A DNA stretch of 64,000 nt. Origin: an uncultured Myxococcales bacterium (GTDB taxonomy: Bacteria > UBA10199 > 2-02-FULL-44-16 > JAAZCA01). The position numbers and the translations under genes were made by a program. A model generated the notes under the pieces. The model had not been told where the DNA came from. It was given only the letters and a program-made list of their open reading frames with translations, and did no database searches. Location of the stretch: the NCBI GenBank assembly GCA_964480565.1, contig CAYZSU010000002.1, positions 3,367 to 67,366 on the forward strand, given 5' to 3'. Shown here piece by piece: positions 1 to 64,000 of this stretch. Every line of letters begins with the position of its first letter. Position 1 is the stretch's first letter.

Positions 1-1
1 A

Positions 2-820
2 CATACGCCAGAAGGAAAGACCATATTAATTGACACTGGCCCGATGGATAATGCGCATATCATCCAATCCTATCTATATGCGCAAGGCATTCACACATTG
101 GATGCGATATTTATCACACATTATCATGCCGACCACATCGGCGGCCTAAGATCTATTTTAATTGGACCGGATAATACCATGCACACAGACGATGATATGG
201 CGATTACACTTGGCATTATTGATCGCGGCCATGATAGTCGCGCAAATGCACTATCACTGTATTCCACATATGATGACAGTGCCCATGAGTATCGTCATAC
301 CGCTTATAGTGGTGACACCTATACATTTGGCAATATGCTTATCTCAGTAATCGCTGTAAATGGACAGGTTGTTAATAATGATCTACGGATGGATATGGCA
401 TTGGATGAAAATGCCAAAAGCCTTTGCTTACGCATTACTATCAATGATCGCCATATTTTTATTGGCGGCGATATTACAGGTGGCAATGATTTACCGCCTG
501 ATCAAACACTGGACATGGAAACACCCATAAGCATTGAACTTGGTGACATTGATATACTCAAGGTGTCACATCATGGAAGTATCACCAGTACCAATGCCAC
601 ATTTTTAGCCAATACACAGCCAGAGCTGGCTATTATTTCCGCTGGCAATGAAAATGATTATGGCCATCCTCATTTTACAGTCATCGATCGACTGCATGCC
701 AATGACATTGACATCCATGCCACTCAAGCCGGGCATTTATCCGAATTACACCCAGCAACCGTGCATAATGATAATATTCATTTATATATTTCTAGCTCAG
801 GAAATTATTGGATTGAGTAG
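2..820 (+). CDS. MBL-fold metallo-hydrolase, ComEC/Rec2 C-terminal-domain type. It is 5'-truncated by the window edge; the reading frame is open back to nt 2.
   Basis: Motifs HYHADHIGG (HxHxDH), KVSHHGSITS and AIISAGNENDYGHP match the ComEC MBL domain. The in-frame upstream codons encode ...GKTILIDTGP. Stop codon at 818-820. Confidence 0.6.
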   Translation, partial: HTPEGKTILIDTGPMDNAHIIQSYLYAQGIHTLDAIFITHYHADHIGGLRSILIGPDNTMHTDDDMAITLGIIDRGHDSRANALSLYSTYDDSAHEYRHTAYSGDTYTFGNMLISVIAVNGQVVNNDLRMDMALDENAKSLCLRITINDRHIFIGGDITGGNDLPPDQTLDMETPISIELGDIDILKVSHHGSITSTNATFLANTQPELAIISAGNENDYGHPHFTVIDRLHANDIDIHATQAGHLSELHPATVHNDNIHLYISSSGNYWIE

Positions 821-829
821 AGCATCCTA

Positions 830-2227
830 TTAATAAGGATATACGGGTGTCTCATAGGATGAATGGATCACTTCTTTTTGACTATCTTTGGAAGTCGTGT
901 CATTGGGTGTATCTTTTGAATTTTCTTTTAAAGATGGTTTTGTCGTATCACTAGTTTTTGACTTGCTCATTTCTTTTGGCAATGCAGGTTTTTTATCGGG
1001 CGACTCATAGGATGATGCCACGATAGGTTTTTCTTCTGCACGAATTTTTTTGGCCCGAGGCACATGATGCGCACCTGACAAAGGGGGTTGATAATTCTGA
1101 TACCGATATCCAGCTACATTGAAAATAACTCGGCGATTTAATGCCCTGCCTGTTTCAGTGTCATTCGATGCAATGGGATTGGATGCACCATAGGAAATAG
1201 GAGTTAATTTTACATTGGCGCGCACATTCATTTTTTTCATATACTGAATGACAATACGCGCACGATGTTTGGAAATAATCTGATTGGCAGAAAAGCTCCC
1301 CACTGCATCTGCATTTCCACCCACACGAATTTCCTGAATCCACGTATTTTTATTCACTGTATCCACAACTTGAGAAATACCCTCTTTGGCCGCATTGTTT
1401 AAAGACGCACTATTAAATCCAAAGTATACCGGCTGTATGGTTTTAATTTCACCGCCCGATACAACACCTTTGCCTGTTTCTGGACATCCATCCTGGTCGG
1501 CAAAGTTATTAATTGTTTCTTTGATGCGCGGACATTTATCCAAATAATCATTAATGCCATCTGCATCTGTATCTAGTTTAGCCAACTCCATCATGGCCAT
1601 CCACTGTTGATCGCCATAATTATCGCGAAGCACATAAAATTTTGGGCACGATGCACTATCCACGCCATGCACATAGTTATCCGCATTGGCAGGACATTCA
1701 TCTACCATAGAAATAGCCGTCTTTAAATCATAATACTTGGGACATGCCGTATCATGATATTCATGCCGAAAATCAGCCGCATTATCCGGACAGCGCATTT
1801 CCATTTCTGACACGCTTAATGTATAAATCGAATGAATTTCACTCATTGAAAAATTATCGCTTAATTGAAAAACCTTGGGACATGCGGCATCATGGCGCGC
1901 TGGATCAAACTGATTTTCATCCGCTGGGCAGCGTAACACAAGATCCGATAAATCACGCAATTCATAGTATTTTAAGCATGATTCTTCATGAACCGATTTA
2001 TTATAATGATTGGGATCATCCGGACAATTGGTTTTTAAATCCTGCAATTCCACATAATTCATTTGCGGTGAAAATTTTAGCTGACAGGTAAATGCATCGG
2101 CTTGCGCCTTAGTTTTAAATTCATTAGTCATAAATCGATAGGATAATCCCAAATTTCCACGCACTTTTGCGCCCTTCACTCCACAAACCAAACACGTTCC
2201 TGCCCCTGCCACCATGGATAATCCCAA
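830..2227 (-). CDS. OmpA-family protein, C-terminal part. It has Cys-rich and thrombospondin-type-3-like Asp repeats, an OmpA_C peptidoglycan-binding domain and a Lys/Ser/Thr-rich tail. It probably continues from the upstream beta-barrel ORF through a frameshift.
   Basis: Repeats DTDADGINDYLDKCP and DQDGCPE. OmpA_C-like block NSASL...GGNADAVGS...NRRVIF. The frame opens only at 2242, there is no signal peptide, and the N-terminal residues GNLGLSYRF look like a terminal OMP beta-strand. Confidence 0.65.
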   Translation of the reverse strand: MGLSMVAGAGTCLVCGVKGAKVRGNLGLSYRFMTNEFKTKAQADAFTCQLKFSPQMNYVELQDLKTNCPDDPNHYNKSVHEESCLKYYELRDLSDLVLRCPADENQFDPARHDAACPKVFQLSDNFSMSEIHSIYTLSVSEMEMRCPDNAADFRHEYHDTACPKYYDLKTAISMVDECPANADNYVHGVDSASCPKFYVLRDNYGDQQWMAMMELAKLDTDADGINDYLDKCPRIKETINNFADQDGCPETGKGVVSGGEIKTIQPVYFGFNSASLNNAAKEGISQVVDTVNKNTWIQEIRVGGNADAVGSFSANQIISKHRARIVIQYMKKMNVRANVKLTPISYGASNPIASNDTETGRALNRRVIFNVAGYRYQNYQPPLSGAHHVPRAKKIRAEEKPIVASSYESPDKKPALPKEMSKSKTSDTTKPSLKENSKDTPNDTTSKDSQKEVIHSSYETPVYPY

Positions 2228-3182
2228 TTTTTTTATCTGATATCAGAGCCTCTGCTGGCGCTAAATCACGATCTCTAAAAAACTTATCATTAACCGATGT
2301 CATGGCATTCACTTCAGCAGCCACATGCCATGCTTGACTTAACTGTCCTGAAACACCCGCACCCAATGACAATAGATGTTGATAATTGATATTTTGAATA
2401 CTTACTTTTTTGCCTGTACGAAAACCCAGATTCACAGCAATACCCAGTTTAGAATGTGGATAGATATCCAGTGCAGCCTTCATACCACCGGTAATACCTG
2501 CATCACCAGTATAGTGAGTATCGCTACCTGTTGGAACAGTAATAAATGGCATTAATGCCACACCAATGGGTGATTTACATGCGCCTAGCAACTTACTCTT
2601 CAACTCAATGCGCAAATCCCCCACATCAATCTGTGTATTAAGCGATGTAGTTGACCTGTCCAAAGGCGATTTAAATGAATTATATAGTACAAATGGCATA
2701 TCAATGCCCAATTGCAACCACGGCATAATGCCCACCGCAGCGGTTAAATCACTGACCAGTAAATGATCGATTACCCCACGGGCACGAAAGTTACTGCTTT
2801 TTACCTGCATGGGTTTAAATGCATAGGAATGATGCATACCCACTAAAAACTGTTTGGCATACAAACTCTCTGATCCGCTAAGCATGGAATATGATGATGG
2901 ACCAATCACAGGTTGATGGAAAATACCATTAAATGTTTGCGAAGCTGCAAATGCATGGCCATGCATTATTGCAAGCATGCCAAAGGTCAAACAAATGAGA
3001 TTGTTGAAAAGCACCCATCTTCGGTGTTTCCCGCTACACCCGTAATCCTTAACAACTCGCATGGTCGCTCGGCCCACGGATTTACGGGCGCCTTGAATCT
3101 GGGCATTTTTGAATAACCCCACAAATTGTCCATTTTTCAATAGTCCCCAAATGAATAGGATTTTTCGATATGAATATGTCAC
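2124..3182 (-). CDS. Beta-barrel-like N-terminal part of the OmpA-family protein. Its signal-peptide region carries an in-frame MITE insertion; the ancestral start is GTG at 3182 with an AAGAGG Shine-Dalgarno sequence. Alternative internal starts at 3062 (ATG inside the MITE) or 2978.
   Basis: Alternating amphipathic beta-strand pattern (KAALDIYPHSKLGIAVNLGFRTG; LSLGAGVSGQLSQAWHVAAEVNAM). Residues 12-61 are a translation of repeat copy A. The reconstructed pre-insertion N-terminus VTYSYRKILFICLTFGMLAIMHGHAFA|AS is a clean signal peptide. Confidence 0.5.
   Translation of the reverse strand: MTYSYRKILFIWGLLKNGQFVGLFKNAQIQGARKSVGRATMRVVKDYGCSGKHRRWVLFNNLICLTFGMLAIMHGHAFAASQTFNGIFHQPVIGPSSYSMLSGSESLYAKQFLVGMHHSYAFKPMQVKSSNFRARGVIDHLLVSDLTAAVGIMPWLQLGIDMPFVLYNSFKSPLDRSTTSLNTQIDVGDLRIELKSKLLGACKSPIGVALMPFITVPTGSDTHYTGDAGITGGMKAALDIYPHSKLGIAVNLGFRTGKKVSIQNINYQHLLSLGAGVSGQLSQAWHVAAEVNAMTSVNDKFFRDRDLAPAEALISDKKIGIIHGGRGRNVFGLWSEGRKSAWKFGIILSIYD
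2999..3147 (+). mobile_element. MITE-like dispersed repeat, copy A (core type 1). Flanked by a direct duplication CAAATGA (2992-2998 and 3148-3154).
   Basis: Shares GATTGTTGAAAAG-CACCCATCTTCGGTGTTTCCCGCTACACCCG...TCTGGGCATTTTTGAA...CAATAGTCCC with copies at 27861, 31693 and 32744. Termini are inverted; flanks are target-site-duplication-like. Confidence 0.8.
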
Positions 3183-3250
3183 TCAAACCTCTTACTTAAG
3201 GAAAACATATTTTTTTTATCAAATTCACGATTGAAAGACAAGGAATTGCC

Positions 3251-4885
3251 CTAATCTTTCTTTTGATGCATTGATTTCAACTTACCTATTTTCTGCTGAA
3301 TAGTGACGATATGGGTTTTAGCGCTTTTTGTCCTAGATACAATATTTAAAATAGCATCCTTATAATAACGAAGCGCTTCGGAATACTCTTTTTGATGCGC
3401 ATATACATCACCCAAATGATCCAGCACAGCTGCAGACTGCGGTGATAATTGATGTGCTTTTTTCAAATAAACCAATGCCCGCACATAATCGCCCATTTTA
3501 AAATACACCCATCCCAATGAATCGACTATAAAACTATTATTTGGCCGAATCACCATTGCTTTTTTGATCATGGCCAAAGCCTTTTCCAAATGAATATCAT
3601 GTTCCGCATATAAATATCCTACAAAATTCAATGCATCCGCATTATTGGGATTTAATACAAGTACCTGCTGCATCGTTTGCAACGCATTTTCAGATTGATC
3701 GTTTTTTTCATATAACACTGCAAGAAGAACAGCTAAGCGCTCATTGTTAGGTAATTGTTTGCGGCCATTTTTTAATATACCAATACCCTTTTGAAGTTGA
3801 CCACGCCCTTCAAGCAATGCGGATAATAATTCATAGTAATCCACAATATTGGGCTGATTTGCAATGGCGTCATTGAGTGCATCAATGGCCTTTTGAGTTT
3901 GTTTGCTATTTTGATACAAGCTCGCTAAATGCAATCTAGCATCCCTATAAAAACTCGATTGATGCGATATCACCTTCATATGCATAATAGCGTGATCAAT
4001 ATCCTTTCGATTCTCATACAATAAACCCAAGTAAAATCGAATTTTATCCGCTTCCGGATGATCGATTAAAATCGCTTCAAATACCTTTGTGGCATGATCA
4101 TATTGTTTGAGTTCATAATGAATTAATGCCATCCGCAACATGGCCGACAGATTGTCGGGCTCTGATTCCGTTATTATTTTATAGTATGTTAACGCTTTTT
4201 CATATTCTTTATCATGCAGATATATAGTGGCGAGTGCAATTAATGCATTTTTATTTTGTGAATCTACACGCAAAGCTTCTTGATATGCATGCATTGCCAT
4301 GGTTATTTTCTTATCAATCTTCTCATATATATTTCCTAAAAGCACCCAGCCTGCGACATAATCCGGATACTCATTTAAGAGTTGCTTCAATATACGTACT
4401 GCTATTTTATGCTGCCCTAAGTACACATGGGATTGAATTAAAAAAACCGTGGCTTCATGATGATTTGAATTTTTTTTCAAAAATGAGTTAAATATATCAA
4501 TGGCTTTTTTATGTTGATTGGTAGCTGCAAATAACTTCCCTAGCAGCAATATCGCGGGTTTAAGCGATTCATCCAAACCAATCGCATGCTGGCAGGATTC
4601 AATAGCAGCATAGTGTTTTTTAGAAATTGCATCATTTAATGCAGACATATAATAAAAATATGCGGTATTTGGATGTGCATCGATCAAGTCCAATATGATT
4701 TTTTTTGCCTGATTGGATTGCCCACTTTGGCTGAGCAAATCAGCGTGAAGCAACTGATAATAAGGCATTTCATCGGATTCTCTTATCACAGGCCGCGCAT
4801 TTTTTTTACCTGCACAAGATATCATAATTGACATCAGACAGATAGCCATACCCCTAATATGCCATAATTTAAAAAACTGTCTCAT
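3251..4885 (-). CDS. TPR-repeat lipoprotein
   Basis: Multiple 34-aa TPR-like repeats. N-terminus MRQFFKLWHIRGMAICLMSIMISCAGKK has a lipobox (MISC). ATG at 4885 verified (plus-strand cat at 4883-4885). The longer ORF, back to 5014, would overlap tlyA. Confidence 0.6.
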   Translation of the reverse strand: MRQFFKLWHIRGMAICLMSIMISCAGKKNARPVIRESDEMPYYQLLHADLLSQSGQSNQAKKIILDLIDAHPNTAYFYYMSALNDAISKKHYAAIESCQHAIGLDESLKPAILLLGKLFAATNQHKKAIDIFNSFLKKNSNHHEATVFLIQSHVYLGQHKIAVRILKQLLNEYPDYVAGWVLLGNIYEKIDKKITMAMHAYQEALRVDSQNKNALIALATIYLHDKEYEKALTYYKIITESEPDNLSAMLRMALIHYELKQYDHATKVFEAILIDHPEADKIRFYLGLLYENRKDIDHAIMHMKVISHQSSFYRDARLHLASLYQNSKQTQKAIDALNDAIANQPNIVDYYELLSALLEGRGQLQKGIGILKNGRKQLPNNERLAVLLAVLYEKNDQSENALQTMQQVLVLNPNNADALNFVGYLYAEHDIHLEKALAMIKKAMVIRPNNSFIVDSLGWVYFKMGDYVRALVYLKKAHQLSPQSAAVLDHLGDVYAHQKEYSEALRYYKDAILNIVSRTKSAKTHIVTIQQKIGKLKSMHQKKD

Positions 4886-4889
4886 ACCT

Positions 4890-5681
4890 TTAACTTTCAT
4901 TTGTTGAAATTGTATCGGACACAATATCAAATGCAATGAGGTATTCTTTATTCCCTTTAGATCCACAAATAGGTGATTTTGAAACACCTTTACAAATCCA
5001 ATGACATTGCTCACCTTGTTTTTTTATCGATTCAATCACTCGCTGATGCACTGACAAATCACGCACTATACCTTTTTTGCCGATAAATTGACGACCTGCT
5101 TCAAATTGTGGTTTAATTAAGGCAATGAGTTGACAAGGCTTGGTAATAAAGCGCGCTATTTCTGGAAATATATGTGCCAAGGAAATAAAAGACACATCAA
5201 TCACAAATAAATCAATTGGATCCGTCAGTGATTGAACATTTAAATCACGAATATCTGTTTTTTCCATGGATATAATACGTGAATCACTACGCAAACTATC
5301 GGCCAATTGATCACGGCCAACATCAATGGCAATCACTTTTTGCGCATGATGTTGAACTAAGCAATCGCTAAAACCACCCGTTGATGCACCAATATCCATG
5401 CATATAAAACTTTTCGGATTAATTTTAAAAAAATCAAGCGCATGCGCGAGTTTTATTCCAGCACGGCCTACATAGGGATGATCACTACCTTGTATTGTAA
5501 TTAGCGCATCATGGGATACCGCATAACTGGGTTTTGTAATACATTGATTGTCAACAAATACACATTCCGATTGAATCAACGATTTTGCCCGCTGGCGCGA
5601 CAATGCCAATTTTTTAGCAACCAACATATTATCAATACGTTCTTTATAATTGGATTGTGCCATGGCATTCAGATCAATCAA
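4890..5681 (-). CDS. tlyA: TlyA-family rRNA 2'-O-methyltransferase (hemolysin A)
   Basis: N-terminal S4-like domain plus FtsJ-like methyltransferase block GRAGIKLAHALDFF...CMDIGASTGGFSDCL...VIAIDVG. Confidence 0.8.
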   Translation of the reverse strand: MIDLNAMAQSNYKERIDNMLVAKKLALSRQRAKSLIQSECVFVDNQCITKPSYAVSHDALITIQGSDHPYVGRAGIKLAHALDFFKINPKSFICMDIGASTGGFSDCLVQHHAQKVIAIDVGRDQLADSLRSDSRIISMEKTDIRDLNVQSLTDPIDLFVIDVSFISLAHIFPEIARFITKPCQLIALIKPQFEAGRQFIGKKGIVRDLSVHQRVIESIKKQGEQCHWICKGVSKSPICGSKGNKEYLIAFDIVSDTISTNES

Positions 5682-6539
5682 TTATAATGCATTTAGGATT
5701 TCTTGCCGCTTCTTTGCATATTCTTTATCTGAAATTAGTTTTTTATCGTGAAGCGATTTCAACTGAAGCAAGCGCATTTCTATATTTTTTGTAGATGCCA
5801 TATCACTCGTATCTGCCTGAGAACTAGCAATCACTTGTGTATGCGGTTTTACCTTCGCATCATCAGTACCTGGTGTAAATTCAGGTAAAATATCCGTAGA
5901 AGGTGGTACTGGCTGCACACTGCCACGCATTGCATAACCCTCATAGGGATGGTCCAACTTAAAAACCACTTCTCGATTGCTAGCCCCTAAAGACTGCCCA
6001 GGGGAAAGTTCTAGCTGTACGCGAAGTCCACGCGCACGATTCATGGCACCTCGTTCTGTTCCACGACGATCCGTATCGCCACTGATTTTGGCAAATAATT
6101 TACGAAACTCCATGTGCAACTCATTATCGCTAATCCAACATTTGACAATATGCACATAATCATTACGCACAATAAATCGCGGATTTTTGGATAAATAGGA
6201 AAAATTAATTTCTTCCAATGAATTGGCTTGCTCAAAAGCAGTAATAATAGCAGGTGCTAAATAATCAATCGCCGCATCATTAAAAATTTGCTGTGTATGT
6301 ACTTTACGCTTAACTAAAAATGATTTGGACAGCTTTAGTGATTTTAATGCCGCACGCACACCCATTTCATTTAATGTTACTGGATGCGTCATATGCCTAG
6401 AGGTGGATACAGATGGTTTGACTTCACGAAGCTTTACCGCATTAAATCGCCCATCATTAACAATATAAGTGGTTTTAGCGGCTAAGGCAACCATGGGCAT
6501 GCACATAGATATTATCATTATATAGATCAATTGTTTCAT
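5682..6539 (-). CDS. Secreted hypothetical protein with C-terminal SHOCT-like motif. Abuts tlyA and is probably co-transcribed with it.
   Basis: Signal peptide MKQLIYIMIISMCMPMVALA. C-terminus LKSLHDKKLISDKEYAKKRQEIL is SHOCT-like. GGAGG Shine-Dalgarno sequence 5 nt upstream of the ATG at 6539. Confidence 0.5.
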   Translation of the reverse strand: MKQLIYIMIISMCMPMVALAAKTTYIVNDGRFNAVKLREVKPSVSTSRHMTHPVTLNEMGVRAALKSLKLSKSFLVKRKVHTQQIFNDAAIDYLAPAIITAFEQANSLEEINFSYLSKNPRFIVRNDYVHIVKCWISDNELHMEFRKLFAKISGDTDRRGTERGAMNRARGLRVQLELSPGQSLGASNREVVFKLDHPYEGYAMRGSVQPVPPSTDILPEFTPGTDDAKVKPHTQVIASSQADTSDMASTKNIEMRLLQLKSLHDKKLISDKEYAKKRQEILNAL

Positions 6540-6776
6540 TATTTCCTCCAATGGCCATGGGATTTATATCAGAAATACACGCTTGTCCATAAAAATGCTA
6601 GTTTGCCCCAGGACTTTTCGCATTTAAAATTATTACAAAAAACAGCTATTGTGAGGTTTTTGATTGGACAATTGAAATGCATATTTTCTATTTTTAGGAG
6701 ATTTTCGTTGATACTTCCATCGGTAAAAATCGGCAGAGCCTCCCCATCTAACTCACTTTGTTCGCTCAAATCGAGA

Positions 6777-7136
6777 TTATTTTTGAACAAATAATGCTTC
6801 AAACATGGGATCTACCTCTGCAGCATTGACAATTTGATTAGCGATCTTTAGAGCCATAGCCTCGTCAACAATATCAAATGAATCGCCGATAATCTCCCAA
6901 ACACGCTTTGTAATCGCTTGTTTAAGCTTTTCACGCCGCAATGTCCCCTGATTACCCCCCTTGGTCAGTTCATTCAACCATGCCGCACGATCTGCAAGCA
7001 CATGATTGGGCACATCAATGGATGGTGTTTTTTGTACTATTTTTTCCTTTTGATGTTTATCTGTCTCAATGCTGCCTTGTTGCAAGGCTTCCACAGATAC
7101 TTTATCCGCTAGATATTTAATTAAATCTGCTACCAT
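6777..7136 (-). CDS. Hypothetical protein
   Basis: ORF with GGGAGGAG Shine-Dalgarno sequence upstream of the ATG at 7136/7142. No recognisable domain. Confidence 0.35.
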   Translation of the reverse strand: MVADLIKYLADKVSVEALQQGSIETDKHQKEKIVQKTPSIDVPNHVLADRAAWLNELTKGGNQGTLRREKLKQAITKRVWEIIGDSFDIVDEAMALKIANQIVNAAEVDPMFEALFVQK

Positions 7137-7228
7137 AGTCATCTCCTCCCAAAGTATTACTATGCAGTTGTTACTTATTATTGTTATCGCACTTTTCAAC
7201 CAAAAAGTTGCTAATTTTTTTAATTATT

Positions 7229-7258
7229 TTAAAAAAAAGAGCGATTTATATCGCTCTT
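7229..7258 (-). terminator. Rho-independent terminator downstream of mltD
   Basis: Perfect hairpin AAGAGCGAT-ttata-TCGCTCTT (7237-7258), followed on the minus strand by T8 (7229-7236). Confidence 0.6.
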
Positions 7259-7287
7259 TTAAATCAAAACAAGGGTAATACTTATGT

Positions 7288-9420
7288 TTATGGTGTTATC
7301 TGTAATGTCGTTCCCGGCGTTACTTTGGATGGATCATGCAGTTTATTCCATTTTTGTAATTGCGCAATGCTCACATTATGTTTTCTCGCAATATTCCATA
7401 ATGTATCACCTGCTCGCACTTGATAATACATATTTTGCTCTACCTTATCCGCATCTGCGACCAGTTGATCACGCACAGATGCCAGCTCTAAAGCAGATGA
7501 TTGCTTACCACGGATACGAAGGGACTTGCCTGCACGAACGGATTTGGCATGCCGAATATTATTCCAGACCATCAACTGTTTGATACTCACATTATGCCGA
7601 TTGGCAATACCGCCCAAGGTTTCTCCAGGCTTGACTGTATACTGATAGGATTTAGTTGCAGATATTGTTGATGAGGATATATTATTATCCGCCATGCGCA
7701 CTGATGAACGGCTACTGCGTTGACCGCTCCCCTGTCGTCCCACTTGCTCACCATAGATACGAAGGGACTTGCCTGCACGAACAGATTTTGCATTCCGAAT
7801 ATTATTCCATGCCATCAGCTGTTTAATACTCACATTATGTCGGTTGGCAATACCACCCAATGTCTCTCCAGATTTAATTGTATATTTATAGGACTTACTC
7901 GTATTTCTTTTAGAATTAGCCGTATTCTTTGCAATTGATAGTTGTGGACGAATTTTTATTTTCTGCCCTGCCCGAATGCGTTTTGGATTTTTAATATTAT
8001 TCCATGTCATAATATCCGCGCTAGTCACATGGTACTTTTTAGCAAGGCCTGACAATGTATCCCCGGATTTTAATATATGTATTTTAGACTTTGCTTTGGA
8101 TGATGTATTTGTAGCTATACGCGATGATGAATATATTTTTAATTTCTGGCCCAATCGTACTGTATTTCGTTTATTCAATTTATTCCATTTTTGTAAATTC
8201 GTTAATGAGACATGATATTTCCTGGCAATATGCCCAGCAGTCTCCCCCTTTTTTACACGATGATATACGGCTTGCTGACGTTTGGAAGTGCGCGACCGGC
8301 CATGCGATGCAACCGATGATGGCATTTTCCCATTTAGAGGTATAATTAGTTTTTTTCCCAACTTTAAATGACGATAATTTCGAATGTGGTTGGCACGTGC
8401 AATGGTCTTTACTCCTACATTATATTTTCTAGCAATACCTGATAGTGTATCCCCACGTTTGACACGGTGGTACGCCATGCGAATACGCTTGGACTTAGGC
8501 AATTTGGCATATTTTTGATTAAAAATAGCCGCTGTCCCTTTGGGCAAACGCACTTTATAATTACGCACTGGTGGTGTAATTTTACGATATAAATGCGGGT
8601 TTAGAATAAGAATGTTTTTATTTGTACTACCTGTTAAGTCTGCAATCACACTTAAATCAGTCTGAGTACCCACCATACTCACATCATAATCAAAGGGTGC
8701 TGCATAGTTGATATTTGTAAATCCAAATTTTTCAGGCATTTTTGCAATAATTGCTGCCGCTATATACTTTGGCACATAATTACGGGTTTCCGCACGAAGT
8801 GCACGCTTATGCGCTGCCCACGTCCAAAAATCTTTCACACCTGTCATTTTATATGCTTTGTTAATGCGACCAGGCCCTGCATTATATCCCACCATCGCCA
8901 CATACCAATCGCCATGCTTATCATATAAATCACGGAAAAATCTGGCAGCCGCACGTGTAGACTTATACACGTCTCGGCGTTCATCCACCCAATGACCCAC
9001 TTTTAAATCATAAATACGTGCAGTAGATGCAATAAATTGCCAAAAACCAACTGCGCTCGCATGTGAATAGGCCTGTGAATTGAACCCACTTTCAATCATA
9101 GCAATATATACTAAATCCAGAGGTAATCCTTCTTCTTTTAATATGCTGCGCATAATTGATATATATCGACCTGAACGTTCTAAATATCGTTGAAATGATT
9201 TTCGACCTGGACCTTGGAAATACTCTAACCACGCCACCACACGCTCATTAATAGTAATAGGCATATCAAATTTTGGCAAATATTTTAGATTATGTTCTTT
9301 AATATAACGATGTGAATACTTGGATGATCGTACTTTTGGCGTTTTCAAACAGGAAATACTTCCAACCGCGTAAATAACAACTAGAATGATCAAGAGTGCA
9401 TATCGAAAAGAATGTCGCAT
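7288..9420 (-). CDS. mltD: Membrane-bound lytic murein transglycosylase D-like lipoprotein (SLT domain plus five or six LysM repeats)
   Basis: SLT catalytic region ...ESGFN...VGFWQF.... Repeated LysM modules (YxVKxGDTLxxIAxKYxV...WN). Lipobox GSISC. Start at 9420, so that the ftsZ terminator hairpin (9445-9486) lies upstream of the CDS. Confidence 0.8.
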   Translation of the reverse strand: MRHSFRYALLIILVVIYAVGSISCLKTPKVRSSKYSHRYIKEHNLKYLPKFDMPITINERVVAWLEYFQGPGRKSFQRYLERSGRYISIMRSILKEEGLPLDLVYIAMIESGFNSQAYSHASAVGFWQFIASTARIYDLKVGHWVDERRDVYKSTRAAARFFRDLYDKHGDWYVAMVGYNAGPGRINKAYKMTGVKDFWTWAAHKRALRAETRNYVPKYIAAAIIAKMPEKFGFTNINYAAPFDYDVSMVGTQTDLSVIADLTGSTNKNILILNPHLYRKITPPVRNYKVRLPKGTAAIFNQKYAKLPKSKRIRMAYHRVKRGDTLSGIARKYNVGVKTIARANHIRNYRHLKLGKKLIIPLNGKMPSSVASHGRSRTSKRQQAVYHRVKKGETAGHIARKYHVSLTNLQKWNKLNKRNTVRLGQKLKIYSSSRIATNTSSKAKSKIHILKSGDTLSGLAKKYHVTSADIMTWNNIKNPKRIRAGQKIKIRPQLSIAKNTANSKRNTSKSYKYTIKSGETLGGIANRHNVSIKQLMAWNNIRNAKSVRAGKSLRIYGEQVGRQGSGQRSSRSSVRMADNNISSSTISATKSYQYTVKPGETLGGIANRHNVSIKQLMVWNNIRHAKSVRAGKSLRIRGKQSSALELASVRDQLVADADKVEQNMYYQVRAGDTLWNIARKHNVSIAQLQKWNKLHDPSKVTPGTTLQITP

Positions 9421-9435
9421 GACGACCTCATTAGT

Positions 9436-9486
9436 AAAAACTATATCGCACAACAATAATAACTACTATCATTACTGCTGTGCGAT
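9436..9486 (-). terminator. Candidate terminator after ftsZ (end of the dcw operon)
   Basis: Inverted repeat ATCGCACAaCAa...tgCTGTGCGAT (9445-9486), 5 nt after the ftsZ stop. Followed on the minus strand by TTTTTA. Confidence 0.4.
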
Positions 9487-9490
9487 TTAA

Positions 9491-10819
9491 TTAGTCCGCT
9501 TGTTTGCGTAGAAAAGTTGGAATATCATACTCATCATTTTGATATTCAATTACACCAATATCACGTGCCATCCCTTTCATTTCTTCACGAAATTCATCAT
9601 TATGAATGACTGATGGCTCAACAACTGCTTTTTGTGATGGTGCGCTGCGAGTGGCACCACTCGGATATGAAAATGTTCGTGCAGGTGCATCATCTATAAG
9701 AGGTTTGACTGTTTTTGTCACTGATTCCAAAATATTACTTCCTGATGAGGTTGTTCCTATTTTCGATGACCCTGCGATATTTTTTTGTGCATTAGCTTGA
9801 TTGGCCCGGCCTGCAATACCAATCGATTGTGTGGAATGTACTGGTCGATGCGCACGATTTAATGGCTTATTAAATCCAGTAGCAATCACTGTCACACGCA
9901 TTTCATCTTTCATGGATTCATCAATCACTGCACCAAAAAGTATATTGGCATCTTCATGGGCTTCCTCTTGAATAATCTTGGATGCTTCACTGATTTCAAC
10001 CAATGTCATATCTGAACCACCAGTAATATTGATGAGAATACCAGTCGCTCCTTTAATGGATGTATCCTCCAAAAGTGGACTAGAAATCGCATGTGTCGCA
10101 GCATCAATAGATCGACCCTCACCAACAGCAGAACCGGTACCCATAAGAGCCATACCCATTTCATTCATTACTGTACGTACATCTGCAAAGTCTAAATTGA
10201 TTAAGCCATGAACAATAATTAAATCTGAAATCCCTTTAACCGCTTGATGAAGAACTTGATCCGCCTGTTTAAACGCATCAACGACTGTCATATCAGGCGT
10301 AACAACACTAAGCAGCTTTTCATTTGGAATAGTAATTAATGTATCCACTGCATTTCGAAGTTCTGCCAAACCACGTTCAGCTTGCATATTACGATGACGG
10401 CCTTCGAAGGTAAATGGCTTGGTAACCACACCCACAGTCAATGCACCCATTTCTTTGGCAATTTTAGCAATGACAGGTGCGCCGCCAGTACCTGTACCAC
10501 CGCCCATACCTGCGGTAATAAAGACCATATCAGCGCCTTCCAAATGTTCTGCAATATTACGCTGATCTTCTAATGCCGCATTTTTACCTACATCTGGATT
10601 AGCACCTGCACCCAAACCTTTGGTGAGCTCGCGACCAATTTGAATCTTGGTTCCTGCTAAATTGGCATGAAGCGCCTGCATATCTGTATTTGCTGCGATA
10701 AAATCCACACCATCTAATCCGCATTCAAGCATTGTATTAACCGCATTTCCACCGCCACCGCCAATACCAATCACTTTTATTTTCGCATTCTGTGAATGAC
10801 TTTCTACTAATTCAAACAT
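9491..10819 (-). CDS. ftsZ: Cell division protein FtsZ
   Basis: GGGTGTG tubulin signature, NTDMQAL, and the C-terminal DIPTFLRK peptide. Confidence 0.95.
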
Positions 10820-10891
10820 GATTTTCCCCTTTCCTTTTCCCTTAAAGGTCCAAAGCTCACAATGTAAGCCTTAAAAAAGCGTATTTTGTAT

Positions 10892-12118
10892 TTAAAATAT
10901 TTCTCCCAACCACTCTCTCATGCGACCTTTTACTTTTGAATATACATTGCGTTCTTTGACTTTAAATCGTTTTTCATGATTGCTATTTGCACCTGCAAGA
11001 ACAAGCCCCACACCTGTGGAATACATTGAATTACGTACAACATCAACCAAACCACCAATACGCGTTGGTACACCTTTTCGAATTGGCATATTAAATACTT
11101 GCTCAGCAAGTTCTGCTGCACCATCCAACATTGAGGTGCCACCGGTTAATACAATCCCTCCGGCAATCATATCCTCATATCCGGATTTGGCAATTTCCTG
11201 CTGCGCTAAGCTGAAAATTTCTTCCATACGGGGCTCTAAAATTTCTGCCAAAATTTGTCGGGATAATACACGAGGTGCACGACCACCAACCGAAGGAACT
11301 TCGATCGTCTCATCCTTGTGAACCAAACCAGCTGTACAACAACCATATTTCTGTTTAATTTTCTCTGCTTCATGTGCAGGTGTTCGTAAACCCACAGCCA
11401 CATCATTCGTTAAGTGATTTCCACCCAATGTAAGAACAGCCGTATGCATAATCGATCCATTGGAGAAAATGGCAATATCCGTAGTACCACCGCCAACATC
11501 AATCAATGCAACACCCAATTCTTTTTCATCGGAAGATAAAACAGATTCTGAAGACGCCAACTGCTGCAGGATAATATCATTCACATTTAACCCAGCTCGA
11601 TTGCAACACTTGATAATATTTTGCGCTGACGTAACCGCCCCTGTAACAATATGCACTTTGGATTCCAAGCGAATACCGCTCATACCAATTGGATCTCGCA
11701 CACCATCTTGATCATCGACAATATATTGTTGAGGAATTACGTGAATGACTTCACGATCCAAAGGAATGGATACAGCCTGTGCCGCATCGATCACTCGGTC
11801 CACATCCAGCTGTGTTACTTCTTTTTCCTTAATTGCCACAATACCATGGCTATTAATTCCCTTGATATGACCACCCGCAATGCCTGCAAAAGCACTGCTA
11901 ATCTCACAACCCGCCATAAGTTCTGCCTCTTCTACCGCTTTACGAATAGAAGATACAGTGCTTTCAATATTTACTACCACGCCTTTTCGTAGTCCCTTGG
12001 ATGGATAAGTTCCAATACCGACAATATCAATGCCCTCATTACTAATCTCTCCTACTATAGCACAAATTTTTGTCGTACCAATATCGATCCCGACTACCAA
12101 GTCATCTCGTCTCGCCAT
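10892..12118 (-). CDS. ftsA: Cell division protein FtsA
   Basis: Actin-fold motifs VGIDIGTTKICAIV and DVGGGTTDIAIF. Position upstream of ftsZ. Confidence 0.9.
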   Translation of the reverse strand: MARRDDLVVGIDIGTTKICAIVGEISNEGIDIVGIGTYPSKGLRKGVVVNIESTVSSIRKAVEEAELMAGCEISSAFAGIAGGHIKGINSHGIVAIKEKEVTQLDVDRVIDAAQAVSIPLDREVIHVIPQQYIVDDQDGVRDPIGMSGIRLESKVHIVTGAVTSAQNIIKCCNRAGLNVNDIILQQLASSESVLSSDEKELGVALIDVGGGTTDIAIFSNGSIMHTAVLTLGGNHLTNDVAVGLRTPAHEAEKIKQKYGCCTAGLVHKDETIEVPSVGGRAPRVLSRQILAEILEPRMEEIFSLAQQEIAKSGYEDMIAGGIVLTGGTSMLDGAAELAEQVFNMPIRKGVPTRIGGLVDVVRNSMYSTGVGLVLAGANSNHEKRFKVKERNVYSKVKGRMREWLGEIF

Positions 12119-12195
12119 GTTCTTCTCCCCTCAGACTCATCCTTCTACATATATTTAACGTCTATTTTCTCTATATAGTTAATAATTTTTTTTAT

Positions 12196-12987
12196 TTATG
12201 CATTAAATCGTTTATATTTTATTATTAGTCGCGCTAAGTCATTCGCAAGTATATATTGAATCTTACCTCGCTGCTTGTTAATGCGTTTTTTTAAACGATC
12301 AATCTTAGCAAACTTGGCACGATATGCCCCTTGACCAAGCAATATTTGTATTGGCTCTTTATCCGTAATTACCGAATACCCTTTAATTGCATCATAATGA
12401 ATTTCAGCCAATGGGTAATCGCTCCCAAATATAGATTTATTATATATTTCCAACAAATCCAACATATGGGCTAATACCTGTTTTCTTTTTGACTCTTCCA
12501 ATCCCATAATACCTGTAAATATAGGAAAAGACACATTGTCACCTGAATCTAGTGATTTAAATAGCTGCCCATTATCATCAATAAATTGCATACTGGTATT
12601 CAGCACAATGGCTTTTGGATTATACTCATCGGCATAAATCAATAATGCATGAGGTAGATGCCGCCTAACTGACACATTTTTAATCCACTTATTCAGATTT
12701 AACTGCTCATGTACATTTTCCATGGATATCCAAAACAAATTATCACCTTTTCTGGCACTAACATGCTGCAACAATGCTTTTGATGTCGTATATTTAAAAT
12801 CCCCTTTAACGATAATATCCGTTAATGTAAAACTCGACCCAAATACAATGAGGTAATATATTCCATACAAACTAAATAAACCCACAATAAGAATAACAAT
12901 TGAAATCACTGCACGCTCAATACGCATCAGCTGTTTAAGCCAATGACGCTTTTTTTTCACCTGCTGTCTTTTCTTAAAAATACTCAT
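12196..12987 (-). CDS. ftsQ: Cell division protein FtsQ (POTRA)
   Basis: Single transmembrane helix, then POTRA-like region. Position between ddl and ftsA. Confidence 0.75.
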   Translation of the reverse strand: MSIFKKRQQVKKKRHWLKQLMRIERAVISIVILIVGLFSLYGIYYLIVFGSSFTLTDIIVKGDFKYTTSKALLQHVSARKGDNLFWISMENVHEQLNLNKWIKNVSVRRHLPHALLIYADEYNPKAIVLNTSMQFIDDNGQLFKSLDSGDNVSFPIFTGIMGLEESKRKQVLAHMLDLLEIYNKSIFGSDYPLAEIHYDAIKGYSVITDKEPIQILLGQGAYRAKFAKIDRLKKRINKQRGKIQYILANDLARLIIKYKRFNA

Positions 12988-12999
12988 TTATTCATCTCT

Positions 13000-13929
13000 T
13001 CATATATTTGCAGACATTAATAACTGCTCACATACATCTAAAAAGCAAAATCCATCATATGTAGCGGCTTGTGGCACTAAACTCAAGTCAGTCATACCCG
13101 GCATAGTATTGATTTCCAAAAAATAAGGATCATCATTTTTCACAATAAAATCAGCTCTAGCAATACCCTTACAGCCGATATAATCATAGAGCATCGTTGT
13201 AAACTGACGGGCTTTTTTTTCTGCTTGCGCAGATATGCGCGCGGGTAAAATATAATCTGTCATGCCTTCTGTGTATTTTGATTGATAATCATAAATACCT
13301 CCAGAGGGTACAATCTCTAATGGTGTCAATGTATTGCCATTCATGCTCACCACTGTAATCTCAATACCTGCGACATACTCTTCAGCAATCACTCGATTAT
13401 CCGATTGAAATGCCTTATCCAGCAATGCACTGTATTCATCATGATTGCACGCTTTTCCACTATTAATACTCGACCCTTCCTGTACTGGCTTTACAAATAT
13501 TGGATACGATAAAGCATGGGAAATACTTTTTGGATTATCTTGATGAATCACATGCTGAGTCGTACAAGTCACCCCTAGATGACGCGCAATATCGCTGCAC
13601 AACACTTTATCCATAGCAATTGCTGATGCCATAACATTACTACCTGTGTATGGAATATCTAGCGTCTCCAGTAAGCCCTGAATACACCCATCCTCACCAT
13701 ATTTACCATGAAGTGCTAATAGCACAATATCTGGATTCATCTGTGTCAAGGTGTCGAGCCATTTTAAATCCGTAGTCACATCCACTTGAGAAATACGATA
13801 CCCATGGTCCGCTAAACAATTGGCAATGGCCGCGCCTGTTTTAAGTGAAATATCCCTTTCAGGAGACACTCCACCCATCAGAACAACGATATGCGTGTTA
13901 TGAAACTGTGGTATCACTATTTTCTCCAT
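13000..13929 (-). CDS. ddl: D-alanine--D-alanine ligase
   Basis: ATP-grasp ligase motifs (HGKYGEDGCIQGLLE; EINTMPGMT). Confidence 0.9.
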   Translation of the reverse strand: MEKIVIPQFHNTHIVVLMGGVSPERDISLKTGAAIANCLADHGYRISQVDVTTDLKWLDTLTQMNPDIVLLALHGKYGEDGCIQGLLETLDIPYTGSNVMASAIAMDKVLCSDIARHLGVTCTTQHVIHQDNPKSISHALSYPIFVKPVQEGSSINSGKACNHDEYSALLDKAFQSDNRVIAEEYVAGIEITVVSMNGNTLTPLEIVPSGGIYDYQSKYTEGMTDYILPARISAQAEKKARQFTTMLYDYIGCKGIARADFIVKNDDPYFLEINTMPGMTDLSLVPQAATYDGFCFLDVCEQLLMSANI

Positions 13930-14079
13930 ATTTCTTACTGATTAGAAATGCCCTACGGTTGCTAAGTGCCAGTCACGTTTATACCTGAAACCTTTAGCAA
14001 TTCTATAGAGGCTCAAACAATCTGAATATTTTTAAACACTTCCTAAAAACAAAAAATGACAATTATTACAATCAATGCA

Positions 14080-15003
14080 TCATTTGCCAACTATCTTCAA
14101 ACGTGGCTCCAATACAATCCCTGCATACTGCTTAATGCGATCTCTGACCAAATTCATCAAGACGACAATATGATTGGCTGTGGCCTGACCTTCATTGATA
14201 ATAAAATTTCCATGCGTATCACTGACTCGTGCACCACCAATACGTATTCCGCATAAATTCATATCGTCAATAAGTGCCGCAACATTACTGCGTCCTACAT
14301 TTTGAAATAGAGGACCAATTGAAATAACACCATCCTCTAGCAATGCTTTCTTTTTTTCTGTTGCTAAACAAATATTTTTTTTCACTGTCGCTGAATCACT
14401 TTTTTTAAGCATTACACAAACATGAGACAAATATGATGTCTGTGGTATTTTAAGACGCTTATCATCGAACTTCAGTGATTTTCTTCTAATCGAAATTTCT
14501 TTACCCGCTCTATTTATTACACTCACTCCCGTTACATAGGTATCTATTTTTTCTGAATCACTAATATCCACCTTTTGCATCACAGCACCACCAATTGACC
14601 CCGCATACAATGCCAAACCTTCAATACCTGTTAATGCATGTGTATCACAAAAATTTAATACATCCGAAATTTTCATGCTCGATGTAATACGAAGACTGAC
14701 AAAATCATCGCCATTTTCAATAATATGACAATCACTATCCAAATCCTCCAAATCCACTACCAAACCATTTAATCCGCCATCCCGTATAATGGACTTGGAT
14801 CCATAGCAGATAAAATGATAATCAATAGCATGCTCATTGGCCCAGCGTACAGCGGATTTCACATCATCTATGGTCTTAACTCGAATATAACTTTCTGCAC
14901 ATCCACCAATATGTGTGACTGTCTTTTCAGACATTGGCACATTAAATGACACATCATTAGCCACAAACAATGTTGACAAGGATCGCTTTTGATCACGAGT
15001 CAT
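14080..15003 (-). CDS. murB: UDP-N-acetylenolpyruvoylglucosamine reductase MurB. The start is chosen at the ATG at 15003; the longer ORF back to 15234 overlaps the murC 3' end.
   Basis: FAD-binding region THIGGCAESYIRV and a MurB C-terminal domain. A 308-aa product matches typical MurB length. Confidence 0.8.
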   Translation of the reverse strand: MTRDQKRSLSTLFVANDVSFNVPMSEKTVTHIGGCAESYIRVKTIDDVKSAVRWANEHAIDYHFICYGSKSIIRDGGLNGLVVDLEDLDSDCHIIENGDDFVSLRITSSMKISDVLNFCDTHALTGIEGLALYAGSIGGAVMQKVDISDSEKIDTYVTGVSVINRAGKEISIRRKSLKFDDKRLKIPQTSYLSHVCVMLKKSDSATVKKNICLATEKKKALLEDGVISIGPLFQNVGRSNVAALIDDMNLCGIRIGGARVSDTHGNFIINEGQATANHIVVLMNLVRDRIKQYAGIVLEPRLKIVGK

Positions 15004-15062
15004 ATGTATGACTTCTTCCTGTTGGCGTTCAAAACGCGCTTTTTCACGTGCACTAAATGCGC

Positions 15063-16451
15063 TTAAATCAAGCTCTTCGCAAACATCTTCGCTACATTGG
15101 TGACGTTGCCCGCTCCCAAAAATAGTATCAGATCCGTTTTCAGGTACAGAGGCGCTAGCACTTCCATCACCGCTTGCATTGTCGGTGCAAATTGAATCGT
15201 TTTCTTTGGATAAGTCCTGCATACGTCTTTCCATAATTTTTCTCCTGAAAACTGTTTATCCTGTTTTTCCCCTGCAGCATAAACATCCATAATAATTATT
15301 ATATCCGCTAATTTTAATGAATCGATAAATTCATTATAAAACTGCTTGAGCCTGGAATATCGATGCGGCTGCATAACCACTACACGGCGTTTACGCGGCC
15401 AGCCTTTTTTTACAGCCACAAGTGTTGCATCTATTTCCACGGGATGATGTGCATAATCATCCACCACAATAGGGTTTGCATGATGCAAAATATCAAAACG
15501 TCGCTTAATGCCGCTAAAACTTTTTAACGCCAATCGAATAGCGCTAAAAGATACATCCAAATGCCTGGCAGCCGCAATGGTTGCTAGTGCATTTTGAATA
15601 TGATGCATTCCGCACATACACAAATCAATACGGCCCAAGCATTGAGTTTGAAAATAGGCATCAAAATGTACAGATGCCCCATTTTGCTCTATATTTTTTG
15701 CATGATAATCCGAATGCGCACGACCATAGGTAATCACCGGGGTTTGAATGCGTTTTATAATTCGTCTAATCACAGGATGTGCATCGCATACAATAGCTGC
15801 GCCATAAAAGGGTACTTTGTTCGCAAAGTCAATATATGCCTGCTGCATATCGTCAAAATTCGTATAATTTTCCATATGTTCGGGATCTATATTGGTAATT
15901 ATCCCAATTGTTGGCGTTAATTTCAGAAAAGATCGATCCGATTCATCCGCTTCTGCTACTAGAAAATCACCTTGCCCCAGCTTGGCATTGGATTGAAAAT
16001 TATTCACCTTGCCGCCGATAATAACCGTAGGATCCACATCCGATTTATGCAATACATGTCCAATCATTGATGTTGTGGATGTTTTTCCATGTGTCCCAGC
16101 AACAGCAATGCCATATTTTAATCGCATCAACTCTGCCAACATCGCGGCTCGTGGTACAACGACGATATTTTGTTTTTTCGCAGCCATCACTTCAGGGTTA
16201 GTCTTTGATATTGCAGAAGACACCACTATCACATGTGCATTGGCTATATTTACCTCATCATGCCCGCTAAAAATTTGCGCGCCCATGTGTTTTAACCGCG
16301 CAGTAGTATCACTCAAACAAGCATCAGAGCCACTCACATGATAGCCCAAGTTAATTAGCACTTCCGCAATACCGCTCATGCCGATACCACCGATGCCAAT
16401 AAAGTGAATATGTCTATATTTTTTAAACATAATTTTATACGGTCTCATCAA
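15063..16451 (-). CDS. murC: UDP-N-acetylmuramate--L-alanine ligase
   Basis: Mur ligase motifs FIGIGGIGMSGIA and GTHGKTSTTSMI. Confidence 0.9.
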   Translation of the reverse strand: MMRPYKIMFKKYRHIHFIGIGGIGMSGIAEVLINLGYHVSGSDACLSDTTARLKHMGAQIFSGHDEVNIANAHVIVVSSAISKTNPEVMAAKKQNIVVVPRAAMLAELMRLKYGIAVAGTHGKTSTTSMIGHVLHKSDVDPTVIIGGKVNNFQSNAKLGQGDFLVAEADESDRSFLKLTPTIGIITNIDPEHMENYTNFDDMQQAYIDFANKVPFYGAAIVCDAHPVIRRIIKRIQTPVITYGRAHSDYHAKNIEQNGASVHFDAYFQTQCLGRIDLCMCGMHHIQNALATIAAARHLDVSFSAIRLALKSFSGIKRRFDILHHANPIVVDDYAHHPVEIDATLVAVKKGWPRKRRVVVMQPHRYSRLKQFYNEFIDSLKLADIIIIMDVYAAGEKQDKQFSGEKLWKDVCRTYPKKTIQFAPTMQAVMEVLAPLYLKTDLILFLGAGNVTNVAKMFAKSLI

Positions 16452-16541
16452 TCAAATTATAATTACCCCTTAAACATTAAGGGTTTTGGGTATATAGTTA
16501 TCTAATGGCTAATCCTGTATTCATCAAGGATAAAGCTCCTT

Positions 16542-17654
16542 CTATCTTTCTTTTTTTTCATTAAAAACACATTCTTGAACTATTACTTTAGAAGCATGTT
16601 CTAACTTACATTTTGAAAATGCAGCATGCATTTTTTGCAATTCATCATTGTTATCCACAAATCGCTTCAAATACATTGTCACACAATGTTCATCAAATTC
16701 ATAATCTGAAATTGTTATTGCCGCACCTATTGCATCAAGCGCACGCGCATTGGCAAGCTGATGATTATCCGCTGCATGCGGGTATGGAATTAACAGTGAT
16801 GGCCGCTTAATCACCTTAAGCTCTGCAATAGTCCCCGCACCTGAACGCGCAATTACAAGATGCGCCTGTTCATATCCATTCCACATACATTCTATAAAAT
16901 CAGACACCGTCGCTTCAAATCCATACTGATGATAGGCCTCTCTCAACTCCCTAGTATCTTTTGAGCATCCTGTCTGATGAATGAATTTGATCGACTGACT
17001 ATAATCAGAAAGCAAGGGAAGTGCATTTTTTATAGATTGATTAATCCGTCGTGCACCTTGAGATCCACCAAACACTAAAATAGTCAACGGCATTTGCATT
17101 TGATATGGCGAATTCAATCGATCCCAAATTTCCGTACGCACAGGGTTTCCAATGCACTTTATATTATTATTTTTAAAATACTCTTTGGCCTCATCAAATG
17201 CTGTAAATACAATTTTTGCAAACTTCGATACTAATCTATTGGATAATCCAGGAATTGCATTGGGCTCTACCAAGTAGAGAGGCACGCGTAATATTGCGGC
17301 TGCCAATGCTACAGGTCCTGCAGCATACCCACCGATACTTAAAATAAAATCAGGTGGATCTGAACGAATAATAGCCATTGATTTTAGAATCGATTTTGGC
17401 AATTTAATCATTGTTTGTAATTTACCAACAAGCCCTTGCCCCTTTAATTTATATTTATTCGCGCATACTAATTCTAATGTCCACCCAAGCGCTGGCAACA
17501 ATGTTGACTCCATACCCTTCTCTGTTCCCAAAAAAGTAATACGATGATTATCGCTTAACCGACTAAATTGCTGAGCAATGGCAATACCTGGAAATACATG
17601 CCCGCCAGATCCGCCTGCCACAATCATCATATGCATGCGATTACTCATCCCCAT
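16542..17654 (-). CDS. murG: Undecaprenyldiphospho-muramoylpentapeptide beta-N-acetylglucosaminyltransferase MurG
   Basis: MIVAGGSGGHVFPG N-terminal motif. GT28 C-terminal domain. Confidence 0.9.
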   Translation of the reverse strand: MGMSNRMHMMIVAGGSGGHVFPGIAIAQQFSRLSDNHRITFLGTEKGMESTLLPALGWTLELVCANKYKLKGQGLVGKLQTMIKLPKSILKSMAIIRSDPPDFILSIGGYAAGPVALAAAILRVPLYLVEPNAIPGLSNRLVSKFAKIVFTAFDEAKEYFKNNNIKCIGNPVRTEIWDRLNSPYQMQMPLTILVFGGSQGARRINQSIKNALPLLSDYSQSIKFIHQTGCSKDTRELREAYHQYGFEATVSDFIECMWNGYEQAHLVIARSGAGTIAELKVIKRPSLLIPYPHAADNHQLANARALDAIGAAITISDYEFDEHCVTMYLKRFVDNNDELQKMHAAFSKCKLEHASKVIVQECVFNEKKER

Positions 17655-18769
17655 ATCCGATCAATTCGTTTATATGTTGAAATATTTAATAATACTCCTA
17701 CAGCCAATAGTGACATCACCAAAGATGACCCCCCATAGCTGATAAATGGCAATGTCAATCCCTTTGTAGGCAGCATTCCCATCACAACGCCCATATTAAA
17801 AATAGCTTCCGCACCAATTAAAAGAGTACATCCAAGCGCAATATATCGACCAAATAAATCCGGCGCTTTAAGTGAAATTCGAAGCCCTCGATAGCAGAAT
17901 AAACCAAATAAAAATACAACAAAGAATACTCCCATCAATCCCAACTCTTCACCAATCACAGAGAAAATAAAATCAGTATGCGCTTCAGGAAGGTAGAATA
18001 ATTTTTGTTGTCCCTGACCCAGACCACGTCCAAACCAACCACCCTCATTAAATGCCACAAATGACTGAATCATTTGAAATCCTGACCCATACTGGTCACT
18101 CCATGGATTTAAAAAAGAAAAAATACGACGTTGGCGATACGGCGAGTTAACAATCAGTATAATCGCAATCGGTATTATGCCACCGACCATGCCTAGTAAA
18201 TACGACAATCGCACGCCTGCAACAAACATCATCACCCATGTAATCAACGCAATAATTGCAGCAGAGCCAAAATCACGCTGAATCAAGATGCACGCGGCAA
18301 CCACACACATAAAGAAAATATGCGGCACAAATCCCACTGAAAATGTTTTAATTAAATGGGATTTTTTCTCCAATGAATAGGCAAGAAAAACAATCATTGC
18401 AATTTTAGCCGCTTCTGATGGCTGAAATGAAACTAATCCAAAATTTAACCATCTGGTAGCACCACCAATTTTTTTTCCTATCCCTGGTATAAATACGGCC
18501 CCCACCAATACAAGTGCCCCTAAAAGAATCAAATATGCATATTTGCGATATACTACATAGGGCATTCGGGATGCGATTGTCAGCGCTATAAATCCTGTTA
18601 TTGAAAATATCAATGATCGCTTTAAAAAGTAATAGCTATCATTAAATCGCTCACTGGACAGTACTGCACTGGCACTATAATTCATAGTAATGCCAATGCC
18701 TACGAGAAGCACCACACAAAAAAGTAACATCGTATCCATATGTCCGCGCTCATAATCAACAGCAGTCAT
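17645..18769 (-). CDS. ftsW: SEDS-family cell division protein FtsW
   Basis: Ten-transmembrane-helix SEDS pattern. Position between murD and murG. Confidence 0.9.
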   Translation of the reverse strand: MTAVDYERGHMDTMLLFCVVLLVGIGITMNYSASAVLSSERFNDSYYFLKRSLIFSITGFIALTIASRMPYVVYRKYAYLILLGALVLVGAVFIPGIGKKIGGATRWLNFGLVSFQPSEAAKIAMIVFLAYSLEKKSHLIKTFSVGFVPHIFFMCVVAACILIQRDFGSAAIIALITWVMMFVAGVRLSYLLGMVGGIIPIAIILIVNSPYRQRRIFSFLNPWSDQYGSGFQMIQSFVAFNEGGWFGRGLGQGQQKLFYLPEAHTDFIFSVIGEELGLMGVFFVVFLFGLFCYRGLRISLKAPDLFGRYIALGCTLLIGAEAIFNMGVVMGMLPTKGLTLPFISYGGSSLVMSLLAVGVLLNISTYKRIDRIWG

Positions 18770-18771
18770 AA

Positions 18772-20151
18772 TTAGTCCTCACAAGTTCCCTCACCACATA
18801 ATTCATATACACTTTGCAGAAAAGACCTGCCCCGATCGGCATAATCACTAAACATATCAAAACTCGCACATGCTGGAGATAGCAGCACCGTATCGCCATC
18901 AACGGACTGACTCACCGCTTCACGCACCGCTTTTTGCATACTGCTTACTTTTTTCACACTAACCACTTTGGAAAAAATAGATTTCATTTCTGATGCAGCA
19001 TCACCCATTAGAACCAGATGTTTGACTTTCTTATGAATAATATCAGTCAATACAGAAAAATCAGTTCCCTTACTCACACCACCAGCGATCAATACAATCG
19101 GCCCTTGAACTTGTTCCAATGCCGCATATGTTGCACCTGTATTAGTCCCCTTAGAATCATTGATATAAGTAATACCATGTTTTTTCAAAATAACTTCCAT
19201 ACGATGGGGAAGACCTTTAAATGTTAGCATTGCCTGTTGAAGGCATTTTGAGTCACATCCCATATGCCTGGCAGCTAACAATGCAGCCATCATATTTTCC
19301 ATATTTGCAGAACCATACAAATGAGCATCTTGTATATCATAATGCTCCACAATATCATTTATTTTCAGACTAATATTACCATTTTGAATGCATGCACCAA
19401 CACCAATATCATCTAGGATATCTGTCAATCCGCAAAAAGGGCTTGGCAATGCATCGATATCACCCAACAATTGCCTAATCATCTTATCCGCTGCATTGTA
19501 TATCGCAAATCCATCTGAACGCGATTGAGTTAATACACGCATTTTACTCTTCGCATACTCATCAAATCCCGCATATCGATCCAAATGATCCGGACTAATA
19601 TTAAGCAACACACTGATATATGGACGCAATGATGGCGTAGTATCCAGCTGAAAGCTCGACACTTCCAAAAGCACAACCTGCGCATGCATGATGTGATCAT
19701 GCATATCCAAAATAGGCGTTCCAATATTACCGCCTGTCACAACACTCAATCCTGCTGAGTTTAATAAATGGCTTAATAAAGCTGTTGTTGTTGTTTTACC
19801 ATTGGTACCTGTCACAGCAATAATAGGTTTATCCATCATAGTAACTGCAAGTTCCATGTCTCCCACAATTGGAATATTTTTTTCTTTTGCAGCAATAATA
19901 CCTGGATGCGACATCGCCACGCCAGGACTCGCAACAACCATATCCGCATGATAAAAAATATCGTGCATATGAGTGTTAAAATAATAATCCACATCTACAC
20001 CCTGTAAAATGAGTTGACTCTCATACATATCTTCTTTTGGCCTAGCCTCTACAACACTCACTTTCGCCCCATGCATAGTTAAAAACCGGCCAGCAGATAT
20101 GCCGGATTTCCCTAGGCCAATAATCACAATATGTTTATTCGTATAGTTCAT
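18772..20151 (-). CDS. murD: UDP-N-acetylmuramoylalanine--D-glutamate ligase
   Basis: IGLGKSG Rossmann motif and GTNGKTTTT P-loop. Confidence 0.9.
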   Translation of the reverse strand: MNYTNKHIVIIGLGKSGISAGRFLTMHGAKVSVVEARPKEDMYESQLILQGVDVDYYFNTHMHDIFYHADMVVASPGVAMSHPGIIAAKEKNIPIVGDMELAVTMMDKPIIAVTGTNGKTTTTALLSHLLNSAGLSVVTGGNIGTPILDMHDHIMHAQVVLLEVSSFQLDTTPSLRPYISVLLNISPDHLDRYAGFDEYAKSKMRVLTQSRSDGFAIYNAADKMIRQLLGDIDALPSPFCGLTDILDDIGVGACIQNGNISLKINDIVEHYDIQDAHLYGSANMENMMAALLAARHMGCDSKCLQQAMLTFKGLPHRMEVILKKHGITYINDSKGTNTGATYAALEQVQGPIVLIAGGVSKGTDFSVLTDIIHKKVKHLVLMGDAASEMKSIFSKVVSVKKVSSMQKAVREAVSQSVDGDTVLLSPACASFDMFSDYADRGRSFLQSVYELCGEGTCED

Positions 20152-20157
20152 ATAATT

Positions 20158-21294
20158 TTATCGCAATTTTAATGTCATTAAGCTCAATAACGCTAACACA
20201 ATGGATACAATCCAAAAACGTACAATCACTTTAGGCTCTGCCCATCCTTTTAATTCAAAATGATGATGCAGCGGTGCCATTTTAAAGATACGCTTTCCTG
20301 TCAGTTTAAATGAAGCCACTTGCATCATTACGGACAAGGCTTCAACAACAAAGACACCGCCAATAAGCACAAGTAAAATTTCTTGTTTTGTAATAATAGC
20401 AATATAACCGAGTAATGCACCAAGTGGCAATGAACCCACATCCCCCATAAAAATAGAGGCAGGATGCGTATTAAACCATAAAAAACCAATGCTCGCACCA
20501 ATCACCGCACAGCTAACTATCGCCAATTCACCACTACCCGTCACATATTCAATTCCAAGATAGCCCGCAATATGGGCATGACCCACAAAATAGGCGAATA
20601 CCGCATATGCAAAAAATGAAACAATTGCAGGCACTGTGACCAAACCATCCAAGCCATCCGTAATATTAATTGCATTGGATGCACCAACCATCACTAAAAC
20701 AAAAAATGGAATATAATAATTACCTAAATCGGGTCGAAATAGCTTAAAAAATGGAACGCTCATAGTCGTAGATAAACCAATAAATTGAAATACAATGATC
20801 GCTGCAATCAATGAAAATCCCACTTGCAGTACTAACTTCCATCGTCCAGCAAGACCTTTTGGGTTTTTTAGAATTACTTTCAAATAATCATCTAAAAAAC
20901 CAATTAGAGAAAAACAAACAATCACACTCAAACCAATATATACCAACGGTTCATCAAACTTAGTCCATAAAAATGAAGAGATCAGCACAGAAATCCAAAT
21001 TAACACCCCCCCCATCGTAGGCGTCCCGATTTTTTCAAGATGCGTACTCGGACCACAATCGCGAATCGCCTGCAAAAACTGAAATCGAGACAATAGACGA
21101 ATGAATGGACGACCAAAGACCAAATAAATAATCATTGCAGTAAATAGCGCCATAAGCATACGAAATGTAATATAACGAAATACATTAAAACCAATAAACT
21201 CCGTATGTAATGGATATAGTAAATAATAAAGCACGTATCTTCCTCTTTTCTTAAATGGGGCTACAAAATGCCCTAAACGCTCATCCCATTCCAA
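20158..21294 (-). CDS. mraY: Phospho-N-acetylmuramoyl-pentapeptide transferase
   Basis: Conserved NAINITDGLDGL motif. Confidence 0.95.
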   Translation of the reverse strand: MEWDERLGHFVAPFKKRGRYVLYYLLYPLHTEFIGFNVFRYITFRMLMALFTAMIIYLVFGRPFIRLLSRFQFLQAIRDCGPSTHLEKIGTPTMGGVLIWISVLISSFLWTKFDEPLVYIGLSVIVCFSLIGFLDDYLKVILKNPKGLAGRWKLVLQVGFSLIAAIIVFQFIGLSTTMSVPFFKLFRPDLGNYYIPFFVLVMVGASNAINITDGLDGLVTVPAIVSFFAYAVFAYFVGHAHIAGYLGIEYVTGSGELAIVSCAVIGASIGFLWFNTHPASIFMGDVGSLPLGALLGYIAIITKQEILLVLIGGVFVVEALSVMMQVASFKLTGKRIFKMAPLHHHFELKGWAEPKVIVRFWIVSIVLALLSLMTLKLR

Positions 21295-22669
21295 TCATGT
21301 GTTTTAAATCATCAACAATGCGTTCCATACGCATACCACGAGAACCTTTAATTAACACAATATCCCCTACTTTGATCTGAGATAAAAGCTGATCCCGAAT
21401 ACTACTCACATTTGAATATTCCTTTGCATGCAAGCGATTAAGACCAGAACGCATACTCCCTTTTATAATATCACATGAAAATTCACCCAGCGCATAAACA
21501 TAGTCTGCACCCATCTGAACAGATTCTTCGCCAATGCGTTGATGCCACATTGACGCACTTTTTCCTAACTCCAACATATCGCCAAGGACCACAATAAAGT
21601 CACCCGCACGCTTAGCTGCACCCACTGTACGAAGCGCTGCTAATACGGATTCTGGATTGGCATTATAGCTATCATTGACCACGCATACACCATTTGCCAG
21701 CTGTACTCTCTCAAAGCGCATAGTCATGGGAGTAAATCCCGACAAACGCCTCATAATATCGCATTCATCCACATTCAATGCCAAGCATGCACCAATCGCG
21801 GCCATCGCATTCATCACATTATGCGTACCCGGCACTGGCAATACAGTTTCATAGGTTTTACCAAATATATTTACGGCTAATGCCATATTATTTAACCCGT
21901 CAGTGCTCATATTTAAAAACTGCACATCGCAATTATTCTGCATTCCAAATGTAATTTTTTTACAAGATAGATCGCTGGATAGTTTTGATATCAGCTCATC
22001 TTCCTTATTAACGATAATATATCCCTGAGCAGGTATAGCCTCAAACAGCTCAAACTTTGCTTTTGCCACAGCATCGACTGTTTGCAAATGCTCTAAATGA
22101 GCCGCAGTCACATTGGTAATCACTCCAATGGAAGGTTTGGCAATTTCCGCCAAACGCTTAATTTCATTAATACGATTCATACCCATTTCAAAAATAGAAA
22201 TATCATGCGTATCGTTTAAGCCAAAGGTGGTTAGTGGCAATCCAATCAGATTATTAAAATTACCTGTTGTAGCCAATACATTTCCTTTTCCCTTTGCCGC
22301 AGCACTGATCATTTCTTTTGTTGTAGATTTCCCATTGCTTCCTGTAATGCCAATGCATTCCACATTAAATTGATTTCGCCAATACTGTGCCAGATCGCCC
22401 AATGCGACTTCCGTACGATTCACTCGAATAATTGCCATTTCAGAGGAAGCCCTAACGTCCTTATGTACAATTGCAGCAATCGCACCTTTTTCCTTGGCAT
22501 CTGCAATAAAATCGTGACCATCAAAATGTGCACCACAAATAGCAATAAATAGCCCATTTGCGATGGAATGCCTGGCATCTATACCAACACAGGTCACTAC
22601 ATCCGACATATTTCCAGAAAGCAATTGCCCATTTACAGCCTGGCAAATTTGTTCAAGTGTGAGTCTCAT
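21281..22669 (-). CDS. murF: UDP-N-acetylmuramoyl-tripeptide--D-alanyl-D-alanine ligase
   Basis: GITGSNGKSTTKEMI P-loop. Mur ligase architecture. Confidence 0.9.
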   Translation of the reverse strand: MRLTLEQICQAVNGQLLSGNMSDVVTCVGIDARHSIANGLFIAICGAHFDGHDFIADAKEKGAIAAIVHKDVRASSEMAIIRVNRTEVALGDLAQYWRNQFNVECIGITGSNGKSTTKEMISAAAKGKGNVLATTGNFNNLIGLPLTTFGLNDTHDISIFEMGMNRINEIKRLAEIAKPSIGVITNVTAAHLEHLQTVDAVAKAKFELFEAIPAQGYIIVNKEDELISKLSSDLSCKKITFGMQNNCDVQFLNMSTDGLNNMALAVNIFGKTYETVLPVPGTHNVMNAMAAIGACLALNVDECDIMRRLSGFTPMTMRFERVQLANGVCVVNDSYNANPESVLAALRTVGAAKRAGDFIVVLGDMLELGKSASMWHQRIGEESVQMGADYVYALGEFSCDIIKGSMRSGLNRLHAKEYSNVSSIRDQLLSQIKVGDIVLIKGSRGMRMERIVDDLKHMIGMG

Positions 22670-24156
22670 ATATATTTTTCCACAATCTTAACATCATCGA
22701 AATAAATGCGCTCAGTTCCTAAAAGTTGATAATCCTCATGCCCTTTACCTGCAATTAAAAGAACATCATTGCTACGAAGATCTGAAATACTATGTGCAAT
22801 GGCATCTTCACGATCGAGAATAATATCATAGCGAGCCACAGAATTATTTTTATCTTTAAGCGCTTGAATGCCCATGACAATATCATCGATAATAGCACTT
22901 GGATTTTCTGTCCGCGGATTATCATTGGTGATAATAACATGATCTGCCAATGTAACCGCACTTGCACCCATGAGCGGACGCTTTACTTTATCGCGATCCC
23001 CACCACAGCCAAAAACAACAATCAAACGCCCTGAACGACTAGCAGCTATTTTCTGTAAATCAGTCAGCACATTATCCAATGCATCGGATGTATGCGCATA
23101 ATCCACAAAAATAAGTGCATTTTTATTATTTGATATGGATTCGAGTCGACCTGGCGCAGAATAAATAGACGTAAATGCCGCAAGCATATCACTTAATGAC
23201 CAACCAAAACCAAGCCCCACAGAAATTGCAGCCAACACATTACGCACATTAAATTGGCCATATAAGTTCGTATGGCAGATACCGCATTCATCAAATGCAT
23301 GAACCATAAATGACAATCCATTTTCTGTCTCATAGATATCACTGGCATAGCACGCACATTGATTGGATAGTCCATAAGAAATAATACGAGAGGTACACAT
23401 ATCACTTAATTGCCGACCATAGGGATCATCGTAATTAATTACTGCAAACGCATTCTCCTTCTTAGTATTGCTTAAATAATCAGTAAACAACTTGGCTTTA
23501 CTTAAAAAATAATCATCCATGTTTAAATGATAGTCCAGGTGCTCCGGTGTTAAATTTGTAAATACCGCACAGTCAAATTCACAACCCATCACACGATATT
23601 GTTTTAATGAATGCGAACTTACTTCCATGGCACATAAATCTACTTTTTTCTCAGTTAATGTATGCAATACAGACTGCAACTTAATGGATTGCGGTGTTGT
23701 ATGGGATGCAGACTCACTATACCCCTTACATCGATAGGCAATTGTTCCAATAACACCGGGGTTAAAACCGCAGGCATTTGCTAGTTTTTCCAATAAATAG
23801 GTAATGGTTGTTTTTCCATTTGTCCCTGTAATACCTGCTATTTTCATAGCCATTGATGGGCAATCATAATATGCAGCCGCCATCAAACCCATGGTAACAG
23901 CGACATCATCGACACATAACCATGCAATATCATCACGATCAATCGGTATATTACTGATGATACATGCTGCACCTTTGGCTATTGCGTCCTCAATATAATT
24001 ATTTCCATTCAATTGATTACCTGAAATTGCAAAAAAACAATCCCCCGCTTTAACAAGCCGCGAGTCCAAACAAAGTCCGGATATTTCAGTATCCAAGATA
24101 TGTTTAGGACCATTCATACAGTGCAATAACTTAAGTAATTTCACGACAGCCTCCAC
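22666..24156 (-). CDS. murE: UDP-N-acetylmuramoyl-L-alanyl-D-glutamate--2,6-diaminopimelate ligase
   Basis: AGITGTNGKTT P-loop. Mur ligase C-terminal domain. Confidence 0.9.
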   Translation of the reverse strand: MEAVVKLLKLLHCMNGPKHILDTEISGLCLDSRLVKAGDCFFAISGNQLNGNNYIEDAIAKGAACIISNIPIDRDDIAWLCVDDVAVTMGLMAAAYYDCPSMAMKIAGITGTNGKTTITYLLEKLANACGFNPGVIGTIAYRCKGYSESASHTTPQSIKLQSVLHTLTEKKVDLCAMEVSSHSLKQYRVMGCEFDCAVFTNLTPEHLDYHLNMDDYFLSKAKLFTDYLSNTKKENAFAVINYDDPYGRQLSDMCTSRIISYGLSNQCACYASDIYETENGLSFMVHAFDECGICHTNLYGQFNVRNVLAAISVGLGFGWSLSDMLAAFTSIYSAPGRLESISNNKNALIFVDYAHTSDALDNVLTDLQKIAASRSGRLIVVFGCGGDRDKVKRPLMGASAVTLADHVIITNDNPRTENPSAIIDDIVMGIQALKDKNNSVARYDIILDREDAIAHSISDLRSNDVLLIAGKGHEDYQLLGTERIYFDDVKIVEKYI

Positions 24157-26198
24157 TACAATAATGATTTAAACATTACTTTGCATATTCGCCCTGAGGG
24201 TATAATGCTACCTGGCACAGGATCCTGGTGATATGCCAAACCACTGCCTTCAAACTCCCATACAATATCCATATCCGCAGACAATGATAAAATTGACTTC
24301 ATTGTCATTCCCGTTAAATTTGGAATGCGCCACAAGCCATCTTTATCTTTTTTAAAATATTTTTTCTTTACTTGAGCAGCATCTGCAACTTTTAACTGAT
24401 CCGCGTCATTAATCGACCACAGCCCAACCACATCATTCTTTGGTTTTGGCGGTGGCAATTGTCTAATCGCGTCATCAGACATTGCAGTCAATGTTCCAGG
24501 CACTTTCAGATAGTGAAGTGTTGATTCCGTTATTTCTCGAAATACAGGCGCTGCGACTTGCCCCCCATAATAATGACGTCCGCTAGGCTCGTCCAACCCT
24601 ACATATACTGCGATCAATGGATTACTTGCAGGCGCAAACCCCACAAATGACGAGTGATATTTGCCAACCGCATATCCACCCACTTTGTGATCTGCTTTTT
24701 GTGCAGTACCTGTTTTTCCAGCCACATCATATTCCATACTTGCAGCTAAAGTACCTGTTCCACCTGCAGATACAACACCCTCTAATATAGCACGCATTGT
24801 TTTGGATGTATGTCGACTAATCGGATAACTCACAATTGTTGGTGTATTAATTGTTCGCACAGAATCATCGCCCATAACAACTTCCTTAACAAGATACGGT
24901 TTCAGTAATTTTCCTCCATTGGCAATAGCTGAAAAAGCCATCACCATCTGCAGCGGCGTTGCTGCAATACCCTGTCCAAATGCAATTGTCGCATATTGCA
25001 ATACAGACCATTTATTTGGTTTTGATAAAATACCCGATGATTCACCAGGCAAATCAATGCTTGTTTTTGAGCCAAAACCAAATGCTCGAATTGACTCATA
25101 AAGCAAATCCCTGCCCATTTTATTTTCAATTTTATATGTTCCAATATTGCTGGACACTTTAATGATCTCAGATACTCCCAAATCGCCATAGGGATGAGTA
25201 TCTTTAACAATATGATCTGCGATTTGAATCTTGCCATTTTCACAATTAAATTCATCATCCAATGTTATAATGTCCCTATCCAATGCAGATGCAACGACAA
25301 TCACTTTAAATGTTGAGCCAGGCTCATAGGCATTAACAACCGCACGGTTTGTCCAATGCGATAATGGGTACTTAGAGTAATGATTTGGATTAAACATAGG
25401 ATAACTTGCCATAGCAAGAATCTCCCCTGTATTTACATTAACAACAATAGCTGTTCCATCCTTGGCATCAGATGATTCAACAGCTTTAAGCAATTCCCGT
25501 TCCACAATATACTGCAGTGTTTTATCAATTGTTAATACAATATCCGATATATTAATAGATTGTATATCTGTCGGAGATAAGTATAAATACCCTCTTGCAT
25601 CGCGCTTTAAATTGCCATAACTCAACTGCATTGCCAGAACATCATTATAGGATAATTCAATACCACCGAGCGGCTTTGAGTCATAACCCACAGCGCCTAA
25701 TACAGATCCTGCAAGAAGCCCACTGGGATATTGACGTTTACTCTCATCCATCAAATTAATACCAGGAATATTCAATGATTTAATACGCATTGCCAGATCT
25801 TCATCAATCCGACGCTTGACCCATACAAATTTACGCTTACTTGAAAAACGATCCAATAGTGTTCGTCGTTCTACATCCAGTAAATCTGATAATTTTTGTG
25901 CAGCCTCTACGGGTGTTTTTAATTTTGATGGATTGGCGTATACAGACTTAACTTTAATATCAATGGCCAATTCACGCCGTTCTACATCCAAAATACGCCC
26001 GCGCAAACTGCTCGTACGAACAGCTGTTTTATATTGCCGAAGGGCCACTTCATCCAACTGATTGCTATTGGTTAAACGAAAAAATGCCGCACGGCAAAAG
26101 AGCGCTCCCAGGCAAAATGCAATAACACCACCCACCGTAAAAATGCGTCTGGCAGTTTTTACTTCCTCATTATGTTCCTCTAAACGATATCGTGGCAT
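24156..26198 (-). CDS. ftsI: Penicillin-binding protein 3 (FtsI) with C-terminal PASTA domain
   Basis: Transpeptidase STFK, SSN and KTGT motifs. C-terminal ~60 aa (IPNLTGMTMKSILSL...GSIIPSGRICKVMFKS) is PASTA-like. Confidence 0.9.
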   Translation of the reverse strand: MPRYRLEEHNEEVKTARRIFTVGGVIAFCLGALFCRAAFFRLTNSNQLDEVALRQYKTAVRTSSLRGRILDVERRELAIDIKVKSVYANPSKLKTPVEAAQKLSDLLDVERRTLLDRFSSKRKFVWVKRRIDEDLAMRIKSLNIPGINLMDESKRQYPSGLLAGSVLGAVGYDSKPLGGIELSYNDVLAMQLSYGNLKRDARGYLYLSPTDIQSINISDIVLTIDKTLQYIVERELLKAVESSDAKDGTAIVVNVNTGEILAMASYPMFNPNHYSKYPLSHWTNRAVVNAYEPGSTFKVIVVASALDRDIITLDDEFNCENGKIQIADHIVKDTHPYGDLGVSEIIKVSSNIGTYKIENKMGRDLLYESIRAFGFGSKTSIDLPGESSGILSKPNKWSVLQYATIAFGQGIAATPLQMVMAFSAIANGGKLLKPYLVKEVVMGDDSVRTINTPTIVSYPISRHTSKTMRAILEGVVSAGGTGTLAASMEYDVAGKTGTAQKADHKVGGYAVGKYHSSFVGFAPASNPLIAVYVGLDEPSGRHYYGGQVAAPVFREITESTLHYLKVPGTLTAMSDDAIRQLPPPKPKNDVVGLWSINDADQLKVADAAQVKKKYFKKDKDGLWRIPNLTGMTMKSILSLSADMDIVWEFEGSGLAYHQDPVPGSIIPSGRICKVMFKSLL

Positions 26199-26201
26199 TG
26201 A

Positions 26202-26585
26202 TCAGTTTATCTTTCCTTTTTTCTCAACATTTGTTTTGACGTATACAATTTCATCACCCAAAGGCAGACGCATATAATAATGTTTCTTTGCAATTTTCTC
26301 TAATCGCTCTGGTGATTTTAATTCCGCTACTTTCGCCTGTAATTTATTTTTTTGCTCAGATAATTCATGCACTTCTTTTCTAAGCTGACTAACACCATAA
26401 CCCAACTGAATCATCTGAATTCGCATCCAAACAAAGAGCATGGCAATACTCACAGCAACAATAATTAAACTCACTACTTGGCGAATATGTTTGCGACGTT
26501 TAGCCAGATTTTTTTGTGCAACCGGCTGTTTTCGCACAACACTAAATGATGAATACCCAGTACTTGAACGACCAACATCCATCAT
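26202..26585 (-). CDS. ftsL: Cell division protein FtsL
   Basis: Small bitopic protein with a coiled-coil region (QLRKEVHELSEQKNKLQAKVAEL). Position between rsmH and ftsI. Confidence 0.7.
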   Translation of the reverse strand: MMDVGRSSTGYSSFSVVRKQPVAQKNLAKRRKHIRQVVSLIIVAVSIAMLFVWMRIQMIQLGYGVSQLRKEVHELSEQKNKLQAKVAELKSPERLEKIAKKHYYMRLPLGDEIVYVKTNVEKKGKIN

Positions 26586-27469
26586 ACACCCCTTACCAAC
26601 ACTCGCATCTTTGCACTACGCGATCTAGGATTTTGAGCAATCTCATCATCACCTGCACAAATAATTTTTTTATATGCCAAATGATAGTCTTCATCCTTAG
26701 CCAATCGTTTAAATGTATGCTTTACCAGTCGATCTTCCAATGAATGATAGCTAATCATAATCATTTTACCACTCACTGCTAACAACTTTGGAGCTGTATT
26801 TAGAAGTATATTTATCTGCGCTAATTCCTGATTAACTTCAATACGAATAGCCTGGAATGTACGTGTTGCAGGATGAATCCGACCATAGCGCATCTTCGGT
26901 GGATAGCATGCTGCAATAATTTGAGATAATACCAATGTACTATCAATTGGACGCGCCTTACAGATGGCACGTGCAATACGCCTAGCAAATCGGTCCTGCC
27001 CATAGTCTTTAATGATAATAGCCAGCGCATCCTCTTCCATTTCATTAATCACAATACCTGCATGATATGCATCCGATTGATTCATACGCATATCCAGCGG
27101 TGCATCTTTTTGAAAACTAAATCCACGCTTTGCAGTATCCAATTGAAAGCTAGACACACCAAAATCTGCCAATATCCCTACTATATTTAATTGTCTAAGA
27201 TCAGGTAATGATGACACATCTTTCATATCTGCATGAATGGCATTAAATCGATTGCCAAAACATTTAAGACGTTCAGATGCTGCTATAATTGCATCCATAT
27301 CCCTATCAATCCCAACAATATTAATACCTGGCATTGACTCCAGCAATGCATGACTATGCCCGCCACCACCCAATGTCACATCCAATATACTACCCGCCAT
27401 ATTTATGGATGAAAATTCGTCTAGCACTTCCTTGCACAGTACCGGCACATGATAGGATTCGTCGATCAC
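26582..27469 (-). CDS. rsmH: 16S rRNA (cytosine1402-N4)-methyltransferase RsmH/MraW
   Basis: HVPVLCKEVL N-terminus; SAM-binding DVTLGGGGHS. Confidence 0.9.
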   Translation of the reverse strand: MIDESYHVPVLCKEVLDEFSSINMAGSILDVTLGGGGHSHALLESMPGINIVGIDRDMDAIIAASERLKCFGNRFNAIHADMKDVSSLPDLRQLNIVGILADFGVSSFQLDTAKRGFSFQKDAPLDMRMNQSDAYHAGIVINEMEEDALAIIIKDYGQDRFARRIARAICKARPIDSTLVLSQIIAACYPPKMRYGRIHPATRTFQAIRIEVNQELAQINILLNTAPKLLAVSGKMIMISYHSLEDRLVKHTFKRLAKDEDYHLAYKKIICAGDDEIAQNPRSRSAKMRVLVRGV

Positions 27470-27846
27470 TGCATGACCTCTGGCCTATAATCGCCAGCAA
27501 AACTAATCAATGCCTCTTCTACGGATGTATATAAGTTCTCATTCCATCCCATAGCCTGAAAAATATAGCGAATATAATCACTGACTGCGGCCATCTTTAA
27601 ATCACCGCCATCACATTTAAATGCAATAATTTGATCGACTATCTTACGAACTAACTTGTAGTCAAGATGCGTCAGTCCAGAGAAATTAAGCACTACATTA
27701 TTCTGTTCACACTGAGCCAGAGACATAAATACATTTTCCAGCACATGTATATTATGACTCGACAATTCTCCATTTACGCCAACAATAGATACATCATGAC
27801 ATCTGGTAACTTCAAACATATCTCTCTCCCCAAAGATCCCTCGCAA
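27466..27846 (-). CDS. STAS-domain protein (anti-sigma-factor-antagonist-like), inserted between mraZ and rsmH
   Basis: SpoIIAA-like pattern (VSIVGVNGELSSHNIHVLEN...VVLNFSGLTHLDYKLVRKIVDQI). 4-nt overlap with rsmH. Confidence 0.55.
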   Translation of the reverse strand: MRGIFGERDMFEVTRCHDVSIVGVNGELSSHNIHVLENVFMSLAQCEQNNVVLNFSGLTHLDYKLVRKIVDQIIAFKCDGGDLKMAAVSDYIRYIFQAMGWNENLYTSVEEALISFAGDYRPEVMQ

Positions 27847-27860
27847 TTATTTCAATAGTG

Positions 27861-28009
27861 GGGCTGTTGAAAAATGCCCATCTTCGGTGTTTCCCGCTAC
27901 ACCCGCAATCCTCACGTACTCGCATGTACGCTCCGGTTACGGGTTTGCGGAAGCCTAGAATCTGGGCATTTTTGAACAACCCCTAAAATTGCTATTTCTC
28001 AACAGTCCC
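27861..28009 (+). mobile_element. MITE-like dispersed repeat, copy B (core type 1). Perfect 6-bp direct duplication ATAGTG (27855-27860 and 28010-28015).
   Basis: GGGCTGTTGAAAAATGCCCATCTTCGGTGTTTCCCGCTACACCCGCAATCC...TCTGGGCATTTTTGAACAACCCCTAAAATTGCTATTTCTCAACAGTCCC. Termini are mutual reverse complements. Confidence 0.85.
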
Positions 28010-28058
28010 ATAGTGAAAGCGCCTAAAAAACATCCCTTCCTTAGGCCAGTCTGCCCAC

Positions 28059-28499
28059 TTACAATCCCAAATCAGCCAAGCGACTACCTAAATTTTCTAA
28101 TGTACTTTGCGCATCATTAAATACAAGATCCCAACGATCTTTGGCCCAAATCTCAAATCGTTTTGTCATGCCCACAATAATGACATCACGCGACATTCCA
28201 GCATAATCACGCAATGATGCGGGAATGATAATCCGACCCTGCTTATCAATAGGGCATTCCACTGCAGCGGATATAAATACGCGCTGCAATGCTTTAACTT
28301 CTTCCATGAATTGCGGCAATGCGCTGACTTTTCCTTCCAACACCTGCCATTCACTCACTGGATAAGCCCATAAACATTGATCAAAATTGGTAATAATCAC
28401 ACGCTCATCATAATTGGAGCCCAATGTATCGCGAAAACGCGATGGCACTGATAATCGCCCTTTTGCATCAATTTGATGATTATATCGCCCTCGAAACAT
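28059..28499 (-). CDS. mraZ: Transcriptional regulator MraZ
   Basis: Duplicated MraZ/SpoVT-AbrB-like halves (IDAKGRLSVPSRFR; IDKQGRIIIPASLR). Confidence 0.9.
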   Translation of the reverse strand: MFRGRYNHQIDAKGRLSVPSRFRDTLGSNYDERVIITNFDQCLWAYPVSEWQVLEGKVSALPQFMEEVKALQRVFISAAVECPIDKQGRIIIPASLRDYAGMSRDVIIVGMTKRFEIWAKDRWDLVFNDAQSTLENLGSRLADLGL

Positions 28500-28830
28500 G
28501 AATACTCCCTAAGCATGGCCATCCATACCACTTCATACCACCATATGGGATACATACTGATATAACATGGATATCGTCAAGGTCTTTGCAGGCTAATTCA
28601 TTGAAATATCATTACTTTTTTCAAAATGGACTTATTCTTGCGATAAAAAAAGTCGATTAAAAAACAAGACGTTAATACGACGCATAAAAGCATTATATTG
28701 ATAAGCGCCGCAACTGCTTGTTTTTTATACTCTTTTTGAAATGATTATTTTACATGGTGGAACTGTTAAAAAACACCCATTTACTCAATAGAATTGAAGA
28801 TTGTGGTAATTTATACATCAAAGGAAAACC

Positions 28831-29922
28831 TTATGATCGTATCAACTCCTGATAGATTAAATCATGAAGCTGCGGTCGAAATGCACGAATTGCAGTATTG
28901 GTAGAGGTGGGATGAATTCGATTACTGAGTAATATAACATGATACTTATTATCCAAATCAATCCACAGCGAACATCCTGTATACCCCAAATGCCCGATGG
29001 AATTGGCTGAAAAAAATCGACCCGAAGATGAATTCACAGAGGAAGGCCTCATCCAGCCTAGTACATATTGATCATTCTCCGGTTTATTTTCATCCGTATG
29101 CAAAAAATCATAGACTGTTTGTTGGGGCAACCAAGAACAATTTTTATGATAGCTACAGGCCAATGCCGCAGCAAATGCATCCAAATCCAAAGCACATGAA
29201 AACAAACCGGCATGCCCAGCCACTCCACCCAATGCATAGGCATTGGGATCATGCACCTGCGCATGAATGATTCGTTTGCGCCACGGGCAATCCTCTGTAG
29301 GGGCAAATCGACGGTTTTGCGCTAATATATCAGCCTGCTGTTTGGATATTTGCCCAATATTGCGAATGAAAAATGTATGATGCAATCCTAATGGCTGTGC
29401 AATATGATGACTAAAGAGCACATCTAACGGTGCATTCCCCGCTTCTTCTAAAATTCGACCCAATAAAATATACCCAATATCACTATAAATTATTTGATCT
29501 CCTGCCAAAGCAATCGCAGGCTCCTGATAGCAGGCATCCAACACCCATGCACGCCCTTCATCCGTACCCACCAAACTTCGCGGCAATTCTCGATAAAACG
29601 GTTGCCATGCGGCAAGCCCTGATACATGGGATAATAATTGCTGAACAGTCATCTGGCTATGAATTGACAAATCAGCTTTACCCAACCATTGCCCCACTGT
29701 ATCAGACAAACGAAGCAACCCAGAAGAGCATAGTTCCATTGCAACACTCGCAGTACAAACAGCCTTACTCAACGATGCAATATCGAACAATGTCCCATTT
29801 CTGGCATCACCAAAATAAGAATGAAATACAATTTGATCTTCATGCCTAACCAATACTTCAGCTGCAGGAAAGACATTATCCCGAATCGCATGTTCACATA
29901 ATTGTATAATGGCCTGATTCAT
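28831..29922 (-). CDS. Beta-lactamase-family serine hydrolase (class C / PBP4*-like)
   Basis: SxxK active-site motif FDIASLSKAV. Beta-lactamase-family length and composition. Confidence 0.7.
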   Translation of the reverse strand: MNQAIIQLCEHAIRDNVFPAAEVLVRHEDQIVFHSYFGDARNGTLFDIASLSKAVCTASVAMELCSSGLLRLSDTVGQWLGKADLSIHSQMTVQQLLSHVSGLAAWQPFYRELPRSLVGTDEGRAWVLDACYQEPAIALAGDQIIYSDIGYILLGRILEEAGNAPLDVLFSHHIAQPLGLHHTFFIRNIGQISKQQADILAQNRRFAPTEDCPWRKRIIHAQVHDPNAYALGGVAGHAGLFSCALDLDAFAAALACSYHKNCSWLPQQTVYDFLHTDENKPENDQYVLGWMRPSSVNSSSGRFFSANSIGHLGYTGCSLWIDLDNKYHVILLSNRIHPTSTNTAIRAFRPQLHDLIYQELIRS

Positions 29923-30881
29923 ATCGCATCCATAAGATAAAGCGTGCTATCTTGCGCTGTCATTGCAGATAGTGTACATGCTCGGTTTAGTGCAACAGTA
30001 AATGTATTTGCACAATGCCCGAATGGGCAACTCATCACAATTGGACCAGAAAACCCGGACAAACAATCCAGAATCATCTCCTTCATGTCATGGGTATCGT
30101 CCGCTCTATTTTCAAGAGTTCCAAATAAAATTGCTTTAGCGTTTAATAGCTGGCTCGAATTAATTAAATGCATTAGCATACGGTCAAGTGCATAGACATG
30201 CTCATTCACATCTTCAAGCATCACAATTTTTCCAGGTAAATCACTATGATATGCAGTCCCGACACTGGTGCTGAGCATACTAATACAGCCACCTGCTGTA
30301 CGACCCTCACAGTTACCAGATTGAATAATATCTGCCTGTTGCAAGGAAATCGTGTATGATTTTGAGGGTGATAGCAATGCACGTAAAAAAGATCCCTTTG
30401 CATCCATATCTGTACCTTGTGCAAGTTGTGTTAATACAGGACCATAATAAACATGGCATTTAGTGTGTTTGGCAATCATATTAAGCAATGGTGTTAAATC
30501 AGACAATCCAACAATCGTTTTGCTGATATGCGCATATTGCGCCCAATTTATTTGAGTTAATAAACGTTGCACACCATAGCCACCACGCGCAAACAAAATA
30601 ATATCAATGGAATCATCCGTAAGCAGTCGATTGATTTCATTCAAACGACGTTGATCATCACCCGCAAAATAGCGATATTGATCAAATATACTATTATCAT
30701 ATATAACGTCAAAACCATGTGCATGTAATTTTTGAATACCTACTTGAAATAAATCACGAGAAAAATGCCCAGAAAGCGCAGCAATACCCACACGTTTTTT
30801 TTCAGATCTTAATTTATCCCCCAACATGTATTTACTATACCCGCGTCCATCAAAAATCGCTAGTATTATATGACAATACAA
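29919..30881 (-). CDS. ldcA: LD-carboxypeptidase (peptidase S66, muramoyltetrapeptide carboxypeptidase-like). Alternative start ATG at 30827.
   Basis: S66 family blocks (IGIAALSGHF, FARGGYG) and a C-terminal catalytic region. Confidence 0.75.
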   Translation of the reverse strand: MYCHIILAIFDGRGYSKYMLGDKLRSEKKRVGIAALSGHFSRDLFQVGIQKLHAHGFDVIYDNSIFDQYRYFAGDDQRRLNEINRLLTDDSIDIILFARGGYGVQRLLTQINWAQYAHISKTIVGLSDLTPLLNMIAKHTKCHVYYGPVLTQLAQGTDMDAKGSFLRALLSPSKSYTISLQQADIIQSGNCEGRTAGGCISMLSTSVGTAYHSDLPGKIVMLEDVNEHVYALDRMLMHLINSSQLLNAKAILFGTLENRADDTHDMKEMILDCLSGFSGPIVMSCPFGHCANTFTVALNRACTLSAMTAQDSTLYLMDAI

Positions 30882-31155
30882 TTTACATCATGTAATTGTT
30901 AACAATCCAATATTTCTTCCCGTTTAAGAGAAATTTTCTATCTTCTGATAAAATACAGCCATCATCAGCTAACACATGTATACAAAGGAGTTATCAGTGT
31001 TAGTAAAAAAAATAATTTTAGTAATCGAGAATTAAAAAAAAAGAAATATCTTCCAACCTATTGATATCTTTCATATTTAAGTTTGGCATATCATTTGCGA
31101 ATTCCCTTGATCACAATATCTGAAATCATAGTGATTATCAAAAAAAGGAGAAAAA

Positions 31156-31665
31156 ATGACACGTACTTGGCTTATCGCACTCACAGCACTTATCACAACT
31201 TGCATGGTATCACCTCTTGTATATGCATTAAATGACTGCTACCATTCAGGGGAACAATTACTCATACATGATAATAGTACAGGACATGTTCGTTATGAAC
31301 GTACTGAGACAATTTATCAGCAACCTGATAATTTTTTACTCGCCACAATTGAAGATGAACGTATTATTTTCACACCCATTGTTGAAGTTTTCAAAAATGA
31401 GCTTACCAATCGTTTACTTCGCATTGAATTATCCACTGGCCATAGTTTGATGATCACAGAATCCCATCCAGTATGGGTGAATGACACATTTATCACAGCT
31501 GGCACATTAAGCATCGATGATACATTAACCAGTATTACTGGCGAATCCGTAAGCATCATGGATGTCAAGGTGATGAATTATGATGGATTTGTATATAATT
31601 TTGCTATCAATGGTTCAGGCATACAAATCAGCGATGGCATCCGCCTAGGCGGATCAGACATATAA
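31156..31665 (+). CDS. Small secreted protein consisting essentially of a Hint (Hedgehog/intein / bacterial intein-like) domain
   Basis: Strong AGGAG Shine-Dalgarno sequence. Signal peptide MTRTWLIALTALITTCMVSPLVYA. Hint-like blocks: LTGHSLMITESHPVWV, AGTLSIDDTLTSITGESVSI and the terminal VYNF. Confidence 0.45.
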   Translation: MTRTWLIALTALITTCMVSPLVYALNDCYHSGEQLLIHDNSTGHVRYERTETIYQQPDNFLLATIEDERIIFTPIVEVFKNELTNRLLRIELSTGHSLMITESHPVWVNDTFITAGTLSIDDTLTSITGESVSIMDVKVMNYDGFVYNFAINGSGIQISDGIRLGGSDI

Positions 31666-31692
31666 AACCAACTCAACAACTAATTACACTAT

Positions 31693-31843
31693 GGGACTGG
31701 TGAAAAATAGCAATTTGTGGGGTTGTTCAAAAATGTCCAGATTCAAGGCCTCCCGCAAACTCGTAACCGGAGCGTACATGCGAGTACGTGAGGATTGCGA
31801 GTGTAGCGGGAAACACAGAAGATGGGCGTTTTTCAACAACCCC
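31693..31843 (-). mobile_element. MITE-like dispersed repeat, copy C (core type 1, inverted orientation). Direct duplication (C)ACTAT at 31687-31692 and 31843/31844-31848.
   Basis: Reverse complement of copy B along its whole length (GGGACTGGTGAAAAATAGCAATTTGTGGGGTTGTTCAAAAATGTCCAGATTC...GAAGATGGGCGTTTTTCAACAACCC). Confidence 0.8.
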
Positions 31844-31868
31844 ACTATCAATACACTATGATTTCACA

Positions 31869-31899
31869 AAAGCGCCAGCATAATGCTGGCGTTTTTTAT
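31869..31899 (+). terminator. Rho-independent terminator for the Hint-like gene, located beyond the inserted MITE
   Basis: Hairpin CGCCAGCA-taa-TGCTGGCG followed by TTTTTTAT. Confidence 0.6.
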
Positions 31900-31910
31900 A
31901 AGAGAATAAA

Positions 31911-32040
31911 TCCAGATGGCATCCGTCTAATTTGGAATTTTCTGTATGCGCCCTCATTGAAATTTGCTGTTTAGCGAAGTGACAGCGTAATGAGTGTTAA
32001 TGCAATTATTACATTGATCAAGCGCTTATGCATTACAGAA
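31911..32040 (+). repeat. Internal fragment of the long (mosaic) MITE variant; related to the core of the element at 62391-62610
   Basis: Shares ...TGCGCCCTCATTGAAATTTGCTGTTTAGCGAAGTGACAGCGTAATGAGTGTT...GATCAAGCGCTTATGCATTAC with 62450-62555. Confidence 0.6.
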
Positions 32041-32130
32041 TTAAAAAACTGAATCTATACAACTTTCTTCAAAAATCAAATTTCTACTGGACAATCTCAT
32101 AAACTCATTATATTTAGTAAAACTCTATTT

Positions 32131-32217
32131 GGGGAGGTGGCCGAGTGGCTGAAGGCGGCACCCTGCTAAGGTGTTATACGGGAGACCGTATCGAGGGTTC
32201 AAATCCCTCCCTCTCCG
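32131..32217 (+). tRNA. tRNA-Ser (anticodon GCU), long variable arm. CCA not encoded.
   Basis: Folded by hand. Acceptor stem GGGGAGG/CCTCTCC (one G-U pair). D-arm GCCGAGTGGCTGAAGGC. Anticodon loop CTGCTAA. T-arm GAGGGTTCAAATCCCTC. Discriminator G. Confidence 0.9.
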
Positions 32218-32225
32218 CAACAAAA

Positions 32226-32252
32226 AACCCTCACTAATGTGAGGGTTTTTTA
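32226..32252 (+). terminator. Rho-independent terminator after tRNA-Ser
   Basis: AACCCTCAC-taat-GTGAGGGTT followed by TTTTTAT. Confidence 0.7.
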
Positions 32253-32354
32253 TTGCGGCAAAGGGTCGGTGAGAACGCTCACGTTCAAACAGGAATGGCC
32301 TATAAAAACAGAAATCCTAAAAATAACTGTGTAATTGCATAGGAAAAGACCTAT

Positions 32355-33565
32355 ATGAATAAAAAGGGACTCCAAAAAATCGGATACGATGAACGAATAG
32401 ACAGTGTAAGCGGTGAATACCTTCAGGACGGGTTTACGATTGCCAGAATAATCGAGGTAAAAATAGCTATACCGTATCAAATGGTCGTCATGAGATGCCG
32501 GCAGAACTCTGCGGTAAATTTCTATTTGATATAGAGAATACAAGCAATTTTCCGACTGTCGGTGACTGGGTAACAATACAGGCCCTTTCTGATAATGCAC
32601 TTGCCCTTATCCACTCTGTCTTGCCGCGCAAGACGCTATTGAAGTGTAAAGAAGCTGGCAGAAAAATAGCATTCCAGCTGATTGCTGCCAATATAGACAT
32701 CGGATTAATCGTACAACCAGCAGATCAGATTAACCTGCTGGATGGGACTGTTGAAAAACGCCCATCTTCGGTGTTGTTCAGCAAATTCAATTCAGTTACA
32801 TACTCGTATGTATGCGCCTTCATTGAATTTGCTGTCCGCCTAGAATCTGGGCATTTTTGAACAGCCCCTAAAATACCTATTTCTCAACAGTCCCTGGATA
32901 GGTATTGCGCGATGCTATAATGAGAGCGATATACAACCTATAGCGGTATTTACGAAAAAAGATCTGATCCCACCTGATGAGATCTCATCCATACAAAATG
33001 ACCTTGCCATGTTACACATGCAATATGTGTTTATCAGCAATGCCGTCAAAGGTGGAGAAACGGATCTATCCAAAAATCTCGTTTCAGGTAAAACATATTG
33101 TTTACTTGGCAAATCCGGAGTCGGCAAGACATCCCTTCTCAATCGATTGCTTCATAGTGATGAGTTCAAAGTAAATAATGTTCGAAAAAAAGATGGAAAA
33201 GGAAAGCATACCACTACAAAACGACAGCTGGTGTGTCTTGATTCCGGCAGCATCTTCATTGATACACCAGGCATGCGAGAACTTGGAAATTTTAAAATAA
33301 ACAAAGGCATCGATGAAACGTTTGAAGAGTTCTCTTTGCTAGCATTATCCTGTCGCTTCAAAAATTGTACCCATAACCACGAAGAGGGATGCGCAGTTCT
33401 TGACGCTATCTCACGGGGAAAATCGAACAAACTAGATATGATAATTTTTTAAAGCTCAAACGAGAGGCAGAATTCTATGACATGTCATATCATGAAAAGC
33501 GCCATAAGGATAAATCCTTTGGAAAAATGATAAAACAGTACAAAAAATTTAAAAATCAGCAATAG
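32355..33565 (+). pseudogene. rsgA: rsgA (ribosome small-subunit-dependent GTPase A) pseudogene, split by MITE copy D and at least three frameshifts
   Basis: RsgA blocks recovered in three different frames: OB domain (...CGKFLFDI...PTVGDWV), IAANIDIGLIV / LDRY / IAVFTKKDL, G domain (GKSGVGKTSLLN, GKGKHTTT, DTPG), zinc finger (CRFKNCTHNHEEGCAV) and tail RYDNFLKLKRE. Confidence 0.75.
32744..32893 (+). mobile_element. MITE-like dispersed repeat, copy D (core type 2), inserted inside rsgA. Direct duplication (C)TGGAT at 32738-32743 and 32894-32899.
   Basis: GGGACTGTTGAAAAACGCCCATCTTCGGTGTTGTTCAG...TCTGGGCATTTTTGAACAGCCCCTAAAATACCTATTTCTCAACAGTCC. Same termini as copies A-C but a different core. 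Confidence 0.8.
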
Positions 33566-33660
33566 CGCTTATCCGGCAACCGATTGACCCGCTGCTCGTG
33601 TACAAGCAACGCACACACATATATATTATTGCGATTAATCTTTAGATTGCCCTCACAAAC

Positions 33661-34662
33661 CTACCTCACATGTACATCCACTATTTGAAATCGACTTGGA
33701 TTTTTTGTCGTATGCGGATCATTATCATAGGTGATCATCAGTCGCAGTGTATCATCATGATCATACGGTAGTACACAAATGCCTTCGGCTTTCATACCAT
33801 AACCAAAACTAGTGATTTCTCGCAATACATGCGGTGTATCTTTTGAAACCAACCATAGTTTATTCTCAAAAAAATTATTTTCATCATCCTCGCTGGCTGT
33901 TGTTACTAAAAAACCTTTTAGCCGAGGCACGTATTCCAAAGAGGATAATTCAAATCGTGTACCTGAGCTGGCTACACCTGCTTCAAAATCCAGTTGTTTT
34001 ACAAATGCAAGTTGATCGCCATTTTTTGCAGACGTTAAATCATCTGACAAATAGATGCGAAATGATTTTTTCAAATCCACAGCCTGCCGCACACCAATGG
34101 CGAGTCTCCCATCCCATATAGCAAGGCCTTCCAACTTCACAAGATCCCCATTTTTATCCGGTGGATATACACCTTTCCTCGTTAAGGCCTGATCCAAGTA
34201 AAACCTACTCACATCCATTATTTTATTTGGAATACCCTTTTTATTAAATGATGTAAGCGCAAAACGGATTAAATAGGAATTCACCTGATAGTATTTTAAT
34301 CCACCCGTATGCGAACTGAGCAGATAATAATAATGTCCATCATAGGCCATGGCTTCCCATTTAATGAATGGATTTTTCTTTATTGATGCAGATAGTTTAA
34401 AATTACCGTTATAAATGCGCGCCACTTCCTTACCCGTACGGACATTCACCACAAACACCCCTTTAGTTCGATCATCCGCAACCAACACATAGTTTCCTTG
34501 CCCAATGGGCGCAACTGCCGATGCCTCCAATGCAGTATCCACTTTATTTTTTGATTTCATGAATGGCCATGTGGGCGATGACAATTCATATGAATCCGCC
34601 CATGCAGTGGTTATTGCGCATATGCATATAATGATATAACCGACAAATGATTGAATTTTCAT
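33661..34662 (-). CDS. Secreted hypothetical protein (possibly beta-propeller-like)
   Basis: Signal peptide MKIQSFVGYIIICICAITTAWA. No confident domain assignment. Confidence 0.4.
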   Translation of the reverse strand: MKIQSFVGYIIICICAITTAWADSYELSSPTWPFMKSKNKVDTALEASAVAPIGQGNYVLVADDRTKGVFVVNVRTGKEVARIYNGNFKLSASIKKNPFIKWEAMAYDGHYYYLLSSHTGGLKYYQVNSYLIRFALTSFNKKGIPNKIMDVSRFYLDQALTRKGVYPPDKNGDLVKLEGLAIWDGRLAIGVRQAVDLKKSFRIYLSDDLTSAKNGDQLAFVKQLDFEAGVASSGTRFELSSLEYVPRLKGFLVTTASEDDENNFFENKLWLVSKDTPHVLREITSFGYGMKAEGICVLPYDHDDTLRLMITYDNDPHTTKNPSRFQIVDVHVR

Positions 34663-34786
34663 AAATATAATCCCATCTATAAAAAATAATGGAGCAAATT
34701 CACTATTAAAAATAATTATATATCAATGAGTTACAAATATATATCGATTTTCTGAGGTATAGCTCGAAAAGACTACCAGTTCCAAT

Positions 34787-35476
34787 TTAATCTTTTTTCA
34801 TAATGAATAAATAATTAAATCCGCGCAAATAAAAATTGCCCTTCACCGCCTCATCCAAAAAATTCTTTCGTTTGAGTTTTTTATTATGGCGCACCACAGA
34901 AACAATATCGAGTGCCCGGAAGTATTTTTGTAATATTCCAAACAACTCAAAACCAATAGGTACAAACCCTTTTTTATTTTGATAGGTGTCGGACACATAC
35001 AATGCCATACAGCGCTTAGGCCGCATGATACGGTGAATTTCAGCAATCACCCGATGCATGGATTTAAAATAGTCCACCTCAAATGCAGATAGTTTACCAA
35101 TACATCGCTTATCATCGGAATAATCAATATGCGTGGAATATGGCGGATCGATAAATACAAAATCCGCTTTTTCATCCTCTAAAGGTAGCTTTCTTGCATC
35201 GGATCGAAAAATATCCTTTCGCGTGGGATTTAAGTCATAGCCCAATGCGCGCCGATTTAAGTCCCTAGCCACATCCAATGTCGTCCCGCTGCCACACATG
35301 GGATCCACGATTAAATCTTTTTTTCTTGTATAACGATTTAACAAGTTCCAAATAATATAGGATGGTGTTGCTCCTTCATAGTCTTTACTACCCTGTATTT
35401 CCCCACCATAATGTTGAGAAGGATAATCCCACAAAGTGGTACCATGCATGGGCACATTGTTTCTAGTATTATTCAT
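34787..35476 (-). CDS. Small SAM-dependent nucleic-acid methyltransferase (N6-adenine / N2-guanine amino-methyltransferase family; UPF0020-like)
   Basis: Motif I LIVDPMCGSGTTLDVA and motif IV FVFIDPPYS. No adjacent restriction endonuclease. Confidence 0.55.
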   Translation of the reverse strand: MNNTRNNVPMHGTTLWDYPSQHYGGEIQGSKDYEGATPSYIIWNLLNRYTRKKDLIVDPMCGSGTTLDVARDLNRRALGYDLNPTRKDIFRSDARKLPLEDEKADFVFIDPPYSTHIDYSDDKRCIGKLSAFEVDYFKSMHRVIAEIHRIMRPKRCMALYVSDTYQNKKGFVPIGFELFGILQKYFRALDIVSVVRHNKKLKRKNFLDEAVKGNFYLRGFNYLFIMKKD

Positions 35477-35492
35477 ACAATCCTCTTTGTTA

Positions 35493-37619
35493 TTAATACG
35501 ATTTTTTTCCGTAAATCCGCTGATAATTCCAATAGGCTGTCATGACTTTTTTCACATATAAATTTGTTTCTGCATACGGTATTTCCTCGATCCATTCATC
35601 AATACTTTGTTTTTTATTTGACTGAACCCAGCGTCCAGCTGCTTGCTCGCCTGCATTATAAGAAGCAATCATCGCAATTGGGTGGTCGGGAAACATCGTA
35701 TTCAATGTATGAATATAATGCATGCCCAATGTAATATTGAGCGTTGGGTTCATCAATTGCTTTCGCGATATGGCGCGATTATTCGCATACTGTTTAAATC
35801 GGTTGGCAGTGTAAGGCATGAGCTGCATAAGCCCCACTGCCCCTGCAGACGACACAACCTTTTCTTGGAAAAAAGATTCTGTGCGCATCAACGACCAAAT
35901 GAGTATGGGGTTAATCTGCAATAGTCGACTTAGCGGCATGATCACCAAGTCATAGGCAGGAGGAAATCGACTTGCAACCGAACGATGCGCCTGATAATTC
36001 GTATAGGCATTTTTCACAGATCCTTTATAATATAGACCTGCCACTTTAACGCCAAAATAATAGGCATTATTTTTCTCAGCTAAACTCCGCAGCACATCGG
36101 CATAGTCTTTTTTTCCGGCAATTGTCACATGCGCCAATTCCTTTTGCACCAAATCGGATAGCCCCATAGCATCAAATATAATCGCACGATTCACATGAAT
36201 CGCATAGGTATCATTGGGTGCAAATCGGATTGATGAATTATTTAACTTAATGCGCTTTAACTTCCGAGAAAACAATGTATGCATATTTATAGGTCTGCGC
36301 TTTAAGCGAAGTCTCGCCAACTGAGCATAATATCCATAGGGATATTTTTGAATGAGCGTTTGAAACAATGCCTTGCCTGTTTGTCGCTGTTTTATCCTCG
36401 TTAATGCAACTGCCTTCCAATACATGATGCGATCATTGATATGATATTTTTTAGCACTCCCTTTTAGCAATTGATCGAATATACGCACTGCCTTTGCATA
36501 ATTCTTCGTTTGATAATAACACCATGCCAAATACCAATTGGCCATGGTACGGAGTTTTCCCCGAAGCTTATACTTTGCCAATACATTCGTCCACTTGGCT
36601 ATTGCAAAGCGGTAGGCCCCTTTATCCATATGCAAATAAGCAATTCGGTAAGCAGTTAGACCTGCCAAACGTGACTTTGGATTTAATTTTTTCAACTGTT
36701 TTTTTCGTATTGCAAGCGCTTTTGAGTATTCACTTTTCTTGGCATATAAATTCACCATCAGCGATGGAATTGCATCCAAGTATGAAAATGTTCGCGCATA
36801 TTGCTTTATCTCGTGCAACAATGCCAATGCCTGATCATAATCATGCAACCATCGATAACTCTGCGCCAACAACCATTTCATCTTCACGCGATGGGCATGC
36901 GTGATATTTTTTGATACCAATGGTTTAAGCCGCAACACAATATCATCCCATTGTGAATACTCAGCAAATGATTCGCATAATGTGATTTGACGAGATGTAC
37001 TATCTGCCAGCCAAGCCATCACATCCACCTTAAATCGCTTGCGAATGGCGCTCGTCCATTCGGTTAACTGCATTAGCTCTGCTTCAGAACGACTGGACAG
37101 CATCAATTTCTTTGCCAATGCAATGCTTGCAGATTTCTTTTTAGCCGAAAGATATAGCTGCAATCGTTTGATATCCATATCGCGATGATTTATTTCCGGT
37201 AAATGTGACTTTGCGGACTCATACATATCTTCTGATTGCTGATATTTTTTATGATATGCATAAATCTCAGCCAAACCCTGATACGCATTTGCCTTCCATA
37301 TACTATCCAGGCTGTTTTGCAATATGGCTTGAAAAAGAATTTCCGATTGATTCCATTTTTTCGTATGCAGTGCAATAAGACCTTGATAATATAGCAATGT
37401 ATCATCAATTTGCCATAAATCTGGAAAAGCATCTTTCAACCAATACTCTGCCAAACGATATTCTTTATTTACAATTGCCTGATGCGCTTTTTGAAATTTT
37501 TTCACTGATTGTTTAGACGGAAAACCCATGGACGCACTGCCATAGGCATTAGCAGTCAGAAAAAAAATGATTAGAGAAATCCCTAAAAATAATTGTTTAA
37601 TCATAATGAGTAATTTCAT
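35493..37619 (-). CDS. slt: Soluble lytic murein transglycosylase (Slt70-like)
   Basis: Signal peptide, TPR-like superhelical N-domain, and C-terminal SLT catalytic block ...ESFFQEKVVSSAGAVGLMQLMPYTA...YNAGE. Confidence 0.8.
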   Translation of the reverse strand: MKLLIMIKQLFLGISLIIFFLTANAYGSASMGFPSKQSVKKFQKAHQAIVNKEYRLAEYWLKDAFPDLWQIDDTLLYYQGLIALHTKKWNQSEILFQAILQNSLDSIWKANAYQGLAEIYAYHKKYQQSEDMYESAKSHLPEINHRDMDIKRLQLYLSAKKKSASIALAKKLMLSSRSEAELMQLTEWTSAIRKRFKVDVMAWLADSTSRQITLCESFAEYSQWDDIVLRLKPLVSKNITHAHRVKMKWLLAQSYRWLHDYDQALALLHEIKQYARTFSYLDAIPSLMVNLYAKKSEYSKALAIRKKQLKKLNPKSRLAGLTAYRIAYLHMDKGAYRFAIAKWTNVLAKYKLRGKLRTMANWYLAWCYYQTKNYAKAVRIFDQLLKGSAKKYHINDRIMYWKAVALTRIKQRQTGKALFQTLIQKYPYGYYAQLARLRLKRRPINMHTLFSRKLKRIKLNNSSIRFAPNDTYAIHVNRAIIFDAMGLSDLVQKELAHVTIAGKKDYADVLRSLAEKNNAYYFGVKVAGLYYKGSVKNAYTNYQAHRSVASRFPPAYDLVIMPLSRLLQINPILIWSLMRTESFFQEKVVSSAGAVGLMQLMPYTANRFKQYANNRAISRKQLMNPTLNITLGMHYIHTLNTMFPDHPIAMIASYNAGEQAAGRWVQSNKKQSIDEWIEEIPYAETNLYVKKVMTAYWNYQRIYGKKSY

Positions 37620-37633
37620 GAACCTTCCACGGC

Positions 37634-40600
37634 TTAAAAAGATGATCCGAATGATAGAATCAGCATTCCATATTTCACATTACCGCCGGTAATTGGATCT
37701 GCGAGTGCAGATACGCGATCTCGGTTTAAGACAACAATACCATAGCCCAAACGCCCATGAATTGGCAAGCCATGGCCAACAATAAAATCCCCTTTTAGTT
37801 CCGCACCCACACTTAATAAAAAGTGATCAAAGAAGTCAGAAGCACGATCGCAGCTCCCTGATGTAGAACTACAATGCGCATACCAGGCATTGCCATAGTC
37901 CGCAAATACAGCAGCACTAACACTTTTCAAAAAAAATGGCATAGTGCCTAGCCCTCGCTGAGGCGATACAATTGGAATACGAAATTCGGATGAAAATAAC
38001 ATGGCCCGCGTTGCAGAAAATGTAGATAAAGGAATACCCCTTAGTGGAAAATAGTGTAATGAACCTGAACTTGCCAACGTACCTTCGCCTAAATCGCCAC
38101 CCATGCCAAATGTGCCCTGCACTAGCGTATCTCCCCACGTAATGCCACCTGCACCACGAAGTGCGACAACATAATGATGTCCCAAAGAAATATACTCCCG
38201 CCAGTCACCTGCAAAGATAATCTGCTCATTGCGTGCACCGCTACCAAAGACCTCATTGCTAATCGATGTGCTCAACTTGATAGATCGTCCTTTTTCTGAA
38301 CTAATAGATGCTGCATAGCGCCGTGCATTATTATAGCCATATCGCAAACGAAAACCTGTAAAATAGCCCAAGTTCAACAAGTTTCGATTCGCAGCTGTTA
38401 AGTTATTTTTCACCTTATGATGCTCCAAAAAATAACTTAACGTAAATCCATGGCCTTTAAAACTTTGTGATGCAAAAACAGTGGCTGCTCGACGATGTTC
38501 ATATAAATGGACAATGCCTGTGCTTCCACCAAAGTTTCTATTTCCAAAATCCACGGCATAGTCCATCACTCTAAATCCGAAACGCGGACGAAACTGACTA
38601 TAAGTATATTGAAAACTACCCCCTATATGGCTGATATCGCTTCGATACTGCACACCGCCTATCCAAGTATGCCACCGCAGCGGATCCATACCGCCTGTAT
38701 TTAACCCCATAAACATGGTATCGCCAAAAATAAACATCGGCGCAATAAAGCGAGGTAATAGAAGGGATTTTCCAAACGGACGATAGGATTTTGTATCTTC
38801 AAATACATGGTCAATTTTTTCCTGATCTTGCTTGGATAATGTTAATTGTTTATAATCAATAATCGCGTCGCGTGACTCTGACCGATTGTGATGCAACTGT
38901 GCAAGCATTGGTGTTGCAGATTTTTTTGGCATTACCCATCTTGCAATTTCATAACCACCCGAATGATATCGCCTGCCAATAATGCTGCTTCCATATGGAC
39001 GCGTGGGCTGAAATATCCCGGTAAGTGTATTGGTAAGTGCTTTTTCATTTTCCCCCTTATAGGAAATCCGATATAAATTATTAACCCCATTTTGATCGGA
39101 GCTAAACACAATATATTGCCCATCTGCATTCCACATAGGCCGTGACTGAATAATACGCCCTTTGGCGGAACTTAGTGCCATTGGCATCTTACCATCACTA
39201 TTATATCGATATATTCGCCATCCCTTATCTGCCTGCCATTTGGATGCTACAATGTATTTTCCATCTGGCGACAACCGTGGATAGGCCAATTGCGTATAAT
39301 CTTCATCCGATGTTAAATACGTTACTTTGCGTGTTTTACGATCAAATACAGCTAGCCGATCAATCATAGCGCCTGATTTAACGAATAATACATGATCGGT
39401 ATCATGATAAAATTCAGGATCCTTCGCACGCATGCCAAATGTTAGACGCTTTATTTCATGAGACTCGCCATCAAATTTAATGGCATATATATCGGATACA
39501 AAACGATGCTTTAATCGACGCATTGTTGAGTAGAGCAATTGTGTCCCATCTGCACTCCATGAAAAATAATTGGCCTTGTGACCGCGTTTTAACATTTTTA
39601 TTTTTTTTGTTTCAAAATCATACAAACGTATTTCACTGGATTGATGCGGTGTTTGCACGCTATACACCAGCTTCTTTGCATCCGGCGACAATGTGGGTGC
39701 ATTCAGCTGCTCATCTTTTCCTTGCTCAATAATAGTTTGGTATGCAGATATCGGATTTTTTGACAATTCATCACGTTGAATTAAATAGCGATGCTTTAAA
39801 AAAGCATACCATTCATACCATAAATCATAGACACTTTTCCCATAAATACGCTTGGCATGATGGTTAATCATCGTTAACAATAAGGATGATCGAATTTGTT
39901 TATCCCATTTTAGAAAATTATCTTCACCATAAGCGTCGACCAACCAATGCACAAATCGCACACCATAAATATATGCTGCTGCACTCCCTGGATGACGATA
40001 CCCCAACCCATCTGCTTGATCAATTTTAGGGAATTTTTTCTCTAATACTGCGCTTCGCACCACCATATCACTATAAGTTCCTCGCCCTCGCCCTGCTTTT
40101 GTATAAATTGTTTCATCGTATTGTGCCAAACCTTCACGCAACCATATGGGATTTAAACCAGACGGTGCCGTTGTTTTACCAAGAAGATAACGAAAGGGCG
40201 TCCATAAACCACCATAAGCATCAATTTGTACAATGTGAGTAAACTCGTGAGTCAGCAATGTGCGCAACCAATCATCGTAATGGGCCAGTGATGATTCTGG
40301 ATCTGGCGGACCTGCATAAATGATCATCCAATTATATGGCAAGACACTCGCAATGCCATTGGAATCATCATGACTATCAATAAGAACCACTTCCGTGCGT
40401 CCCCATGGCTCAAACGACCATTTTTTTGTAATCTCCGGATAGATTTCTTCCAAAATAATGGCCGACTGTTTTGCAATCTGCTCAATTGATTTGGGATAAT
40501 TAATTTTAAAATGCTCTGTCTGCACACTTTGCCATGAAAGCGTTGGATCAAATATGCCTGCAATGGATGGCGAAGAAAAGAATAGTACGGATAATAAAAT

Positions 40601-40648
40601 TAACACTACAACAACCAGGTATAATTTAAATATTTTTCGCATGTCCAT
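37634..40648 (-). CDS. Large outer-membrane protein: N-terminal HExxH metallopeptidase-like region, TolB-like PD40 beta-propeller repeats, and C-terminal beta-barrel
   Basis: HEFTHIVQ...EGLAQYDET (HExxH plus downstream Glu). PD40-type repeats (LSPDAKKLVYSV, WSADGTQLLYST, LSPDGKYIVASK, WNADGQYIVFSSD). C-terminal ~350 aa of alternating amphipathic strands ending ...GMLILSFGSSF. Signal peptide from the ATG at 40648. Confidence 0.55.
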   Translation of the reverse strand: MDMRKIFKLYLVVVVLILLSVLFFSSPSIAGIFDPTLSWQSVQTEHFKINYPKSIEQIAKQSAIILEEIYPEITKKWSFEPWGRTEVVLIDSHDDSNGIASVLPYNWMIIYAGPPDPESSLAHYDDWLRTLLTHEFTHIVQIDAYGGLWTPFRYLLGKTTAPSGLNPIWLREGLAQYDETIYTKAGRGRGTYSDMVVRSAVLEKKFPKIDQADGLGYRHPGSAAAYIYGVRFVHWLVDAYGEDNFLKWDKQIRSSLLLTMINHHAKRIYGKSVYDLWYEWYAFLKHRYLIQRDELSKNPISAYQTIIEQGKDEQLNAPTLSPDAKKLVYSVQTPHQSSEIRLYDFETKKIKMLKRGHKANYFSWSADGTQLLYSTMRRLKHRFVSDIYAIKFDGESHEIKRLTFGMRAKDPEFYHDTDHVLFVKSGAMIDRLAVFDRKTRKVTYLTSDEDYTQLAYPRLSPDGKYIVASKWQADKGWRIYRYNSDGKMPMALSSAKGRIIQSRPMWNADGQYIVFSSDQNGVNNLYRISYKGENEKALTNTLTGIFQPTRPYGSSIIGRRYHSGGYEIARWVMPKKSATPMLAQLHHNRSESRDAIIDYKQLTLSKQDQEKIDHVFEDTKSYRPFGKSLLLPRFIAPMFIFGDTMFMGLNTGGMDPLRWHTWIGGVQYRSDISHIGGSFQYTYSQFRPRFGFRVMDYAVDFGNRNFGGSTGIVHLYEHRRAATVFASQSFKGHGFTLSYFLEHHKVKNNLTAANRNLLNLGYFTGFRLRYGYNNARRYAASISSEKGRSIKLSTSISNEVFGSGARNEQIIFAGDWREYISLGHHYVVALRGAGGITWGDTLVQGTFGMGGDLGEGTLASSGSLHYFPLRGIPLSTFSATRAMLFSSEFRIPIVSPQRGLGTMPFFLKSVSAAVFADYGNAWYAHCSSTSGSCDRASDFFDHFLLSVGAELKGDFIVGHGLPIHGRLGYGIVVLNRDRVSALADPITGGNVKYGMLILSFGSSF

Positions 40649-40812
40649 AAAATACTCAAACATAGTTAAAACCTCAACGTCTAAATAAAATAATATACGC
40701 CGATCCAATCATTTTTTTGATTGATGGATGCGGTATGTATTTGTGTTTTTTAAAAAACATTTCTACTATACGAAAACAATTATTTTATATCATAATGTAC
40801 GGGGGAAATAGA

Positions 40813-42558
40813 ATGACAATTGCAATCCATGTCACCCATGAAGCCATTGGAAAAATCGGCGGCATTGGGGCTGTACTTGAAGGCTTATTGCCTACTCCCA
40901 TATATCAAAAAACATTTCCAACAACCCTGCTCTATACGCCTTTATTCACAAAAGATGCCTTGCTTGAAAATCGCTTGGGCGATAATGCAGAGGTTCTATA
41001 TTCCAGCATTGACAAGTATGATAGCGATCACTGGTCTGATATATTTGCCCCCATTCAATCCATGTATGGCATTCATATTGTCTATGGTAAAAAAACATAT
41101 CAGCCTGCAGGGTCGCAATTGCAAACAGTCACTGATATTTTAGCGGTGGACATCGCTGATATGACGCCAAAATCCATCGATGCATTTAAGTATGCACTTT
41201 GGCAGCATTTTCAATTTCGCTCAGATAAATACAGCGCAGACACTGACTTTGAGCAGTTCTTACGCTTAGGAATTCCATTAACAGCCATTTTAGACAGCCT
41301 TTATCCAGAGCAGGCCGCACACATATTCTCACACGAATACATGGGTATGCCATCGGCATTGGCCATTAAGATCGCTCAAAAAAATAACTGCCGCATGCAG
41401 GATAAAACAATCTTCTATGCACATGAAATATGTACAGCCAGATCCATTGTTGAAAACCATCCTGGGCATGATCTATCATTTTATAATCTTTTGAATGCAG
41501 ATACTAGCGATGGCATTTCTATGGAAGATGAGTTTGAATCCTTTGCGCATTACTCGCGTAGCGAATTGGTCAAGCTTGCCTGCGAACTCGATCATATCTA
41601 TGCAGTAAGTGATATTACCAAACGCGAGTATCAATATCTTTGTCCTCATGTGGATATAGATAAAATTCATACTGTCTACAATGGCATTTCATACAATCAT
41701 ATTCCTTATAAGGAAAAACAAAAAAGCCAGCGATTGATCAAAACATATTGCGAATCATTGTTTAACTTTAAACCGGATTTTATTTTCACCCATGTCACGC
41801 GCCTGGTGCCGAGTAAAGCAATTTGGCGAGATATCCGTTTACTAGAGAGCCTCGACAAACACTTTGCAGCCAATCGTAAAAAGGGAGTTTTCATTTTACT
41901 CTCTACATTGATGGGTAATGGCCGCTGCAATGACGATGTACATCAAATGGAATTTGAATACGGTTGGCCCGTACTTCATAAAGAAGGATGGCCCGATCTT
42001 GTTTATTCTGAAGTTGACATCTACCGCTCACTGGAAATTTTCAATGCGCGATCGCAAGCCATCAAAGGAGTTTTCTTAAATCAATTTGGTTTTGATCGTT
42101 TACGCTGTGGCATGCGTATTCCAGAAAAAGCCAATTTTCTCCATTTACGCCAAGCCTCGGACCTTGAATTTGGAATGTCCATTTATGAACCTTTTGGCAT
42201 TGCCCAACTGGAAACACTTCCTTATGGAGGACGACCCGTAGTAAGCAGTGTATGTGGTTGTGCCTCCCTATTAAAACAGCATATGGAAAACAATGATCAC
42301 TTTATTATTGATTTCACCAAAGTGCCGGCCAAATTACAAAATGCCTTTCAGCATAAAAATGACTATAAACATATTTCAACTCAGCTACGTGATTTAGTAG
42401 AAACAGAAATTTGTAATGATGTTAGCGGGCAGTTATTTGAGGCATTGCCACACAATCAAATCAGCCGTCAAGCCATCTATGAACATATGCAGGATTATGC
42501 CAAACGATTGGATTGGAACGAAATCGCAGTCAATGTATGCAGCCCTTTTTCCAAATAA
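40813..42558 (+). CDS. Glycogen synthase, eukaryotic-type (GT3 family). Start ATG at 40813 with a GGGGGA Shine-Dalgarno sequence.
   Basis: N-terminal IHVTHEAIGKIGGIGAV matches the GT3 FEVAWEVANKVGGIYTV block. FGMSIYEPFGIAQLETLPYGGRPVVSSVCG matches GYS YYEPWGYTPAEC...G.PSVTTNLSGFG. Confidence 0.65.
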   Translation: MTIAIHVTHEAIGKIGGIGAVLEGLLPTPIYQKTFPTTLLYTPLFTKDALLENRLGDNAEVLYSSIDKYDSDHWSDIFAPIQSMYGIHIVYGKKTYQPAGSQLQTVTDILAVDIADMTPKSIDAFKYALWQHFQFRSDKYSADTDFEQFLRLGIPLTAILDSLYPEQAAHIFSHEYMGMPSALAIKIAQKNNCRMQDKTIFYAHEICTARSIVENHPGHDLSFYNLLNADTSDGISMEDEFESFAHYSRSELVKLACELDHIYAVSDITKREYQYLCPHVDIDKIHTVYNGISYNHIPYKEKQKSQRLIKTYCESLFNFKPDFIFTHVTRLVPSKAIWRDIRLLESLDKHFAANRKKGVFILLSTLMGNGRCNDDVHQMEFEYGWPVLHKEGWPDLVYSEVDIYRSLEIFNARSQAIKGVFLNQFGFDRLRCGMRIPEKANFLHLRQASDLEFGMSIYEPFGIAQLETLPYGGRPVVSSVCGCASLLKQHMENNDHFIIDFTKVPAKLQNAFQHKNDYKHISTQLRDLVETEICNDVSGQLFEALPHNQISRQAIYEHMQDYAKRLDWNEIAVNVCSPFSK

Positions 42559-42618
42559 ATTGCATTATATCTAATGAGATTACCTACAAAACAGCCATGT
42601 TGTAGGCAGTTCCATTAT

Positions 42619-42668
42619 GTGCAATCATGTGCAATCATGTGCAAAAGTGTGCAAAAGTGTGCAAAAAT
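42619..42668 (+). repeat. Five tandem 10-bp repeats GTGCAA(T/A)(C/A)(A/G)T, about 80 bp upstream of the TPR lipoprotein start
   Basis: GTGCAATCAT GTGCAATCAT GTGCAAAAGT GTGCAAAAGT GTGCAAAAAT. One helical turn per unit. Confidence 0.8.
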
Positions 42669-42748
42669 CAGTACAATTATCATTTTTTCTTGCCAAAAAA
42701 TCTCCATAGTCTATGACTCAAGAAACGACGAATAACGATGGAGAAACT

Positions 42749-43828
42749 ATGAACACTCATTATGCATGGATTGGCATTATTATCGCAATATTATGCAGCG
42801 TAACAGCATGCAATAGTGATAAAATTTTAGGAGATCAATCACGTATTGCAGGTACTAATAAAGGTTATCAAGAAAATGACAAATATCAATATGCAAAATC
42901 CTTATATGAGCAAGAGCAATATGCAGAAGCACTGGATTCATTTATAGAACTCGGGCACATATATCAAAAAAATGCGACTATTTTTAACTATATCGGCTTA
43001 TGCTACTATCATCTGGATAATTACGATCACGCATTAAAAAATTATAATCGCGCTAGCAGCTTATCACCCTTTTATGCAACACCGCTTCACAATATGGGGG
43101 TAATTTACCTTGAAAAAAATAATTATGAAACAGCCCTTGAGTATTTTTCAAAAGCAATTGCATGTGAAAAAGAAGATGATCCTTATACAGGAACTTATAT
43201 ATTGCGTGCGCGCGTTTTTTATTACTTGGAACAGTCTGTTAATGCACTCTCGGATTTAAGCACAGCAATTGAATTAGACCCAACATCCATACACGCCTAT
43301 GCATCACGTGCTGGCATATATCGACGCATGGGAGATTTTAACTCCGCACTCAATGATGCAAATACAATTATTCAAATGGATGATACGGAGATTGATGGTT
43401 ATATTTCCAGGGCATGGATCTATGCCAGCATGGATGATATTGATCAAGCAATCGATGAATTTGATATTGTTTACTCACATGCATCACCCAGTAAAATCCC
43501 AGTTCACAAATTGGCGCTTGTTGAAATGTTGATCATATTCAATCACTATGACAAAGCAATAGAGCAATTATTGTCACTTGAGCAAGAAAGCAACTTAGCT
43601 GAGAAAATAAACATTTTAATCAACTATCATCACGCCATACTTGCAAAAGTACAAAATAAAGACACAACACCATATGATCAATATTTAAATGATATGGCGA
43701 CAACCCCCATTACTCTTCACTGGAACTTTCATCTTATTGAAGAATGGTTAGACACTGTAAACTTACCAGAACACACCATTGACTATATTCGCGACAAAAC
43801 AGAGTGGATGCAGCATAAATTTTACTAG
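42749..43828 (+). CDS. TPR-repeat lipoprotein
   Basis: Lipobox ILCSVTAC. Several TPR units. GGAG Shine-Dalgarno sequence upstream of the ATG at 42749. Confidence 0.55.
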   Translation: MNTHYAWIGIIIAILCSVTACNSDKILGDQSRIAGTNKGYQENDKYQYAKSLYEQEQYAEALDSFIELGHIYQKNATIFNYIGLCYYHLDNYDHALKNYNRASSLSPFYATPLHNMGVIYLEKNNYETALEYFSKAIACEKEDDPYTGTYILRARVFYYLEQSVNALSDLSTAIELDPTSIHAYASRAGIYRRMGDFNSALNDANTIIQMDDTEIDGYISRAWIYASMDDIDQAIDEFDIVYSHASPSKIPVHKLALVEMLIIFNHYDKAIEQLLSLEQESNLAEKINILINYHHAILAKVQNKDTTPYDQYLNDMATTPITLHWNFHLIEEWLDTVNLPEHTIDYIRDKTEWMQHKFY

Positions 43829-44040
43829 GGCGTGTCCTCAATTCGTTTAAGAATCCACTAAATGCGTATAAATAGGCAAAAAAAGAAATTAATTCCCTAA
43901 TGCCATACATTTTTTGTCATCATCGGACTTGATCCGATGATCCATGAAACAACTGTAAACACTGGATTATCGGGTCAAGCCCGATAATGACAGATATTTA
44001 GATGTTCAATTGAGGATACGCCTTAAACCATCACTTAAAA

Positions 44041-44085
44041 TAAAAAAACCGCCATATATAATCATTCATATATGACGGGTTTTAT
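44041..44085. terminator. Bidirectional rho-independent terminator between convergent genes
   Basis: AAAAAAA-CCGCCATATAT...ATATATGaCGG-GTTTTATTT: imperfect palindrome flanked by an A-tract and a T-tract. Confidence 0.5.
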
Positions 44086-44102
44086 TTATAAAAGTAAAAT
44101 TA

Positions 44103-46700
44103 TTACCCCTTCCATTTCACATATTCAGGAAATACATGATGAAACAATGCATCGTTTGGCACAATTCGAACACCCGTTTCCTGCAATCCTGATCCTTTTA
44201 TATCTAGCTCAATATTATATTTCGCAACTTTATCATCATATGTTTCAACATATGTCATGGGCATATATTTATAGTCATTTAGACCTGCTCCATACTGATA
44301 AAACAGCTCTACATTAAATAAAGACATATCTGTATCACCTGTAAACACATAGCTATCAATCACAAGATGACCCTCTGTATGCAAACTCTTTTCATCCAAA
44401 ATTGGGAAAAAATCACGAATATGAACATCTGACCAATAGCGATCAATCAGTTCTTTATGCGCGAGTAAACGCTTTAATAGCTCCCCCTTATTATGGGTAA
44501 TGCGACTAGCCATATCCATCTGTGGCAAGTAAAAGCGATACAAATAATCTCGCACTGCGCGATGCATATTAAAACCCGACGATACTGTGGCAATAGATCG
44601 CTTCATCATGGATATCCACTTTGTCGGCACATCACCTTCACCACGATCATAGTATGTGGATGTAATATCATTTTCCAATAATTCGTAAATTTGATTGGCT
44701 TCCGCTTCATCAGCAATGTCATTATTGCAACACTCTTCACCCGCATTAATTGCCCAACCATTACTACCATCATAGGCTTCTGGCCACCAGCCATCAAGCA
44801 CACTAAAGTTCAATACACCATTAATACCGGCCTTCATCCCAGATGTACCGCTTGCTTCCATGGGTTTACGTGGATTATTCAACCATACATCCACACCCTG
44901 AACTAAATGACGACCAATATTAATATCATAATCTTCTACAAAAACGACATGATTCTCTACTGGATAGTCATTGATAAATTGAAAAATACGTTTAATTAAA
45001 TCCTTGCCAATACCATCTGCAGGATGTGCTTTCCCCGCAAATACAAGTTGCACAGGCCGTTCAGGGTTAGTTAGGATAGCGGCCAATCGCTCTGGGTCCA
45101 TAAAAATTAAATTCGCCCGTTTATATGCGGCAAAACGCCTTGCAAAACCAATGGTTAAATATTCTGGATTCAAGATACTACTGATATCCATTCGTTTGCC
45201 CTTACCAATGCCACGGTGCTTCGCCATTTTACGAAGTCGCCTACGAATAAATGATACATTTTGTTCTTTTCGACGTCGATGCGCATTCCATATTTCATTA
45301 TCTGGAATTGTATCCACCTTTTCCCATAATGAATCACTTTCCGCATTATGTAGATAATCAGGCCCCACATAGCGATCAAATAATTCAGCAAGCTGCAAAC
45401 TCAGCCAACTTTGAATATGCACACCATTGGTCACGCCTTCAATTGGATACTCCGTAGTATGGCGATTGGGATATAAGCCCTTCCACATACCCCGCGATAC
45501 TTCGGCATGCAATTCAGATACGGCATTGGCTTTTCGTGAAAATTGAAGCGCCAATGCAGATAATGAAAATGAGGCATCCTTAAAGACAATTTTCTTTGTC
45601 TTTTTATCATCTGAAACCATCTCTATTTTTTCTGTATTAACTTTTCCAAAGCATAATAAATCGTTCATGGAGATATGCAGCTCATTCGCAACAGGAGCTA
45701 AGTAATCTTGAATCAATTCATCATCAAAACTTTCATTTCCAGCAATTACCGGCGTATGCGTGGTAAACACAGTGCTGTATTGAATAGTCAGCTTTGCTTC
45801 TTCCATGGAATAACCTTTTTTGGTTAAACTCAATAATCGCTCAAAAATACTAAATGCCGTATGCCCTTCATTTAAATGATAGACTTTAGGAGTAATACCC
45901 AATGCGTTCATCGCAATGATACTACCACGCCCCACCAAGAGCTCCTGCTCTAAGCGCACACGACGATCCGAATCATACAACCGTGATGTAATATAACGAT
46001 GTTCAGGCTTATTTTTTTGAATATTCGTATCCAGTAAATACAGTGGCACTCGACCTACCTGAATCTTCCAGACCTTTGCATATATAATATCTTTTTTAAG
46101 AGGCACTTCAATTATAAGTGGCGTTTGATCGTCATTGAATACCTCTGAAATCGCCCGAAGATACCATTGTTGATCTTGATATTCCTCTACCTGAGTACCG
46201 TCTACAGAAATTTGCTGACCAAAATACCCCACGCCATACTTCAATCCAAAGCTCACCATATTACAACCAATATCAGAAGCTGCCTTTAAATGGTCCCCAG
46301 CTAAAATTCCTAAACCGCCAGAATATCCTGGAATCGATTCATGCAATCCATACTCCATACATAAATAGACGATCACATCATCGGATGAAAATGGTTTTGT
46401 TTCGCCATTTTCTTTGTATACACCTTCAAAGTTCATATAGCGTTTAAATTTATCATAGACGCTATTAACCTCATATATAAATCCTTCATCCTGAGCTATT
46501 TCATTTAAGCGCATTTCACCCACATTAAAGAGTACATCGATGGGACTATGATTGTGCTCCCGAAACAACTGCGGATTAATACGGTGAAACAATCGCTGAG
46601 CATCTTTATCCCAGCAAGACCATACATTCATTGCAATTTCGCACAATGGATTTAGTGAATCAGGTATGGTGGGCTTTACAAAAAAAGAGCATAAATCCAT
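44103..46700 (-). CDS. glgP: Alpha-glucan family phosphorylase (GT35, with DUF3417-type N-terminus)
   Basis: PLP-site block ASGTSGMKAGINGVLNFSVLDGWW. GT35 length and conserved blocks. Confidence 0.85.
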   Translation of the reverse strand: MDLCSFFVKPTIPDSLNPLCEIAMNVWSCWDKDAQRLFHRINPQLFREHNHSPIDVLFNVGEMRLNEIAQDEGFIYEVNSVYDKFKRYMNFEGVYKENGETKPFSSDDVIVYLCMEYGLHESIPGYSGGLGILAGDHLKAASDIGCNMVSFGLKYGVGYFGQQISVDGTQVEEYQDQQWYLRAISEVFNDDQTPLIIEVPLKKDIIYAKVWKIQVGRVPLYLLDTNIQKNKPEHRYITSRLYDSDRRVRLEQELLVGRGSIIAMNALGITPKVYHLNEGHTAFSIFERLLSLTKKGYSMEEAKLTIQYSTVFTTHTPVIAGNESFDDELIQDYLAPVANELHISMNDLLCFGKVNTEKIEMVSDDKKTKKIVFKDASFSLSALALQFSRKANAVSELHAEVSRGMWKGLYPNRHTTEYPIEGVTNGVHIQSWLSLQLAELFDRYVGPDYLHNAESDSLWEKVDTIPDNEIWNAHRRRKEQNVSFIRRRLRKMAKHRGIGKGKRMDISSILNPEYLTIGFARRFAAYKRANLIFMDPERLAAILTNPERPVQLVFAGKAHPADGIGKDLIKRIFQFINDYPVENHVVFVEDYDINIGRHLVQGVDVWLNNPRKPMEASGTSGMKAGINGVLNFSVLDGWWPEAYDGSNGWAINAGEECCNNDIADEAEANQIYELLENDITSTYYDRGEGDVPTKWISMMKRSIATVSSGFNMHRAVRDYLYRFYLPQMDMASRITHNKGELLKRLLAHKELIDRYWSDVHIRDFFPILDEKSLHTEGHLVIDSYVFTGDTDMSLFNVELFYQYGAGLNDYKYMPMTYVETYDDKVAKYNIELDIKGSGLQETGVRIVPNDALFHHVFPEYVKWKG

Positions 46701-46741
46701 AACAATCTCCCCTGTTATTTTTTTAAATTATATCTATATAA

Positions 46742-47935
46742 TTATAAGCGCTCGCGCAAATAGGCCACTGCATTCATGAAGAACATATAGGCTTGATGTG
46801 GTGTTTGATATGGTGAAAAGTATTTATGCACATCGCCATCTTGAAAATATTTTGTACACATATAATAGTAATGATCGGATGTGGATAGTCGACGCGCTGA
46901 TTCCATTAAATCGGTACGTCCTTTTTCTTTAATTTCACGAAATACATCATAAAATGATTCAATGGCATTATGCTGTAAATCATTTTCCAACCATGCCGAT
47001 AAATCACGTTCTGTATCTGCCCATGATACTGGATAGGGATAAGATAGCACTTCAGGCGCATAATTAAGAATATCAATAGCATCCGAAGGCCAAGCAAATG
47101 ACATATGCGGGTATTTAAATACCTGTTTGGGTAAATCACGCATAAAATCAAAAATACCTGTTTCTGCCCATTGATGCTCACCAAAGGTTTCATAATCCAT
47201 AAATAAGTTAGCAAATAAATGTTTATCCCCATGCTCAACCAAACTTAATTTAGATAGCCATTGTGAAAATTTATCCGCAGTTAACGGAAATTCTGGCCAC
47301 GCACGATTTGAAAATCGAAATGCAATATCATCTGCTAAACTATAATATTTTAACATCAGCAGCATATGATGATTTTGTGCCATATACGCATATAATGGTG
47401 AACGCCAGCCTAAAATTTTCTCCACACCTTCTGCTAAAATGACTTTAAAATCAGCCTCTTCCCACACTAAATTTGAAATTGCATCCTGATAAATCAGCTC
47501 TGTATTTCGAAATACAACAGGATCATATCCGAATTCATCCTGCATCAATTGTTTGTGCATACGGACTTGTGTTAAAAATTCTTCTTGATCATAAAAAAAT
47601 GACAATGAATGATAATATGTTTCACCAATAAATTCCACACATCCTGTACGTGCCAATTCTTTGAAAGATTCTAGCACTTCTGGATAATATTTTCGAAATT
47701 GCTCAATCGCCACACCTGTCACTGAAAATGCGATTTTTACACGCCCTTCATAACGATCGATGAGCTCTTTTAATAATTTATTAGTAGGTAAATAGCACTT
47801 ATCACCAACTTTTCGAACCACAGAAGCATTTAGCTTCTCATCGAATAAATCTGTATCTCGTCCAATATCCAATACATTTAAATGTCTGACTCGATAGGGT
47901 TGGTGAACTTGAAAGTAAAAGACTATATGGAGCAT
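46742..47935 (-). CDS. Glycoside hydrolase family 57 protein
   Basis: N-terminal FQVHQPYR signature of GH57. Confidence 0.7.
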   Translation of the reverse strand: MLHIVFYFQVHQPYRVRHLNVLDIGRDTDLFDEKLNASVVRKVGDKCYLPTNKLLKELIDRYEGRVKIAFSVTGVAIEQFRKYYPEVLESFKELARTGCVEFIGETYYHSLSFFYDQEEFLTQVRMHKQLMQDEFGYDPVVFRNTELIYQDAISNLVWEEADFKVILAEGVEKILGWRSPLYAYMAQNHHMLLMLKYYSLADDIAFRFSNRAWPEFPLTADKFSQWLSKLSLVEHGDKHLFANLFMDYETFGEHQWAETGIFDFMRDLPKQVFKYPHMSFAWPSDAIDILNYAPEVLSYPYPVSWADTERDLSAWLENDLQHNAIESFYDVFREIKEKGRTDLMESARRLSTSDHYYYMCTKYFQDGDVHKYFSPYQTPHQAYMFFMNAVAYLRERL

Positions 47936-49233
47936 ATGGTTTCCTTGTATACATCAATGGCTTTCACTGCAGCATCATACCAACCAATGGACAATGCTTC
48001 TTGTTGACCTGCTAGTGCAACGCTTTCTCTTTGTTTTGGATTTTCTAAAAGTTCTAAAATAACATTAGTCATCCGATCAATATCCCAGAAATCGATTTTA
48101 TAGGCATTGTGAATCACTTCTGACACACCGGACTGTTTTGACACAACAGCCACAGCGCCATAGGCCATAGCCTCTAAAGGAACGATCCCAAAAGGCTCTG
48201 AAACAGATGGCATAATAAAAATATCCGTTCCTGATAAAATCTCTTCCACTTGATCCCGATTTAAAAACCCACTAAACAGAAATCGATCTTTCAATCGCTT
48301 TGATGCTGAATTGTGTACCATACGATTAAACATATCACCACTACCTGCCATGACAAAACGCACATTGGGATATTTATCAAGCACGCGTCTGGCAACTTCT
48401 AAGAAATAGTCCGGTCCTTTTTGAATGGTGACTCGACCTAAAAAGAGCACCATGAGATCTTTAAATACTTTTCGCCGTTTTTTTCGAAGCGGTGACATCG
48501 AATAGGCATTATATACCACACGCACTTTTTTAGGATGAACCACATATCGATCCATAATCATTCGTGATGTATATTGTGACACTGAAATCACACGATCCGC
48601 AGAGGTTAGGCCCGCATATTCAATTTTATGAATTCGATCATCCCCCTCGCCACCAGAGCGATCAAATTCTGTGGCATGAATATGGGAAATCAATGGGATT
48701 TCCAATAGATCCTTTAACGGAACTGCGGCCGGATATGTCAACCAATCATGTGTATGAATCAAATCATACCCCAACAAGTTGTGCGCATTTTTCAATACTC
48801 GCTCTGTAAAAAATCGTACCTGCTTAAAAATATCCTCTTCGCCATATATATGTTCACTTAAATCATCGACCGCTTCCACTTTCCAATTAATTCGTTTATT
48901 TAAAATGCGATCTACTTTTTTTCGAATTTGTTGGGCAGGCGTCACATATGAATCAGGATACTGTTTATAGCCTAAATTAATCATGCGTTCCTGAACATCT
49001 TCACTCCAATTTTCTTCACAAATAGATTCCATTCGCTTGTCCATCGCAACATATGGCAAGTTATCCACATCATCCGGTGTACGTAATTGAAAAATGACAT
49101 TTTTTTCCGTGGGCAGTAGCATATCCACTTCCACGCCCAACTCCAAAAGTGCTCGGATTAATCCATAACATGCCATCCCCAATCCACCGGAAATAAATGG
49201 CGGAAATTCCCATGTTAGTAGCAGTATTTTCAT
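47923..49233 (-). CDS. Glycosyltransferase family 4 (GT-B), alpha-glucan-synthase-like
   Basis: MKILLLTWEFPPFISGGLG N-terminus and a C-terminal E-x7-E-like GT4 region. Confidence 0.7.
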   Translation of the reverse strand: MKILLLTWEFPPFISGGLGMACYGLIRALLELGVEVDMLLPTEKNVIFQLRTPDDVDNLPYVAMDKRMESICEENWSEDVQERMINLGYKQYPDSYVTPAQQIRKKVDRILNKRINWKVEAVDDLSEHIYGEEDIFKQVRFFTERVLKNAHNLLGYDLIHTHDWLTYPAAVPLKDLLEIPLISHIHATEFDRSGGEGDDRIHKIEYAGLTSADRVISVSQYTSRMIMDRYVVHPKKVRVVYNAYSMSPLRKKRRKVFKDLMVLFLGRVTIQKGPDYFLEVARRVLDKYPNVRFVMAGSGDMFNRMVHNSASKRLKDRFLFSGFLNRDQVEEILSGTDIFIMPSVSEPFGIVPLEAMAYGAVAVVSKQSGVSEVIHNAYKIDFWDIDRMTNVILELLENPKQRESVALAGQQEALSIGWYDAAVKAIDVYKETICSI

Positions 49234-49246
49234 GAATTCCCCTTAC

Positions 49247-51253
49247 CTATACATCCAATAGTAGATGTTCAATTTCCAATAGTGCAAATACATTTCTCGC
49301 ATATGCGCTACAACCTTTAGGCATGTATGGATCAATGCCATCCCATAGTTCTGCAACACTTGCCATCTCACCCTTTAAAAACCCATCCCGAAATACCCAT
49401 ACATATTCAGATAGGCGACGAATAATCAATTCTCGTTCCATTGTATTGGATAGCGCTTTTAATGCGAGCTTTACAAAGGGCAACATTAAAAATGGCCATA
49501 CAGTTCCTTGATGACATGCCAAGTTGCGTTGCCGCTCTCCACCCACATAGCGTTGCTTAAATGACGCATGATTTGGTTCTAAACTGCGAAGGCCATATGG
49601 CGTTAATAATCGCTCTTCTGCCAATTGCCAAATACGCTGCAGTTGATCTTTTTCTAAAAAATCAAACGGCAATGATGCTGCAATCACTGCATTTGGCCGA
49701 ATATCCCAAATCACACCTGTATTATCTATTCGATCCGCTAAGTAGTCATCTCCCATAAATCGCTGTAAGGACTGACGAACTTGATCACGAAGTTTTACAA
49801 TATCATCATATGTGGCATGAAGTGCATTGGATTGAAAGTCGGATAGTGTTAATGCGTCCGCCATCTCAATAAATGCACATAATCCATTATACCACAATGC
49901 ATTCACTTCAACAGGCTTGCCGCTACGCGGTGTCACTGGTTTTCCATTAATATCTGCATCCATCCATGTTAAAGCAAGATCATTATTGCGAATGCAGAGC
50001 AATCCATCCTCATCACAGAAAAATGGCAATGTCGCATCCAAATAATAATGAAGTACAATATCAACCATTGTTTGAAATAAAGCGCTATTTTTCAATTCAA
50101 ACGCGTGACTATGAATCAAAAACCATAGAGAAGCATCAATACTATTATAATTCCGTACTAAATTCTCTGATGCCAATTCATGTGGAATCAAACCATTTTT
50201 CTGTAAAGCCGCATATTTCTTTAATATCTGATGTGCAACCACTTTACCATTGGACGTATATTTCAAGCCACTCATACAGGTCATTGTATTCCGACCACTA
50301 AATGAATACCATGGATATCCCTTGGCAATATCACTCTTATTTACAATAAAATCATTGGCTGCAACCTCAAGCAATTGATAATAATCGGTTCGCTTAAAGG
50401 GCTCATTGTGCATAGCATTATGCGTTTCCAAATACGCATGCGCAGATGTGTTCTCAGGATGATCTTCCGGAGCAATCAATGATTTATAATGATGCTGCGC
50501 TTTTGCCACTTCAACCGCACAGTCTGTGACAGATGTATCAGAAAATAGCATCCACCGACTGGTATGTGGCTCCAAATGAATCATAATACGTACCGGTGAA
50601 ATTAAATCTTCAACAGATTGATAGCCGCGAGCAGCCTCAGTTGGGTAATAGATGGATTCGTAAATAGCCTTATCTTCCCATAGCTGCCCATCTTCAATAT
50701 ATCCAAATGCATTTATTTGATTATCTTCACGGCTTATTTGAAATGAATTTTCCTGAGCCTCATACGACAACTGTGTCCGATGCCATGTACCAGATAAGTT
50801 AATATCATAATGATTGCGCAAACTAAACTTTGGCCGGACAACTAAATCAATCGCTTGATCGCCAAGATTATTATATTTAACAACCACCGCATTTTTTCCC
50901 GGCACCATAAACAATTCACGTGAAATCATTAGATCCGGCATTGGCGGTGTTGTTGAATACACGGTACACGGATAGGGTCGCAACCATGTTTTTAATATTT
51001 GTGCATAGCCATGTGGAAAAATACAATTTGCATAATGGTTGGAATCCAAATGAAAGTTACTTCCTTCCAACTCAACCAACTCTTCCATACAGGATAAAAT
51101 ATGATGTTTATTTTCACTGTCCGTCGCTGCAATCAATAAACCATTATACTTTCGTTTATTGAGCATATTCCCAAAGCCAAGCGCATACCCGCCAATACCA
51201 TTGGTCAGCAGCCATTCTCTATCAGAAATTTTCTGAAAAGAACCACTTTTCAT
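49247..51253 (-). CDS. Amylo-alpha-1,6-glucosidase / glycogen debranching enzyme (archaeal type). Start ATG at 51253; the alternative ATG at 51271 runs through the poly-C/G tract.
   Basis: GDE N-terminal block EWLLTNGIGGYALG...RKYNGLL. C-terminal (alpha/alpha)6 barrel blocks. Confidence 0.8.
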   Translation of the reverse strand: MKSGSFQKISDREWLLTNGIGGYALGFGNMLNKRKYNGLLIAATDSENKHHILSCMEELVELEGSNFHLDSNHYANCIFPHGYAQILKTWLRPYPCTVYSTTPPMPDLMISRELFMVPGKNAVVVKYNNLGDQAIDLVVRPKFSLRNHYDINLSGTWHRTQLSYEAQENSFQISREDNQINAFGYIEDGQLWEDKAIYESIYYPTEAARGYQSVEDLISPVRIMIHLEPHTSRWMLFSDTSVTDCAVEVAKAQHHYKSLIAPEDHPENTSAHAYLETHNAMHNEPFKRTDYYQLLEVAANDFIVNKSDIAKGYPWYSFSGRNTMTCMSGLKYTSNGKVVAHQILKKYAALQKNGLIPHELASENLVRNYNSIDASLWFLIHSHAFELKNSALFQTMVDIVLHYYLDATLPFFCDEDGLLCIRNNDLALTWMDADINGKPVTPRSGKPVEVNALWYNGLCAFIEMADALTLSDFQSNALHATYDDIVKLRDQVRQSLQRFMGDDYLADRIDNTGVIWDIRPNAVIAASLPFDFLEKDQLQRIWQLAEERLLTPYGLRSLEPNHASFKQRYVGGERQRNLACHQGTVWPFLMLPFVKLALKALSNTMERELIIRRLSEYVWVFRDGFLKGEMASVAELWDGIDPYMPKGCSAYARNVFALLEIEHLLLDV

Positions 51254-51491
51254 ATTCCCCCCCCCGTACACCTCTTCATATGCAAATCACATAATTGAAA
51301 TAAAATATCATTAGCTTTAATTTTTAATCGAGTAATTATGATACTTAATTTGGATATTAATATCAGTACTTGATCATGAAAACAATATAGAAACACACAC
51401 TTATAACTTTTTTTTCAATTGAGTCACTTTTGTTTTGCGTCATTGTTCAAGAACGTGTACAAGACTTTTAAATAATTCATGGAGGAGAAAT

Positions 51492-51845
51492 ATGGCAAAG
51501 AAAATCGTAAAAAAAGTAGCTAAAAAAACAACAGCAAAAACAAAGAAAACAACGACACCAACAAAACGTACAACCAAAGCCAGCACGACTAAAACTGCTA
51601 CGAGCAAAACAGCTGTCACAAAACGGACACCCACAAAGCGAACAGTTAAAGCATCTACAAAGAATCAACGTCGCTTCACACTAACCGAAATTAATGCCTT
51701 AACACAAGTTCGTGCATTTGAGTTATACCAAAGCCGCACCAATACAGATGGCAATGAAAACTCTGATTGGCAAAGAGCTCAAGAACAAATCTGCATAGAA
51801 TTTGGAATTGATCTTAACACTGTATTAAATAAAAATTTCAAGTAA
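51492..51845 (+). CDS. Histone H1-like Lys/Thr-rich DNA-binding protein with C-terminal DUF2934-like motif
   Basis: GGAGGAG Shine-Dalgarno sequence. KK(V/T)AKKTTAKTKKTTTPTKRT... low-complexity basic region. C-terminal VRAFELYQSRTNTDGNENSDWQRAQEQI. Confidence 0.6.
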   Translation: MAKKIVKKVAKKTTAKTKKTTTPTKRTTKASTTKTATSKTAVTKRTPTKRTVKASTKNQRRFTLTEINALTQVRAFELYQSRTNTDGNENSDWQRAQEQICIEFGIDLNTVLNKNFK

Positions 51846-51873
51846 GCATATACCATTACATATTTATTTATAC

Positions 51874-52350
51874 TTAACACCTAAGCAATGCTTGGGTGTT
51901 TTTTCGTTTACCCACAAAAAACTGTTTTAACAACTGACCACACTCTTTTGCCATTACACCACCTGTAATATCCACCTGATGATTGAGACGTTTATCCGTC
52001 AACACATTGTATAATGACTCAACAGCACCTGCTTTTGGATCATAACAACCAAATACAATACGAGATATACGTGATTGATAAATAGCACCCGCACACATTA
52101 CGCACGGTTCACATGTCACAATCAATTCAACACCATCCAGTCGCCATGACTTTATTTTTTTTGAAACATCGCTGATTAAAAGTATCTCCGCATGCCCTAT
52201 TGGATTTTGATCACATTCACGACGATTATGTGCACGTGCAATAATTTGATTGTCTTTCACCGCAATGGCCCCAATGGGCACTTCATCCATTGCCATTGCT
52301 TTTTTGGCTTCATCAATGGCTTGCTTCATTAAAGCTTGACTAGCTATCAT
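51874..52350 (-). CDS. tadA: tRNA-specific adenosine deaminase
   Basis: Zinc-binding HAEILLI and CEPCVMCAGAI motifs. Confidence 0.85.
   Translation of the reverse strand: MIASQALMKQAIDEAKKAMAMDEVPIGAIAVKDNQIIARAHNRRECDQNPIGHAEILLISDVSKKIKSWRLDGVELIVTCEPCVMCAGAIYQSRISRIVFGCYDPKAGAVESLYNVLTDKRLNHQVDITGGVMAKECGQLLKQFFVGKRKNTQALLRC
51877..51905 (+). terminator. Rho-independent terminator of the histone-like gene, overlapping the last codons of convergent tadA
   Basis: ACACCTAAGCA-atg-CTTGGGTGT followed by TTTTTT. Confidence 0.6.
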
Positions 52351-52422
52351 TGGTAATTATCCTTCCAAAAAAAATAAAATAACTATTGCATTTTAAATGA
52401 CATTTCTACATTATCCGGCACT

Positions 52423-53394
52423 ATGCTACTACAATATATTCCTTTAAAAAATTTGAATGTTGCTGATGACAGCTACCGAATTACCTTTGCACCTGAATTG
52501 GATAACTTAAAACGTTCTATCAAGTCCGTAGGCGTTATTCAACCAATCAATATCAGGCACACAGCTGAAGGTACATTCCAAATCGTCACTGGGTATAAAC
52601 GCGTGCTTGTCATGCAAGAGATTGAACGTCAATCAGTACCAGCGCTCATTCACGAACCTGGAGATTTATCGCCCACACAAGCATTTTTGTGGAACCTTCA
52701 TGACAATGCAATCACACGCTCATTAAATCTAGTTGAAAAAAGCATTGCACTCAATAAGCTTCAGCAATTTTATTCCATTGCTGAAGATGATTTGGCCAAA
52801 CAATTCTTACCATTGCTTGGCATTGAGCCAAGCTATAAAATTTTACATCAGTTATGCGCGCTAGATCAACTTATTGAGCCACTCAAAACTCATATTGTTG
52901 AATCACAAATGGCATTATCATCTGCAGCTCGTATTGCTGACTTCTCACCAACGACGCAACAAGCACTATTAGCAGTGCTCTTACATATTAGACCCTCTAC
53001 AAGCAAGCTAAATGAATTACTATCCTTACTCCGTGAAATTTCAGCTCGCGATGGAATTACAGTGGAAGACATTTTAAGTCGTTATAAATTACTACAAGTA
53101 GTGGCCAATCCAGAGGCCACATCTGGTGAAAAAGTGGGCGCGCTCAGACAAGCATTGCGCGGCATTCGACTTCCACAACTCACACAACGCCAAAAGGAAT
53201 TGGCCAATCTCATACAAAATCTAGAATTACCTGATTCCGCAAAAGTAGTGGCAGACCCATACTTTGAAAACAATAATATGAAATTGGAATATCGATTTTC
53301 CAATCCAAAGGAATTGGATAGTTTAGTTAAAAAGATTCAAGATGCATTTTCAAAGCAAAAATGGCAGCAAATATTTGAATGGTATCGCAATTAA
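52423..53394 (+). CDS. ParB/Srx-fold (ParB-like) DNA-binding protein; no ParA partner in the window
   Basis: ParB N-domain pattern IPLKNL...YRIT...SIKSVGVIQPINIR...FQIVTGYKRVLVMQEI, followed by an HTH-like region. The arginine patch is GYKRV rather than GERRxRA. Confidence 0.5.
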   Translation: MLLQYIPLKNLNVADDSYRITFAPELDNLKRSIKSVGVIQPINIRHTAEGTFQIVTGYKRVLVMQEIERQSVPALIHEPGDLSPTQAFLWNLHDNAITRSLNLVEKSIALNKLQQFYSIAEDDLAKQFLPLLGIEPSYKILHQLCALDQLIEPLKTHIVESQMALSSAARIADFSPTTQQALLAVLLHIRPSTSKLNELLSLLREISARDGITVEDILSRYKLLQVVANPEATSGEKVGALRQALRGIRLPQLTQRQKELANLIQNLELPDSAKVVADPYFENNNMKLEYRFSNPKELDSLVKKIQDAFSKQKWQQIFEWYRN

Positions 53395-53507
53395 TAATAA
53401 GTTCAATAAAGTATTATTCTAACTGATACAATACTCAATTGAATTTATTCCCAACTCAGCAGATGGGTCATTTTTTAGCCCCCATAATGCGTCAGGGGAT
53501 AACAAGT

Positions 53508-54686
53508 ATGCATTCCCAAACCTCATCATTTTCTGTACAACCCTTAAAAACGCGACACCGTAAAAAGAAAACACTATTTCCTTTTTTACCAGAGCAAGTT
53601 TGGGTGGATCGAAATATAGTATCACATCCACAAACCATCCGTATTCTCAATCAATTACAAGATGCAGAAATAGACATCGTTGATAATATTCGTTCATTAA
53701 AAACACCCGCAAGCCTCAATATAGCCAAAAAACAACTTGTTCTCACTGAACACAAAGGGCATGCCTTTAAAGAATGCCAGGGTATCACTCCCAACCACCT
53801 GTGCTGTAATTACCGCACATTGGACTTAGTATCTGGCTGTCCCATGGATTGCAGTTATTGCATTTTGCAATCCTATCTAGCAAACAACCCCATCACCACT
53901 GTATATGTGAATTTGGAACAAATTCTCGACCAAGTGGCAAGCTTTCTAAAGTCAAACAAGGGTACCCATTTTCGTATTGGCACAGGTGAATTAGGAGATA
54001 GCCTCGCATTAGATCCAATCATCGATTATGCGAGTATTTTAATTCCCTTTTTTGCACAGCAAGACAATGCTGTATTAGAATTAAAGACAAAAACAAATTT
54101 TGTCGATCATATCCTAAAATTACGCCATCGCAATCGAACCATTATTGCATGGTCGATAAATACACCTGATTATATTCAAACAGAAGAAAGTCATACTGCC
54201 AGCTTAGAAAAACGGATTGAAGCGGCACAAAAAGTCATTCAAGCAGGATATCGTGTGGCATTTCACTTTGACCCCATTTTTATACTTAAGGACATTGATA
54301 CTGAGATGGCGGCATATCAAGATGTCATTGCCACTATATTCGAGCATATTGATCCACAGTATATTGCCTGGATCAGCTTAGGGCTACTTCGCTATCCAAA
54401 AAATTTACCTCAAATCGCAGAAAAACGATTTCCAAATACCCGTATTTATACGGGCGAACTCGTACCATCGGATTCAAAAGTCAGGTATTTGCGATTTATT
54501 CGTGAACACGCATATAAATTACTTTGGAATACCTTTCAAAAATATATTACCACCAACAAACTATACCTTTGCATGGAAACTCACACAGTTTGGCAAAAAG
54601 TAGATACATCCATTAACAGCAATGAATGCATTGATAAACGACTGTGCACACAGGAAAATGTTTTGTTTGATTTTAAAAATTTTTAG
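53508..54686 (+). CDS. Spore-photoproduct-lyase-family radical SAM protein (SplB-like)
   Basis: CxxxCxxC cluster VSGCPMDCSYCILQSY. Blocks YVNLEQILDQ and KRIEAAQKVIQAGYRVAFHFDPIF align closely with Bacillus SplB. The alternative start at 53439 is less likely. Confidence 0.65.
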   Translation: MHSQTSSFSVQPLKTRHRKKKTLFPFLPEQVWVDRNIVSHPQTIRILNQLQDAEIDIVDNIRSLKTPASLNIAKKQLVLTEHKGHAFKECQGITPNHLCCNYRTLDLVSGCPMDCSYCILQSYLANNPITTVYVNLEQILDQVASFLKSNKGTHFRIGTGELGDSLALDPIIDYASILIPFFAQQDNAVLELKTKTNFVDHILKLRHRNRTIIAWSINTPDYIQTEESHTASLEKRIEAAQKVIQAGYRVAFHFDPIFILKDIDTEMAAYQDVIATIFEHIDPQYIAWISLGLLRYPKNLPQIAEKRFPNTRIYTGELVPSDSKVRYLRFIREHAYKLLWNTFQKYITTNKLYLCMETHTVWQKVDTSINSNECIDKRLCTQENVLFDFKNF

Positions 54687-54702
54687 ATAATGGGATTGCC
54701 AT

Positions 54703-54726
54703 CAAAATGCCCATCTTCGGTGTTTC
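54703..54726 (+). repeat. Solo fragment of the MITE left terminus
   Basis: CAAAATGCCCATCTTCGGTGTTTC matches the left end of copies A and B. Confidence 0.5.
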
Positions 54727-54744
54727 AAAGATAATCCATAACTA

Positions 54745-55596
54745 TCACTCTAACATATTCGAAATAGATACAACTTGATTGAATTCTGGATATGACACAA
54801 TCCATTGATTTTGATTCTTATGATATCTAATATGATATGCAGGATAATGCGTATGCATTGCATGCTGCATGATATTACTGGAATTAACTTGAAAGACACC
54901 CGTCAATGCAGATGATGTAATAAATAATGATTCATCATGAACCACACAATCATATGCATTTTGAACCATTATTTCTGAAAGAAATTGCCGTTTCCCTTGC
55001 TTGTCATACATAAACAATGATGCACTTTGTGATGACGTAATATAATAGACTTTTTGTTGCTCATGCCAGCACATATTTTGGGGCTGATTTAATCTTACAT
55101 TCGCAATATATACTTGGGTTTGTTTTTTTTCTCGATCATATACCCAAATCGTATTTCTACCACTATCCACCAAAAGAATTTGCTGTTTTCCAACTGTTTT
55201 CACAGATTTAATATGCCCAAAATTAATATTCTCAGTCGATTGAATGGCATATAAGAATTTTTTTCGTTTTAAATTATAGACAAGAACACGATCAATATCA
55301 GCAATAATCAATTTATTCCCTGAAATGGCCATTCCCTTTGGTGCATGAAGTACATTATGTTTGTTGGATGATATAAAATACATATCATCGATTTTCCCAG
55401 AAGGATGAATGCGAGAAATAAATCCATTTTTATCCTTTGCATCAACGTCACCATTTACATTGGACACATAAATATACCCCTCCGCATCAATCACTAACCC
55501 CATAGGCCTGGAAAAGCCATTCAATTCAAATGACATTGCTTGCAATGATATAGCCATCAAAACTAGCCATAAACCAATACTACTGCACAGTCCCAT
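54745..55596 (-). CDS. Secreted NHL/SGL-like beta-propeller repeat protein (hypothetical)
   Basis: Signal peptide. Repeated blocks GLVIDAEGYIYVSN, MAISGNKLIIADID and YYITSSQSASLFMYD. Confidence 0.4.
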   Translation of the reverse strand: MGLCSSIGLWLVLMAISLQAMSFELNGFSRPMGLVIDAEGYIYVSNVNGDVDAKDKNGFISRIHPSGKIDDMYFISSNKHNVLHAPKGMAISGNKLIIADIDRVLVYNLKRKKFLYAIQSTENINFGHIKSVKTVGKQQILLVDSGRNTIWVYDREKKQTQVYIANVRLNQPQNMCWHEQQKVYYITSSQSASLFMYDKQGKRQFLSEIMVQNAYDCVVHDESLFITSSALTGVFQVNSSNIMQHAMHTHYPAYHIRYHKNQNQWIVSYPEFNQVVSISNMLE

Positions 55597-55607
55597 AAGA
55601 AACCCTC

Positions 55608-56111
55608 TTACCAATACCGATTGACTCGATACCAATCATTATTAATCGATTTATAACTCACCTTGCTATTATTACTCACTGGCAAGGGCCCATAATTTGG
55701 AATATATACATATGTAATATCATAAAACCAACCCTGTTTAACAAATTCCGCACGCACTATTTGTCGACCACGGCCAAAAACAATGCGGATATTCGAAATA
55801 TTATATACCATCAAGTATGAGCCTAATCTGTCATATATTTTTTTTGATGTTGGGCGAAATGACGACAATGATAGATGTAATGCATTTTCCACACACGATC
55901 TCTTTAATGAACTCGCATAGGATCCTTTATTATAGGCAATTATTTGACAGTTTTGATCGTGATAATAATAGCGAATATAGTGGGGTTTAATTGCCGTAAA
56001 AGAACGTTCGAACATAAATGTATGCCCATGATCACTTAATACACCTGCCACAAGCGCAATAAACACTGCAAATAACAATAAAACCAGGTACTGCTGTCTT
56101 TTTTTGGACAT
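55608..56111 (-). CDS. Hypothetical exported/membrane-anchored protein
   Basis: N-terminal hydrophobic segment LVLLLFAVFIALVAGV. No known domain. Confidence 0.3.
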   Translation of the reverse strand: MSKKRQQYLVLLLFAVFIALVAGVLSDHGHTFMFERSFTAIKPHYIRYYYHDQNCQIIAYNKGSYASSLKRSCVENALHLSLSSFRPTSKKIYDRLGSYLMVYNISNIRIVFGRGRQIVRAEFVKQGWFYDITYVYIPNYGPLPVSNNSKVSYKSINNDWYRVNRYW

Positions 56112-56233
56112 ATTTTAAAATAAATCATTCACAATAGAATTGCAAAATGAATTTCAGAAATATGGAATTGTCTATAAAATAAGTAATCGGCTTAGCTGGA
56201 AATTGCTTGTAAGTTCCAAAGTGGATATATTTT

Positions 56234-56836
56234 TTAAAAGCCAATCTGCATGCTCAAACGAGCTGGCAGCGCATATACATTTGCCCCACTCTGCGATAAA
56301 TTCCTGCCCATATAACGAATGTATCGCAATGGCAATTGAAAAGAAATTGCACCTGTAAATTTCTCTGTGCGTTTAAAAAAGTATGTAATCCCAGGACCTG
56401 CATTCACAACAATCCCTATAGAACGAGAATTATTATTTACTTGCCCTTCCATCAAATAGGTCCATCCCCCACCAAAAAGCACATGAATATCCAAGCCATT
56501 AGGCCATTCACGCAAATGCACAATCCCTTCCAATGTATTCGTAATGGAATTAATCCACTCTTCGCGATTTAATTTCATTCGATGAAACTCACCCAGCAGC
56601 TGCATACCAAAACGTTTACCACGAAAATCATAGCCCAGTGTCAAATTACCACCAAAACCAGGGCTAAAATGTATTTTCTGTGTGGAATTATCACTATTAC
56701 GATAATTGGACGTGTACATCACTAATGGAGCACCTCCCAATCCCACATACATTCCCTCATGACCACATGCAAATACATTATTTTGCATCAACAATACTGC
56801 TATTAAAATAGCGATACTATATATTAATCGTTTCAT
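56234..56836 (-). CDS. Small outer-membrane beta-barrel protein (OmpA-TM / opacity-porin-like)
   Basis: Signal peptide MKRLIYSIAILIAVLLM. Alternating hydrophobic strands. C-terminal ...ARLSMQIGF. GGGAGA Shine-Dalgarno sequence before the ATG at 56836. Confidence 0.5.
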   Translation of the reverse strand: MKRLIYSIAILIAVLLMQNNVFACGHEGMYVGLGGAPLVMYTSNYRNSDNSTQKIHFSPGFGGNLTLGYDFRGKRFGMQLLGEFHRMKLNREEWINSITNTLEGIVHLREWPNGLDIHVLFGGGWTYLMEGQVNNNSRSIGIVVNAGPGITYFFKRTEKFTGAISFQLPLRYIRYMGRNLSQSGANVYALPARLSMQIGF

Positions 56837-57042
56837 ATTCGAATCTCCCTTACGATTACTACGTATAAAGTGTTGCGCAGCACACTTCAAGATTTTTTTA
56901 CAAAATATTACTTAAACCGCTCACAAATACCCATATGTATTGTTGTAAGAGCATTCCTATATTTGATTTTTATATATTATTCCTATAAAACCGCTTCATT
57001 CAAATGAATAATGATGGAACGCATTGAAAAATAGGAATTTCC

Positions 57043-57684
57043 ATGACGCATTTCGCTTTCATACTAATCTATCTATGTGCATTTTGTTTTACCCTAACCA
57101 CTCATGCAAATGCATTACCTGGTTTTCATACTGGCCCATACCTCACATTATCCATGGGGATAAGCCAATCCAATCATGATTATAATCATGTGGAACAACG
57201 TAATTTTGGCAATAACTTTGAGCCTAATTTTGGATTTATCTTTGGTTGGAATATTAATGATCAGATTGCAACTGAACTGTCAGGTACATATACAACCAAT
57301 CTTACTAGTAATGCCAGGCAACACCTAGTCAGCTCTGCTATTTCAGGAAAATATAGCTTTGTTATTCCAGCGCTCACATCCTTTCGTACAATAGCGATAC
57401 TACCGTTTTTTAAAGTAAGCTTAACGAGTAAACTCAATGTACTTCCCTTTAATTTTACCAACTCATCCTCCAATGTATTTCAATATGCAATTGGTCCCAG
57501 CATAGGTACAGGCATATCTTTTTTATGGAAAAAATATGTGTATTTTGGCGTACTCATCCAAGAGGACATACTGTATTATTCAAGCTGCCAAAGAACAGTC
57601 AACACAGTCCCTGATACATTACTTTACAATGGTGGATGGAAAGGAAGCATTAATAGCTCTTTTTTTATCGGTGTTCACTATTAG
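57043..57684 (+). CDS. Small outer-membrane beta-barrel protein (OmpW/OmpA-TM-like), divergent from the previous one
   Basis: Signal peptide MTHFAFILIYLCAFCFTLTTHA. C-terminal aromatic ...FIGVHY. Confidence 0.5.
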   Translation: MTHFAFILIYLCAFCFTLTTHANALPGFHTGPYLTLSMGISQSNHDYNHVEQRNFGNNFEPNFGFIFGWNINDQIATELSGTYTTNLTSNARQHLVSSAISGKYSFVIPALTSFRTIAILPFFKVSLTSKLNVLPFNFTNSSSNVFQYAIGPSIGTGISFLWKKYVYFGVLIQEDILYYSSCQRTVNTVPDTLLYNGGWKGSINSSFFIGVHY

Positions 57685-57716
57685 GAAAAACACCCTTAAA
57701 AAATAGATAGTCCCGA

Positions 57717-58589
57717 TTAAGCTGATCTCATTTTATTTTGAATTTCAATCATTTCATGAGTAAGCACTCTATTATTGCGTTTAGATGCACCCTTTCGCAC
57801 AATTTCAGCTCTAGCCACAATTTGTTGCTTAATCATCGCGTGGTAGGATATATTGCATTTACTATCCAATAGTATTTTCTGAAGGGCATTAATTCGATAT
57901 CGATCCAATTTACTTTGTTTGGATAATTGATCTGCATGACCGCCGTACTTAATAATCAATGCATCTGGCATGGTTAAAATAGGATACCGAAGTGCCGCTC
58001 GCAACCACAACTCATAGTCTTCACAGGCTAAAAATGTATTATCAAAACCACCCAATTCACAAAAGGTTGATCGTGTCATCATTACTGCAGAGGGTGATAC
58101 AATACACAATGGCACACATTTTAAAAATATCCAGCCTGATTGTTTCACATGTTTTTTCTTGGCATTAACACGTTTATTATTTCGAATCCAAATTTCTTCA
58201 GTTTGGCATATACAGGCGCGCGAATAATCCGCCATATACTGTACTTGTTTTTCCAACTTTTCAGACAACCATTCATCATCCGAGTCTAAAAATGCAATTA
58301 AATCGCCAGATGATTTTTCAACACCCACGTTCCGTGCATTTGCCACACCTTGATTCTGTATATAAAAATATGAAATGCGCGAATCGAGCAATGAATGAAC
58401 ATATGTATCAGTATGATCATCACTACCATCATCAATGACAATTAACTCAAAATTACTGTAAGTTTGATTTAGAACAGACTCAATTGCACGGGGAAGTGCT
58501 GTTATACGATTATATGTAGGAATAATAATGCTAATTAAGGGAACAGAGGGCATATCAAAAAGGCGGGGGTTCATGCATGCTTGGATCAT
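57717..58589 (-). CDS. Glycosyltransferase family 2. Start uncertain; ATGs at 58553 or 58574 would avoid the overlap with dnaB.
   Basis: LISIIIPTYNR ... IVIDDGSDD ... DSDDEW (DxD region). Confidence 0.7.
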   Translation of the reverse strand: MIQACMNPRLFDMPSVPLISIIIPTYNRITALPRAIESVLNQTYSNFELIVIDDGSDDHTDTYVHSLLDSRISYFYIQNQGVANARNVGVEKSSGDLIAFLDSDDEWLSEKLEKQVQYMADYSRACICQTEEIWIRNNKRVNAKKKHVKQSGWIFLKCVPLCIVSPSAVMMTRSTFCELGGFDNTFLACEDYELWLRAALRYPILTMPDALIIKYGGHADQLSKQSKLDRYRINALQKILLDSKCNISYHAMIKQQIVARAEIVRKGASKRNNRVLTHEMIEIQNKMRSA

Positions 58590-59982
58590 TCATATCCGCA
58601 GGCAATGTAGCTGCATCCATATAATCATCCGCACTATGCGCATAATCATCAAAGCGTGTAATACTACCACGAAAAGCCAATGTTACTTTACCTGTTGGGC
58701 CATTACGCTGTTTACCAATAATAATCTCTGCCTTACCCTTATCAGGACTTTCTTTATTATACATTTCATCCCGATAGACAAAACCAATGACATCCGCATC
58801 CTGCTCAATAGCACCGGACTCACGCAAATCAGATAACTGTGGTCGCTTATCCTGCCTTGATTCCACGCCTCGATTTAACTGCGATAATGCAATTACAGGC
58901 ACATGCAATTCCTTAGCAAGTGCTTTCAAAGCCCTAGAGATTTCAGATATTTCACGTTCTCTACTCTCAATACGACCCACACCACGCATCAACTGCAAGT
59001 AATCCACAATAATCATATCCAAGCCATGATTGCGTTGTAGGCGCCTGGACTTCGCTCTTAGCTCCAAAACATTAATTGCCGGCGTATCATCAATAAATAT
59101 AGGGGCTTCAGAAAGCAATCCTGCAGCACGTGTTAGTTTTGGCCAGTCACTCTCACCCAAGAAACCTCCGCGAAGCTTAGAAGCATCCACTTCTGCACGC
59201 GAACATAGCATTCGTTGTACCAATTGCTCTTTTGACATTTCCAAGGAAAAAATAGCACATACTGCATTATGGTCAATTGCGGCGCGCTCAGCCATATTTA
59301 ATGCAAATGCAGTTTTTCCCATACTTGGACGACCGGCAATAATGATTAAATCTGAAGGCTGTAATCCACATGTCATCTTATCCAAATCTTTAAATCCACT
59401 GGATACACCTGTAATCAATTCTTTGCGCTCATACAATTCTTCTATTGCCTTAAAGCTATCCTTCACCACATCTTTAACGCTTGCAAAACCTTGTTTTAAT
59501 CGACGTTCTGAGATATCAAATATAATTTTCTCAGCTTCATCAACAAAGGCATCCACTTCACCTTCACCCTTAAAACCACGGTCAATAATTTCAGTGGCAC
59601 CTTCGATTAAGCGCCTTAACACTGATTTTTCACGAACAATTTTTGAATATGCTGAAATATTAGCTGCACTTGGCACGGCATCCACTAGTTTTGCCAAATA
59701 GGATGCGCCGCCCACTTCATCCAAATCACCTTTAGATTTTAAATGAGTACTTAATGTCACTAAATCTGCAGGTTCATTTTTTTGATATAAATCAATAATT
59801 CCCTGAAATATTTTTCGATGAGCACCACGGTAAAAATCATCAAAGGATACTTCCTCAACAGCACGGTTAATGGCATCATTATCCAATAACATACCGCCCA
59901 AAACAGATTGCTCTGCCTCTTGATTTTGAGGTGGAATTTTAAGTGATTCTATATTGGTTAATGTATTCATAGTAAATGTCAT
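58555..59982 (-). CDS. dnaB: Replicative DNA helicase DnaB
   Basis: Walker A IIIAGRPSMGKTAFALN, Walker B and arginine-finger blocks, and the N-terminal DnaB domain. Confidence 0.95.
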   Translation of the reverse strand: MTFTMNTLTNIESLKIPPQNQEAEQSVLGGMLLDNDAINRAVEEVSFDDFYRGAHRKIFQGIIDLYQKNEPADLVTLSTHLKSKGDLDEVGGASYLAKLVDAVPSAANISAYSKIVREKSVLRRLIEGATEIIDRGFKGEGEVDAFVDEAEKIIFDISERRLKQGFASVKDVVKDSFKAIEELYERKELITGVSSGFKDLDKMTCGLQPSDLIIIAGRPSMGKTAFALNMAERAAIDHNAVCAIFSLEMSKEQLVQRMLCSRAEVDASKLRGGFLGESDWPKLTRAAGLLSEAPIFIDDTPAINVLELRAKSRRLQRNHGLDMIIVDYLQLMRGVGRIESREREISEISRALKALAKELHVPVIALSQLNRGVESRQDKRPQLSDLRESGAIEQDADVIGFVYRDEMYNKESPDKGKAEIIIGKQRNGPTGKVTLAFRGSITRFDDYAHSADDYMDAATLPADMNDPSMHEPPPF

Positions 59983-60082
59983 TCAATAAATTATCATCAA
60001 TACAGCAATTATTTGATCTATACCCATATAAAAAAAGCCCAAGACAGATTGATTGCTGCCTTGGACTTTTCTAGCCAACAAT

Positions 60083-60526
60083 TTATTTTTTTACAACTGA
60101 AACTTTAATATTGCCGGACACCTCTGAATGTAAACGTACTGTTACATCATAGTTTCCTATTTCCTTTAAGGGTGATTCCATGCGAATTTTATGACGATCC
60201 ACATCCACACCTTGCTTGCTCAGCATACTCGCAATATCACTGCTCGTTACGGAACCAAAAAGTTTTCCTTCATCACCAGATTCACGTTCCAATGATATAG
60301 AAATACCTTTTAATTTCTTAGCAATACTTTCTGCAGCAATTTTTACCTTTTGCTGTTTTGCAGCAACAACGCGCTTATTATGCGCCAATTGTTTCATATT
60401 ACCTTGATCAGCAATCACTGCTTTCTCATTTGGAAGTAAAAAATTACGGCCATAGCCATCTTTTACAGTGACAATATCACCTGCATCTCCCAAATTTGGA
60501 ATATCTTCTTGTAAAATAACTTGCAT
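60083..60526 (-). CDS. rplI: 50S ribosomal protein L9
   Basis: MQVILQEDIPNLGDAGDIVTVKDGYGRNFLLP. Confidence 0.9.
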   Translation of the reverse strand: MQVILQEDIPNLGDAGDIVTVKDGYGRNFLLPNEKAVIADQGNMKQLAHNKRVVAAKQQKVKIAAESIAKKLKGISISLERESGDEGKLFGSVTSSDIASMLSKQGVDVDRHKIRMESPLKEIGNYDVTVRLHSEVSGNIKVSVVKK

Positions 60527-60540
60527 ACTATCCTCCTAAA

Positions 60541-61563
60541 CTATGATTCATATTGCGTTGTCTGAACAAGTCGCATCCGAAGATTTAACCAGACATCGGC
60601 AATTCCCAGCCCAATAACCAATATGGACATGGTGCTAAAAAAAATAATAATTGTAAAATACACAATTAATCGCAAAAATGGCATTGGTCGCTTTGAGAAA
60701 AAATAAGCGATCACAGCAATGCCTTGTAAAAAATATACACCTAATAAAATAAGTACACCGTTGATAGCAATGGATGCAAGCACTGGCAACGAAAGAAGAA
60801 AGGTTGACCCCGCATAAATGAAACCGCTTAGAATCAGTCCCCAAATTATTATATCTGGCACGCGATATGTCATTAAATCCGGCATTTGACCTATCTTAAT
60901 TCGTTTAAACAAATACGTACTCACAGTTGCATTGACGGATATAACCAACAATCCTGACAAACAAATAAATGCTGGCAGTATATGCATCACCTGCACGGCA
61001 AGTAAGCGATGATTATTTTTAATAAATTCAAAAATAGTATCATTGCTTGTTTTTGTTTGCACTATCGCAATCATATCGATCAGCATTCTATCAATATATT
61101 CAATCATTTGAGATAGCACATCCGGCTGTATAGCAATGGCTAAAATACCAATGACAGCACTTATACTAATTGAAACAAATGAAATACGCATGCATGTATT
61201 GAAAATATCACACTTATCCTTTAATGCATCGGCAAGCATCAATCCAATAAGCATATAACATAGAAATACGGCCATATTGCTTAAGATTAAAAAAGGAATT
61301 GAAAAAAAGTCTATAATATTGGGAGTATTTTGAAATACCGCCTGACTTTCCTGAGTGAAATTTGACAAACTCATTACCTGCAAACCAAGAACAATACTCA
61401 TGGCAATCCCTACAGCTATTCGTGCAGATTTTGCCCCATATTTAAGGCTTACATAAATAATAGGCAGCGGAGCAAGTATAGACAGAAGTCCTGTCATATA
61501 CATCATCGCTGAAATACTTATGCTAACGATAAACAGTGCTTTATTGTAATGTCCATTGCGCAT
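60541..61563 (-). CDS. Polytopic membrane protein, DUF2232 (YybS-like)
   Basis: About 8 transmembrane segments. Position between rpsR and rplI mirrors yybS in Bacillus. Confidence 0.45.
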   Translation of the reverse strand: MRNGHYNKALFIVSISISAMMYMTGLLSILAPLPIIYVSLKYGAKSARIAVGIAMSIVLGLQVMSLSNFTQESQAVFQNTPNIIDFFSIPFLILSNMAVFLCYMLIGLMLADALKDKCDIFNTCMRISFVSISISAVIGILAIAIQPDVLSQMIEYIDRMLIDMIAIVQTKTSNDTIFEFIKNNHRLLAVQVMHILPAFICLSGLLVISVNATVSTYLFKRIKIGQMPDLMTYRVPDIIIWGLILSGFIYAGSTFLLSLPVLASIAINGVLILLGVYFLQGIAVIAYFFSKRPMPFLRLIVYFTIIIFFSTMSILVIGLGIADVWLNLRMRLVQTTQYES

Positions 61564-61583
61564 TTTTTTATCTCACCATATAT

Positions 61584-61835
61584 CTACAGCAATGGTAGCT
61601 GCGTTGCTGTAAATGGAATAATTGCTAATACGCGTGCACGTTTAATCGCAATAGTAACTTGACCTTGATGATAGCGGCAATTACCTGTAATACGTCTGGG
61701 TATGATTTTACCGCGCTCAGTCAAATATGGTTTTAAGACCTTGGCATCTTTGTAATCAATAGTTAAATCTTTTTCAGAACAAAATCGGCAACAACGACCG
61801 CGTGCATTCTTATGATTTTTCTTTTTGAATGACAT
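61584..61835 (-). CDS. rpsR: 30S ribosomal protein S18
   Basis: ...CRFCSEK...[26 protein letters not shown]... Confidence 0.9.
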
Positions 61836-62312
61836 TTATGCCTCCTTACTTTCTAACTCAGCAACAGCTTTGGGACGTATTTCAGAAGTAGTTTCTTCTT
61901 TTTTAACGTCATTGGTGCTATCGCTCATTTTTTTTGCACTTACATTCACAGCACTTGTTTCCACTGCATCAGCAGCCTCACCTTTGGCTGCAATTTCTGT
62001 CTGACGTACATTGACATCCACTGTTTCTGCTTTAACAACTGTTAAAAAACGCAATACTGTTTCATCCAAACGAAACATGCGTTCAAGTTGATTTACCACT
62101 TGTGTATTGGCAGCTGCATAGTTGATGCAGGTATACACACCCTTATTTTTCTTATTGATGGGATATGCAAGTGATTTTTGCCCCATACTGCGCGCATAAA
62201 ACAAATGCCCATCATGTTGCTTAATCAAGCCTGCAACCTTATCCTTCATGTCGGATTTTTCCTGCTCAGATAAATTAGGGGTGGTAATTAAAACAGTCTC
62301 ATACTCTCTCAT
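61836..62312 (-). CDS. rpsF: 30S ribosomal protein S6 with acidic C-terminal extension
   Basis: MREYETVLI... S6 fold. AGGAGG Shine-Dalgarno sequence 5 nt upstream. Confidence 0.85.
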   Translation of the reverse strand: MREYETVLITTPNLSEQEKSDMKDKVAGLIKQHDGHLFYARSMGQKSLAYPINKKNKGVYTCINYAAANTQVVNQLERMFRLDETVLRFLTVVKAETVDVNVRQTEIAAKGEAADAVETSAVNVSAKKMSDSTNDVKKEETTSEIRPKAVAELESKEA

Positions 62313-62390
62313 AGATCCTCCTTCCGGGTCTTAAAAATAAGCTCTGGGCCAATCCCAGAACTAAGGAGACTGATAAGTCTTTAATTTAAT

Positions 62391-62610
62391 GGGTTTTTTT
62401 AAAAACGCCCATCATCAGTGTTATTCAGTAAATTCAATTCAGTAGCATATTCTTATGGTTGCGCTCTCATTGAATTTTCTGTTTAGCGATGTGACAACCT
62501 GAGTGTTTGCATTCGCAAATAGCCAAGCTGATCAAGCGCTTATGCATTACTGACAGTGAAAATATAATAGTCGCTGTCTGCTTAAAACCTGGATATTTTT
62601 GAACAGTTCC
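62391..62610 (+). mobile_element. Long mosaic MITE variant (copy F). It has the type-2 left end plus a ~75-bp extra core module, and a truncated/divergent right end that abuts the pth stop codon.
   Basis: GGGTTTTTTTAAAAACGCCCATCATCAGTGTTATTCAG... matches copy D. The middle matches 31911-32040. The end is ...GGATATTTTTGAACAG. Confidence 0.65.
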
Positions 62611-63177
62611 TCAATTTGTATGAAATCGTTGTTGAACATCTGCAAGTGTCATATCGCTTACCAAACATTTAATTGCGCGACTTGCAGTATTAATCAACTC
62701 TTTCAATTGTATATCATCATTACTATCAAAGGCTTGCAATACATAATCCGCGGGATTCATATAATTTGGTGGTCTGCCAATGCCAAACCGAATGCGGTAT
62801 ATGTCCTTACTGCTAAGCATTTGATAAATTGACCGAATGCCATTGTGACCACCATGACCACGATTCGTATCAATTTTTATTTTTCCAAATGAAATATCTA
62901 GATCATCATGAATCACAATAATATCATGGCACTCTATTTTATAATACCCTGCAATACTAGCAACCGCTTCACCAGATAAATTCATAAATGTTTCTGGCTT
63001 AATCAATATGGCAGGCCGATTTTCAATTAGCCCTTTACCGATAAGTGACTTAAATTGCTTATTGCATACATCGATATTCCACTGACCTGCCAAGTAATCG
63101 ATTACATGAAAGCCAATATTATGGCGATGTCTAGAATATCGTCTACCCGGATTACCTAGTCCAACAATTAACTTCAT
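62611..63177 (-). CDS. pth: Peptidyl-tRNA hydrolase
   Basis: MKLIVGLGNPG...HNIGF... catalytic His/Asp blocks. Confidence 0.9.
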   Translation of the reverse strand: MKLIVGLGNPGRRYSRHRHNIGFHVIDYLAGQWNIDVCNKQFKSLIGKGLIENRPAILIKPETFMNLSGEAVASIAGYYKIECHDIIVIHDDLDISFGKIKIDTNRGHGGHNGIRSIYQMLSSKDIYRIRFGIGRPPNYMNPADYVLQAFDSNDDIQLKELINTASRAIKCLVSDMTLADVQQRFHTN

Positions 63178-63182
63178 TCAAC

Positions 63183-63800
63183 TTATGCCTTTGCTACATC
63201 TGCAGCATCATCAGCCTCTTCATCGCTTGAATCGGGTTGTTTAACTGCAGATACAATGGAGACAATCGTAAAATTATCATTATGTGGAAATTCCACACCG
63301 TCACTTAATGTTAAATCATCGGCATGAATACTTTCATGCACACCCAAATCACTGATATTTACTACAATCTCATTTGGAATTTTATCTGGCAATGCACGAA
63401 TGTGTAATGTACGACGCAATTGTTCCACAATACCGCCATCGTTTTTAACTCCCTTGGACAGACCTTCCAATACAACAGGTACTTCCACTTCCAGCTTATC
63501 TTCAGGGCTAACAGCTTGAAAATCCAGATGTCGGATTTCACGTTGAAATGGATCGGCTTGATAATCTCGAATTAATGCCAAACCAGAGTCAAAACCTTCC
63601 ACGCTTAAATCAACAAGCACATTGAGTTTATTATGTTTACGAGCAATTAAGTCCAAATCACCAGCACTTATTGAAATCGCTTTTGACTCAATTGTTTTTC
63701 CATACACAACTGCAGGAATGCGTTGTTCGACACGCGATCTACGTGCAAAGCCTTTACCTACATCTCTTAGCTGTGCTGTTAAGCTTACTTTTTCCATCAT
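63183..63800 (-). CDS. rplY: 50S ribosomal protein L25 / general stress protein Ctc (long form)
   Basis: L25 beta-barrel N-domain (RRSRVEQRIPAVVYGK) plus a Ctc-type C-terminal extension. Confidence 0.85.
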   Translation of the reverse strand: MMEKVSLTAQLRDVGKGFARRSRVEQRIPAVVYGKTIESKAISISAGDLDLIARKHNKLNVLVDLSVEGFDSGLALIRDYQADPFQREIRHLDFQAVSPEDKLEVEVPVVLEGLSKGVKNDGGIVEQLRRTLHIRALPDKIPNEIVVNISDLGVHESIHADDLTLSDGVEFPHNDNFTIVSIVSAVKQPDSSDEEADDAADVAKA

Positions 63801-63848
63801 ATCCTCCTAATAATCGCATTCTATATGCGTATGAATTTCAATATATAA

Positions 63849-64000
63849 TTATACAAATAGCAATGAAATCGAATCTGAATTATGAATTCGTCGAATTGCT
63901 TCTCCTAATAAATCTGCAACAGAAAGAACACGTATACGACCCAATTCTTTTGCTTCTTTTTTCAATGGAATTGTATCGCTTACAATAAGCTCACTCAGCT
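63849..64000 (-). CDS. prs: Ribose-phosphate pyrophosphokinase, C-terminal end only (gene continues past the window edge)
   Basis: Minus-strand translation ...VADLLGEAIRRIHNSDSISLLFV* matches the Prs C-terminus. Stop codon at 63849-63851. Confidence 0.65.
   Translation of the reverse strand, partial: LSELIVSDTIPLKKEAKELGRIRVLSVADLLGEAIRRIHNSDSISLLFV

Follow-up and report, generated by a model that had tools for sequence, protein, structure and literature searches.

A palindromic element lies inside the part of an OmpA-family gene that encodes the signal peptide, in the 64,000-nt stretch of DNA analysed here (the window), which raises the question of what the insertion did to this gene. An earlier reading of the window from its letters alone (the sequence-only reading) had proposed that the element, copy A of its family, may have become a new functional 5' end. 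This proposal was not supported. Copy A is in our judgement probably an old and tolerated in-frame passenger, which lengthens a pre-sequence that is cleaved off.

The whole gene occupies positions 830 to 3182 of the minus strand, as delimited by a domain match, by orthologues and by the ORF of a JGI contig. It encodes a pre-sequence, an N-terminal domain of about 290 amino acids, Cys-rich repeats, a TSP3-like repeat and an OmpA peptidoglycan-binding domain. The window allele consists of two minus-strand ORFs, 3182 to 2124 (352 amino acids, GTG start) and 2227 to 830, which are split by a frameshift. The ORF from 3182 to 2124 had been taken for the OmpA-family gene; it exists, but the gene does not end at 2124 and the OmpA domain lies outside this ORF. 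In the protein with its frame repaired, PF00691 was matched at residues 534-631 (E 2.6e-13), within the downstream ORF (830 to 2227), which also contains the last barrel strand motif AGAGTCLVCGVKGAKVRGNLGLSYRF and the Cys-rich repeats. The ENA annotation also puts the OmpA domain on the downstream ORF.

The ORF ends at 2124 because an 11-nt deletion, specific to the window assembly, shifts the frame. Beside an A7 run, at the deletion site (2228 to 2244, minus strand), the sequence CGGCATATGAT is absent between 2237 and 2236, and through the frameshift a premature TAA is reached at 2124 to 2126 (minus strand). On a JGI contig that does not differ in any other way, the allele P0001 forms one ORF of 783 codons from 3182 to 830. 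The deletion is the sole difference between both alleles over 9.1 kb, so it is either of very recent date or due to misassembly, and its timing has nothing to do with that of the insertion. Misreading of the A7 homopolymer during sequencing was rejected as the cause, since the difference is an 11-nt block beside the run. Judged from its sequence, the gene in the window assembly would be additionally inactivated by this deletion. The frameshift is compatible with a gene that is dispensable or was already impaired.

Copy A extends from 2997 to 3147 on the minus strand (151 nt; on the gene strand GGGACTATTG...CAACAATCTC), its left boundary being readable as 2997 or 2999. It is flanked by a direct repeat, ATTTG on the gene strand, with the upstream copy at 3148 to 3152 and the downstream copy at 2992 to 2996 (both minus strand). 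A duplication of 7 bp (3148-3154) had been proposed before, but the two extra matches arise because the end of the element has mutated from CCCC to TCTC. Because seven other copies also show 5 bp, a duplication of 5 bp plus an element of 151 nt is the best reading; the total of 156 nt is the same in both. A check of coordinates and translation confirmed that these 156 nt, or 52 codons, are in frame and free of stops in the gene's frame. Only 3.5% of composition-matched random 156-mers were stop-free in one frame. The sense frame of copy A is open in six of the eight family copies, intergenic ones included, so the open frame is a property of the family. Stop-removing mutations after the insertion were considered as its origin and rejected, as this frame is also open in the intergenic copies L014 and C.

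Identity between copy A and the other copies of its subfamily is 81-85%, and those copies are 88-94% identical among themselves. Its hairpin is largely degraded (dG -38/-44, z -1.5/-2.2), compared with dG values of -52 to -71 and z-scores of -6 to -8 for intergenic copies. The insertion is regarded as old because no other copy has diverged as far as copy A and because the hairpin of copy A has decayed; the divergence could instead reflect a different source subfamily.

Five family copies are present within the 64-kb window, the others being located at 27860-28009, 31693-31843, 32744-32894 and, in degenerate form, at about 62389-62617. More were found on contigs from the same samples. All eight full copies are 150-151 nt long. 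The element ends GGGRCTGTTGARAAAT and ATTTTTCAACAGCCCC pair at about 14 of 16 positions, and a third, internal copy of the arm makes a hairpin of about 124 nt. Direct repeats of 5 bp flank all eight copies. They are exact in six (ATTTG, ATCCA, and ACTAT and ATAAT twice each) and match at four of five positions in the copies within apbE (ATTAT/TTTAT) and a lipoprotein-like gene (ATAAT/ATATT). The element has no transposase gene, a Pfam search of its translations gave no match, and no autonomous partner was seen in the loci examined. By these sequence features the element appears to be non-autonomous and MITE-like, with terminal inverted repeats of about 16 nt and a 5-bp AT-rich target duplication.

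Searches for relatives of the element gave little. Rfam, applied to the window at the gathering threshold and to copy B and a copy from a Syntrophaceae MAG at the E-value threshold, yielded only tRNA-Ser and chance-level matches. A blastn search against plasmids for a parent transposon gave no match to transposon ends, and a literature search with the arm sequences matched only an unrelated Francisella primer; one with the sample accessions yielded nothing. A pattern scan of metagenome contigs with the subfamily centre had no matches; a second scan gave three, all in organisms of 52% GC with one locus each. A word-indexed protein search with the element peptide returned a single 58-aa ORF, and the copies within genes were found through an exhaustive search of representative proteins. 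A resemblance between the apex of the hairpin and a low-copy intergenic repeat of E. coli that is unannotated (blastn, 35 nt, E about 0.01-0.1) is probably due to chance and was dropped.

That the 50-aa segment is native to the gene, or an assembly chimera, instead of a mobile-element insertion is hardly credible. Its open reading frame is the one feature that would agree with such an origin, but the segment is homologous to at least eight dispersed copies, each with its own 5-bp duplication, and it is identical in two independent assemblies (JGI 3300009008 and ENA ERZ23498660). In addition, the segment is derived: each of the 29 orthologues lacks it and has a short signal peptide. Orthologues of 600-760 amino acids cover both window ORFs. 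In all orthologues the signal peptide sits directly before (A/D)SQTFN. The conserved TFN motif is preceded in them by 19-33 residues, except for one with 48 and probably a miscalled start; in the window gene it is preceded by 82, and by 30 after excision of the insert. The nearest orthologue is 51% identical. No empty site was found in a close relative: the insert-free orthologues are all distant (at most 51% identity), and the near-identical contig carries the insert.

Excision in silico produced a 27-aa signal peptide, MTYSYRKILFICLTFGMLAIMHGHAFA followed by ASQTFN. The sequence-only reading had described a MITE-like insertion within a signal-peptide region whose removal restores the signal peptide, and this description is supported. 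The present pre-sequence was examined by hand for a basic n-region, an h-region of 7-15 or more hydrophobic residues and small residues at -3/-1. It contains KHRR, then WVLFNNLICLTFGMLAIM and then HGHAFA before AS, and so has the features of a predicted Sec-type signal. Its presumed active part (2946 to 3017, minus strand) is made up of element-encoded KHRR and WVLFNNL, followed by native ICLTFGMLAIM and HGHAFA. The predicted signal peptidase I site, between AFA and AS, lies between 2946 and 2945, and the orthologues align with the gene at this cleavage region. The maximum KD11 of the hydrophobic core is 2.57 at present and 2.66 in the reconstructed peptide. Ahead of the h-region the 52-residue insert has a net charge of about +11.

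Gene callers choose three different starts for this gene. The native GTG (3180 to 3182, minus strand), also used by the ENA gene call of the source contig, is preceded at a distance of 5 nt by the Shine-Dalgarno sequence AAGAGG (3188 to 3193, minus strand). Its anti-SD duplex has an energy of -7.0 kcal/mol, whereas 28 long minus-strand ORFs of the window that begin with ATG have a median of -5.65. In the JGI gene call (P0001) the start is an in-frame TTG inside the element (3138 to 3140, minus strand) with an SD-like GGGGA upstream (-5.5 kcal/mol), which would give a pre-sequence of 65 amino acids.

Translation, and perhaps transcription, from an in-frame ATG inside the element (3060 to 3062, minus strand) would give a 39-aa signal peptide with an element-derived basic n-region, and this was the proposed new 5' end. 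The ATG exists in the gene's frame, and the pre-sequence predicted from it combines a basic n-region with an uncharged run of 18 residues and AFA before AS. The family consensus moreover has GGAG-N5-ATG in the sense frame (-7.1 kcal/mol), and the equivalent ATG was chosen by a gene caller for another gene, P0063. In copy A, however, GGAG is mutated to CGAG, and the energy of -2.6 kcal/mol resembles that of random positions (mean -2.7). With the native SD and GTG both preserved and the frame uninterrupted, the gene does not require a new start, and ribosomes initiating upstream would traverse the ATG. A sigma-70-like sequence, TGGACA-16-AAAAAT, occurs at 3132-3105 on the gene strand, but the three promoter-like matches do not exceed chance (2.3 expected from shuffles), and the gene can also share a transcript with the tlyA-TPR genes, its upstream neighbours on that strand at a gap of 68 nt. 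Exaptation as a new 5' end is consequently quite improbable.

It is also unlikely, though a little less so, that the insertion blocked export or translation and left a decaying pseudogene, with the 11-nt deletion as a later step of decay. A highly basic insert of 52 residues could impair signal-peptide targeting, the window allele is frameshifted, and inactivation has parallels: in the same region rsgA is broken by copy D together with a 1-nt frameshift, and a sensor kinase was truncated by a recent copy. Against this, the JGI allele is an open frame of 783 codons in a genome of 39% GC, and the recent or artefactual date of the deletion separates it from the insertion. Of the 121 positions with a conservation of 90% or more, P0001 retains 109, a value within the range of the orthologues scored likewise (99/127, or 78%, for the most distant, to 114/116, or 98%). 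These 90% of the highly conserved positions were kept although the element copy diverged by about 15%; neutrality over the same time would be expected to leave many stops in a gene of 2.2 kb. The uninterrupted allele thus bears out the earlier view that the insertion was not a plain knockout.

The tolerated-passenger reading would then comprise the following steps. The 151-nt element would have transposed into the boundary between the n- and h-regions of the signal peptide, and the ORF would have stayed open because the insert measures 156 nt and its orientation and phase match the stop-free frame of the family. Translation most likely still begins at the native GTG behind AAGAGG and would yield a 79-aa pre-sequence. 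Its element-encoded part may form a long basic n-region in the cytoplasm, while the end of the element (KHRR-WVLFNNL) together with native ICLTFGMLAIM-HGHAFA would provide a working h/c-region that is cut by signal peptidase I between AFA and AS. As this cleavage would remove the element-encoded part, the mature protein would be unchanged and the insertion probably close to neutral. Survival of some insertions may be due to a cleavable signal peptide tolerating extra length and to the element end restoring the charge/hydrophobic junction.

Further ORF-preserving copies were found in apbE, in the lipoprotein-like gene, in the sensor kinase (an old copy) and in pyrD (P0073). The copies in rsgA and the recent one in the sensor kinase are disruptive and bear stops. 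In apbE the element follows MNIKAI and is followed by GLFAIIIAFHTIGMA and NS; in the lipoprotein-like gene it follows MMARQI and precedes IFFLLIVMSCF. Both are in-frame insertions in signal peptides, identical to copy A in orientation, phase and point of insertion. Their contigs come from the same samples and were tied to the same organism by these shared samples, about 39% GC and repeat subfamilies, not by binning.

Whether the family is pre-adapted to life inside genes, with signal peptides as a defined "safe harbour", is a tentative idea that we consider rather doubtful. It draws on the 52-codon insert, the open sense frame in six of eight copies and the internal GGAG-N5-ATG. The C-terminal peptide of this frame, KHRR-WAFFNNP, resembles a signal peptide at its n/h junction. 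An ATWAT target corresponds to Ile-Ile or Ile-Met, which might steer ORF-preserving insertions to hydrophobic segments; they would be neutral where the segment is a cleavable signal peptide, with three cases in one population. If true, this would be an RPE-like phenomenon (see below) in a free-living, uncultured Deltaproteobacteria-like lineage.

Several known systems invite comparison. Tn3-derived miniature elements (TIMEs) have a 38-bp Tn3-type terminal repeat ending in TAAG and a 5-bp AT-rich target duplication. The window family resembles this description in its 5-bp AT-rich duplication and in ends beginning GGG(G/A), but its terminal repeat is only about 16-17 nt long, and the 38-bp repeat with a TAAG end is not apparent. 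Correia elements of Neisseria and ERIC/BOX-type MITEs are small elements that end in inverted repeats and duplicate their target site. Promoter or ribosome-binding features can be present in these elements and alter the expression of neighbouring genes, mainly from intergenic positions. Copy A, in contrast, is intragenic and its promoter-like match is at chance level.

In-frame MITE insertion is among the few one-step routes to whole new peptide segments in bacterial proteins, and Rickettsia is the classic case of such peptide gain. Rickettsia palindromic elements (RPEs) are described as palindromic repeats of about 150 bp, in frame within unrelated protein-coding genes (Ogata et al. 2000, reviewed in PMC10969869), which leave the ORF intact while adding a conserved peptide and have both genic and intergenic copies (PMC10969869). 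QMITE1 and QMITE2 of Coxiella burnetii are described as MITEs whose hairpins are very stable and which overlap with annotated genes; they contribute terminal residues or segments in frame, and the peptides they encode are basic (PMC5896051). In-frame MITE fusions are thus established for RPEs (PMC10969869) and QMITEs (PMC5896051), and by analogy copy A is most likely a known kind of event.

The window family shares with RPEs the palindromic structure of about 150 bp, the genic and intergenic copies and the recurrent in-frame, ORF-preserving insertion into protein-coding genes; the likeness drawn here is one of description. It differs in having clear 5-bp target duplications, in copies that bear stops and break genes, and in the position of three ORF-preserving copies in cleavable signal peptides, whereas RPEs lie in mature proteins. 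With QMITEs it has the stable-hairpin MITE type, gene overlap and basic peptides in common, but sequence and host differ. The QMITE effects in the parts of PMC5896051 considered here are mostly C-terminal extensions or stops, and signal-peptide insertions are not among them. Rickettsia is an obligate intracellular alphaproteobacterium, while the present host is an uncultured, Deltaproteobacteria-like and apparently free-living organism, so the locus would represent a Rickettsia-type process in an unrelated lineage. Metagenome contigs break at the element repeats, and the annotation of secreted proteins in such genomes is unreliable unless the repeat is recognised. A contig that was assigned to the same population carries ATP-citrate lyase (rTCA-type) genes.

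A repeat block that recurred elsewhere in the window began 35 bases into the open reading frame 3182..2124 (minus strand, 352 aa from a GTG start to a TAA stop). Excision of the block together with one flanking direct repeat took out exactly 156 nt and gave the product MTYSYRKILFICLTFGMLAIMHGHAFA|ASQTFN. The gene frame of this copy (copy A, 2997-3147, minus strand) was stop-free and was the only open one of its six frames, and a Shine-Dalgarno sequence, AAGAGG, lay 5 nt 5' of GTG 3182. The sequence-only reading of a repeat inserted in frame behind an AAGAGG-GTG start, with the N-terminus restored on excision, was thus correct. Its 7-bp duplication was too long by two bases, which belong to the element's own end (CCCC changed to TCTC); the insert is 156 nt either way.

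Copy A was aligned with seven further full copies, taken from the window or from same-sample contigs. The element was 151 nt long in seven of the eight copies and 150 nt in one, and read GGGACTGTTGA...TTCAACA(A/G)CCCC on the gene strand. All eight were flanked by AT-rich duplications of 5 bp (ATTTG, ACTAT twice, ATCCA, ATAAT twice, ATTAT/TTTAT and ATAAT/ATATT). With its terminal inverted repeats of about 16 nt and a third copy of the arm in its interior, the element forms, in intergenic copies, a hairpin of about 124 nt that is very stable (dG -52 to -71 kcal/mol, z -6 to -8.4). Four features support membership in the MITE class: the size of the element, its terminal repeats, the constant length of its target duplication and the number of copies. 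The arms were conserved in MAGs labelled Thermodesulfobacteriota, Syntrophaceae, Smithella and "Deltaproteobacteria", while the centre was variable with its self-complementarity kept. Rfam and Pfam held no family matching the element, a literature search by its sequence returned no paper with a matching sequence, and no autonomous partner element was found. The GGG(G/A) ends and the duplication length of 5 bp recall Tn3-derived miniature elements, but the terminal repeat is short and no parent of the element turned up, so kinship with that group is only a lead.

The other copies in the window were B (27860-28009), C (31693-31843, inverted), D (32744-32894) and a degenerate copy E (about 62389-62617), in which an internal insertion of about 90 nt parted the two arms, between pth (62611..63177) and rpsF (61836..62312). 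Copy B lay inside the dcw cluster, at its head, with mraZ on one side and a STAS-domain gene plus mraW on the other. Copies B and C, mutually inverted, enclosed 3.7 kb with mraZ, a beta-lactamase-family gene, an LD-carboxypeptidase and a PT-HINT fragment; both had the duplication ACTAT, preceded by C. A 169-aa ORF adjoining copy C (31156-31665, plus strand) matched a pretoxin-HINT domain only in part (E 6e-6) and looks like the remnant of a polymorphic-toxin gene. The hairpin apex at 27904-27938 (CCTCACGTACT.G..TGTACGCTCCGG) matched E. coli chromosomes at 31 of 35 positions (L029:401-433, E about 0.01-0.1), in an unannotated, low-copy intergenic repeat that 4210 of 5426 genomes carry at one to three places each; this match is probably due to chance.

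The sequence-only reading took 2124-3182 as the gene and overlooked a frameshift that truncates it in the window assembly. Pfam placed the OmpA domain solely in the next ORF, 2227..830, and the homologues were all single proteins of about 600-760 aa spanning both ORFs. A JGI contig (3300009008, Ga0115649_1006988) aligned to window 1-9140 with no mismatch and one gap: 11 nt, CGGCATATGAT, were absent from the window between 2237 and 2236 (2228-2244, minus strand), without flanking microhomology. With these restored, a single ORF of 783 codons ran from the GTG (P0001, the protein of the uninterrupted allele; the JGI call begins at an internal TTG). The window is ENA ERZ23498660 scaffold_1093 (3141 is added to a window position to give the record position), the sole record carrying the frameshifted product. 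The stop at 2124 therefore results from the missing 11 nt, which represent either a very recent deletion and real polymorphism or an assembly error. As written in the window assembly, the gene is most likely a null allele.

Each of the 29 orthologues (34-51% identity) had an ordinary signal peptide that ran straight into the conserved (A/D)SQTFN. The orthologues had 19-33 residues before TFN, except for one with 48, probably a miscalled start; the window gene had 82, or 30 after excision. Judged from this alignment, the inserted segment is derived, not native. No empty site turned up in a close relative; the orthologues compared were 34-51% identical. An assembly chimera was ruled out because the JGI contig carried the identical insertion. 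Copy A was the most diverged copy, with 81-85% identity to the others against 88-94% among themselves, and its hairpin was largely gone (dG -38/-44, z -1.5/-2.2). The uninterrupted allele retained 109 of the 121 columns conserved at ≥90% among orthologues, which themselves ranged from 99/127 (78%) to 114/116 (98%) in the same test. If copy A diverged after insertion, many stops would be expected in a neutral 2.2-kb gene; the uninterrupted gene had none, which suggests that the insertion has long been tolerated, with the caveat that a different source copy could explain part of the divergence. The earlier description held on these points: a MITE lies in frame inside the signal peptide, it is derived, and it did not inactivate the gene at once.

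The proposal that the element was exapted as a new 5' end, with translation from ATG 3062, was unsupported: the native start was intact and the Shine-Dalgarno sequence of the internal one had decayed in copy A. Duplex energies were -7.0 kcal/mol for GTG 3182, -5.5 kcal/mol for TTG 3140 and -2.6 kcal/mol for ATG 3062, as compared with a mean of -2.7 kcal/mol at random positions and a median of -5.65 kcal/mol for 28 long ATG-started ORFs of the window. The subfamily consensus had GGAG-N5-ATG in the stop-free gene frame (-7.1 kcal/mol). Copy A reads CGAG, so the internal start is a real feature of the family that has decayed here. Within the hairpin, the consensus ATG fell in the apical loop (e.g. 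positions 70-90 of copy C, 31693-31843, plus strand). One gene call puts the start of an 807-aa VWA/HEAT protein (P0063) at this ATG, a putative start only, since its contig, L022, ends inside the element. A promoter-like match in the element (3132-3105) was no more than expected by chance.

The present pre-sequence had a strong hydrophobic core, LICLTFGMLAIM, with a maximum KD11 of 2.57, compared with 2.66 for the reconstructed peptide; element-encoded KHRR preceded the core and HGHAFA|AS followed it. Substitutions in copy A changed the consensus WAFFNNP to WVLFNNL, and the loss of the proline from the new h-region is suggestive but anecdotal. On the favoured reading, translation would begin at GTG 3182, the element would encode a long basic n-region that remains in the cytoplasm, and signal peptidase would take off the entire 79-aa pre-sequence.

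A profile of the element peptide was searched against 1.84 billion representative proteins and gave 25 matches, mostly short spurious ORFs but including several real genes. Two lay on contigs from the same samples with about 39% GC and the repeat subfamilies of the window: apbE (MNIKAI|element|..GLFAIIIAFHTIGMA|NS) and a lipoprotein-like gene (MMARQI|element|..IFFLLIVMSCF). Both copies sat at the n/h boundary of the signal peptide, in the orientation and phase of copy A. The apbE copy (gene at L019:8001-9113) was intact, with a hairpin dG of about -60 kcal/mol, and lay in frame 20 nt after the start codon; four independent contigs (L018-L021) from three samples agreed on it. The lipoprotein-like gene (193 aa, L023:3001-3582, also on L024) carried a D-type copy in frame. 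The finding of the element in three separate signal peptides is the lead of greatest interest. The sense frame was stop-free in six of the eight copies, including intergenic ones, so no repair of the frame after insertion was needed; random 156-mers of the same composition were open 3.5% of the time. As the target is ATWAT-like and the duplication must begin at codon position 1, insertions that preserve the ORF fall on Ile-Ile or Ile-Met. In the coding sequence of the window, 18% of phase-0 ATWAT sites stood in a hydrophobic context, compared with 4.3% overall. This context partly accounts for the bias towards signal peptides, the remainder probably coming from the tolerance of cleavable signal peptides.

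Not every insertion was benign. The rsgA gene (32495-33452, plus strand) was split by copy D in antisense, with an in-frame stop at 32858-32860 and a 1-nt frameshift immediately past the duplication. The repaired protein matched positions 1-172 of 174 of RsgA_GTPase (E 2e-39), the C-terminal ORF alone only 85-172. The ENA source contig, being the same sequence as the window, shows the gene in this split state too. In a gene for a hybrid sensor kinase/response regulator (L028:2501-4753), one copy was old, degraded and in frame (about 4411-4521), and another, recent and in antisense (4637-4787, with ATAAT as its duplication), brings in a stop that removes the rest of a receiver domain; the remainder runs on downstream in the same frame.

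In-frame MITE fusions are already established, and the ompA-like locus would work like these cases. Rickettsia palindromic elements, about 150 bp long, have inserted 44 times into genes of R. conorii (review PMC10969869); the likeness drawn here is in the manner of in-frame insertion. The QMITEs of Coxiella contribute segments in frame as well as basic peptides (PMC5896051).

The best named relatives of the FtsZ (≤75% identity) were "Deltaproteobacteria bacterium" and "Pseudomonadota bacterium" MAGs, and the GC content of the window was 38.7%. The GTDB species representatives scanned did not include this genome. The 31-kb JGI contig had both ends at element copies (L001:12472-12589; window about 28020), and L022 also ended inside one; the repeat thus breaks up metagenome assemblies of this organism when they are built from short reads. 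Contigs L018 and L019 had just 2 mismatches over 17 kb, yet three of their gene calls disagreed, in 9163-10879 and 16620-17015 (373 vs 348, 177 vs 68 and 131 vs 99 aa), so gene calling is very sensitive to single-base changes in this genome. On the same contigs, attributed to the same population, apbE was adjoined (L018/L019:1-4929) by Citrate_bind and ATP-grasp_2 proteins of the ATP-citrate lyase type, isocitrate dehydrogenase and aconitase, which hints at a reductive TCA cycle.

What the first reader, a model, noticed from the sequence alone, without database searches (positions are those of the whole stretch)
2124..2242. OmpA-family gene split between two frames at a 15-nt direct repeat: frameshift or recoding site
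The upstream beta-barrel-like ORF ends ...KKIGIIHGGRGRNVFGLWSEGRKSAWKFGIILSIYD*. This ending is not OMP-like.

The +1 frame over the same nucleotides reads ...AGAGTCLVCGVKGAKVRGNLGLSYRF, an ideal terminal beta-strand with C-terminal Phe. That frame continues, without a signal peptide of its own, into the TSP3-like repeats and the OmpA_C domain (830-2227).

The +1 frame only opens at 2242. The two frames overlap across a duplicated AAATTGGGATTATCC / AAATTTGGGATTATCC segment (2232-2217 and 2147-2132).

The simplest model is one ~770-aa protein (barrel, TSP3 linker, OmpA_C; an architecture known from Bacteroidetes and Leptospira OmpA-like proteins) interrupted by a single frameshift.
Basis: partly seen in the sequence, partly recalled or inferred. 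Interest (0 to 1): 0.5.

Follow-up and report, generated by a model that had tools for sequence, protein, structure and literature searches.

The report
Outer-membrane protein gene broken by 11-base deletion
The two overlapping reading frames are one roughly 747-residue OmpA-family outer-membrane protein gene that has lost 11 bases in this assembly, while otherwise identical DNA from related samples has the gene intact, so this is an ordinary knocked-out allele and not programmed recoding.

Summary
The split is real. On the minus strand, ORF 3182..2124 and ORF 2227..830 overlap in different frames.

The lesion is not at the 15-nt repeat and is not a recoding signal. Metagenome contigs L001/L003/L006 match the window over about 9 kb with 0 mismatches, but they carry 11 extra bases (CGGCATATGAT) between window 2237 and 2236. 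There the gene is one uninterrupted ORF (773 or 787 aa as called).

All 47 more distant homologues (34-51% identity) are single proteins of 602-764 aa and are conserved straight across the junction.

A second assembly (ENA ERZ23498660) has the same deletion junction. Two other assemblies end 5 and 14 nt from it. The deletion is therefore most likely a genuine allele in a mixed natural population, but no reads were examined.

The AlphaFold2 model shows three parts: a 12-stranded barrel (FapF/COG4313-like, not the 8-stranded OmpA barrel), a helical cysteine-repeat linker, and an OmpA_C peptidoglycan-binding domain. The deletion lies in barrel strand 10. The 5' product lacks the last strands, and the 3' product lacks a signal peptide.

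Verdict: an ordinary, very recent loss-of-function deletion. Low interest.

The parts
2237..3062 (-). 5' part of the gene in its original frame. The likely start is ATG 3062 (MRVVKDYGCSGKHRRWVLFNNLICLTFGMLAIMHGHAFA|ASQTFNG...). It covers the signal peptide, the N-terminal segment and barrel strands 1-9, plus the first half of strand 10.
   Evidence: ORF list and translation. 100% identical to L001/L003. AF2 model of the intact protein: helix 38-58 and strands from residue 98. The choice of start codon is an inference; callers used GTG 3182 or TTG 3140.
2236..2237 (-). Deletion junction. 11 nt (CGGCATATGAT on the coding strand) present in L001/L003/L006 are absent between G2237 and A2236. They encode the rest of Ala302 plus Ala-Tyr-Asp (residues 302-305 of P0001).
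   Evidence: DNA alignment. Junction strings from five assemblies. blastn: 0 mismatches and one 11-nt gap over 9151 nt against L001, 9193 nt against L003 and 8896 nt against L006.
2124..2235 (-). Out-of-frame tail of the 5' fragment. With the hybrid codon GAT (2237-2235) it adds 37 aberrant residues (DKKIGIIHGGRGRNVFGLWSEGRKSAWKFGIILSIYD) and then the stop TAA at 2126-2124.
   Evidence: Translation. The tail has no counterpart in any homologue.
830..2236 (-). 3' part of the gene in the original frame, starting at Ile306 (ATA 2236-2234). It holds the end of strand 10 and strands 11-12 up to GLSYRF (F340 = 2134-2132), a helical four-fold cysteine-repeat linker (about 2125-1577), one TSP3-like Ca-binding motif (about 1573-1523), the OmpA_C domain (about 1426-1133), a low-complexity Lys/Ser/Pro tail, and the stop at 832-830. 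It has no signal peptide of its own.
   Evidence: Domain limits come from the AF2 model and Pfam on P0001, converted to window coordinates by hand.
2228..2234 (-). A7 run (GAT AAA AAA ATT) just 3' of the junction. It is the same length in both alleles. It is the only place where a +1 slip could rejoin the frames (speculative).
   Evidence: Sequence.
2237..2246 (.). Perfect 10-nt palindrome CTGATATCAG that ends exactly at the deletion junction. The Logan contig L008 ends at its centre (window 2242).
   Evidence: Sequence. L008 end.
2216..2231 (-). Direct repeat copy 1 (AAAATTGGGATTATCC on the coding strand). It encodes K-LGLS at the start of strand 11.
2141..2156 (-). Direct repeat copy 2 (AAATTTGGGATTATCC on the coding strand). 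It encodes N-LGLS in strand 12.

Best explanation
Window 3062..830 (minus strand) is a single gene for an OmpA-family outer-membrane protein of about 747 residues. Its parts are a signal peptide, a 12-stranded beta-barrel, a helical cysteine-repeat linker with one TSP3-like motif, and an OmpA_C peptidoglycan-binding domain.

In the genome behind this window the gene carries an 11-nt deletion inside barrel strand 10, between window 2237 and 2236. The deletion shifts the frame and produces the two overlapping ORFs.

The deletion is most likely a genuine, very recent allele. It coexists in the sampled population with the intact allele.

The expected consequence is loss of function (inferred). The 5' product has 9.5 strands plus 37 nonsense residues and lacks the closing strands that end in ...GLSYRF. 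The 3' product has no signal peptide, so it would stay in the cytoplasm. No programmed frameshift or recoding is involved.
For: Shown:
1. L001 (JGI 3300009008), L003 and L006 (ENA ERZ23498639) match the window with 0 mismatches over 9151, 9193 and 8896 nt. The only difference is one 11-nt gap, CGGCATATGAT.
2. In those contigs the gene is one ORF, called as 773 aa (P0001) and 787 aa (P0069).
3. The 47 homologues at 34-51% identity are all single proteins of 602-764 aa. The alignment is conserved across the junction (...NPxEAMxGARWDIKKTGVSxxGGAGTCLVCGVKGARVRGVLGVKYRF...), including the deleted residues (AAYD, aligned with ARWD). The intact form is therefore ancestral.
4. The same deletion junction is in a second assembly of different length that differs by one SNP at window 5119: ENA ERZ23498660, scaffold_1093, 67,963 bp.
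5. Relative to L001/L003 that scaffold also carries an extra 77-nt tandem copy in a nearby intergenic region, outside the window.
6. Two further assemblies break next to the site. L002 starts at window 2222 and L008 ends at window 2242. This is what a mixed-allele branch in an assembly graph would tend to cause.
7. The AF2 model of the intact protein has mean pLDDT 81, with most of the barrel above 90. It shows 12 strands between residues 98 and 339, with the deletion in strand 10 (296-306).
8. The barrel resembles FapF, COG4313 and NanC. The C-terminal domain resembles YfiB, OprF and Pal.

Inferred: loss of function of both fragments.
Against: - No reads could be inspected, so the allele frequency and the reality of the deletion are not directly shown.
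- The two assemblies with the deletion may derive from the same sample's reads.
- The contig ends at 2242 and 2222 are near the junction but not exactly at it. A clean two-allele de Bruijn branch would break at 2237/2236.
- There is no microhomology at the junction that would explain how the deletion arose.
Confidence: 0.77

Rival explanations
1. The gene is intact in the organism, and the 11-nt gap is an assembly, consensus or library artefact of this metagenome-derived contig.
For: - The window comes from a 68,214-bp contig held by NCBI/ENA and found only alongside metagenome assemblies.
- Every other base over 9 kb equals the intact contigs.
- Two other assemblies break within 15 nt of the site, so the region is troublesome for assemblers.
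- A 10-nt palindrome abuts the junction.
Against: - The identical junction appears in a second assembly of different length with one SNP of difference. The same ENA pipeline produced the intact allele from the neighbouring sample.
- k-mer assemblers can only output a junction whose k-mers are present in reads (established knowledge of de Bruijn assembly).
- An 11-nt deletion is not a typical short-read error.
Confidence: 0.17
2. Programmed recoding. A +1 ribosomal slip or transcriptional slippage on the A7 run (2234-2228) joins the two frames. It would yield a near full-length protein (...ALISDKKLGLSM...) with strand 10 shortened by four residues.
For: - The A7 run lies in the frame-overlap zone, 2 nt after the junction.
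- A +1 slip of tRNA-Lys there gives exactly the downstream frame.
- A four-residue loss keeps the in/out alternation of a beta-strand (inference).
Against: - The frameshift is not conserved. Conspecific contigs and all 47 more distant homologues are in one frame.
- The A7 run has the same length in the intact allele, where no shift is needed.
- No stimulatory element was identified.
- A7 is short for efficient slippage (own knowledge).
- The deleted residues align with a conserved motif.
Confidence: 0.03
3. These are two genuine separate genes: a barrel-only outer-membrane protein and a separate OmpA_C protein.
For: The source annotation calls two CDSs, 352 aa and 440 aa.
Against: - The second ORF has no signal peptide or lipobox.
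- Its called start (TTG at 2152, MGLSYRF...) lies inside the last barrel strand.
- The first ORF ends in 37 residues with no homologue.
- No homologue is split.
- The intact allele differs by only 11 nt.
Confidence: 0.01

Closest known systems
OmpA family, C-terminal OmpA-like peptidoglycan-binding domain (Pfam PF00691; e.g. OprF, Pal, YfiB)
   Same: The C-terminal domain scores 51.5 bits against a gathering threshold of 27.2. The model superposes on YfiB, the OprF C-domain and Pal at 1.8-2.3 A with 23-31% identity. As in OmpA and OprF, a barrel with a terminal aromatic strand precedes a periplasmic anchor domain.
   Different: The N-terminal barrel has 12 strands, not 8, and gives no PF01389 (OmpA_membrane) hit. 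A helical linker of about 180 residues with four CP...CP repeats lies between the barrel and the anchor.
Myxococcus xanthus TraB (NCBIfam NF033763), partner of TraA in outer-membrane exchange
   Same: The order of parts is the same: signal peptide, N-terminal barrel, TSP3 motif(s), C-terminal OmpA domain (architecture of TraB from PMC12045341). TraB is the best NCBIfam hit (E = 6.6e-33, mainly residues 525-681). More distant homologues of this protein come from Myxococcales and Kofleriaceae MAGs.
   Different: The score is 113.5 bits against a cut-off of 700. None of the neighbouring genes has a PA14 domain hit that would suggest traA; the neighbours are a protein with no Pfam hit, a TlyA-like methyltransferase and an MBL-fold hydrolase. 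The long cysteine-repeat helical linker is not described for TraB.
12-stranded outer-membrane barrels: FapF (PDB 5o65/5o67/5o68), COG4313/Phenol_MetA_deg channel (PDB 4rl8, PF13557), NanC (2wjq)
   Same: These are the best structural matches to the N-terminal domain: Foldseek E = 8e-10 to 2e-7, with TM-score normalised to the target of 0.58-0.78. The strand count is 12.
   Different: Sequence identity is 9-14%. The window protein has no Pfam hit for this domain, and only 1 of 49 family members touches PF13557, at E = 0.002. None of those proteins carries a C-terminal OmpA domain (own knowledge).
Bacteroidetes OmpA with TSP3 repeats (Capnocytophaga gingivalis OmpA periplasmic portion, PDB 5wtl)
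   Same: The TSP3-plus-OmpA_C portion aligns over 164-182 columns at 27% identity.
   Different: Only one TSP3-like motif is present here and it is below Pfam's threshold. TM-scores for the whole periplasmic portion are low (0.35-0.38).
Frameshift-disrupted genes (pseudogenes or null alleles) in bacterial genomes and MAGs
   Same: An indel whose length is not a multiple of three splits one ORF into two overlapping ORFs. The intact allele is known from near-identical DNA.
   Different: Nothing substantive differs. The only unusual point is that the two alleles sit on otherwise identical 9-kb backgrounds, so the event is very recent.

Membership tests
OmpA family (PF00691 OmpA_C-like domain) | Match to the Pfam OmpA model above the gathering threshold | tested here: met
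   51.5 bits against 27.2 for the window ORF. All 49 of 49 aligned family members match.
OmpA family (PF00691 OmpA_C-like domain) | OmpA_C alpha/beta fold | tested here: met
   Model residues about 560-680 superpose on YfiB, OprF-C and Pal at rmsd 1.8-2.3 A.
Classical OmpA/OprF (8-stranded N-terminal barrel, PF01389) | 8-stranded OmpA_membrane barrel | tested here: not met
   No PF01389 hit. The AF2 model has 12 strands. The best structural matches are 12-stranded barrels.
TSP3 (thrombospondin type 3) repeat-containing OmpA proteins (PF02412) | TSP_3 repeats above the Pfam threshold | tested here: not met
   One motif (DTDADGINDYLDKCP) scores 18.4 or 17.6 bits against a cut-off of 25. 15 of 49 homologues match at E <= 0.01. 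The rest of the linker is a different repeat.
TraB outer membrane exchange protein (NF033763) | Score at or above the curated NCBIfam cut-off | tested here: not met
   113.5 bits against 700.
TraB outer membrane exchange protein (NF033763) | Adjacent traA partner gene (PA14-like domain, cysteine-rich repeats, MYXO-CTERM) | tested here: not met
   No neighbouring gene in L001/L003 has a PA14 hit among its recorded Pfam domains. Only the precomputed Pfam labels of the neighbours were examined.
FapF / COG4313 (PF13557) 12-stranded channels | 12-stranded barrel fold | tested here: met
   Foldseek E = 8e-10 to 2e-7, target-normalised TM-score 0.58-0.72. 12 strands in the model.
FapF / COG4313 (PF13557) 12-stranded channels | Sequence-family membership (Pfam PF13557 or a FapF model) | tested here: not met
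   The window protein has no hit. 1 of 49 members matches at E = 0.002.
Programmed ribosomal frameshift / recoding site | The frameshift is conserved in orthologues, so the shifted arrangement is the normal gene structure | tested here: not met
   Conspecific contigs and all 47 more distant homologues encode one uninterrupted ORF.
Programmed ribosomal frameshift / recoding site | Slippery site with a stimulatory element, and a demonstrated trans-frame product | not testable with these tools
   An A7 run is present at 2234-2228. No stimulator was identified and no expression data are available.
Phase variation by simple-sequence repeat slippage | The alleles differ by whole repeat units in a homopolymer or short tandem repeat | tested here: not met
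   The 11 nt (CGGCATATGAT) are unique sequence. The A7 run has the same length in both alleles.

The most novel reading that the evidence does not exclude
The deletion allele might not be a dead end. It could be one state of a standing on/off polymorphism of a surface-exposed barrel protein that coexists with the intact allele in the same samples, as the contig breaks at 2242 and 2222 hint. Occasional +1 slippage on the adjacent A7 run could then restore a low level of a protein four residues shorter.
Probability: 0.03. Interest if true: 0.4.

Novelty: already known. Interest (0 to 1): 0.12.

Why it matters
For annotation, the two CDSs called in the source record (352 aa and 440 aa) should be merged and flagged as one frameshifted OmpA-family gene. 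Neither fragment should enter protein family databases as a real protein.

For biology, the finding is at most a small example of a very recent null allele of an outer-membrane protein. It appears to segregate in a natural population of a deeply branching uncultured bacterium.

The protein family itself has a 12-stranded FapF/COG4313-like barrel, a cysteine-repeat helical linker and an OmpA_C domain. It is only partly covered by Pfam and could merit a family description. That point is independent of the frameshift.

Tried and rejected
- Junction scans. A pattern covering both alleles, and then a plain 35-mer from just downstream of the junction, were run against metagenome contigs and genome contigs.
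- Exact look-ups of P0067 and of the 263-aa TlyA-like ORF found no record. After it was retrieved as P0090, it proved to occur only in NCBI, JGI and ENA, not in Logan, so it offered no new contigs.
- Naming the organism failed. Cluster look-ups of six window proteins gave no names.
- Literature searches for the sample, run and contig accessions found nothing.
- Rfam gave no match at the locus: only a tRNA at 32131-32217 at gathering threshold, and only a chance-level hit on the upstream repeat element (E = 0.44).
- The 15-nt direct repeat was considered as the cause of the frameshift and rejected. It is unchanged in the intact allele, and the lesion lies 5 nt upstream of it.
- Deletion between the flanking TGATAT direct repeats was considered and rejected. 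That event would remove 16 nt and give CTGATATAAAAAAA, which is not what is observed.
- A paralogue in the window was sought with tblastn and none was found.
Full report
**1. The observation**

On the minus strand there are two overlapping ORFs. The first is 3182..2124 (352 aa). The second is 2227..830 (465 aa from the first TTG), and its frame opens at 2242, after a TGA at 2245-2243.

The upstream ORF ends in ...ALISDKKIGIIHGGRGRNVFGLWSEGRKSAWKFGIILSIYD*.

The downstream ORF carries an OmpA domain (PF00691, 51.5 bits against a cut-off of 27.2). It has one sub-threshold TSP3 motif (18.4 bits against 25). The upstream ORF matches no Pfam family.

The direct repeat is real, with 15 of 16 bases identical. 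Only two repeats of this quality within 150 nt occur in the whole window, against 0.1 expected in shuffles.

**2. What it is**

I joined the two frames conceptually at the A7 run to make a 743-aa query and searched it against the protein collection. It found 66 relatives.

- The best, P0001, is 99% identical over 100% of the query and is a single protein of 773 aa.
- The next 47 (34-51% identity) are all single proteins of 602-764 aa.
- The 90% cluster of P0001 holds five members: two intact products (773 aa from JGI, 787 aa from ENA), the two fragments called on the window's own 68,214-bp contig (352 and 440 aa), and a 461-aa product from a JGI contig.

The DNA settles the matter.

- L001 (JGI 3300009008, 31-kb contig, seen in two samples) and L003/L006 (ENA ERZ23498639, 47-kb scaffold) match the window with zero mismatches over 9151, 9193 and 8896 nt.
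- The single difference is an 11-nt gap. The window lacks CGGCATATGAT between G2237 and A2236.
- The intact allele reads ...CTG ATA TCA GCG GCA TAT GAT ATA AAA AAA TTG GGA... = ...L I S A A Y D I K K L G...
- The window reads ...CTG ATA TCA GAT AAA AAA ATT GGG...
- Eleven is not a multiple of three, so everything downstream is read out of frame.

In the alignment of 49 family members the junction region is among the best conserved (...NPxEAMxGARWDIKKTGVSxxGGAGTCLVCGVKGARVRGVLGVKYRF...). The deleted AAYD aligns with ARWD. The intact form is therefore ancestral and the window carries the derived, broken form.

The A7 run and the 15-nt repeat are identical in both alleles. Neither is the lesion.

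**3. Real allele or artefact?**

- The same junction is present in ENA ERZ23498660, scaffold_1093 (67,963 bp; L004/L005). That scaffold differs from the window by one SNP at window 5119.
- Relative to L001/L003 it also carries an extra 77-nt tandem copy in an intergenic region just outside the window.
- The same ENA pipeline produced the intact allele from the neighbouring BioSample.
- A k-mer assembler can only emit a junction that is present in reads (established knowledge).
- Two further assemblies stop right at this spot. JGI contig L002 begins at window 2222, 14 nt from the junction. This is why its gene was called as 461 aa from the first ATG.
- Logan contig L008 (SRR8062321) ends at window 2242, 5 nt from the junction and at the centre of the 10-nt palindrome CTGATATCAG.
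- By my rough estimate, two contig ends within 15 nt of one site are unlikely by chance: about 30 nt out of contigs 3-6 kb long, in each case. They suggest graph branching from mixed alleles.
- The ends are not exactly where a clean two-allele branch would break, and I could not look at reads.

I put about 0.77 on a genuine allele and about 0.17 on an artefact.

**4. The protein and the consequence of the deletion**

An AlphaFold2 model of the intact P0001, built with the 49-sequence alignment, has mean pLDDT 81, with most of the barrel above 90. It shows these parts:

- a signal-peptide helix (residues 38-58; AFA|ASQ at 63-66);
- twelve beta-strands between residues 98 and 339, the last ending ...NLGLSYRF;
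- a helical region (343-525) with four CP-x(14)-CP units, whose cysteines are invariant or nearly so in the family;
- one TSP3-like motif (527-543);
- an OmpA_C domain (about 560-680);
- a disordered Lys/Ser/Pro tail.

Foldseek against the PDB matches the barrel to 12-stranded barrels. These are FapF (E = 8e-10; target-normalised TM-score 0.58-0.72), the COG4313 channel 4rl8 and NanC. The C-terminal domain matches YfiB, OprF-C and Pal at about 1.8-2.3 A.

The deletion removes residues 302-305 in strand 10 (296-306). The effect on function is inferred, not shown.

- The 5' product has 9.5 strands plus 37 nonsense residues. It lacks the closing strands and the terminal aromatic strand, so it should fail to assemble.
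- The 3' product starts inside the barrel's last strands. It has no signal peptide or lipobox, so it should stay in the cytoplasm.

No other base has changed in the gene or in 9 kb around it, so the event is very recent. No paralogue is present in the window.

**5. Comparison with known families**

- The protein is a member of the OmpA_C superfamily by Pfam threshold and by fold.
- It is not a classical 8-stranded OmpA.
- Its best NCBIfam match is TraB of Myxococcus (113.5 bits), far below that model's cut-off of 700. TraB has the same order of parts: signal peptide, barrel, TSP3 repeats, OmpA domain (PMC12045341). No neighbouring gene has a PA14 domain hit that would suggest traA. It is TraB-like in layout but not a TraB.
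- As a phenomenon, the finding is a frameshift-disrupted gene. None of the defining features of programmed frameshifting (conservation of the shift) or of repeat-mediated phase variation (a change in unit number) is met.

**6. Context**

- The window has 38.7% G+C.
- Its MurB has no relative above 34% identity in the collection apart from itself.
- No source gives an organism name.
- The OmpA-like family is found mostly in MAGs labelled Myxococcales, Kofleriaceae or 'Pseudomonadota bacterium'.
- The organism is an uncultured, poorly sampled lineage, and I could not place it.

**7. Verdict**

The recoding alternative and the implied role of the direct repeat are not.

This is an ordinary, probably polymorphic, 11-nt loss-of-function deletion. 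Interest is low (0.12). The kind of event is already known.

The most novel reading still open is partial rescue by +1 slippage on the adjacent A7 run within an on/off polymorphism. I give it a probability of about 0.03.

Noticed in passing
window 2990-3160(-), 27858-28011(-), 31691-31845(+), 32741-32895(-); partial copies at 62389-62481, 62572-62617 and 54691-54746; also L001 12472-12590 and L002 5542-5634: A dispersed imperfect-palindrome repeat of about 155 nt (MITE/REP-like) with 70-82% identity between copies. Copy 4 carries a different central stretch that is again self-complementary. It has no Rfam family: the best hit is at chance level (E = 0.44). Copy 1 overlaps the 5' end of the OmpA-like gene, so the likely start codon ATG 3062 and the charged N-region of the signal peptide lie inside the element. 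Copies 3 and 4 flank the tRNA at 32131-32217. Logan contig L007 breaks inside copy 1, at window 3020.
   Followed up: partly
L004 about 5445-5600, against L001 9443-9520 (outside the window, beyond the MBL-fold gene that the window cuts at position 1): The contig that carries the deletion has an extra 77-nt tandem copy in the intergenic region, relative to the contigs with the intact gene. This is a second structural difference between two otherwise near-identical haplotypes.
   Followed up: no
window about 2125-1577 (-), residues 343-525 of P0001: The linker between barrel and OmpA domain is not made of TSP3 repeats. It is a four-fold repeat, roughly CP-x-D/N-x(3)-F/Y-x(5)-D-x(2)-CPK-[YF]-[YF]-x-L, that is predicted helical. 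Eight cysteines are invariant or nearly invariant across the family. It matches no Pfam model and may be an undescribed periplasmic disulfide-stabilised spacer module.
   Followed up: partly
window 2237-2246, with contig ends at 2242 (L008) and 2222 (L002): A perfect 10-nt palindrome, CTGATATCAG, ends exactly at the deletion junction. A Logan contig terminates at its centre, and a JGI contig starts 14 nt on the other side. A simple two-allele branch would break at 2237/2236, so a third variant or a local coverage drop may exist there.
   Followed up: partly
window 14080-15234 (-): This ORF is a MurB (UDP-N-acetylmuramate dehydrogenase; PF01565 + PF02873). Its closest non-self relative among 5.8 billion proteins is only 34% identical, which indicates a very poorly sampled lineage. 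The ORF map of the window shows no other pair of long same-strand ORFs resembling a split gene. A few overlaps look like over-extended start codons, but none was checked by homology.
   Followed up: no

Follow-up and report, generated by a model that had tools for sequence, protein, structure and literature searches.

What are the segments of about 150 bp that recur across a 64,000-nt stretch of DNA (the window) from an unclassified lineage with 39% GC, and how did they come to lie where they do? The first-pass annotation of this sequence had described a MITE-like repeat family with four full copies (A-D), a long variant (F), a fragment (G) and a solitary end. All of these were found again, at the coordinates first given or within 1-3 nt of them, and they are listed in Table 1. 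On the evidence presented below, the repeats are probably copies of a non-autonomous, non-coding mobile MITE family built around a long hairpin; we put the probability of this reading at about 0.8.

Repeat copies in the window

The repeats are far beyond chance. A 26-nt left terminus occurs four times with no more than 3 mismatches, against 0.00 expected from 100 shuffles, and a 21-nt inner right motif occurs five times, against 0.01 expected in shuffled sequence. The density is unusually high: within 64 kb there are four full copies, a long variant and two remnants. Copies A and B are 83% identical over 127 nt, while B and C, which are young copies at 94% identity, match at that level over 99 nt and at 89% over a further segment of 70 nt. 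The right ends of B and D share 95% identity over 57 nt, and D and F are 82% identical over 94 nt. Copy F carries an extra module of ~100 nt, and its inner right terminus ends at 62610; F and G have in common this module and the 3' half of the D-type core. In the solo terminus, similarity to B continues more weakly back to 54692. Four of the five long copies lie in one orientation, and the GC skew of the window is uniform.

Table 1. Repeat copies, their flanking duplications and neighbouring genes in the window
Feature	Coordinates	Strand	Remarks
ORF, target of A	2124-3182	-	
Copy A	2997..3147	+	Most divergent full copy; 71.5 bits
Copy A duplication	2992-2996 and 3148-3152		CAAAT
Copy B	27860..28009	+	98.3 bits
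Copy B duplication	27855-27859 and 28010-28014		ATAGT
mraZ	28059-28499	-	
PT-HINT ORF	31156-31665		
Copy C	31693..31843	-	Inverted; 94% identity to B; 99.2 bits
Copy C duplication	31688-31692 and 31844-31848		ACTAT on + strand, ATAGT in element orientation
Fragment G	31940..32035	+	3' half of D/F-type core and F-type module; without termini
tRNA-Ser	32131-32218		
rsgA pseudogene, target of D	32400..33452	+	N-terminal ORF 32495-32860; GTPase ORF 33009-33452
Copy D	32744..32894	+	AT-rich core variant; 89.1 bits
Copy D duplication	32739-32743 and 32895-32899		TGGAT
ORF preceding solo terminus	53439-54686		
Solo degenerate left terminus	54692..54726	+	54704-54726 (23 nt) 100% identical to B
Copy F, long variant	62391..62619	+	Degenerate left terminus, D-type core, truncated tail
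pth stop codon	62611-62613	-	

Distribution in metagenomes

The family reaches far beyond the window, into many environmental bacteria, of which at least one is Syntrophus-like. Loci were ascertained with one exact 22-mer, which retrieved more than 120 of them from JGI metagenomes, on contigs of 39-65% GC; the element was absent from the plasmid records and viral contigs searched. Most loci hold a single copy, and the genes flanking the copies are mutually unrelated (RuvB, TruA, MurA, SpoT, ABC transporters and others). The sequence is very highly conserved in many metagenomes, the tail of the element less so than the hairpin. In pairs of loci with matching flanks the elements are 96-99% identical and the flanks 72-85%. 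In public databases, ordinary proteins also have predicted ends that are translated from the element.

Termini, boundaries and target duplications

Family-wide, the element consists of a 15-nt terminal inverted repeat, a hairpin of ~124 nt and a tail of ~25 nt with a second terminus. The left terminus of the main family, CAGGCTGTTGAAAAA (15 nt), is also the 5' foot of the hairpin, and the last 15 nt of the tail are its inverted copy, the consensus pair being CAGGCTGTTGAAAAA and GAGCCTGTTGAAAAA. The corresponding 15-nt left terminus in the window is GGG(G/A)CTGTTGAAAAA, that is, GGG(G/A)CTGTTGA(A/G)AAA. Of the two terminus-like sequences present at the right end, the inner closes the hairpin and the outer forms the true inverted repeat. 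The mutually inverted ends recognised at first pass are borne out as 15-nt terminal inverted repeats.

With boundaries set family-wide, by the 15-nt terminus at either end, all four full window copies have exact 5-nt flanking direct repeats (Table 1). Duplications of 5-7 bp had been reported; the flanking repeats are real, but their length is 5 bp, the extra bases being ambiguous with the element ends. Copy A, for example, becomes 2999-3147 if the 7-bp repeat CAAATGA is assumed. Among tailed copies, 22 of 49 have flanks matching over at least 3 nt, compared with 3.4 expected when flanks were re-paired at random. The metagenome duplications are mostly of 4 nt, usually YTAR-like (TTAG, CTAA, TTAA), and vary between copies. 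A matching duplication is absent in about half of the tailed copies and in most tail-less ones, which fits decay but falls short of proof. Duplications are 4 bp long in the main family, those of the window lineage 5 bp, and this difference would require two related enzymes.

Insertion sites in the window

Copy D interrupts rsgA within the conserved LDRY motif. When D and one duplication are excised and one base is restored, NLLDRY is rejoined and the frame is recovered, and the repaired RsgA aligns without gaps across the junction to solved RsgA structures. Apart from D, the gene has lost 1 nt immediately behind the insertion, and its frame shifts close to the N-terminus; these two further disruptions make it a decayed pseudogene, and the insertion may be as much a consequence of decay as its cause. 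Copy B lies between mraZ and a STAS-domain gene, with the rest of the dcw operon downstream. The insertions previously placed in rsgA and in the dcw operon are both confirmed. Copy A lies in frame in the signal-peptide region of an ORF that has no Pfam match. Its earlier description as an insertion into an OMP signal peptide holds as regards the signal-peptide region, but the OMP label has no Pfam match behind it.

Copy C begins 28 nt downstream of the PT-HINT ORF, the solo terminus starts 6 nt past the end of an ORF, and fragment G lies upstream of the tRNA-Ser gene. The hairpin end of copy F adjoins the pth stop codon, which itself falls inside the tail remnant, and the pth-rpsF spacer, 82 and 137 nt long in syntenic relatives, extends to 298 nt in the window. 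The family accounts for several oddities of this lineage, namely the split rsgA, the N-terminal extension of a secreted protein, the 150 bp inserted into the dcw operon and the longer pth-rpsF spacer, and it leaves a long hairpin at gene ends.

Stop codons and an occupied or empty site

The family seems to prefer stop codons. In 32 of 79 copies (~40%) the left end adjoins a stop codon, with no gap at all in 19, and the genes upstream of these copies are full-length housekeeping genes. Among tail-less copies, presumably the older ones, a co-oriented upstream stop codon adjoins in 20 of 36. The duplication targets contain TAG or TAA, copies very often sit right at a gene's stop codon, and duplication there rebuilds that stop.

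The spoT gene provides the comparison of filled and empty sites in relatives that the first-pass annotation had proposed. Its stop codon is occupied in locus L052 and empty in six others (L133, L134, L135, L136, L130 and L132), the target being undisturbed in relatives with 97% (L133) and 92% SpoT identity. The empty site of L135 reads GATCCTAAAGCAG, with a single copy of the repeat that is duplicated in L052 (GATC-CTAA-[element]-CTAA-AGCAG). A clean empty site in a relative with 97% SpoT identity demonstrates that the element is mobile. At the same spoT stop codon L129 has a divergent family member, for which a second and independent insertion is the simplest explanation. The family occurs widely and has been active recently, and such clean occupied/empty pairs are possible strain markers.

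These sites bear on the proposal that the shared sequence is an immobile conserved gene, cis-regulatory leader or unannotated RNA gene, inherited vertically. Very high conservation across many metagenomes and a consistent position beside gene ends would suit such a sequence. The genes flanking it are unrelated, however, sites are both occupied and empty among close relatives, and copies interrupt rsgA and a signal peptide. Nor was any coding constraint found: the hairpin length of 123-126 nt does not keep to multiples of 3, and only 2 to 50 of 70 copies have open frames. No Rfam 15 family matches the elements at its gathering threshold, the tRNA-Ser being the sole match in the window, and in three family loci nothing in Rfam 15 overlaps the elements at E values up to 1. 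We consider vertical inheritance extremely improbable; the empty sites in L133 and L135, together with the unrelated flanking genes, refute it for practical purposes. The MITE reading, by comparison, is supported by elements that are short and non-coding, by their inverted termini, by duplications that match within copies and vary between them, by occupied and empty sites and by the restoration of rsgA on excision of D and repair of one missing base.

The hairpin and its possible role in RNA

The imperfect hairpin of ~124 nt is supported by covariation. In the alignment 92.8% of cells are paired, compared with 37-41% when partners are slid, and double changes occur at 18 hairpin pairs versus 10.4 +/- 1.6 in shuffled alignments, none of 500 shuffles attaining 18. 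The two cores seen in the window are homologous apical hairpins with a common CGTAC-loop-GTACG apex, diverged by compensatory changes. Modular cores had been described at first pass; the two cores are not unrelated modules, but genuine extra modules do exist, in F, in G and in many metagenome copies, and nested modules extend the element from 149-151 bp in full copies to as much as ~305 bp. On both strands a GC-rich stem stands between A5 and T5 runs (GAAAAA-stem-TTTTT), and a simple terminator scan flags only a small sub-hairpin. On folding, the reverse strand is the more stable in 73 of 74 copies (mean -62.0 vs -50.1 kcal/mol), and all five consensus G.U sites are on that strand. This asymmetry is not expected from a simple model of double-strand cut-and-paste.

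To judge from the sequence, a role of the hairpin in RNA, as a hairpin or terminator, is plausible: the inserted A-tract, hairpin and U-tract could work in transcripts as a bidirectional terminator or as a hairpin at the 3' end. If the hairpin affects termination or mRNA decay, the family would offer ready-made rewiring of 3' ends in anaerobic sediment bacteria, for example relatives of Syntrophus.

It is possible, although doubtful, that the element is primarily a structured RNA useful to the host, for which mobility is only the means of spread. It would then be a mobile 3'-end hairpin whose effect depends on orientation, or a bidirectional intrinsic terminator, and would be selected for directly after stops. 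The covariation and the tracts on both strands agree with this, as do the tail-less copies that adjoin a co-oriented upstream stop and the excess of convergent over divergent gene pairs around copies (19 and 10 of 61, respectively). The tail, required for transposition only, is conserved less than the hairpin, and in pairs with matching flanks the elements are more alike than the flanks. Those conserved pairs, however, came from ascertainment with an exact 22-mer, and a terminator demands structure, not 95% sequence identity. Moreover, the spoT stop was hit twice, apparently independently, by dissimilar copies (L052 and L129) while close relatives are empty, so that recent parallel insertion into hotspots can mimic conservation. 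Termination would also do harm where copies lie within operons (B; L028, L064), and four of the five window copies run antisense to the orientation that prevails elsewhere. A more specific proposal, that a mobile 3'-end RNA module lands on stops in particular, rebuilds the stop through its duplication, installs an orientation-dependent hairpin or terminator immediately behind the gene and has spread in this way across deeply divergent bacteria, we hold to be unlikely; compatible with it are the two dissimilar spoT copies, the 19 of 79 copies with zero gap, and the older, tail-less copies, among which survivorship favours one orientation.

Mobilisation

The observation that 64 kb contain no transposase holds, as a Pfam scan of the sizeable window ORFs gave no transposase domain. 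Neither an autonomous element with the family termini nor a transposase was found in the window or in ~730 kb of family loci, and the element would be mobilised in trans. Insertion duplicates the target (4 bp in the main family, 5 bp in the window lineage), and where the element hits a stop codon the duplication restores it. Coding insertions would mostly be lost, and such losses would go some way to explaining the bias toward stop codons.

The mobilising enzyme was probably a DDE transposase making 4-5-bp staggered cuts, and an IS701- or IS5-like enzyme is a candidate from the literature, the possible parent transposons being the IS701 family and the IS5 group of the IS5 family. IS5 duplicates a 4-bp YTAR target; IS701 elements are recognised by a DDE transposase without a YREK motif, by their type of ends and by duplications of 4 bp. 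The duplications of the IS701 family are exactly 4 bp (PMC2266710). Such lengths fit the main family, whereas the window branch has 5 bp, and the window terminus agrees only in part with the published consensus for IS701 ends (---YACT-Y--YR). Neither the window nor the ~730 kb of loci yielded an IS701- or IS5-type transposase or a full-length element with the family termini.

Transposition of single-stranded DNA by an HUH enzyme (IS200/IS605 or RAYT-like) that recognises the hairpin of a single strand, in the manner of REP or PATE elements, would accommodate the more stable reverse strand, the confinement of conserved G.U (G.T) positions to one strand, and the co-orientation of four of five long window copies under uniform GC skew. 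We think it very improbable. Such an enzyme gives no target duplication, yet the flanking 4-5-mers match within copies and vary between them, and the empty spoT site has a single copy of the repeat; that duplication accompanies insertion is already largely demonstrated. The asymmetry amounts to five ancestral sites (p ~0.06), derived variants giving only 61 G.U versus 38 A.C; no Y1 or RAYT gene recurs near copies; and the hairpin is 3-5 times longer than those of REP or IS200.

Relationship to known elements

The sequence family is new; the class of element, the MITE, is already well known, with families such as Correia, ERIC, RUP, SPRITE and Chunjie. Two other kinds of element were considered and rejected. 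REP/BIME elements are palindromes of 20-40 nt with a 5' GTAG-type tetranucleotide, no duplication and a Y1 transposase; REP/BIME with RAYT is ruled out by the ~124-nt hairpin, the variable duplications and the absence of a recurrent protein family among the neighbours. Integron attC sites have R''/R' core sites (RYYYAAC / GTTRRRY) and stand in co-oriented cassette arrays, while the present elements occur mostly as one copy per locus among housekeeping genes and have termini unfit for the core-site consensus. Rickettsia palindromic elements (RPE) are hairpin repeats that can lie in frame within coding genes, a position comparable to that of copy A in its signal peptide. RPE are not known to show clear duplications or to occur outside Rickettsia, and most copies of the present family are intergenic.

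ERIC/IRU sequences of Enterobacteriaceae and Vibrio, 127-bp imperfect palindromes, are alike in size and in their single long imperfect hairpin, in their intergenic, transcribed locations and high cross-species conservation, in fixed-point internal inserts that make longer variants, and in occasional copies within ORFs (PMC3184786). The ERIC consensus is not known to resemble the present family, which differs also in its 4-5-bp, YTAR-like duplications (TA is reported for Yersinia ERICs), in its extra tail with a second terminus, and in its Syntrophus-like and other environmental hosts. Correia elements of Neisseria and SPRITE/RUP of Streptococcus pneumoniae resemble it in their 100-160 bp, inverted termini and RNA hairpins, and in gene-end locations with possible terminator- or promoter-like signals (PMC10969869, PMC3049150). 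Their sequences are different, the host range of the present family is much wider and its stop-codon adjacency distinctive, and the target duplication of Correia is TA. Chunjie, from the deltaproteobacterium Geobacter uraniireducens, is likewise a MITE with very stable hairpins and inserts in operons, not always disruptively; it is AT-rich and 178-235 bp long, with 21-bp inverted repeats and 9-bp duplications (PMC3184786). With ~150 bp, 15-nt termini and 4-5-bp duplications, the elements described here form a family distinct from Chunjie.

Copies and anatomy of the element in the window

The first-pass annotation read the repeats in the window as a family of MITE-like elements. This interpretation is supported: the elements have inverted repeats at their termini and target duplications that vary, both occupied and empty sites exist, the dispersed copies are many, and coding capacity is absent. 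Direct reading of the sequence bears out the position of the copies (see table), and repeat detection recovers the same set, distributed over direct-repeat families D2-D4, D6 and D7 and inverted pairs I1-I4. At ≤3 mismatches there are four occurrences of the 26-nt left terminus, and none in 100 dinucleotide-preserving shuffles; the 21-nt inner right motif has five, where 0.01 is expected. With a covariance model of the family, the window yielded no full copies beyond these.

The fold of each full copy is a single long, imperfect hairpin (~124 nt), behind which a tail of ~25 nt stays unpaired. The left terminus, GGG(G/A)CTGTTGAAAAA(C/T)GCCCATCTTCGG in the window, pairs with the inner right segment TCTGGGCATTTTTGAACA(A/G)CCCC, which closes the hairpin. 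The tail ends in TTT(C/T)TCAACAGTCCC, 15 nt that repeat the first 15 nt of the element in inverted form, and do so more closely than the inner right segment. It is thus this tail end that forms, with the left terminus, the true pair of terminal inverted repeats. The "modular cores" described earlier stand only in part. Both cores have the same apex (CGTAC-loop-GTACG; CATAC-loop-GTATG in copy D) and the differences between their stems are paired changes, so they are diverged versions of one hairpin and not unrelated cassettes. Genuine added modules are present in the long variant F and the fragment G, which have in common the 3' half of the core and an extra module ending GATCAAGCGCTTATGCATTAC; the left part of F resembles D (82% over 94 nt).

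Coordinates of family copies and associated features
Feature	Location	Strand or orientation	Flanking duplication	Remarks
Copy A	window 2997-3147		CAAAT	full copy
Copy B	window 27860-28009		ATAGT	full copy
Copy C	window 31693-31843	inverted	ATAGT in element orientation	full copy
Copy D	window 32744-32894		TGGAT	full copy
F	window 62391-62619			long variant
G	window 31940-32035			fragment lacking termini
Solo left terminus	window 54692-54726
ORF carrying A	window 2124-3182			no Pfam match
SLT/LysM murein transglycosylase ORF	window 7288-9456			722 aa
Direct-repeat families D1, D5, D8	window 7366-8454			DNA of six LysM domain repeats of this transglycosylase; not mobile repeats
ORF taken to be rsmH	window 26582-27469			assigned by position
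STAS-domain gene	window 27466-27846	minus		anti-sigma-antagonist-like
Candidate sigma-70-like site	window 27846-27873	minus		TTTTCA, 16 nt, TG-AATAAT; consensus match only
Pretoxin-HINT-like ORF	window 31156-31665			directly upstream of C; weak match, E 6e-06, just below Pfam cut-off
rsgA	window 32400-33452			interrupted by D
Methylase-like ORF	window 34787-35476	minus		match only to C-terminal third (positions 141-219 of 221) of N6/N4 DNA methylase profile; gene probably truncated, or a pseudogene
ORF upstream of small hairpins	window 42713-43828
Small hairpins	window 43918-43989			CATCGGACTTGATCCGATG and TATCGGGTCAAGCCCGATA, adjacent, bracketed TGTCA...TGACA
Copy beside spoT	contig L052, 2790-2940			151-nt element
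Diverged copy beside spoT	contig L129, 12143-12310
Mini-hairpin module array	contig L116, about 14146-14413			four tandem repeats
Group II intron domain V/VI match	contig L084, 1569-1644			RF00029, 49.9 bits; ~4.5 kb from a family copy, unrelated to it

Insertion sites in the window

When one set of boundaries is applied to every copy, an exact 5-nt direct repeat surrounds 4 of the 4 full copies; the duplications reported in the first pass are therefore real at each of them, with a length of 5 nt rather than 5-7 bp. The insertions in rsgA and in the dcw operon were also confirmed. The rsgA frame upstream of D ends ...ADQINLLD, and removal of D with one TGGAT rejoins LLDRY. Once one missing base is restored, the reconstructed RsgA can be aligned with solved RsgA structures free of gaps over the junction (NLLDRYIARC versus NLIDRYLIAA in 6h4d). 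As it stands in the window the gene lacks 1 nt a few bases past the D insertion, where DRY is read and the frame is then lost, and is frameshifted again near the N-terminus, with ARIIEVK and NSYTVSNG in different frames; rsgA is thus a decayed pseudogene. Copy B lies where the dcw operon begins, between mraZ and the STAS-domain gene. The STAS gene, which separates mraZ from the next ORF of the cluster, is itself an unusual insertion in an otherwise canonical dcw order. A candidate sigma-70-like site, with its -35 within the left terminus of B and its -10 in the flank, is directed at the STAS and dcw genes and could offset polarity of the insertion.

Copy A occupies the signal-peptide region of an ORF, in frame and with no stop codon; an ATG inside A would yield MRVVKDYGCSGKHRRWVLFNNLICLTFGMLAIMHGHAFA, which may be a usable signal peptide. 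Having no Pfam match, the ORF is only a putative outer-membrane protein. Copy C begins 28 nt past the PT-HINT ORF. A Hint-like protein also adjoins the copy in metagenome contig L005, probably by coincidence. The hairpin end of F abuts the pth stop codon, and the tail remnant of F includes this stop together with the final two codons of pth. In agreement with the first-pass annotation, Pfam scans of essentially all sizeable ORFs revealed no transposase in the 64 kb; several window ORFs have no Pfam match of any kind.

The family in other genomes

JGI metagenomes were scanned with the inner right motif ATCTGGRCATTTTTGAAYARCC as an exact 22-mer, which identified at least 120 loci. Among the matches listed, the samples are wetland, peat, lake sediment, groundwater, sludge and digester, the GC content of the contigs ranges from 39 to 65% (median 57%), most loci have a single copy, and the whole architecture is common to the loci, with the consensus TTAG/CAGGCTGTTGAAAAACGCCCATCTGCTGCGTTTCCCTCATCCTTCGCCGTTCAACGTACC-loop-GTACGCCTCACGGCTCAGGATTTCGGGGGCCTTGCATCTGGACATTTTTGAACAGCCTG-nAAAAGAGCCTTTTTCAACAGGCTC/TTAG. 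The core type of the window is also found in some copies, for example in L053 (42% GC). In a scan of GTDB genomes the sole match to the window-type left terminus is a chance one, inside an inositol-monophosphatase-like gene of one MAG. Host placement was possible for one locus, L052, where the SpoT beside the copy is 86% identical to that of Deltaproteobacteria bacterium RBG_16_58_17 and 83% to that of a Syntrophus sp. MAG.

Small hairpins are nested in many copies, either at the apex or within the 3' arm. Module presence differs between loci with matched flanks (L044 vs L047, L056 vs L083, L062 vs L109), and modularity is thus a general property of the family. One module, a mini-hairpin of ~30 nt, CCCC(C)GG.AGCGGGATTTCG.AA.GCTCAAC, has a fixed insertion point in the 3' arm; it is carried by L116, L008, L015, L035, L036 and L047 and is the sole difference between L044 and L047. 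Another nested hairpin, TCCGGGGACACGTTCCGATCCCTTTGGGC...GTCCCCGA, takes the place of the apical loop or enlarges it in L007, L094, L109 and L114 and is absent from L062.

Mobility and target choice

Among the matches listed, the flanks of 22 of 49 non-redundant tailed copies are identical over ≥3 nt, compared with 3.4 under random re-pairing, and in 14 of these 22 the duplication is exactly 4 nt. The duplications vary among copies (TTAG, CTAA, TTAA, CTAT, CAAG, TTGA, TCAG) and therefore belong to the duplicated target, not to the element. Tail-less copies give weak evidence of duplications, in 5 of 37 cases against 0.7 expected, an excess partly explained by an A-rich spacer.

Comparison of relatives provides empty sites and bears out mobility. 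The occupied site in L052 reads GATC-CTAA-element-CTAA-AGCAGAAGCAGGG, and the first TAA of this junction is the spoT stop codon. The corresponding site in L133, whose SpoT is 97% identical, is empty and reads GATCCTGAGCAGAAGCAGGG, its flanks otherwise differing little from those of L052; the target is also intact in L135 (SpoT 92%), which reads GATCCTAAAGCAGAGG, and the site is empty in L134, L136, L130 and L132 as well. In L129 (SpoT 88%) a different, much-diverged family member occupies the same spoT stop. The dissimilarity of the two copies, together with the empty sites in four closer relatives, points to two independent insertions, in L052 and L129. The spoT stop codon is a recurrent insertion hotspot.

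Adjacency to stop codons is widespread. Counting ORFs of ≥80 codons that read toward the element, the left terminus lies within a few nt of the stop codon in 32 of 79 non-redundant copies among the matches listed, 19 of them with zero gap (stop codons TAG 16, TAA 11, TGA 5). Nine of ten abutting ORFs checked match Pfam, and 7 of the 9 fall short of the protein's C-terminus by only a few to a dozen residues: RuvB, altronate dehydratase, an ABC-2 permease, TruA, MurA, a Ski2-like helicase and SpoT. Only 8 of 79 copies have a stop codon so placed at the right end, the right boundary being uncertain for tail-less copies; among tailed copies alone the counts are 11 (left) and 6 (right), and the left-end excess comes mainly from tail-less copies (20 of 36). 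Gene pairs around the copies, among the matches listed, are convergent in 19 and divergent in 10 of 61 cases. We interpret the stop adjacency as the outcome of a preference for YTAR-like targets, which include TAA or TAG, and of the elimination of harmful insertions; old copies may also bring a benefit that depends on their orientation.

Possible constraint on the hairpin and possible role as RNA

Covariation was assessed by counting a fixed structure on 73 sequences. Standard pairs fill 92.8% of cells, compared with 37-41% when partners are slid by 1-3 columns. Changes on both sides affect 18 pairs (10.4 +/- 1.6 in shuffles) and 111 cells (27.5 in shuffles), values matched by 0 of 500 shuffles. 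The stem covaries between subfamilies and the apical loop is hypervariable. Folded as RNA, the strand opposite to that of the element sequences given above is the more stable in 73 of 74 copies (-62.0 vs -50.1 kcal/mol). This asymmetry arises from five consensus G.U positions, all on the more stable strand, and because the copies inherit these sites its chance probability is about 1 in 16. Among derived variants the excess is only mild (61 G.U vs 38 A.C), and the strand asymmetry is suggestive rather than conclusive.

In flank-matched locus pairs, both members of which were chosen by the exact 22-mer, the element is 96-99% identical and the flanks 72-85%. Purifying selection as the cause was downgraded because of the divergent second spoT copy, the empty close relatives and the ascertainment bias of the 22-mer; parallel recent insertion can explain the pattern. 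A coding role, by stop read-through into a 51-codon frame, was rejected, since the frame is open in 39 of 70 copies and lengths vary by non-multiples of 3. With no reading frame maintained in the element, no matching Rfam family, and both occupied and empty sites, the sequence is a mobile repeat rather than a conserved gene or RNA.

Six-frame translation of the element, a long query against a huge database of 5.8 billion proteins, gave only 6 matches at E ≤0.001. In proteins P0008-P0013 (PpiC/SurA-like, LysM protein, histidine kinase, MurA and OstA-like among them) public gene calls run the element into the protein ends; the element read as coding thus produces spurious terminal extensions in protein databases.

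Both strands have an A5 run, a GC-rich stem and a T5 run, a layout we infer to be a bidirectional intrinsic terminator design. Together with the bias to gene 3' ends and convergent spacers, this design makes an RNA-level effect plausible, whether termination, 3'-end protection or RNase III processing, by analogy with ERIC, Correia and SPRITE.

Search for a mobilising enzyme and comparison with known elements

The IS5 group uses a YTAR target, which the duplications of the main family fit; the 5-bp duplication in the branch of the window suggests a related but distinct enzyme. A single-strand (HUH) mechanism would account for the strand asymmetry of the hairpin but is contradicted by the target duplications. 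A parent DDE gene (IS701-, IS5- or similar) would lie between termini CAGGCTGTTGAAAAA (or GGGRCTGTTGAAAAA). Among family loci, no left and right termini were found >300 nt apart, as would mark a full-length IS, and the element was absent from plasmid records and viral contigs. ORF clustering around the copies gave two seemingly recurrent protein families, both of them in fact the translated element; the remaining clusters are generic ABC transporters and histidine kinases. Genes between paired copies were likewise rejected as transposases, being ordinary CdaA, DctM, CO-dehydrogenase subunits, radical SAM and ExbB/TonB.

The family behaves like MITEs of the ERIC, Correia, RUP and SPRITE type. 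Its notable features are the double right terminus, very wide host range and striking adjacency to stop codons. REP/BIME, attC and the Rfam families do not correspond to it. Identity with Chunjie, an element of 178-235 bp with 9-bp duplications (PMC3184786), is excluded on size, repeat length and duplication length. An exact-sequence search of the searchable literature, a scope that excludes supplements and subscription journals, returned no published description of the sequence.

Host lineage and other features of the window

The window makes up most of a 68-kb metagenome scaffold. Each of the seven window proteins looked up stands alone in its 90%-identity cluster (15 billion sequences), and identity to even the nearest Pth homologues is only 53%, which places the host in a poorly sampled, 39%-GC lineage. 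Named MAGs among the close Pth matches are labelled bacterium, Bdellovibrionales, Pseudomonadota and Thermodesulfobacteriota. The gene order L25-pth-rpsF-rpsR-DUF2232-rplI-dnaB is also found in two distant relatives, in ~20 kb of each of which no family copies were detected; the pth-rpsF spacer measures 82 nt in one and 137 nt in the other, compared with 298 nt in the window, where the spacer contains F. The two small hairpins downstream of ORF 42713-43828 resemble a small palindrome, TGTCATTGCCCGGCTTGACCGGGCAATCC, that adjoins the family copy in L037, and may represent a second, unrelated family of small repeats.

Follow-up and report, generated by a model that had tools for sequence, protein, structure and literature searches.

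Organization of the locus

The locus was analysed within a 64-kb stretch of DNA (the window). Its core lies on the minus strand in the order mraZ, spacer, STAS gene, rsmH, ftsL and ftsI:

28059-28499, minus strand: mraZ (146 aa; Pfam MraZ, 1.9e-33; NCBIfam TIGR00242, 137.7 bits, cutoff 98.35)
27820-28058, minus strand: mraZ-STAS spacer (239 nt)
27824-27831, minus strand: Shine-Dalgarno-like sequence GGGGAGAG upstream of the STAS ATG
27466-27819, minus strand: STAS gene (117 aa) with the motif H51-L-D53-Y54 (based on Pfam STAS, homologues, AlphaFold2, Foldseek and dN/dS)
26582-27469, minus strand: rsmH (295 aa) with a GTG start (Pfam RsmH/Methyltransf_5, 2.6e-92; NCBIfam TIGR00006, 298 bits)
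26202-26585, minus strand: ftsL-like gene (DivIC/FtsL) that shares 4 nt with rsmH
24156-26198, minus strand: ftsI (PBP3-type transpeptidase)

Beyond ftsI, the dcw cluster runs on via mur genes (murC), ddl, ftsQ and ftsA to ftsZ (9491-10819). The gene order is that of a dcw cluster: mraZ and rsmH lead at the 5' end, and ftsL, ftsI, the mur genes and ftsQAZ come after them on the same strand. The identities of MraZ and RsmH are backed by NCBIfam equivalogs. However, mraZ is not directly succeeded by rsmH, because the STAS gene lies between them, here and in every relative examined. The presence of a STAS gene at this position had been proposed by a previous, sequence-only reading of the window; the gene order and coordinates were reproduced, and Pfam assigned all three genes. 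The 4-nt overlap it had described between the STAS and rsmH reading frames was also borne out (stop codon TGA at 27466-27468, start codon GTG at 27467-27469). The canonical dcw cluster comprises 15-17 genes and has no STAS member (PMC8871954). Literature searches combining STAS with mraZ, STAS with mraW or anti-sigma antagonist with dcw yielded no paper tying a STAS protein to the dcw cluster, and the literature on dcw synteny that was retrieved consisted of general dcw papers, none with a STAS component.

The STAS reading frame had previously been started at TTG 27846 (126 aa), which is nine codons too long. All homologues begin with MFEV, and this, together with GGGGAGAG at 27824-27831, supports ATG 27819 as the true start, giving a protein of 117 aa. 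Because the start was moved, the spacer to mraZ measures 239 nt rather than the 212 bp claimed before.

Conservation of the STAS gene

A single-sequence search retrieved 30 STAS homologues at 54-68% identity, and a family-profile search returned 137 clusters. In every relative with readable context (about 20 distinct loci, spanning identities of 70% to about 24%), the STAS gene was located between mraZ and rsmH, and the order mraZ-STAS-rsmH-ftsL-ftsI was found in 11 of 11 GTDB species loci and in every metagenome locus read. The relatives carry the NCBI labels Deltaproteobacteria, Myxococcales, Pseudomonadota or plain 'bacterium' MAG, and include a MAG labelled candidate division FCPU426. The arrangement persists at considerable distance: it was present for P0124 (41% identity), for P0293 and P0301 (about 28%) and for P0305 and P0309 (about 24%), with MraZ 34-36% and FtsI 33-35% identical at the latter two loci. 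As controls for specificity, a Ser-bearing STAS protein (P0323) was found in a spoIIAA-spoIIAB-sigF operon, and P0321 was located outside any dcw cluster. Comparative synteny, which the sequence-only reading had recommended, thus showed the gene to be kept in about 20 relatives' loci, and neither a lack of conservation nor a canonical mraZ-rsmH junction turned up. That reading had regarded the arrangement as atypical; it does differ from the canonical cluster, but it is no local oddity, being fixed in a broad set of uncultured lineages.

Across the same loci, the STAS protein is better conserved (50-70% identity) than RsmH (41-48%); MraZ is 69-80% identical to its relatives. The dN/dS ratio of the STAS gene was 0.03-0.12, and the STAS-rsmH junction was identical in three independent assemblies (ENA, JGI and Logan). 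Judged by these sequence comparisons, the reading frame is a real gene that is held under strong purifying selection. In several uncultured bacterial lineages, this STAS gene forms a fixed third component of the mraZ-rsmH module.

Promoter region and the MITE in the spacer

The following elements were located upstream of mraZ and in the mraZ-STAS spacer:

28575-28580, minus strand: -35 box TTGACG of a conserved mra promoter upstream of mraZ
28552-28557, minus strand: putative -10 hexamer GTATGT, 17 nt after the -35 box, proposed from its conservation
28526-28541, minus strand: two MraZ-box-like direct repeats, GTGGTA-TGAA-GTGGTA, with a 10-nt period, located 32-42 nt ahead of the mraZ ATG
28010-28014, no strand: right copy of the target-site duplication ATAGT
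27860-28009, plus strand: MITE copy B (150 bp) with the terminal inverted repeats GGGGCTGTTG and CAACAGTCCC and a nested inner right repeat
27855-27859, no strand: left copy of the target-site duplication ATAGT
27846-27873, minus strand: promoter-like site (TTTTCA, 16 nt, AATAAT, with an upstream TG) that spans the MITE end and faces the STAS gene (9/12 in a consensus scan)

TTGACG, followed 17 nt on by a T-A-x-x-x-T hexamer, was conserved in 14 of 14 aligned relatives, whose -10 equivalents read TTATCT, TTAAGT or CTATTT. GTGG[G/T]A repeats were present at -44/-34 (plus or minus 2) in every relative aligned. The binding repeats of B. subtilis MraZ consist of GTGG[A/T]G separated by 4-nt spacers (bioRxiv 10.1101/2022.02.09.479790), a motif matched by the MraZ repeats predicted here (GTGGTA-N4-GTGGTA). 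A promoter at the MITE end facing the STAS gene is a possibility raised by the consensus scan, which found 11 promoter-like sites in the region vs 5.3 +/- 2.4 expected.

The spacer element has the properties of a MITE, being short and non-coding, with terminal inverted repeats, a target-site duplication and copies at unrelated sites. By blastn, the window contains at least four full copies (150-151 bp) plus fragments, copy B being 91.5% identical to copy A, 77% to copy C and 81% to copy D; a 30-mer from the MITE end had three matches in the window, with none expected. The MITE is also present in intergenic DNA of the ordinary kind and within an rsgA gene that has decayed. The duplications flanking the four copies, in differing contexts, are ATAGT (copies A and B), TGGAT (C) and CAAAT (D). 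The element and its direct repeat had been recognized before, the latter as a perfect 6-bp duplication ATAGTG; because copies C and D show 5 bp, the duplication is the 5-bp ATAGT, and the sixth base (G) already belongs to the left inverted repeat, which it opens. The identical flanks of copy B and copy A (31693-31843) suggest either a target preference or coincidence. A blastn search of the MITE against a plasmid collection, aimed at a parent transposon, gave no match. In metagenome_contigs, an exact 24-mer over the reconstructed pre-insertion site (the empty-site allele) had no match, and a degenerate 26-mer for further MITE copies was also unmatched, a result of little weight as this collection evidently lacks the sequence-bearing JGI contig L002.

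Removal of the MITE and one duplication copy would leave a spacer of about 84 nt. The mraZ-STAS junction measures 0-17 nt in six close relatives (0-33 nt when distant lineages are included), so a hairpin at this site is not required. Comparison of these junctions indicates that the MITE is most readily seen as a secondary, lineage-specific insertion into a formerly ~84-nt spacer. Long hairpins that are unrelated to it occur at the same junction in six relatives (L008/L010, L011, L014, L015 and L016; z from -3.3 to -8), which could mean occasional selection, contrary to the neutral-insertion view.

The strong hairpin noted in the sequence-only reading was confirmed: for the spacer on the operon strand, a folding energy of -96 kcal/mol (z = -5.8) was obtained. 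Together with the hairpins in the relatives, which amount to at least five independent acquisitions, this stability would fit a selected element (an attenuator or processing site, as that reading had suggested, or an mRNA-stability site) that makes MraZ dosage independent of the downstream genes. Such a role is nevertheless doubtful, because the junction is just 0-33 nt long in at least six close lineages and in every distant one, the operon strand of the spacer region has no predicted U-tract terminator, and the MITE behaves as a selfish element, with copies in intergenic DNA and a decayed gene. Moreover, a long essential operon offers few sites that tolerate an insertion, and its intergenic gaps are among them. 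In a search of Rfam at gathering thresholds, the sole match in the window was a tRNA-Ser, and the spacer had none. The MITE itself is ordinary, but the junction has repeatedly accepted hairpin-forming insertions.

Fold, H-L-D-Y motif and partner search

The STAS protein matched Pfam PF01740 with E = 6.8e-11. Its score of 42.3 bits lies above the cutoff of 22.6, and the alignment spans positions 3-106 of the 106-position profile. Its AlphaFold2 model (pLDDT 81.8) has the element order E-E-H-E-H-E-H-H, and Foldseek aligned it to SpoIIAA, RsbV, RsbS and TM1442 with a probability of 1.00 and TM-scores of 0.75-0.8. On the basis of this model, the protein is predicted to have a SpoIIAA/RsbV-like fold.

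These similarities are consistent with a classical anti-sigma-factor antagonist of the SpoIIAA/RsbV type that acts by partner-switching, with its kinase/anti-sigma factor and phosphatase encoded elsewhere, and that ties a stress or developmental sigma factor to the division operon. The best sequence match in the PDB was likewise SpoIIAA (E about 1e-6), and JGI labels the relatives 'anti-anti-sigma factor'. Several observations make this assignment unlikely. In a profile alignment, Y54 is placed on S58 of SpoIIAA, so the protein has no Ser/Thr that could be phosphorylated where helix 2 begins (D-S-S-G in SpoIIAA). H51, D53 and Y54 are invariant among 30 STAS sequences, all dcw-linked members carry the motif H-x-[DHN]-[YFLV], and none of them has Ser at the phospho-serine position, which is occupied by Tyr, with Phe, Leu or Val taking its place in distant members. 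The protein scored below the NCBIfam cutoffs for the anti-sigma-factor antagonist superfamily (TIGR00377, 31.5 bits against 53.45) and for spore_II_AA (26.6 against 114.75). The earlier description as 'SpoIIAA-like' therefore holds for the fold and overstates the relationship in view of the invariant Tyr and the low superfamily score.

The search for partners pointed in the same direction. None of the 52 ORFs of at least 90 aa in the window encodes a HATPase_c-type anti-sigma kinase (including HATPase_c_2) or a PP2C/SpoIIE domain, in agreement with the previous statement that no STAS partner is nearby, and no sigma gene was found in the window either. No kinase, phosphatase or sigma gene was detected within 4-6 kb of the STAS gene in the loci of about 20 relatives. 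By contrast, the positive control P0323, a SpoIIAA-type protein, has its kinase and sigma genes directly adjacent. Because the phospho-serine is replaced and the score falls below the NCBIfam cutoff, hunting for an RsbW/SpoIIAB partner kinase, as had been advised, is probably a wrong lead. Fusions of STAS with MraZ or RsmH were absent among 10 multi-domain matches of a representative search, which comprised tandem STAS or HATPase_c_2-STAS proteins instead, so a partnership with MraZ or RsmH receives no Rosetta-stone support.

Tyr54 itself could be a modification site. A disulfide redox switch between C37 and C69, as in RsfA, was considered and dropped as a lead; C69 is invariant, and C37 is replaced by R, H or S in divergent members, a loss that weakens the redox alternative without identifying a mechanism.

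The notion that the STAS reading frame is spurious, or that the junction is an assembly artefact or a chimera at a repeat, can be practically dismissed: two contigs of the same organism (L002 and L003) do break within the MITE, so the repeat disturbs assembly, but the notion is refuted by an ENA contig that covers mraZ, MITE, STAS gene and rsmH at 100% identity, by the conservation of gene and position in about 20 other lineages without the MITE, by a dN/dS well below 1 and by the confidently predicted STAS fold.

Proposed function

Taken as a whole, we favour the reading that the STAS protein is a direct-binding member of the mraZ-rsmH module that is fixed in place and not phospho-switched, and that the MITE is a secondary insertion; we assign this complete reading a probability of roughly 45%. 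The STAS gene would be co-transcribed with mraZ, rsmH, ftsL and ftsI, and the position of the GTGG-repeat promoter suggests that its expression is repressed by MraZ. Its translation would be coupled to that of RsmH. Rather than being a phosphorylation-controlled anti-anti-sigma factor, the protein more likely binds other proteins directly via the canonical STAS interaction face; its most conserved residues (G-E-L-S..N, H-L-D-Y and M-A-A) are in segments expected, from their sequence positions, to form this face. The likeliest targets would be the operon partners: the STAS protein would antagonise the MraZ repressor or the RsmH methyltransferase, or assist one of them as a co-factor, and would thereby tune division-gene expression. 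The choice of MraZ or RsmH as the binding partner is purely something that we infer. The essential genes downstream have to be transcribed, and a terminator is not predicted; transcription therefore most probably continues through the MITE hairpin, or is boosted by a weak promoter at the MITE junction. The insertion would at most shift the ratio of mraZ to downstream message.

A bolder and rather unlikely extension would make the STAS protein a core part of the mra operon that has gone unnoticed in several candidate phyla and that physically links MraZ and RsmH, either as an anti-repressor titrating MraZ or as a regulatory subunit of RsmH. There is a parallel in AbbA, which titrates AbrB, a protein whose fold is related to that of MraZ. 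Few gene pairs in bacteria are as conserved as mraZ-rsmH, with which the dcw cluster begins, and the genetic antagonism between MraZ and RsmH has long been unexplained. To our knowledge, there is still no clear reason for the coupling of division genes to a DNA-binding repressor and a 16S rRNA methyltransferase. If true, the link would offer a molecular handle on this antagonism and on the place of both genes at the head of the division cluster.

Irrespective of that extension, a third protein is kept at the mraZ-rsmH junction across lineages whose MraZ proteins are about 35% identical. A STAS protein that is retained at this site, probably coupled to RsmH and devoid of the usual phospho-switch, represents a natural experiment hinting at an extra regulatory layer. 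The motif H-x-[D/H/N]-[Y/F/L/V] and the dcw context together define a recognisable STAS subfamily, whose members are currently labelled merely 'STAS domain protein' or 'anti-anti-sigma factor' in databases.

Comparison with known systems

The MITE resembles Tn3-derived miniature elements (TIMEs) and REP/MITE insertions in operons in its length of 150-151 bp, its lack of coding capacity, its multiple copies and its long hairpin. It shares with TIMEs a 5-bp target duplication and terminal inverted repeats starting with GGGG/GGGA. Unlike for TIMEs, neither a parent transposase nor a 38-bp Tn3-type repeat with a TAAG end turned up for it, and neither the plasmid collection nor the metagenome scan had a match.

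The STAS protein has the same size (about 117 aa) and beta-alpha STAS fold as the SpoIIAA/RsbV antagonists, the structural counterparts at TM-scores of 0.75-0.8 being 1th8/1til (SpoIIAA), 6m36 (RsbV) and 1vc1 (TM1442). It differs from them in having H-L-D-Y instead of D-S-S-G at the N-terminus of helix 2, in the lack of an adjacent gene for a kinase/anti-sigma factor, phosphatase or sigma factor, and in the fixed position of its gene within the mra operon. STAS domains that bind a partner without Ser phosphorylation are exemplified by MlaB and by the redox-controlled partner RsfA. With this type, the dcw-linked STAS protein shares a resemblance only, which consists in the proposed mode of binding. 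Unlike in the case of MlaB, no MlaF-type ATPase is linked to the dcw STAS gene, and there is no anti-sigma factor either; unlike in RsfA, the second cysteine required for a disulfide is not conserved in divergent members.

With the canonical mra operon and dcw cluster of E. coli and B. subtilis, the locus shares the gene set and order from mraZ to ftsZ (canonical layout: PMC8871954, bioRxiv 10.1101/2022.02.09.479790). The likeness extends to the tight gene overlaps and to a promoter followed by GTGG direct repeats with a 10-nt period, which resemble MraZ binding repeats. The difference is that, here, a conserved extra gene parts mraZ from rsmH.

Gene layout and conservation of the mraZ-STAS-rsmH order

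The minus-strand dcw cluster of the window comprises the following genes, with mur genes, ddl, ftsQ and ftsA between ftsI and ftsZ:

28059-28499, minus: mraZ (146 aa; Pfam MraZ, 1.9e-33)
27466-27819, minus: STAS gene, corrected (117 aa; ATG start at 27819)
27466-27846, minus: STAS ORF as first called
26582-27469, minus: rsmH (Methyltransf_5, 2.6e-92; NCBIfam RsmH equivalog, 298 bits)
26202-26585, minus: ftsL-like gene
24156-26198, minus: ftsI
9491-10819, minus: ftsZ, at the far end of the cluster

The gene order, coordinates and 4-nt STAS/rsmH overlap described in the sequence-only reading were borne out by the ORF positions and by the four bases common to the STAS stop codon (TGA) and the GTG start of rsmH. 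The 126-aa ORF proposed there starts too early: all homologues have 117 aa with the N-terminus MFEV, and a ribosome-binding site (GGGGAGAG, 27824-27831) precedes the ATG at 27819. The gene was therefore assigned to 27466-27819, which gives an mraZ-STAS spacer of 239 nt instead of 212 bp. At the last STAS residue (window 27469-27471; STAS alignments A1 and A3), each of the 30 close homologues carries Gln, and many distant dcw-linked members end in W-Q, W-H or H. Judged from these alignments, its conservation exceeds the demand of the rsmH start-codon overlap, and the C-terminal residue may be functional.

A single-sequence search yielded 30 STAS homologues (54-68% identity) and a profile search 137 clusters at 90% identity; mraZ-STAS-rsmH-ftsL-ftsI was present in every homologue locus whose context was looked up. 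The loci read were the identical contig, recovered in three independent assemblies (ENA, JGI and Logan), and those of relatives: L004-L007, eleven GTDB species representatives (L008-L018), L019 and L020. Across these loci, identity to the window proteins was 50-70% for STAS, 41-48% for RsmH and 46-58% for FtsI, STAS being more conserved than RsmH and on par with FtsI. Pairwise STAS dN/dS values ranged from 0.03 to 0.12 (pairs without saturated dS). The placement of a STAS gene between mraZ and rsmH thus clearly holds, with conservation in relatives and the same junction in the other assemblies, and an artefactual ORF or junction is excluded.

Distant dcw-linked STAS members

Among 1.84 billion representative proteins, the STAS profile matched 576 at E <= 1e-3, only 29 of them below 1e-10; the close family forms one 50%-identity cluster in this set, with a small number of distant relatives behind it. 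A second search with an alignment of distant relatives and subsequent contig look-up revealed the following homologues, each encoded between mraZ and rsmH (identity to the window STAS):

P0124, locus L021: 41%
P0293, locus L022: about 28%
P0301, locus L023: about 29%
P0305, locus L024: about 24%
P0309, locus L025: about 24%

The MAG that contains L025 carries the label candidate division FCPU426, which NCBI ranks as a phylum. MraZ of L024 and L025 is just 34-36% and FtsI just 33-35% identical to the window proteins; by these identities, the loci have diverged deeply. The two controls gave the expected outcome: the Ser-bearing P0323 (motif F-M-D-S-S-G), from the same match list, sits in a spoIIAA-spoIIAB-sigF operon, and contig look-up showed no dcw cluster around the weak match P0321. 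The dcw linkage therefore belongs to a specific STAS subfamily and does not stem from the search method. As judged from gene order, a STAS gene in the mra operon occurs across the clade and in more than one lineage of phylum rank, which makes it more significant than initially thought.

The mra promoter region

The following elements upstream of mraZ are conserved between the window and each of the 14 relatives aligned:

28575-28580, minus: -35 box TTGACG, conserved in the 14 aligned relatives
28526-28541, minus: a pair of GTGG[G/T]A repeats, 10 nt apart (about -44 and -34), in the window and 14 relatives

A T-A-x-x-x-T hexamer lies 17 nt past the TTGACG box in the window and the 14 relatives. 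Conservation is striking throughout the clade in this region (window 28526-28580, minus, and its equivalents in L004-L020), where TTGACG is followed by the putative -10 hexamer, CCCAT and both GTGG[G/T]A boxes. The motif TTTTCAAG-N-AATTAGAA, some 40 nt upstream of the -35 box, is conserved as well. B. subtilis MraZ represses the operon that encodes it, mraZ-mraW-ftsL-pbpB, and its binding repeats, GTGG[A/T]G with 4-nt spacers (bioRxiv 10.1101/2022.02.09.479790), are matched by the repeats upstream of the window mraZ. STAS would then be the second gene of a MraZ-autoregulated operon and, given the 4-nt overlap, is probably translationally coupled to RsmH.

Shortly upstream of mraZ (28831-30881, minus) are genes for an AmpC-like serine hydrolase (Beta-lactamase family) and an LD-carboxypeptidase (Peptidase_S66), overlapping by 4 nt. 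Synteny of the two genes with the dcw cluster extends to many relatives, in which they lie on the opposite strand, often accompanied by an Rce1-like (CPBP) protease gene.

A MITE in the mraZ-STAS spacer

As previously proposed, the spacer is occupied by a MITE (copy B, 150 bp, termini GGGGCTGTTG and CAACAGTCCC) with a flanking duplication, which comprises 5 bp, as at all four full copies, and not the 6 bp (ATAGTG) first given:

31693-31843: copy A, opposite orientation to B, duplication ATAGT
27860-28009: copy B, reference orientation, duplication ATAGT
32744-32894: copy C, same orientation as B, duplication TGGAT
2997-3147: copy D, same orientation as B, duplication CAAAT
62389-62618: larger degenerate copy
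54704-54726: 23-nt fragment

With four full copies (150-151 bp), an enlarged, degenerate one and a fragment within 64 kb, the family is dense; its termini are GGGG/GGGA. Copies A, B and D differ from copy C in the core, and part of the copy C core recurs at 31943-31970 beside copy A. The identical flanks of A and B suggest some target preference or coincidence. A 5-bp duplication combined with GGGG termini is a signature of the Tn3 family. No parent transposon was found in scans of the plasmid collection and metagenome_contigs; negatives in the latter are weak, since it lacks part of the JGI records (an exact scan missed a 26-mer present in L002, a JGI contig of the same organism, 3300009008).

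The strong hairpin ascribed to the MITE on the operon strand was confirmed, the spacer folding at -96 kcal/mol (z = -5.8). No intrinsic terminator was predicted on this strand of the spacer, and a weak promoter-like match extends across the MITE end (27873-27846). The spacer measures 0-17 nt in six close lineages and up to about 33 nt in distant ones. Spacers of 84-167 nt occur in L008/L010 (5879-6000/5881-6000), L011 (5834-6000), L014 (5843-6000), L015 (5883-6000) and L016 (5917-6000), with strong hairpins (stems of at least 20 bp, z from -3.3 to -8) that have no relation to one another or to the MITE; the L014 spacer also contains a GTGACTC tandem repeat. Short spacers in some relatives and unrelated hairpins in others thus identify the junction as one where palindromic DNA has landed repeatedly. 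The hairpin may possibly be a selected attenuator, but many lineages do without the element; a hairpin is not required at this junction, occasional selection for one is possible, and copy B is an ordinary secondary insertion.

Copy C interrupts the conserved L-D-R-Y segment of rsgA (ribosome-assembly GTPase; 32356-33452, plus) and adds an in-frame stop. With two more frameshifts near 32470 and 32920, and only the C-terminal ORF (33009-33452) still matching RsgA_GTPase, the gene looks like a decayed pseudogene. A short ORF with a weak pretoxin-HINT match (31156-31665, plus) and a 229-aa fragment matching N6/N4 DNA methylase (34787-35476, minus) lie close to tRNA-Ser(GCT) (32131-32218) and copies A and C; this stretch may be a remnant of a mobile or degraded region.

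Fold and phospho-site of the STAS protein

The AlphaFold2 model (with family alignment) was confident (pLDDT 81.8, pTM 0.75) and matched TM1442, SpoIIAA, RsbV and RsbS at TM-scores of 0.75-0.8 (Foldseek). The designation SpoIIAA-like thus applies to the fold, but not to the traits of an anti-sigma antagonist: Tyr54 aligns with the phospho-acceptor Ser58 of SpoIIAA (profile alignment), and the score of 31.5 bits is below the NCBIfam anti-sigma-antagonist cutoff (53.45). The close family shows no variation at H51, D53 and Y54, and all dcw-linked relatives carry H-x-[D/H/N]-[Y/F/L/V] at the phospho-site, never Ser or Thr. In line with the earlier remark that no partner is nearby, neither the 52 ORFs of the window nor the flanks (4-6 kb) read in the relatives include a HATPase_c-type kinase, a PP2C/SpoIIE phosphatase or a sigma factor. 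A classical partner-switching antagonist whose partners are unlinked would share the SpoIIAA/RsbV fold; the missing phospho-Ser and partner linkage speak against this reading.

Conservation is highest at G17-E-L-S20..N23, H51-L-D-Y54, M76-A-A-A79 and Y82, which the predicted secondary structure places in the beta2-alpha1, beta3-alpha2 and beta4-alpha3 segments. These loops constitute the partner-binding face of the STAS fold, which, by this mapping, would be conserved.

Proposed role and comparison with known dcw clusters

The STAS protein would bind its target independently of phosphorylation, MraZ or RsmH being the most plausible candidates, given its fixed position between both and its rsmH coupling, kept where all else diverged. 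In E. coli, the toxicity of MraZ overproduction is reported to be relieved by RsmH co-expression (as cited in bioRxiv 10.1101/2022.02.09.479790). A third protein in the MraZ-RsmH circuit is a reasonable, though unproven, reading of STAS. What the sequence-only reading observed stands, apart from minor amendments to the ORF start, the spacer length and the duplication, and its interpretation is supported in part; the STAS gene proved to be conserved and clade-wide.

Literature searches turned up no relevant work linking STAS or anti-sigma antagonists to mraZ, mraW or dcw, and the general papers returned on dcw synteny do not mention a STAS component. Database names for these proteins are limited to 'STAS domain-containing protein', 'anti-anti-sigma factor' and 'hypothetical'. 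Every carrier seen is uncultured; this restricts what can be tested at once, but assays in heterologous hosts are simple. Here a fold and a cluster that are each known come together in a deeply conserved, apparently undescribed arrangement with a distinctive non-phosphorylatable motif. Whereas the canonical dcw cluster comprises 15-17 genes, with mraZ and mraW first and no STAS component (PMC8871954), that of the window and its relatives has a STAS gene between mraZ and rsmH.
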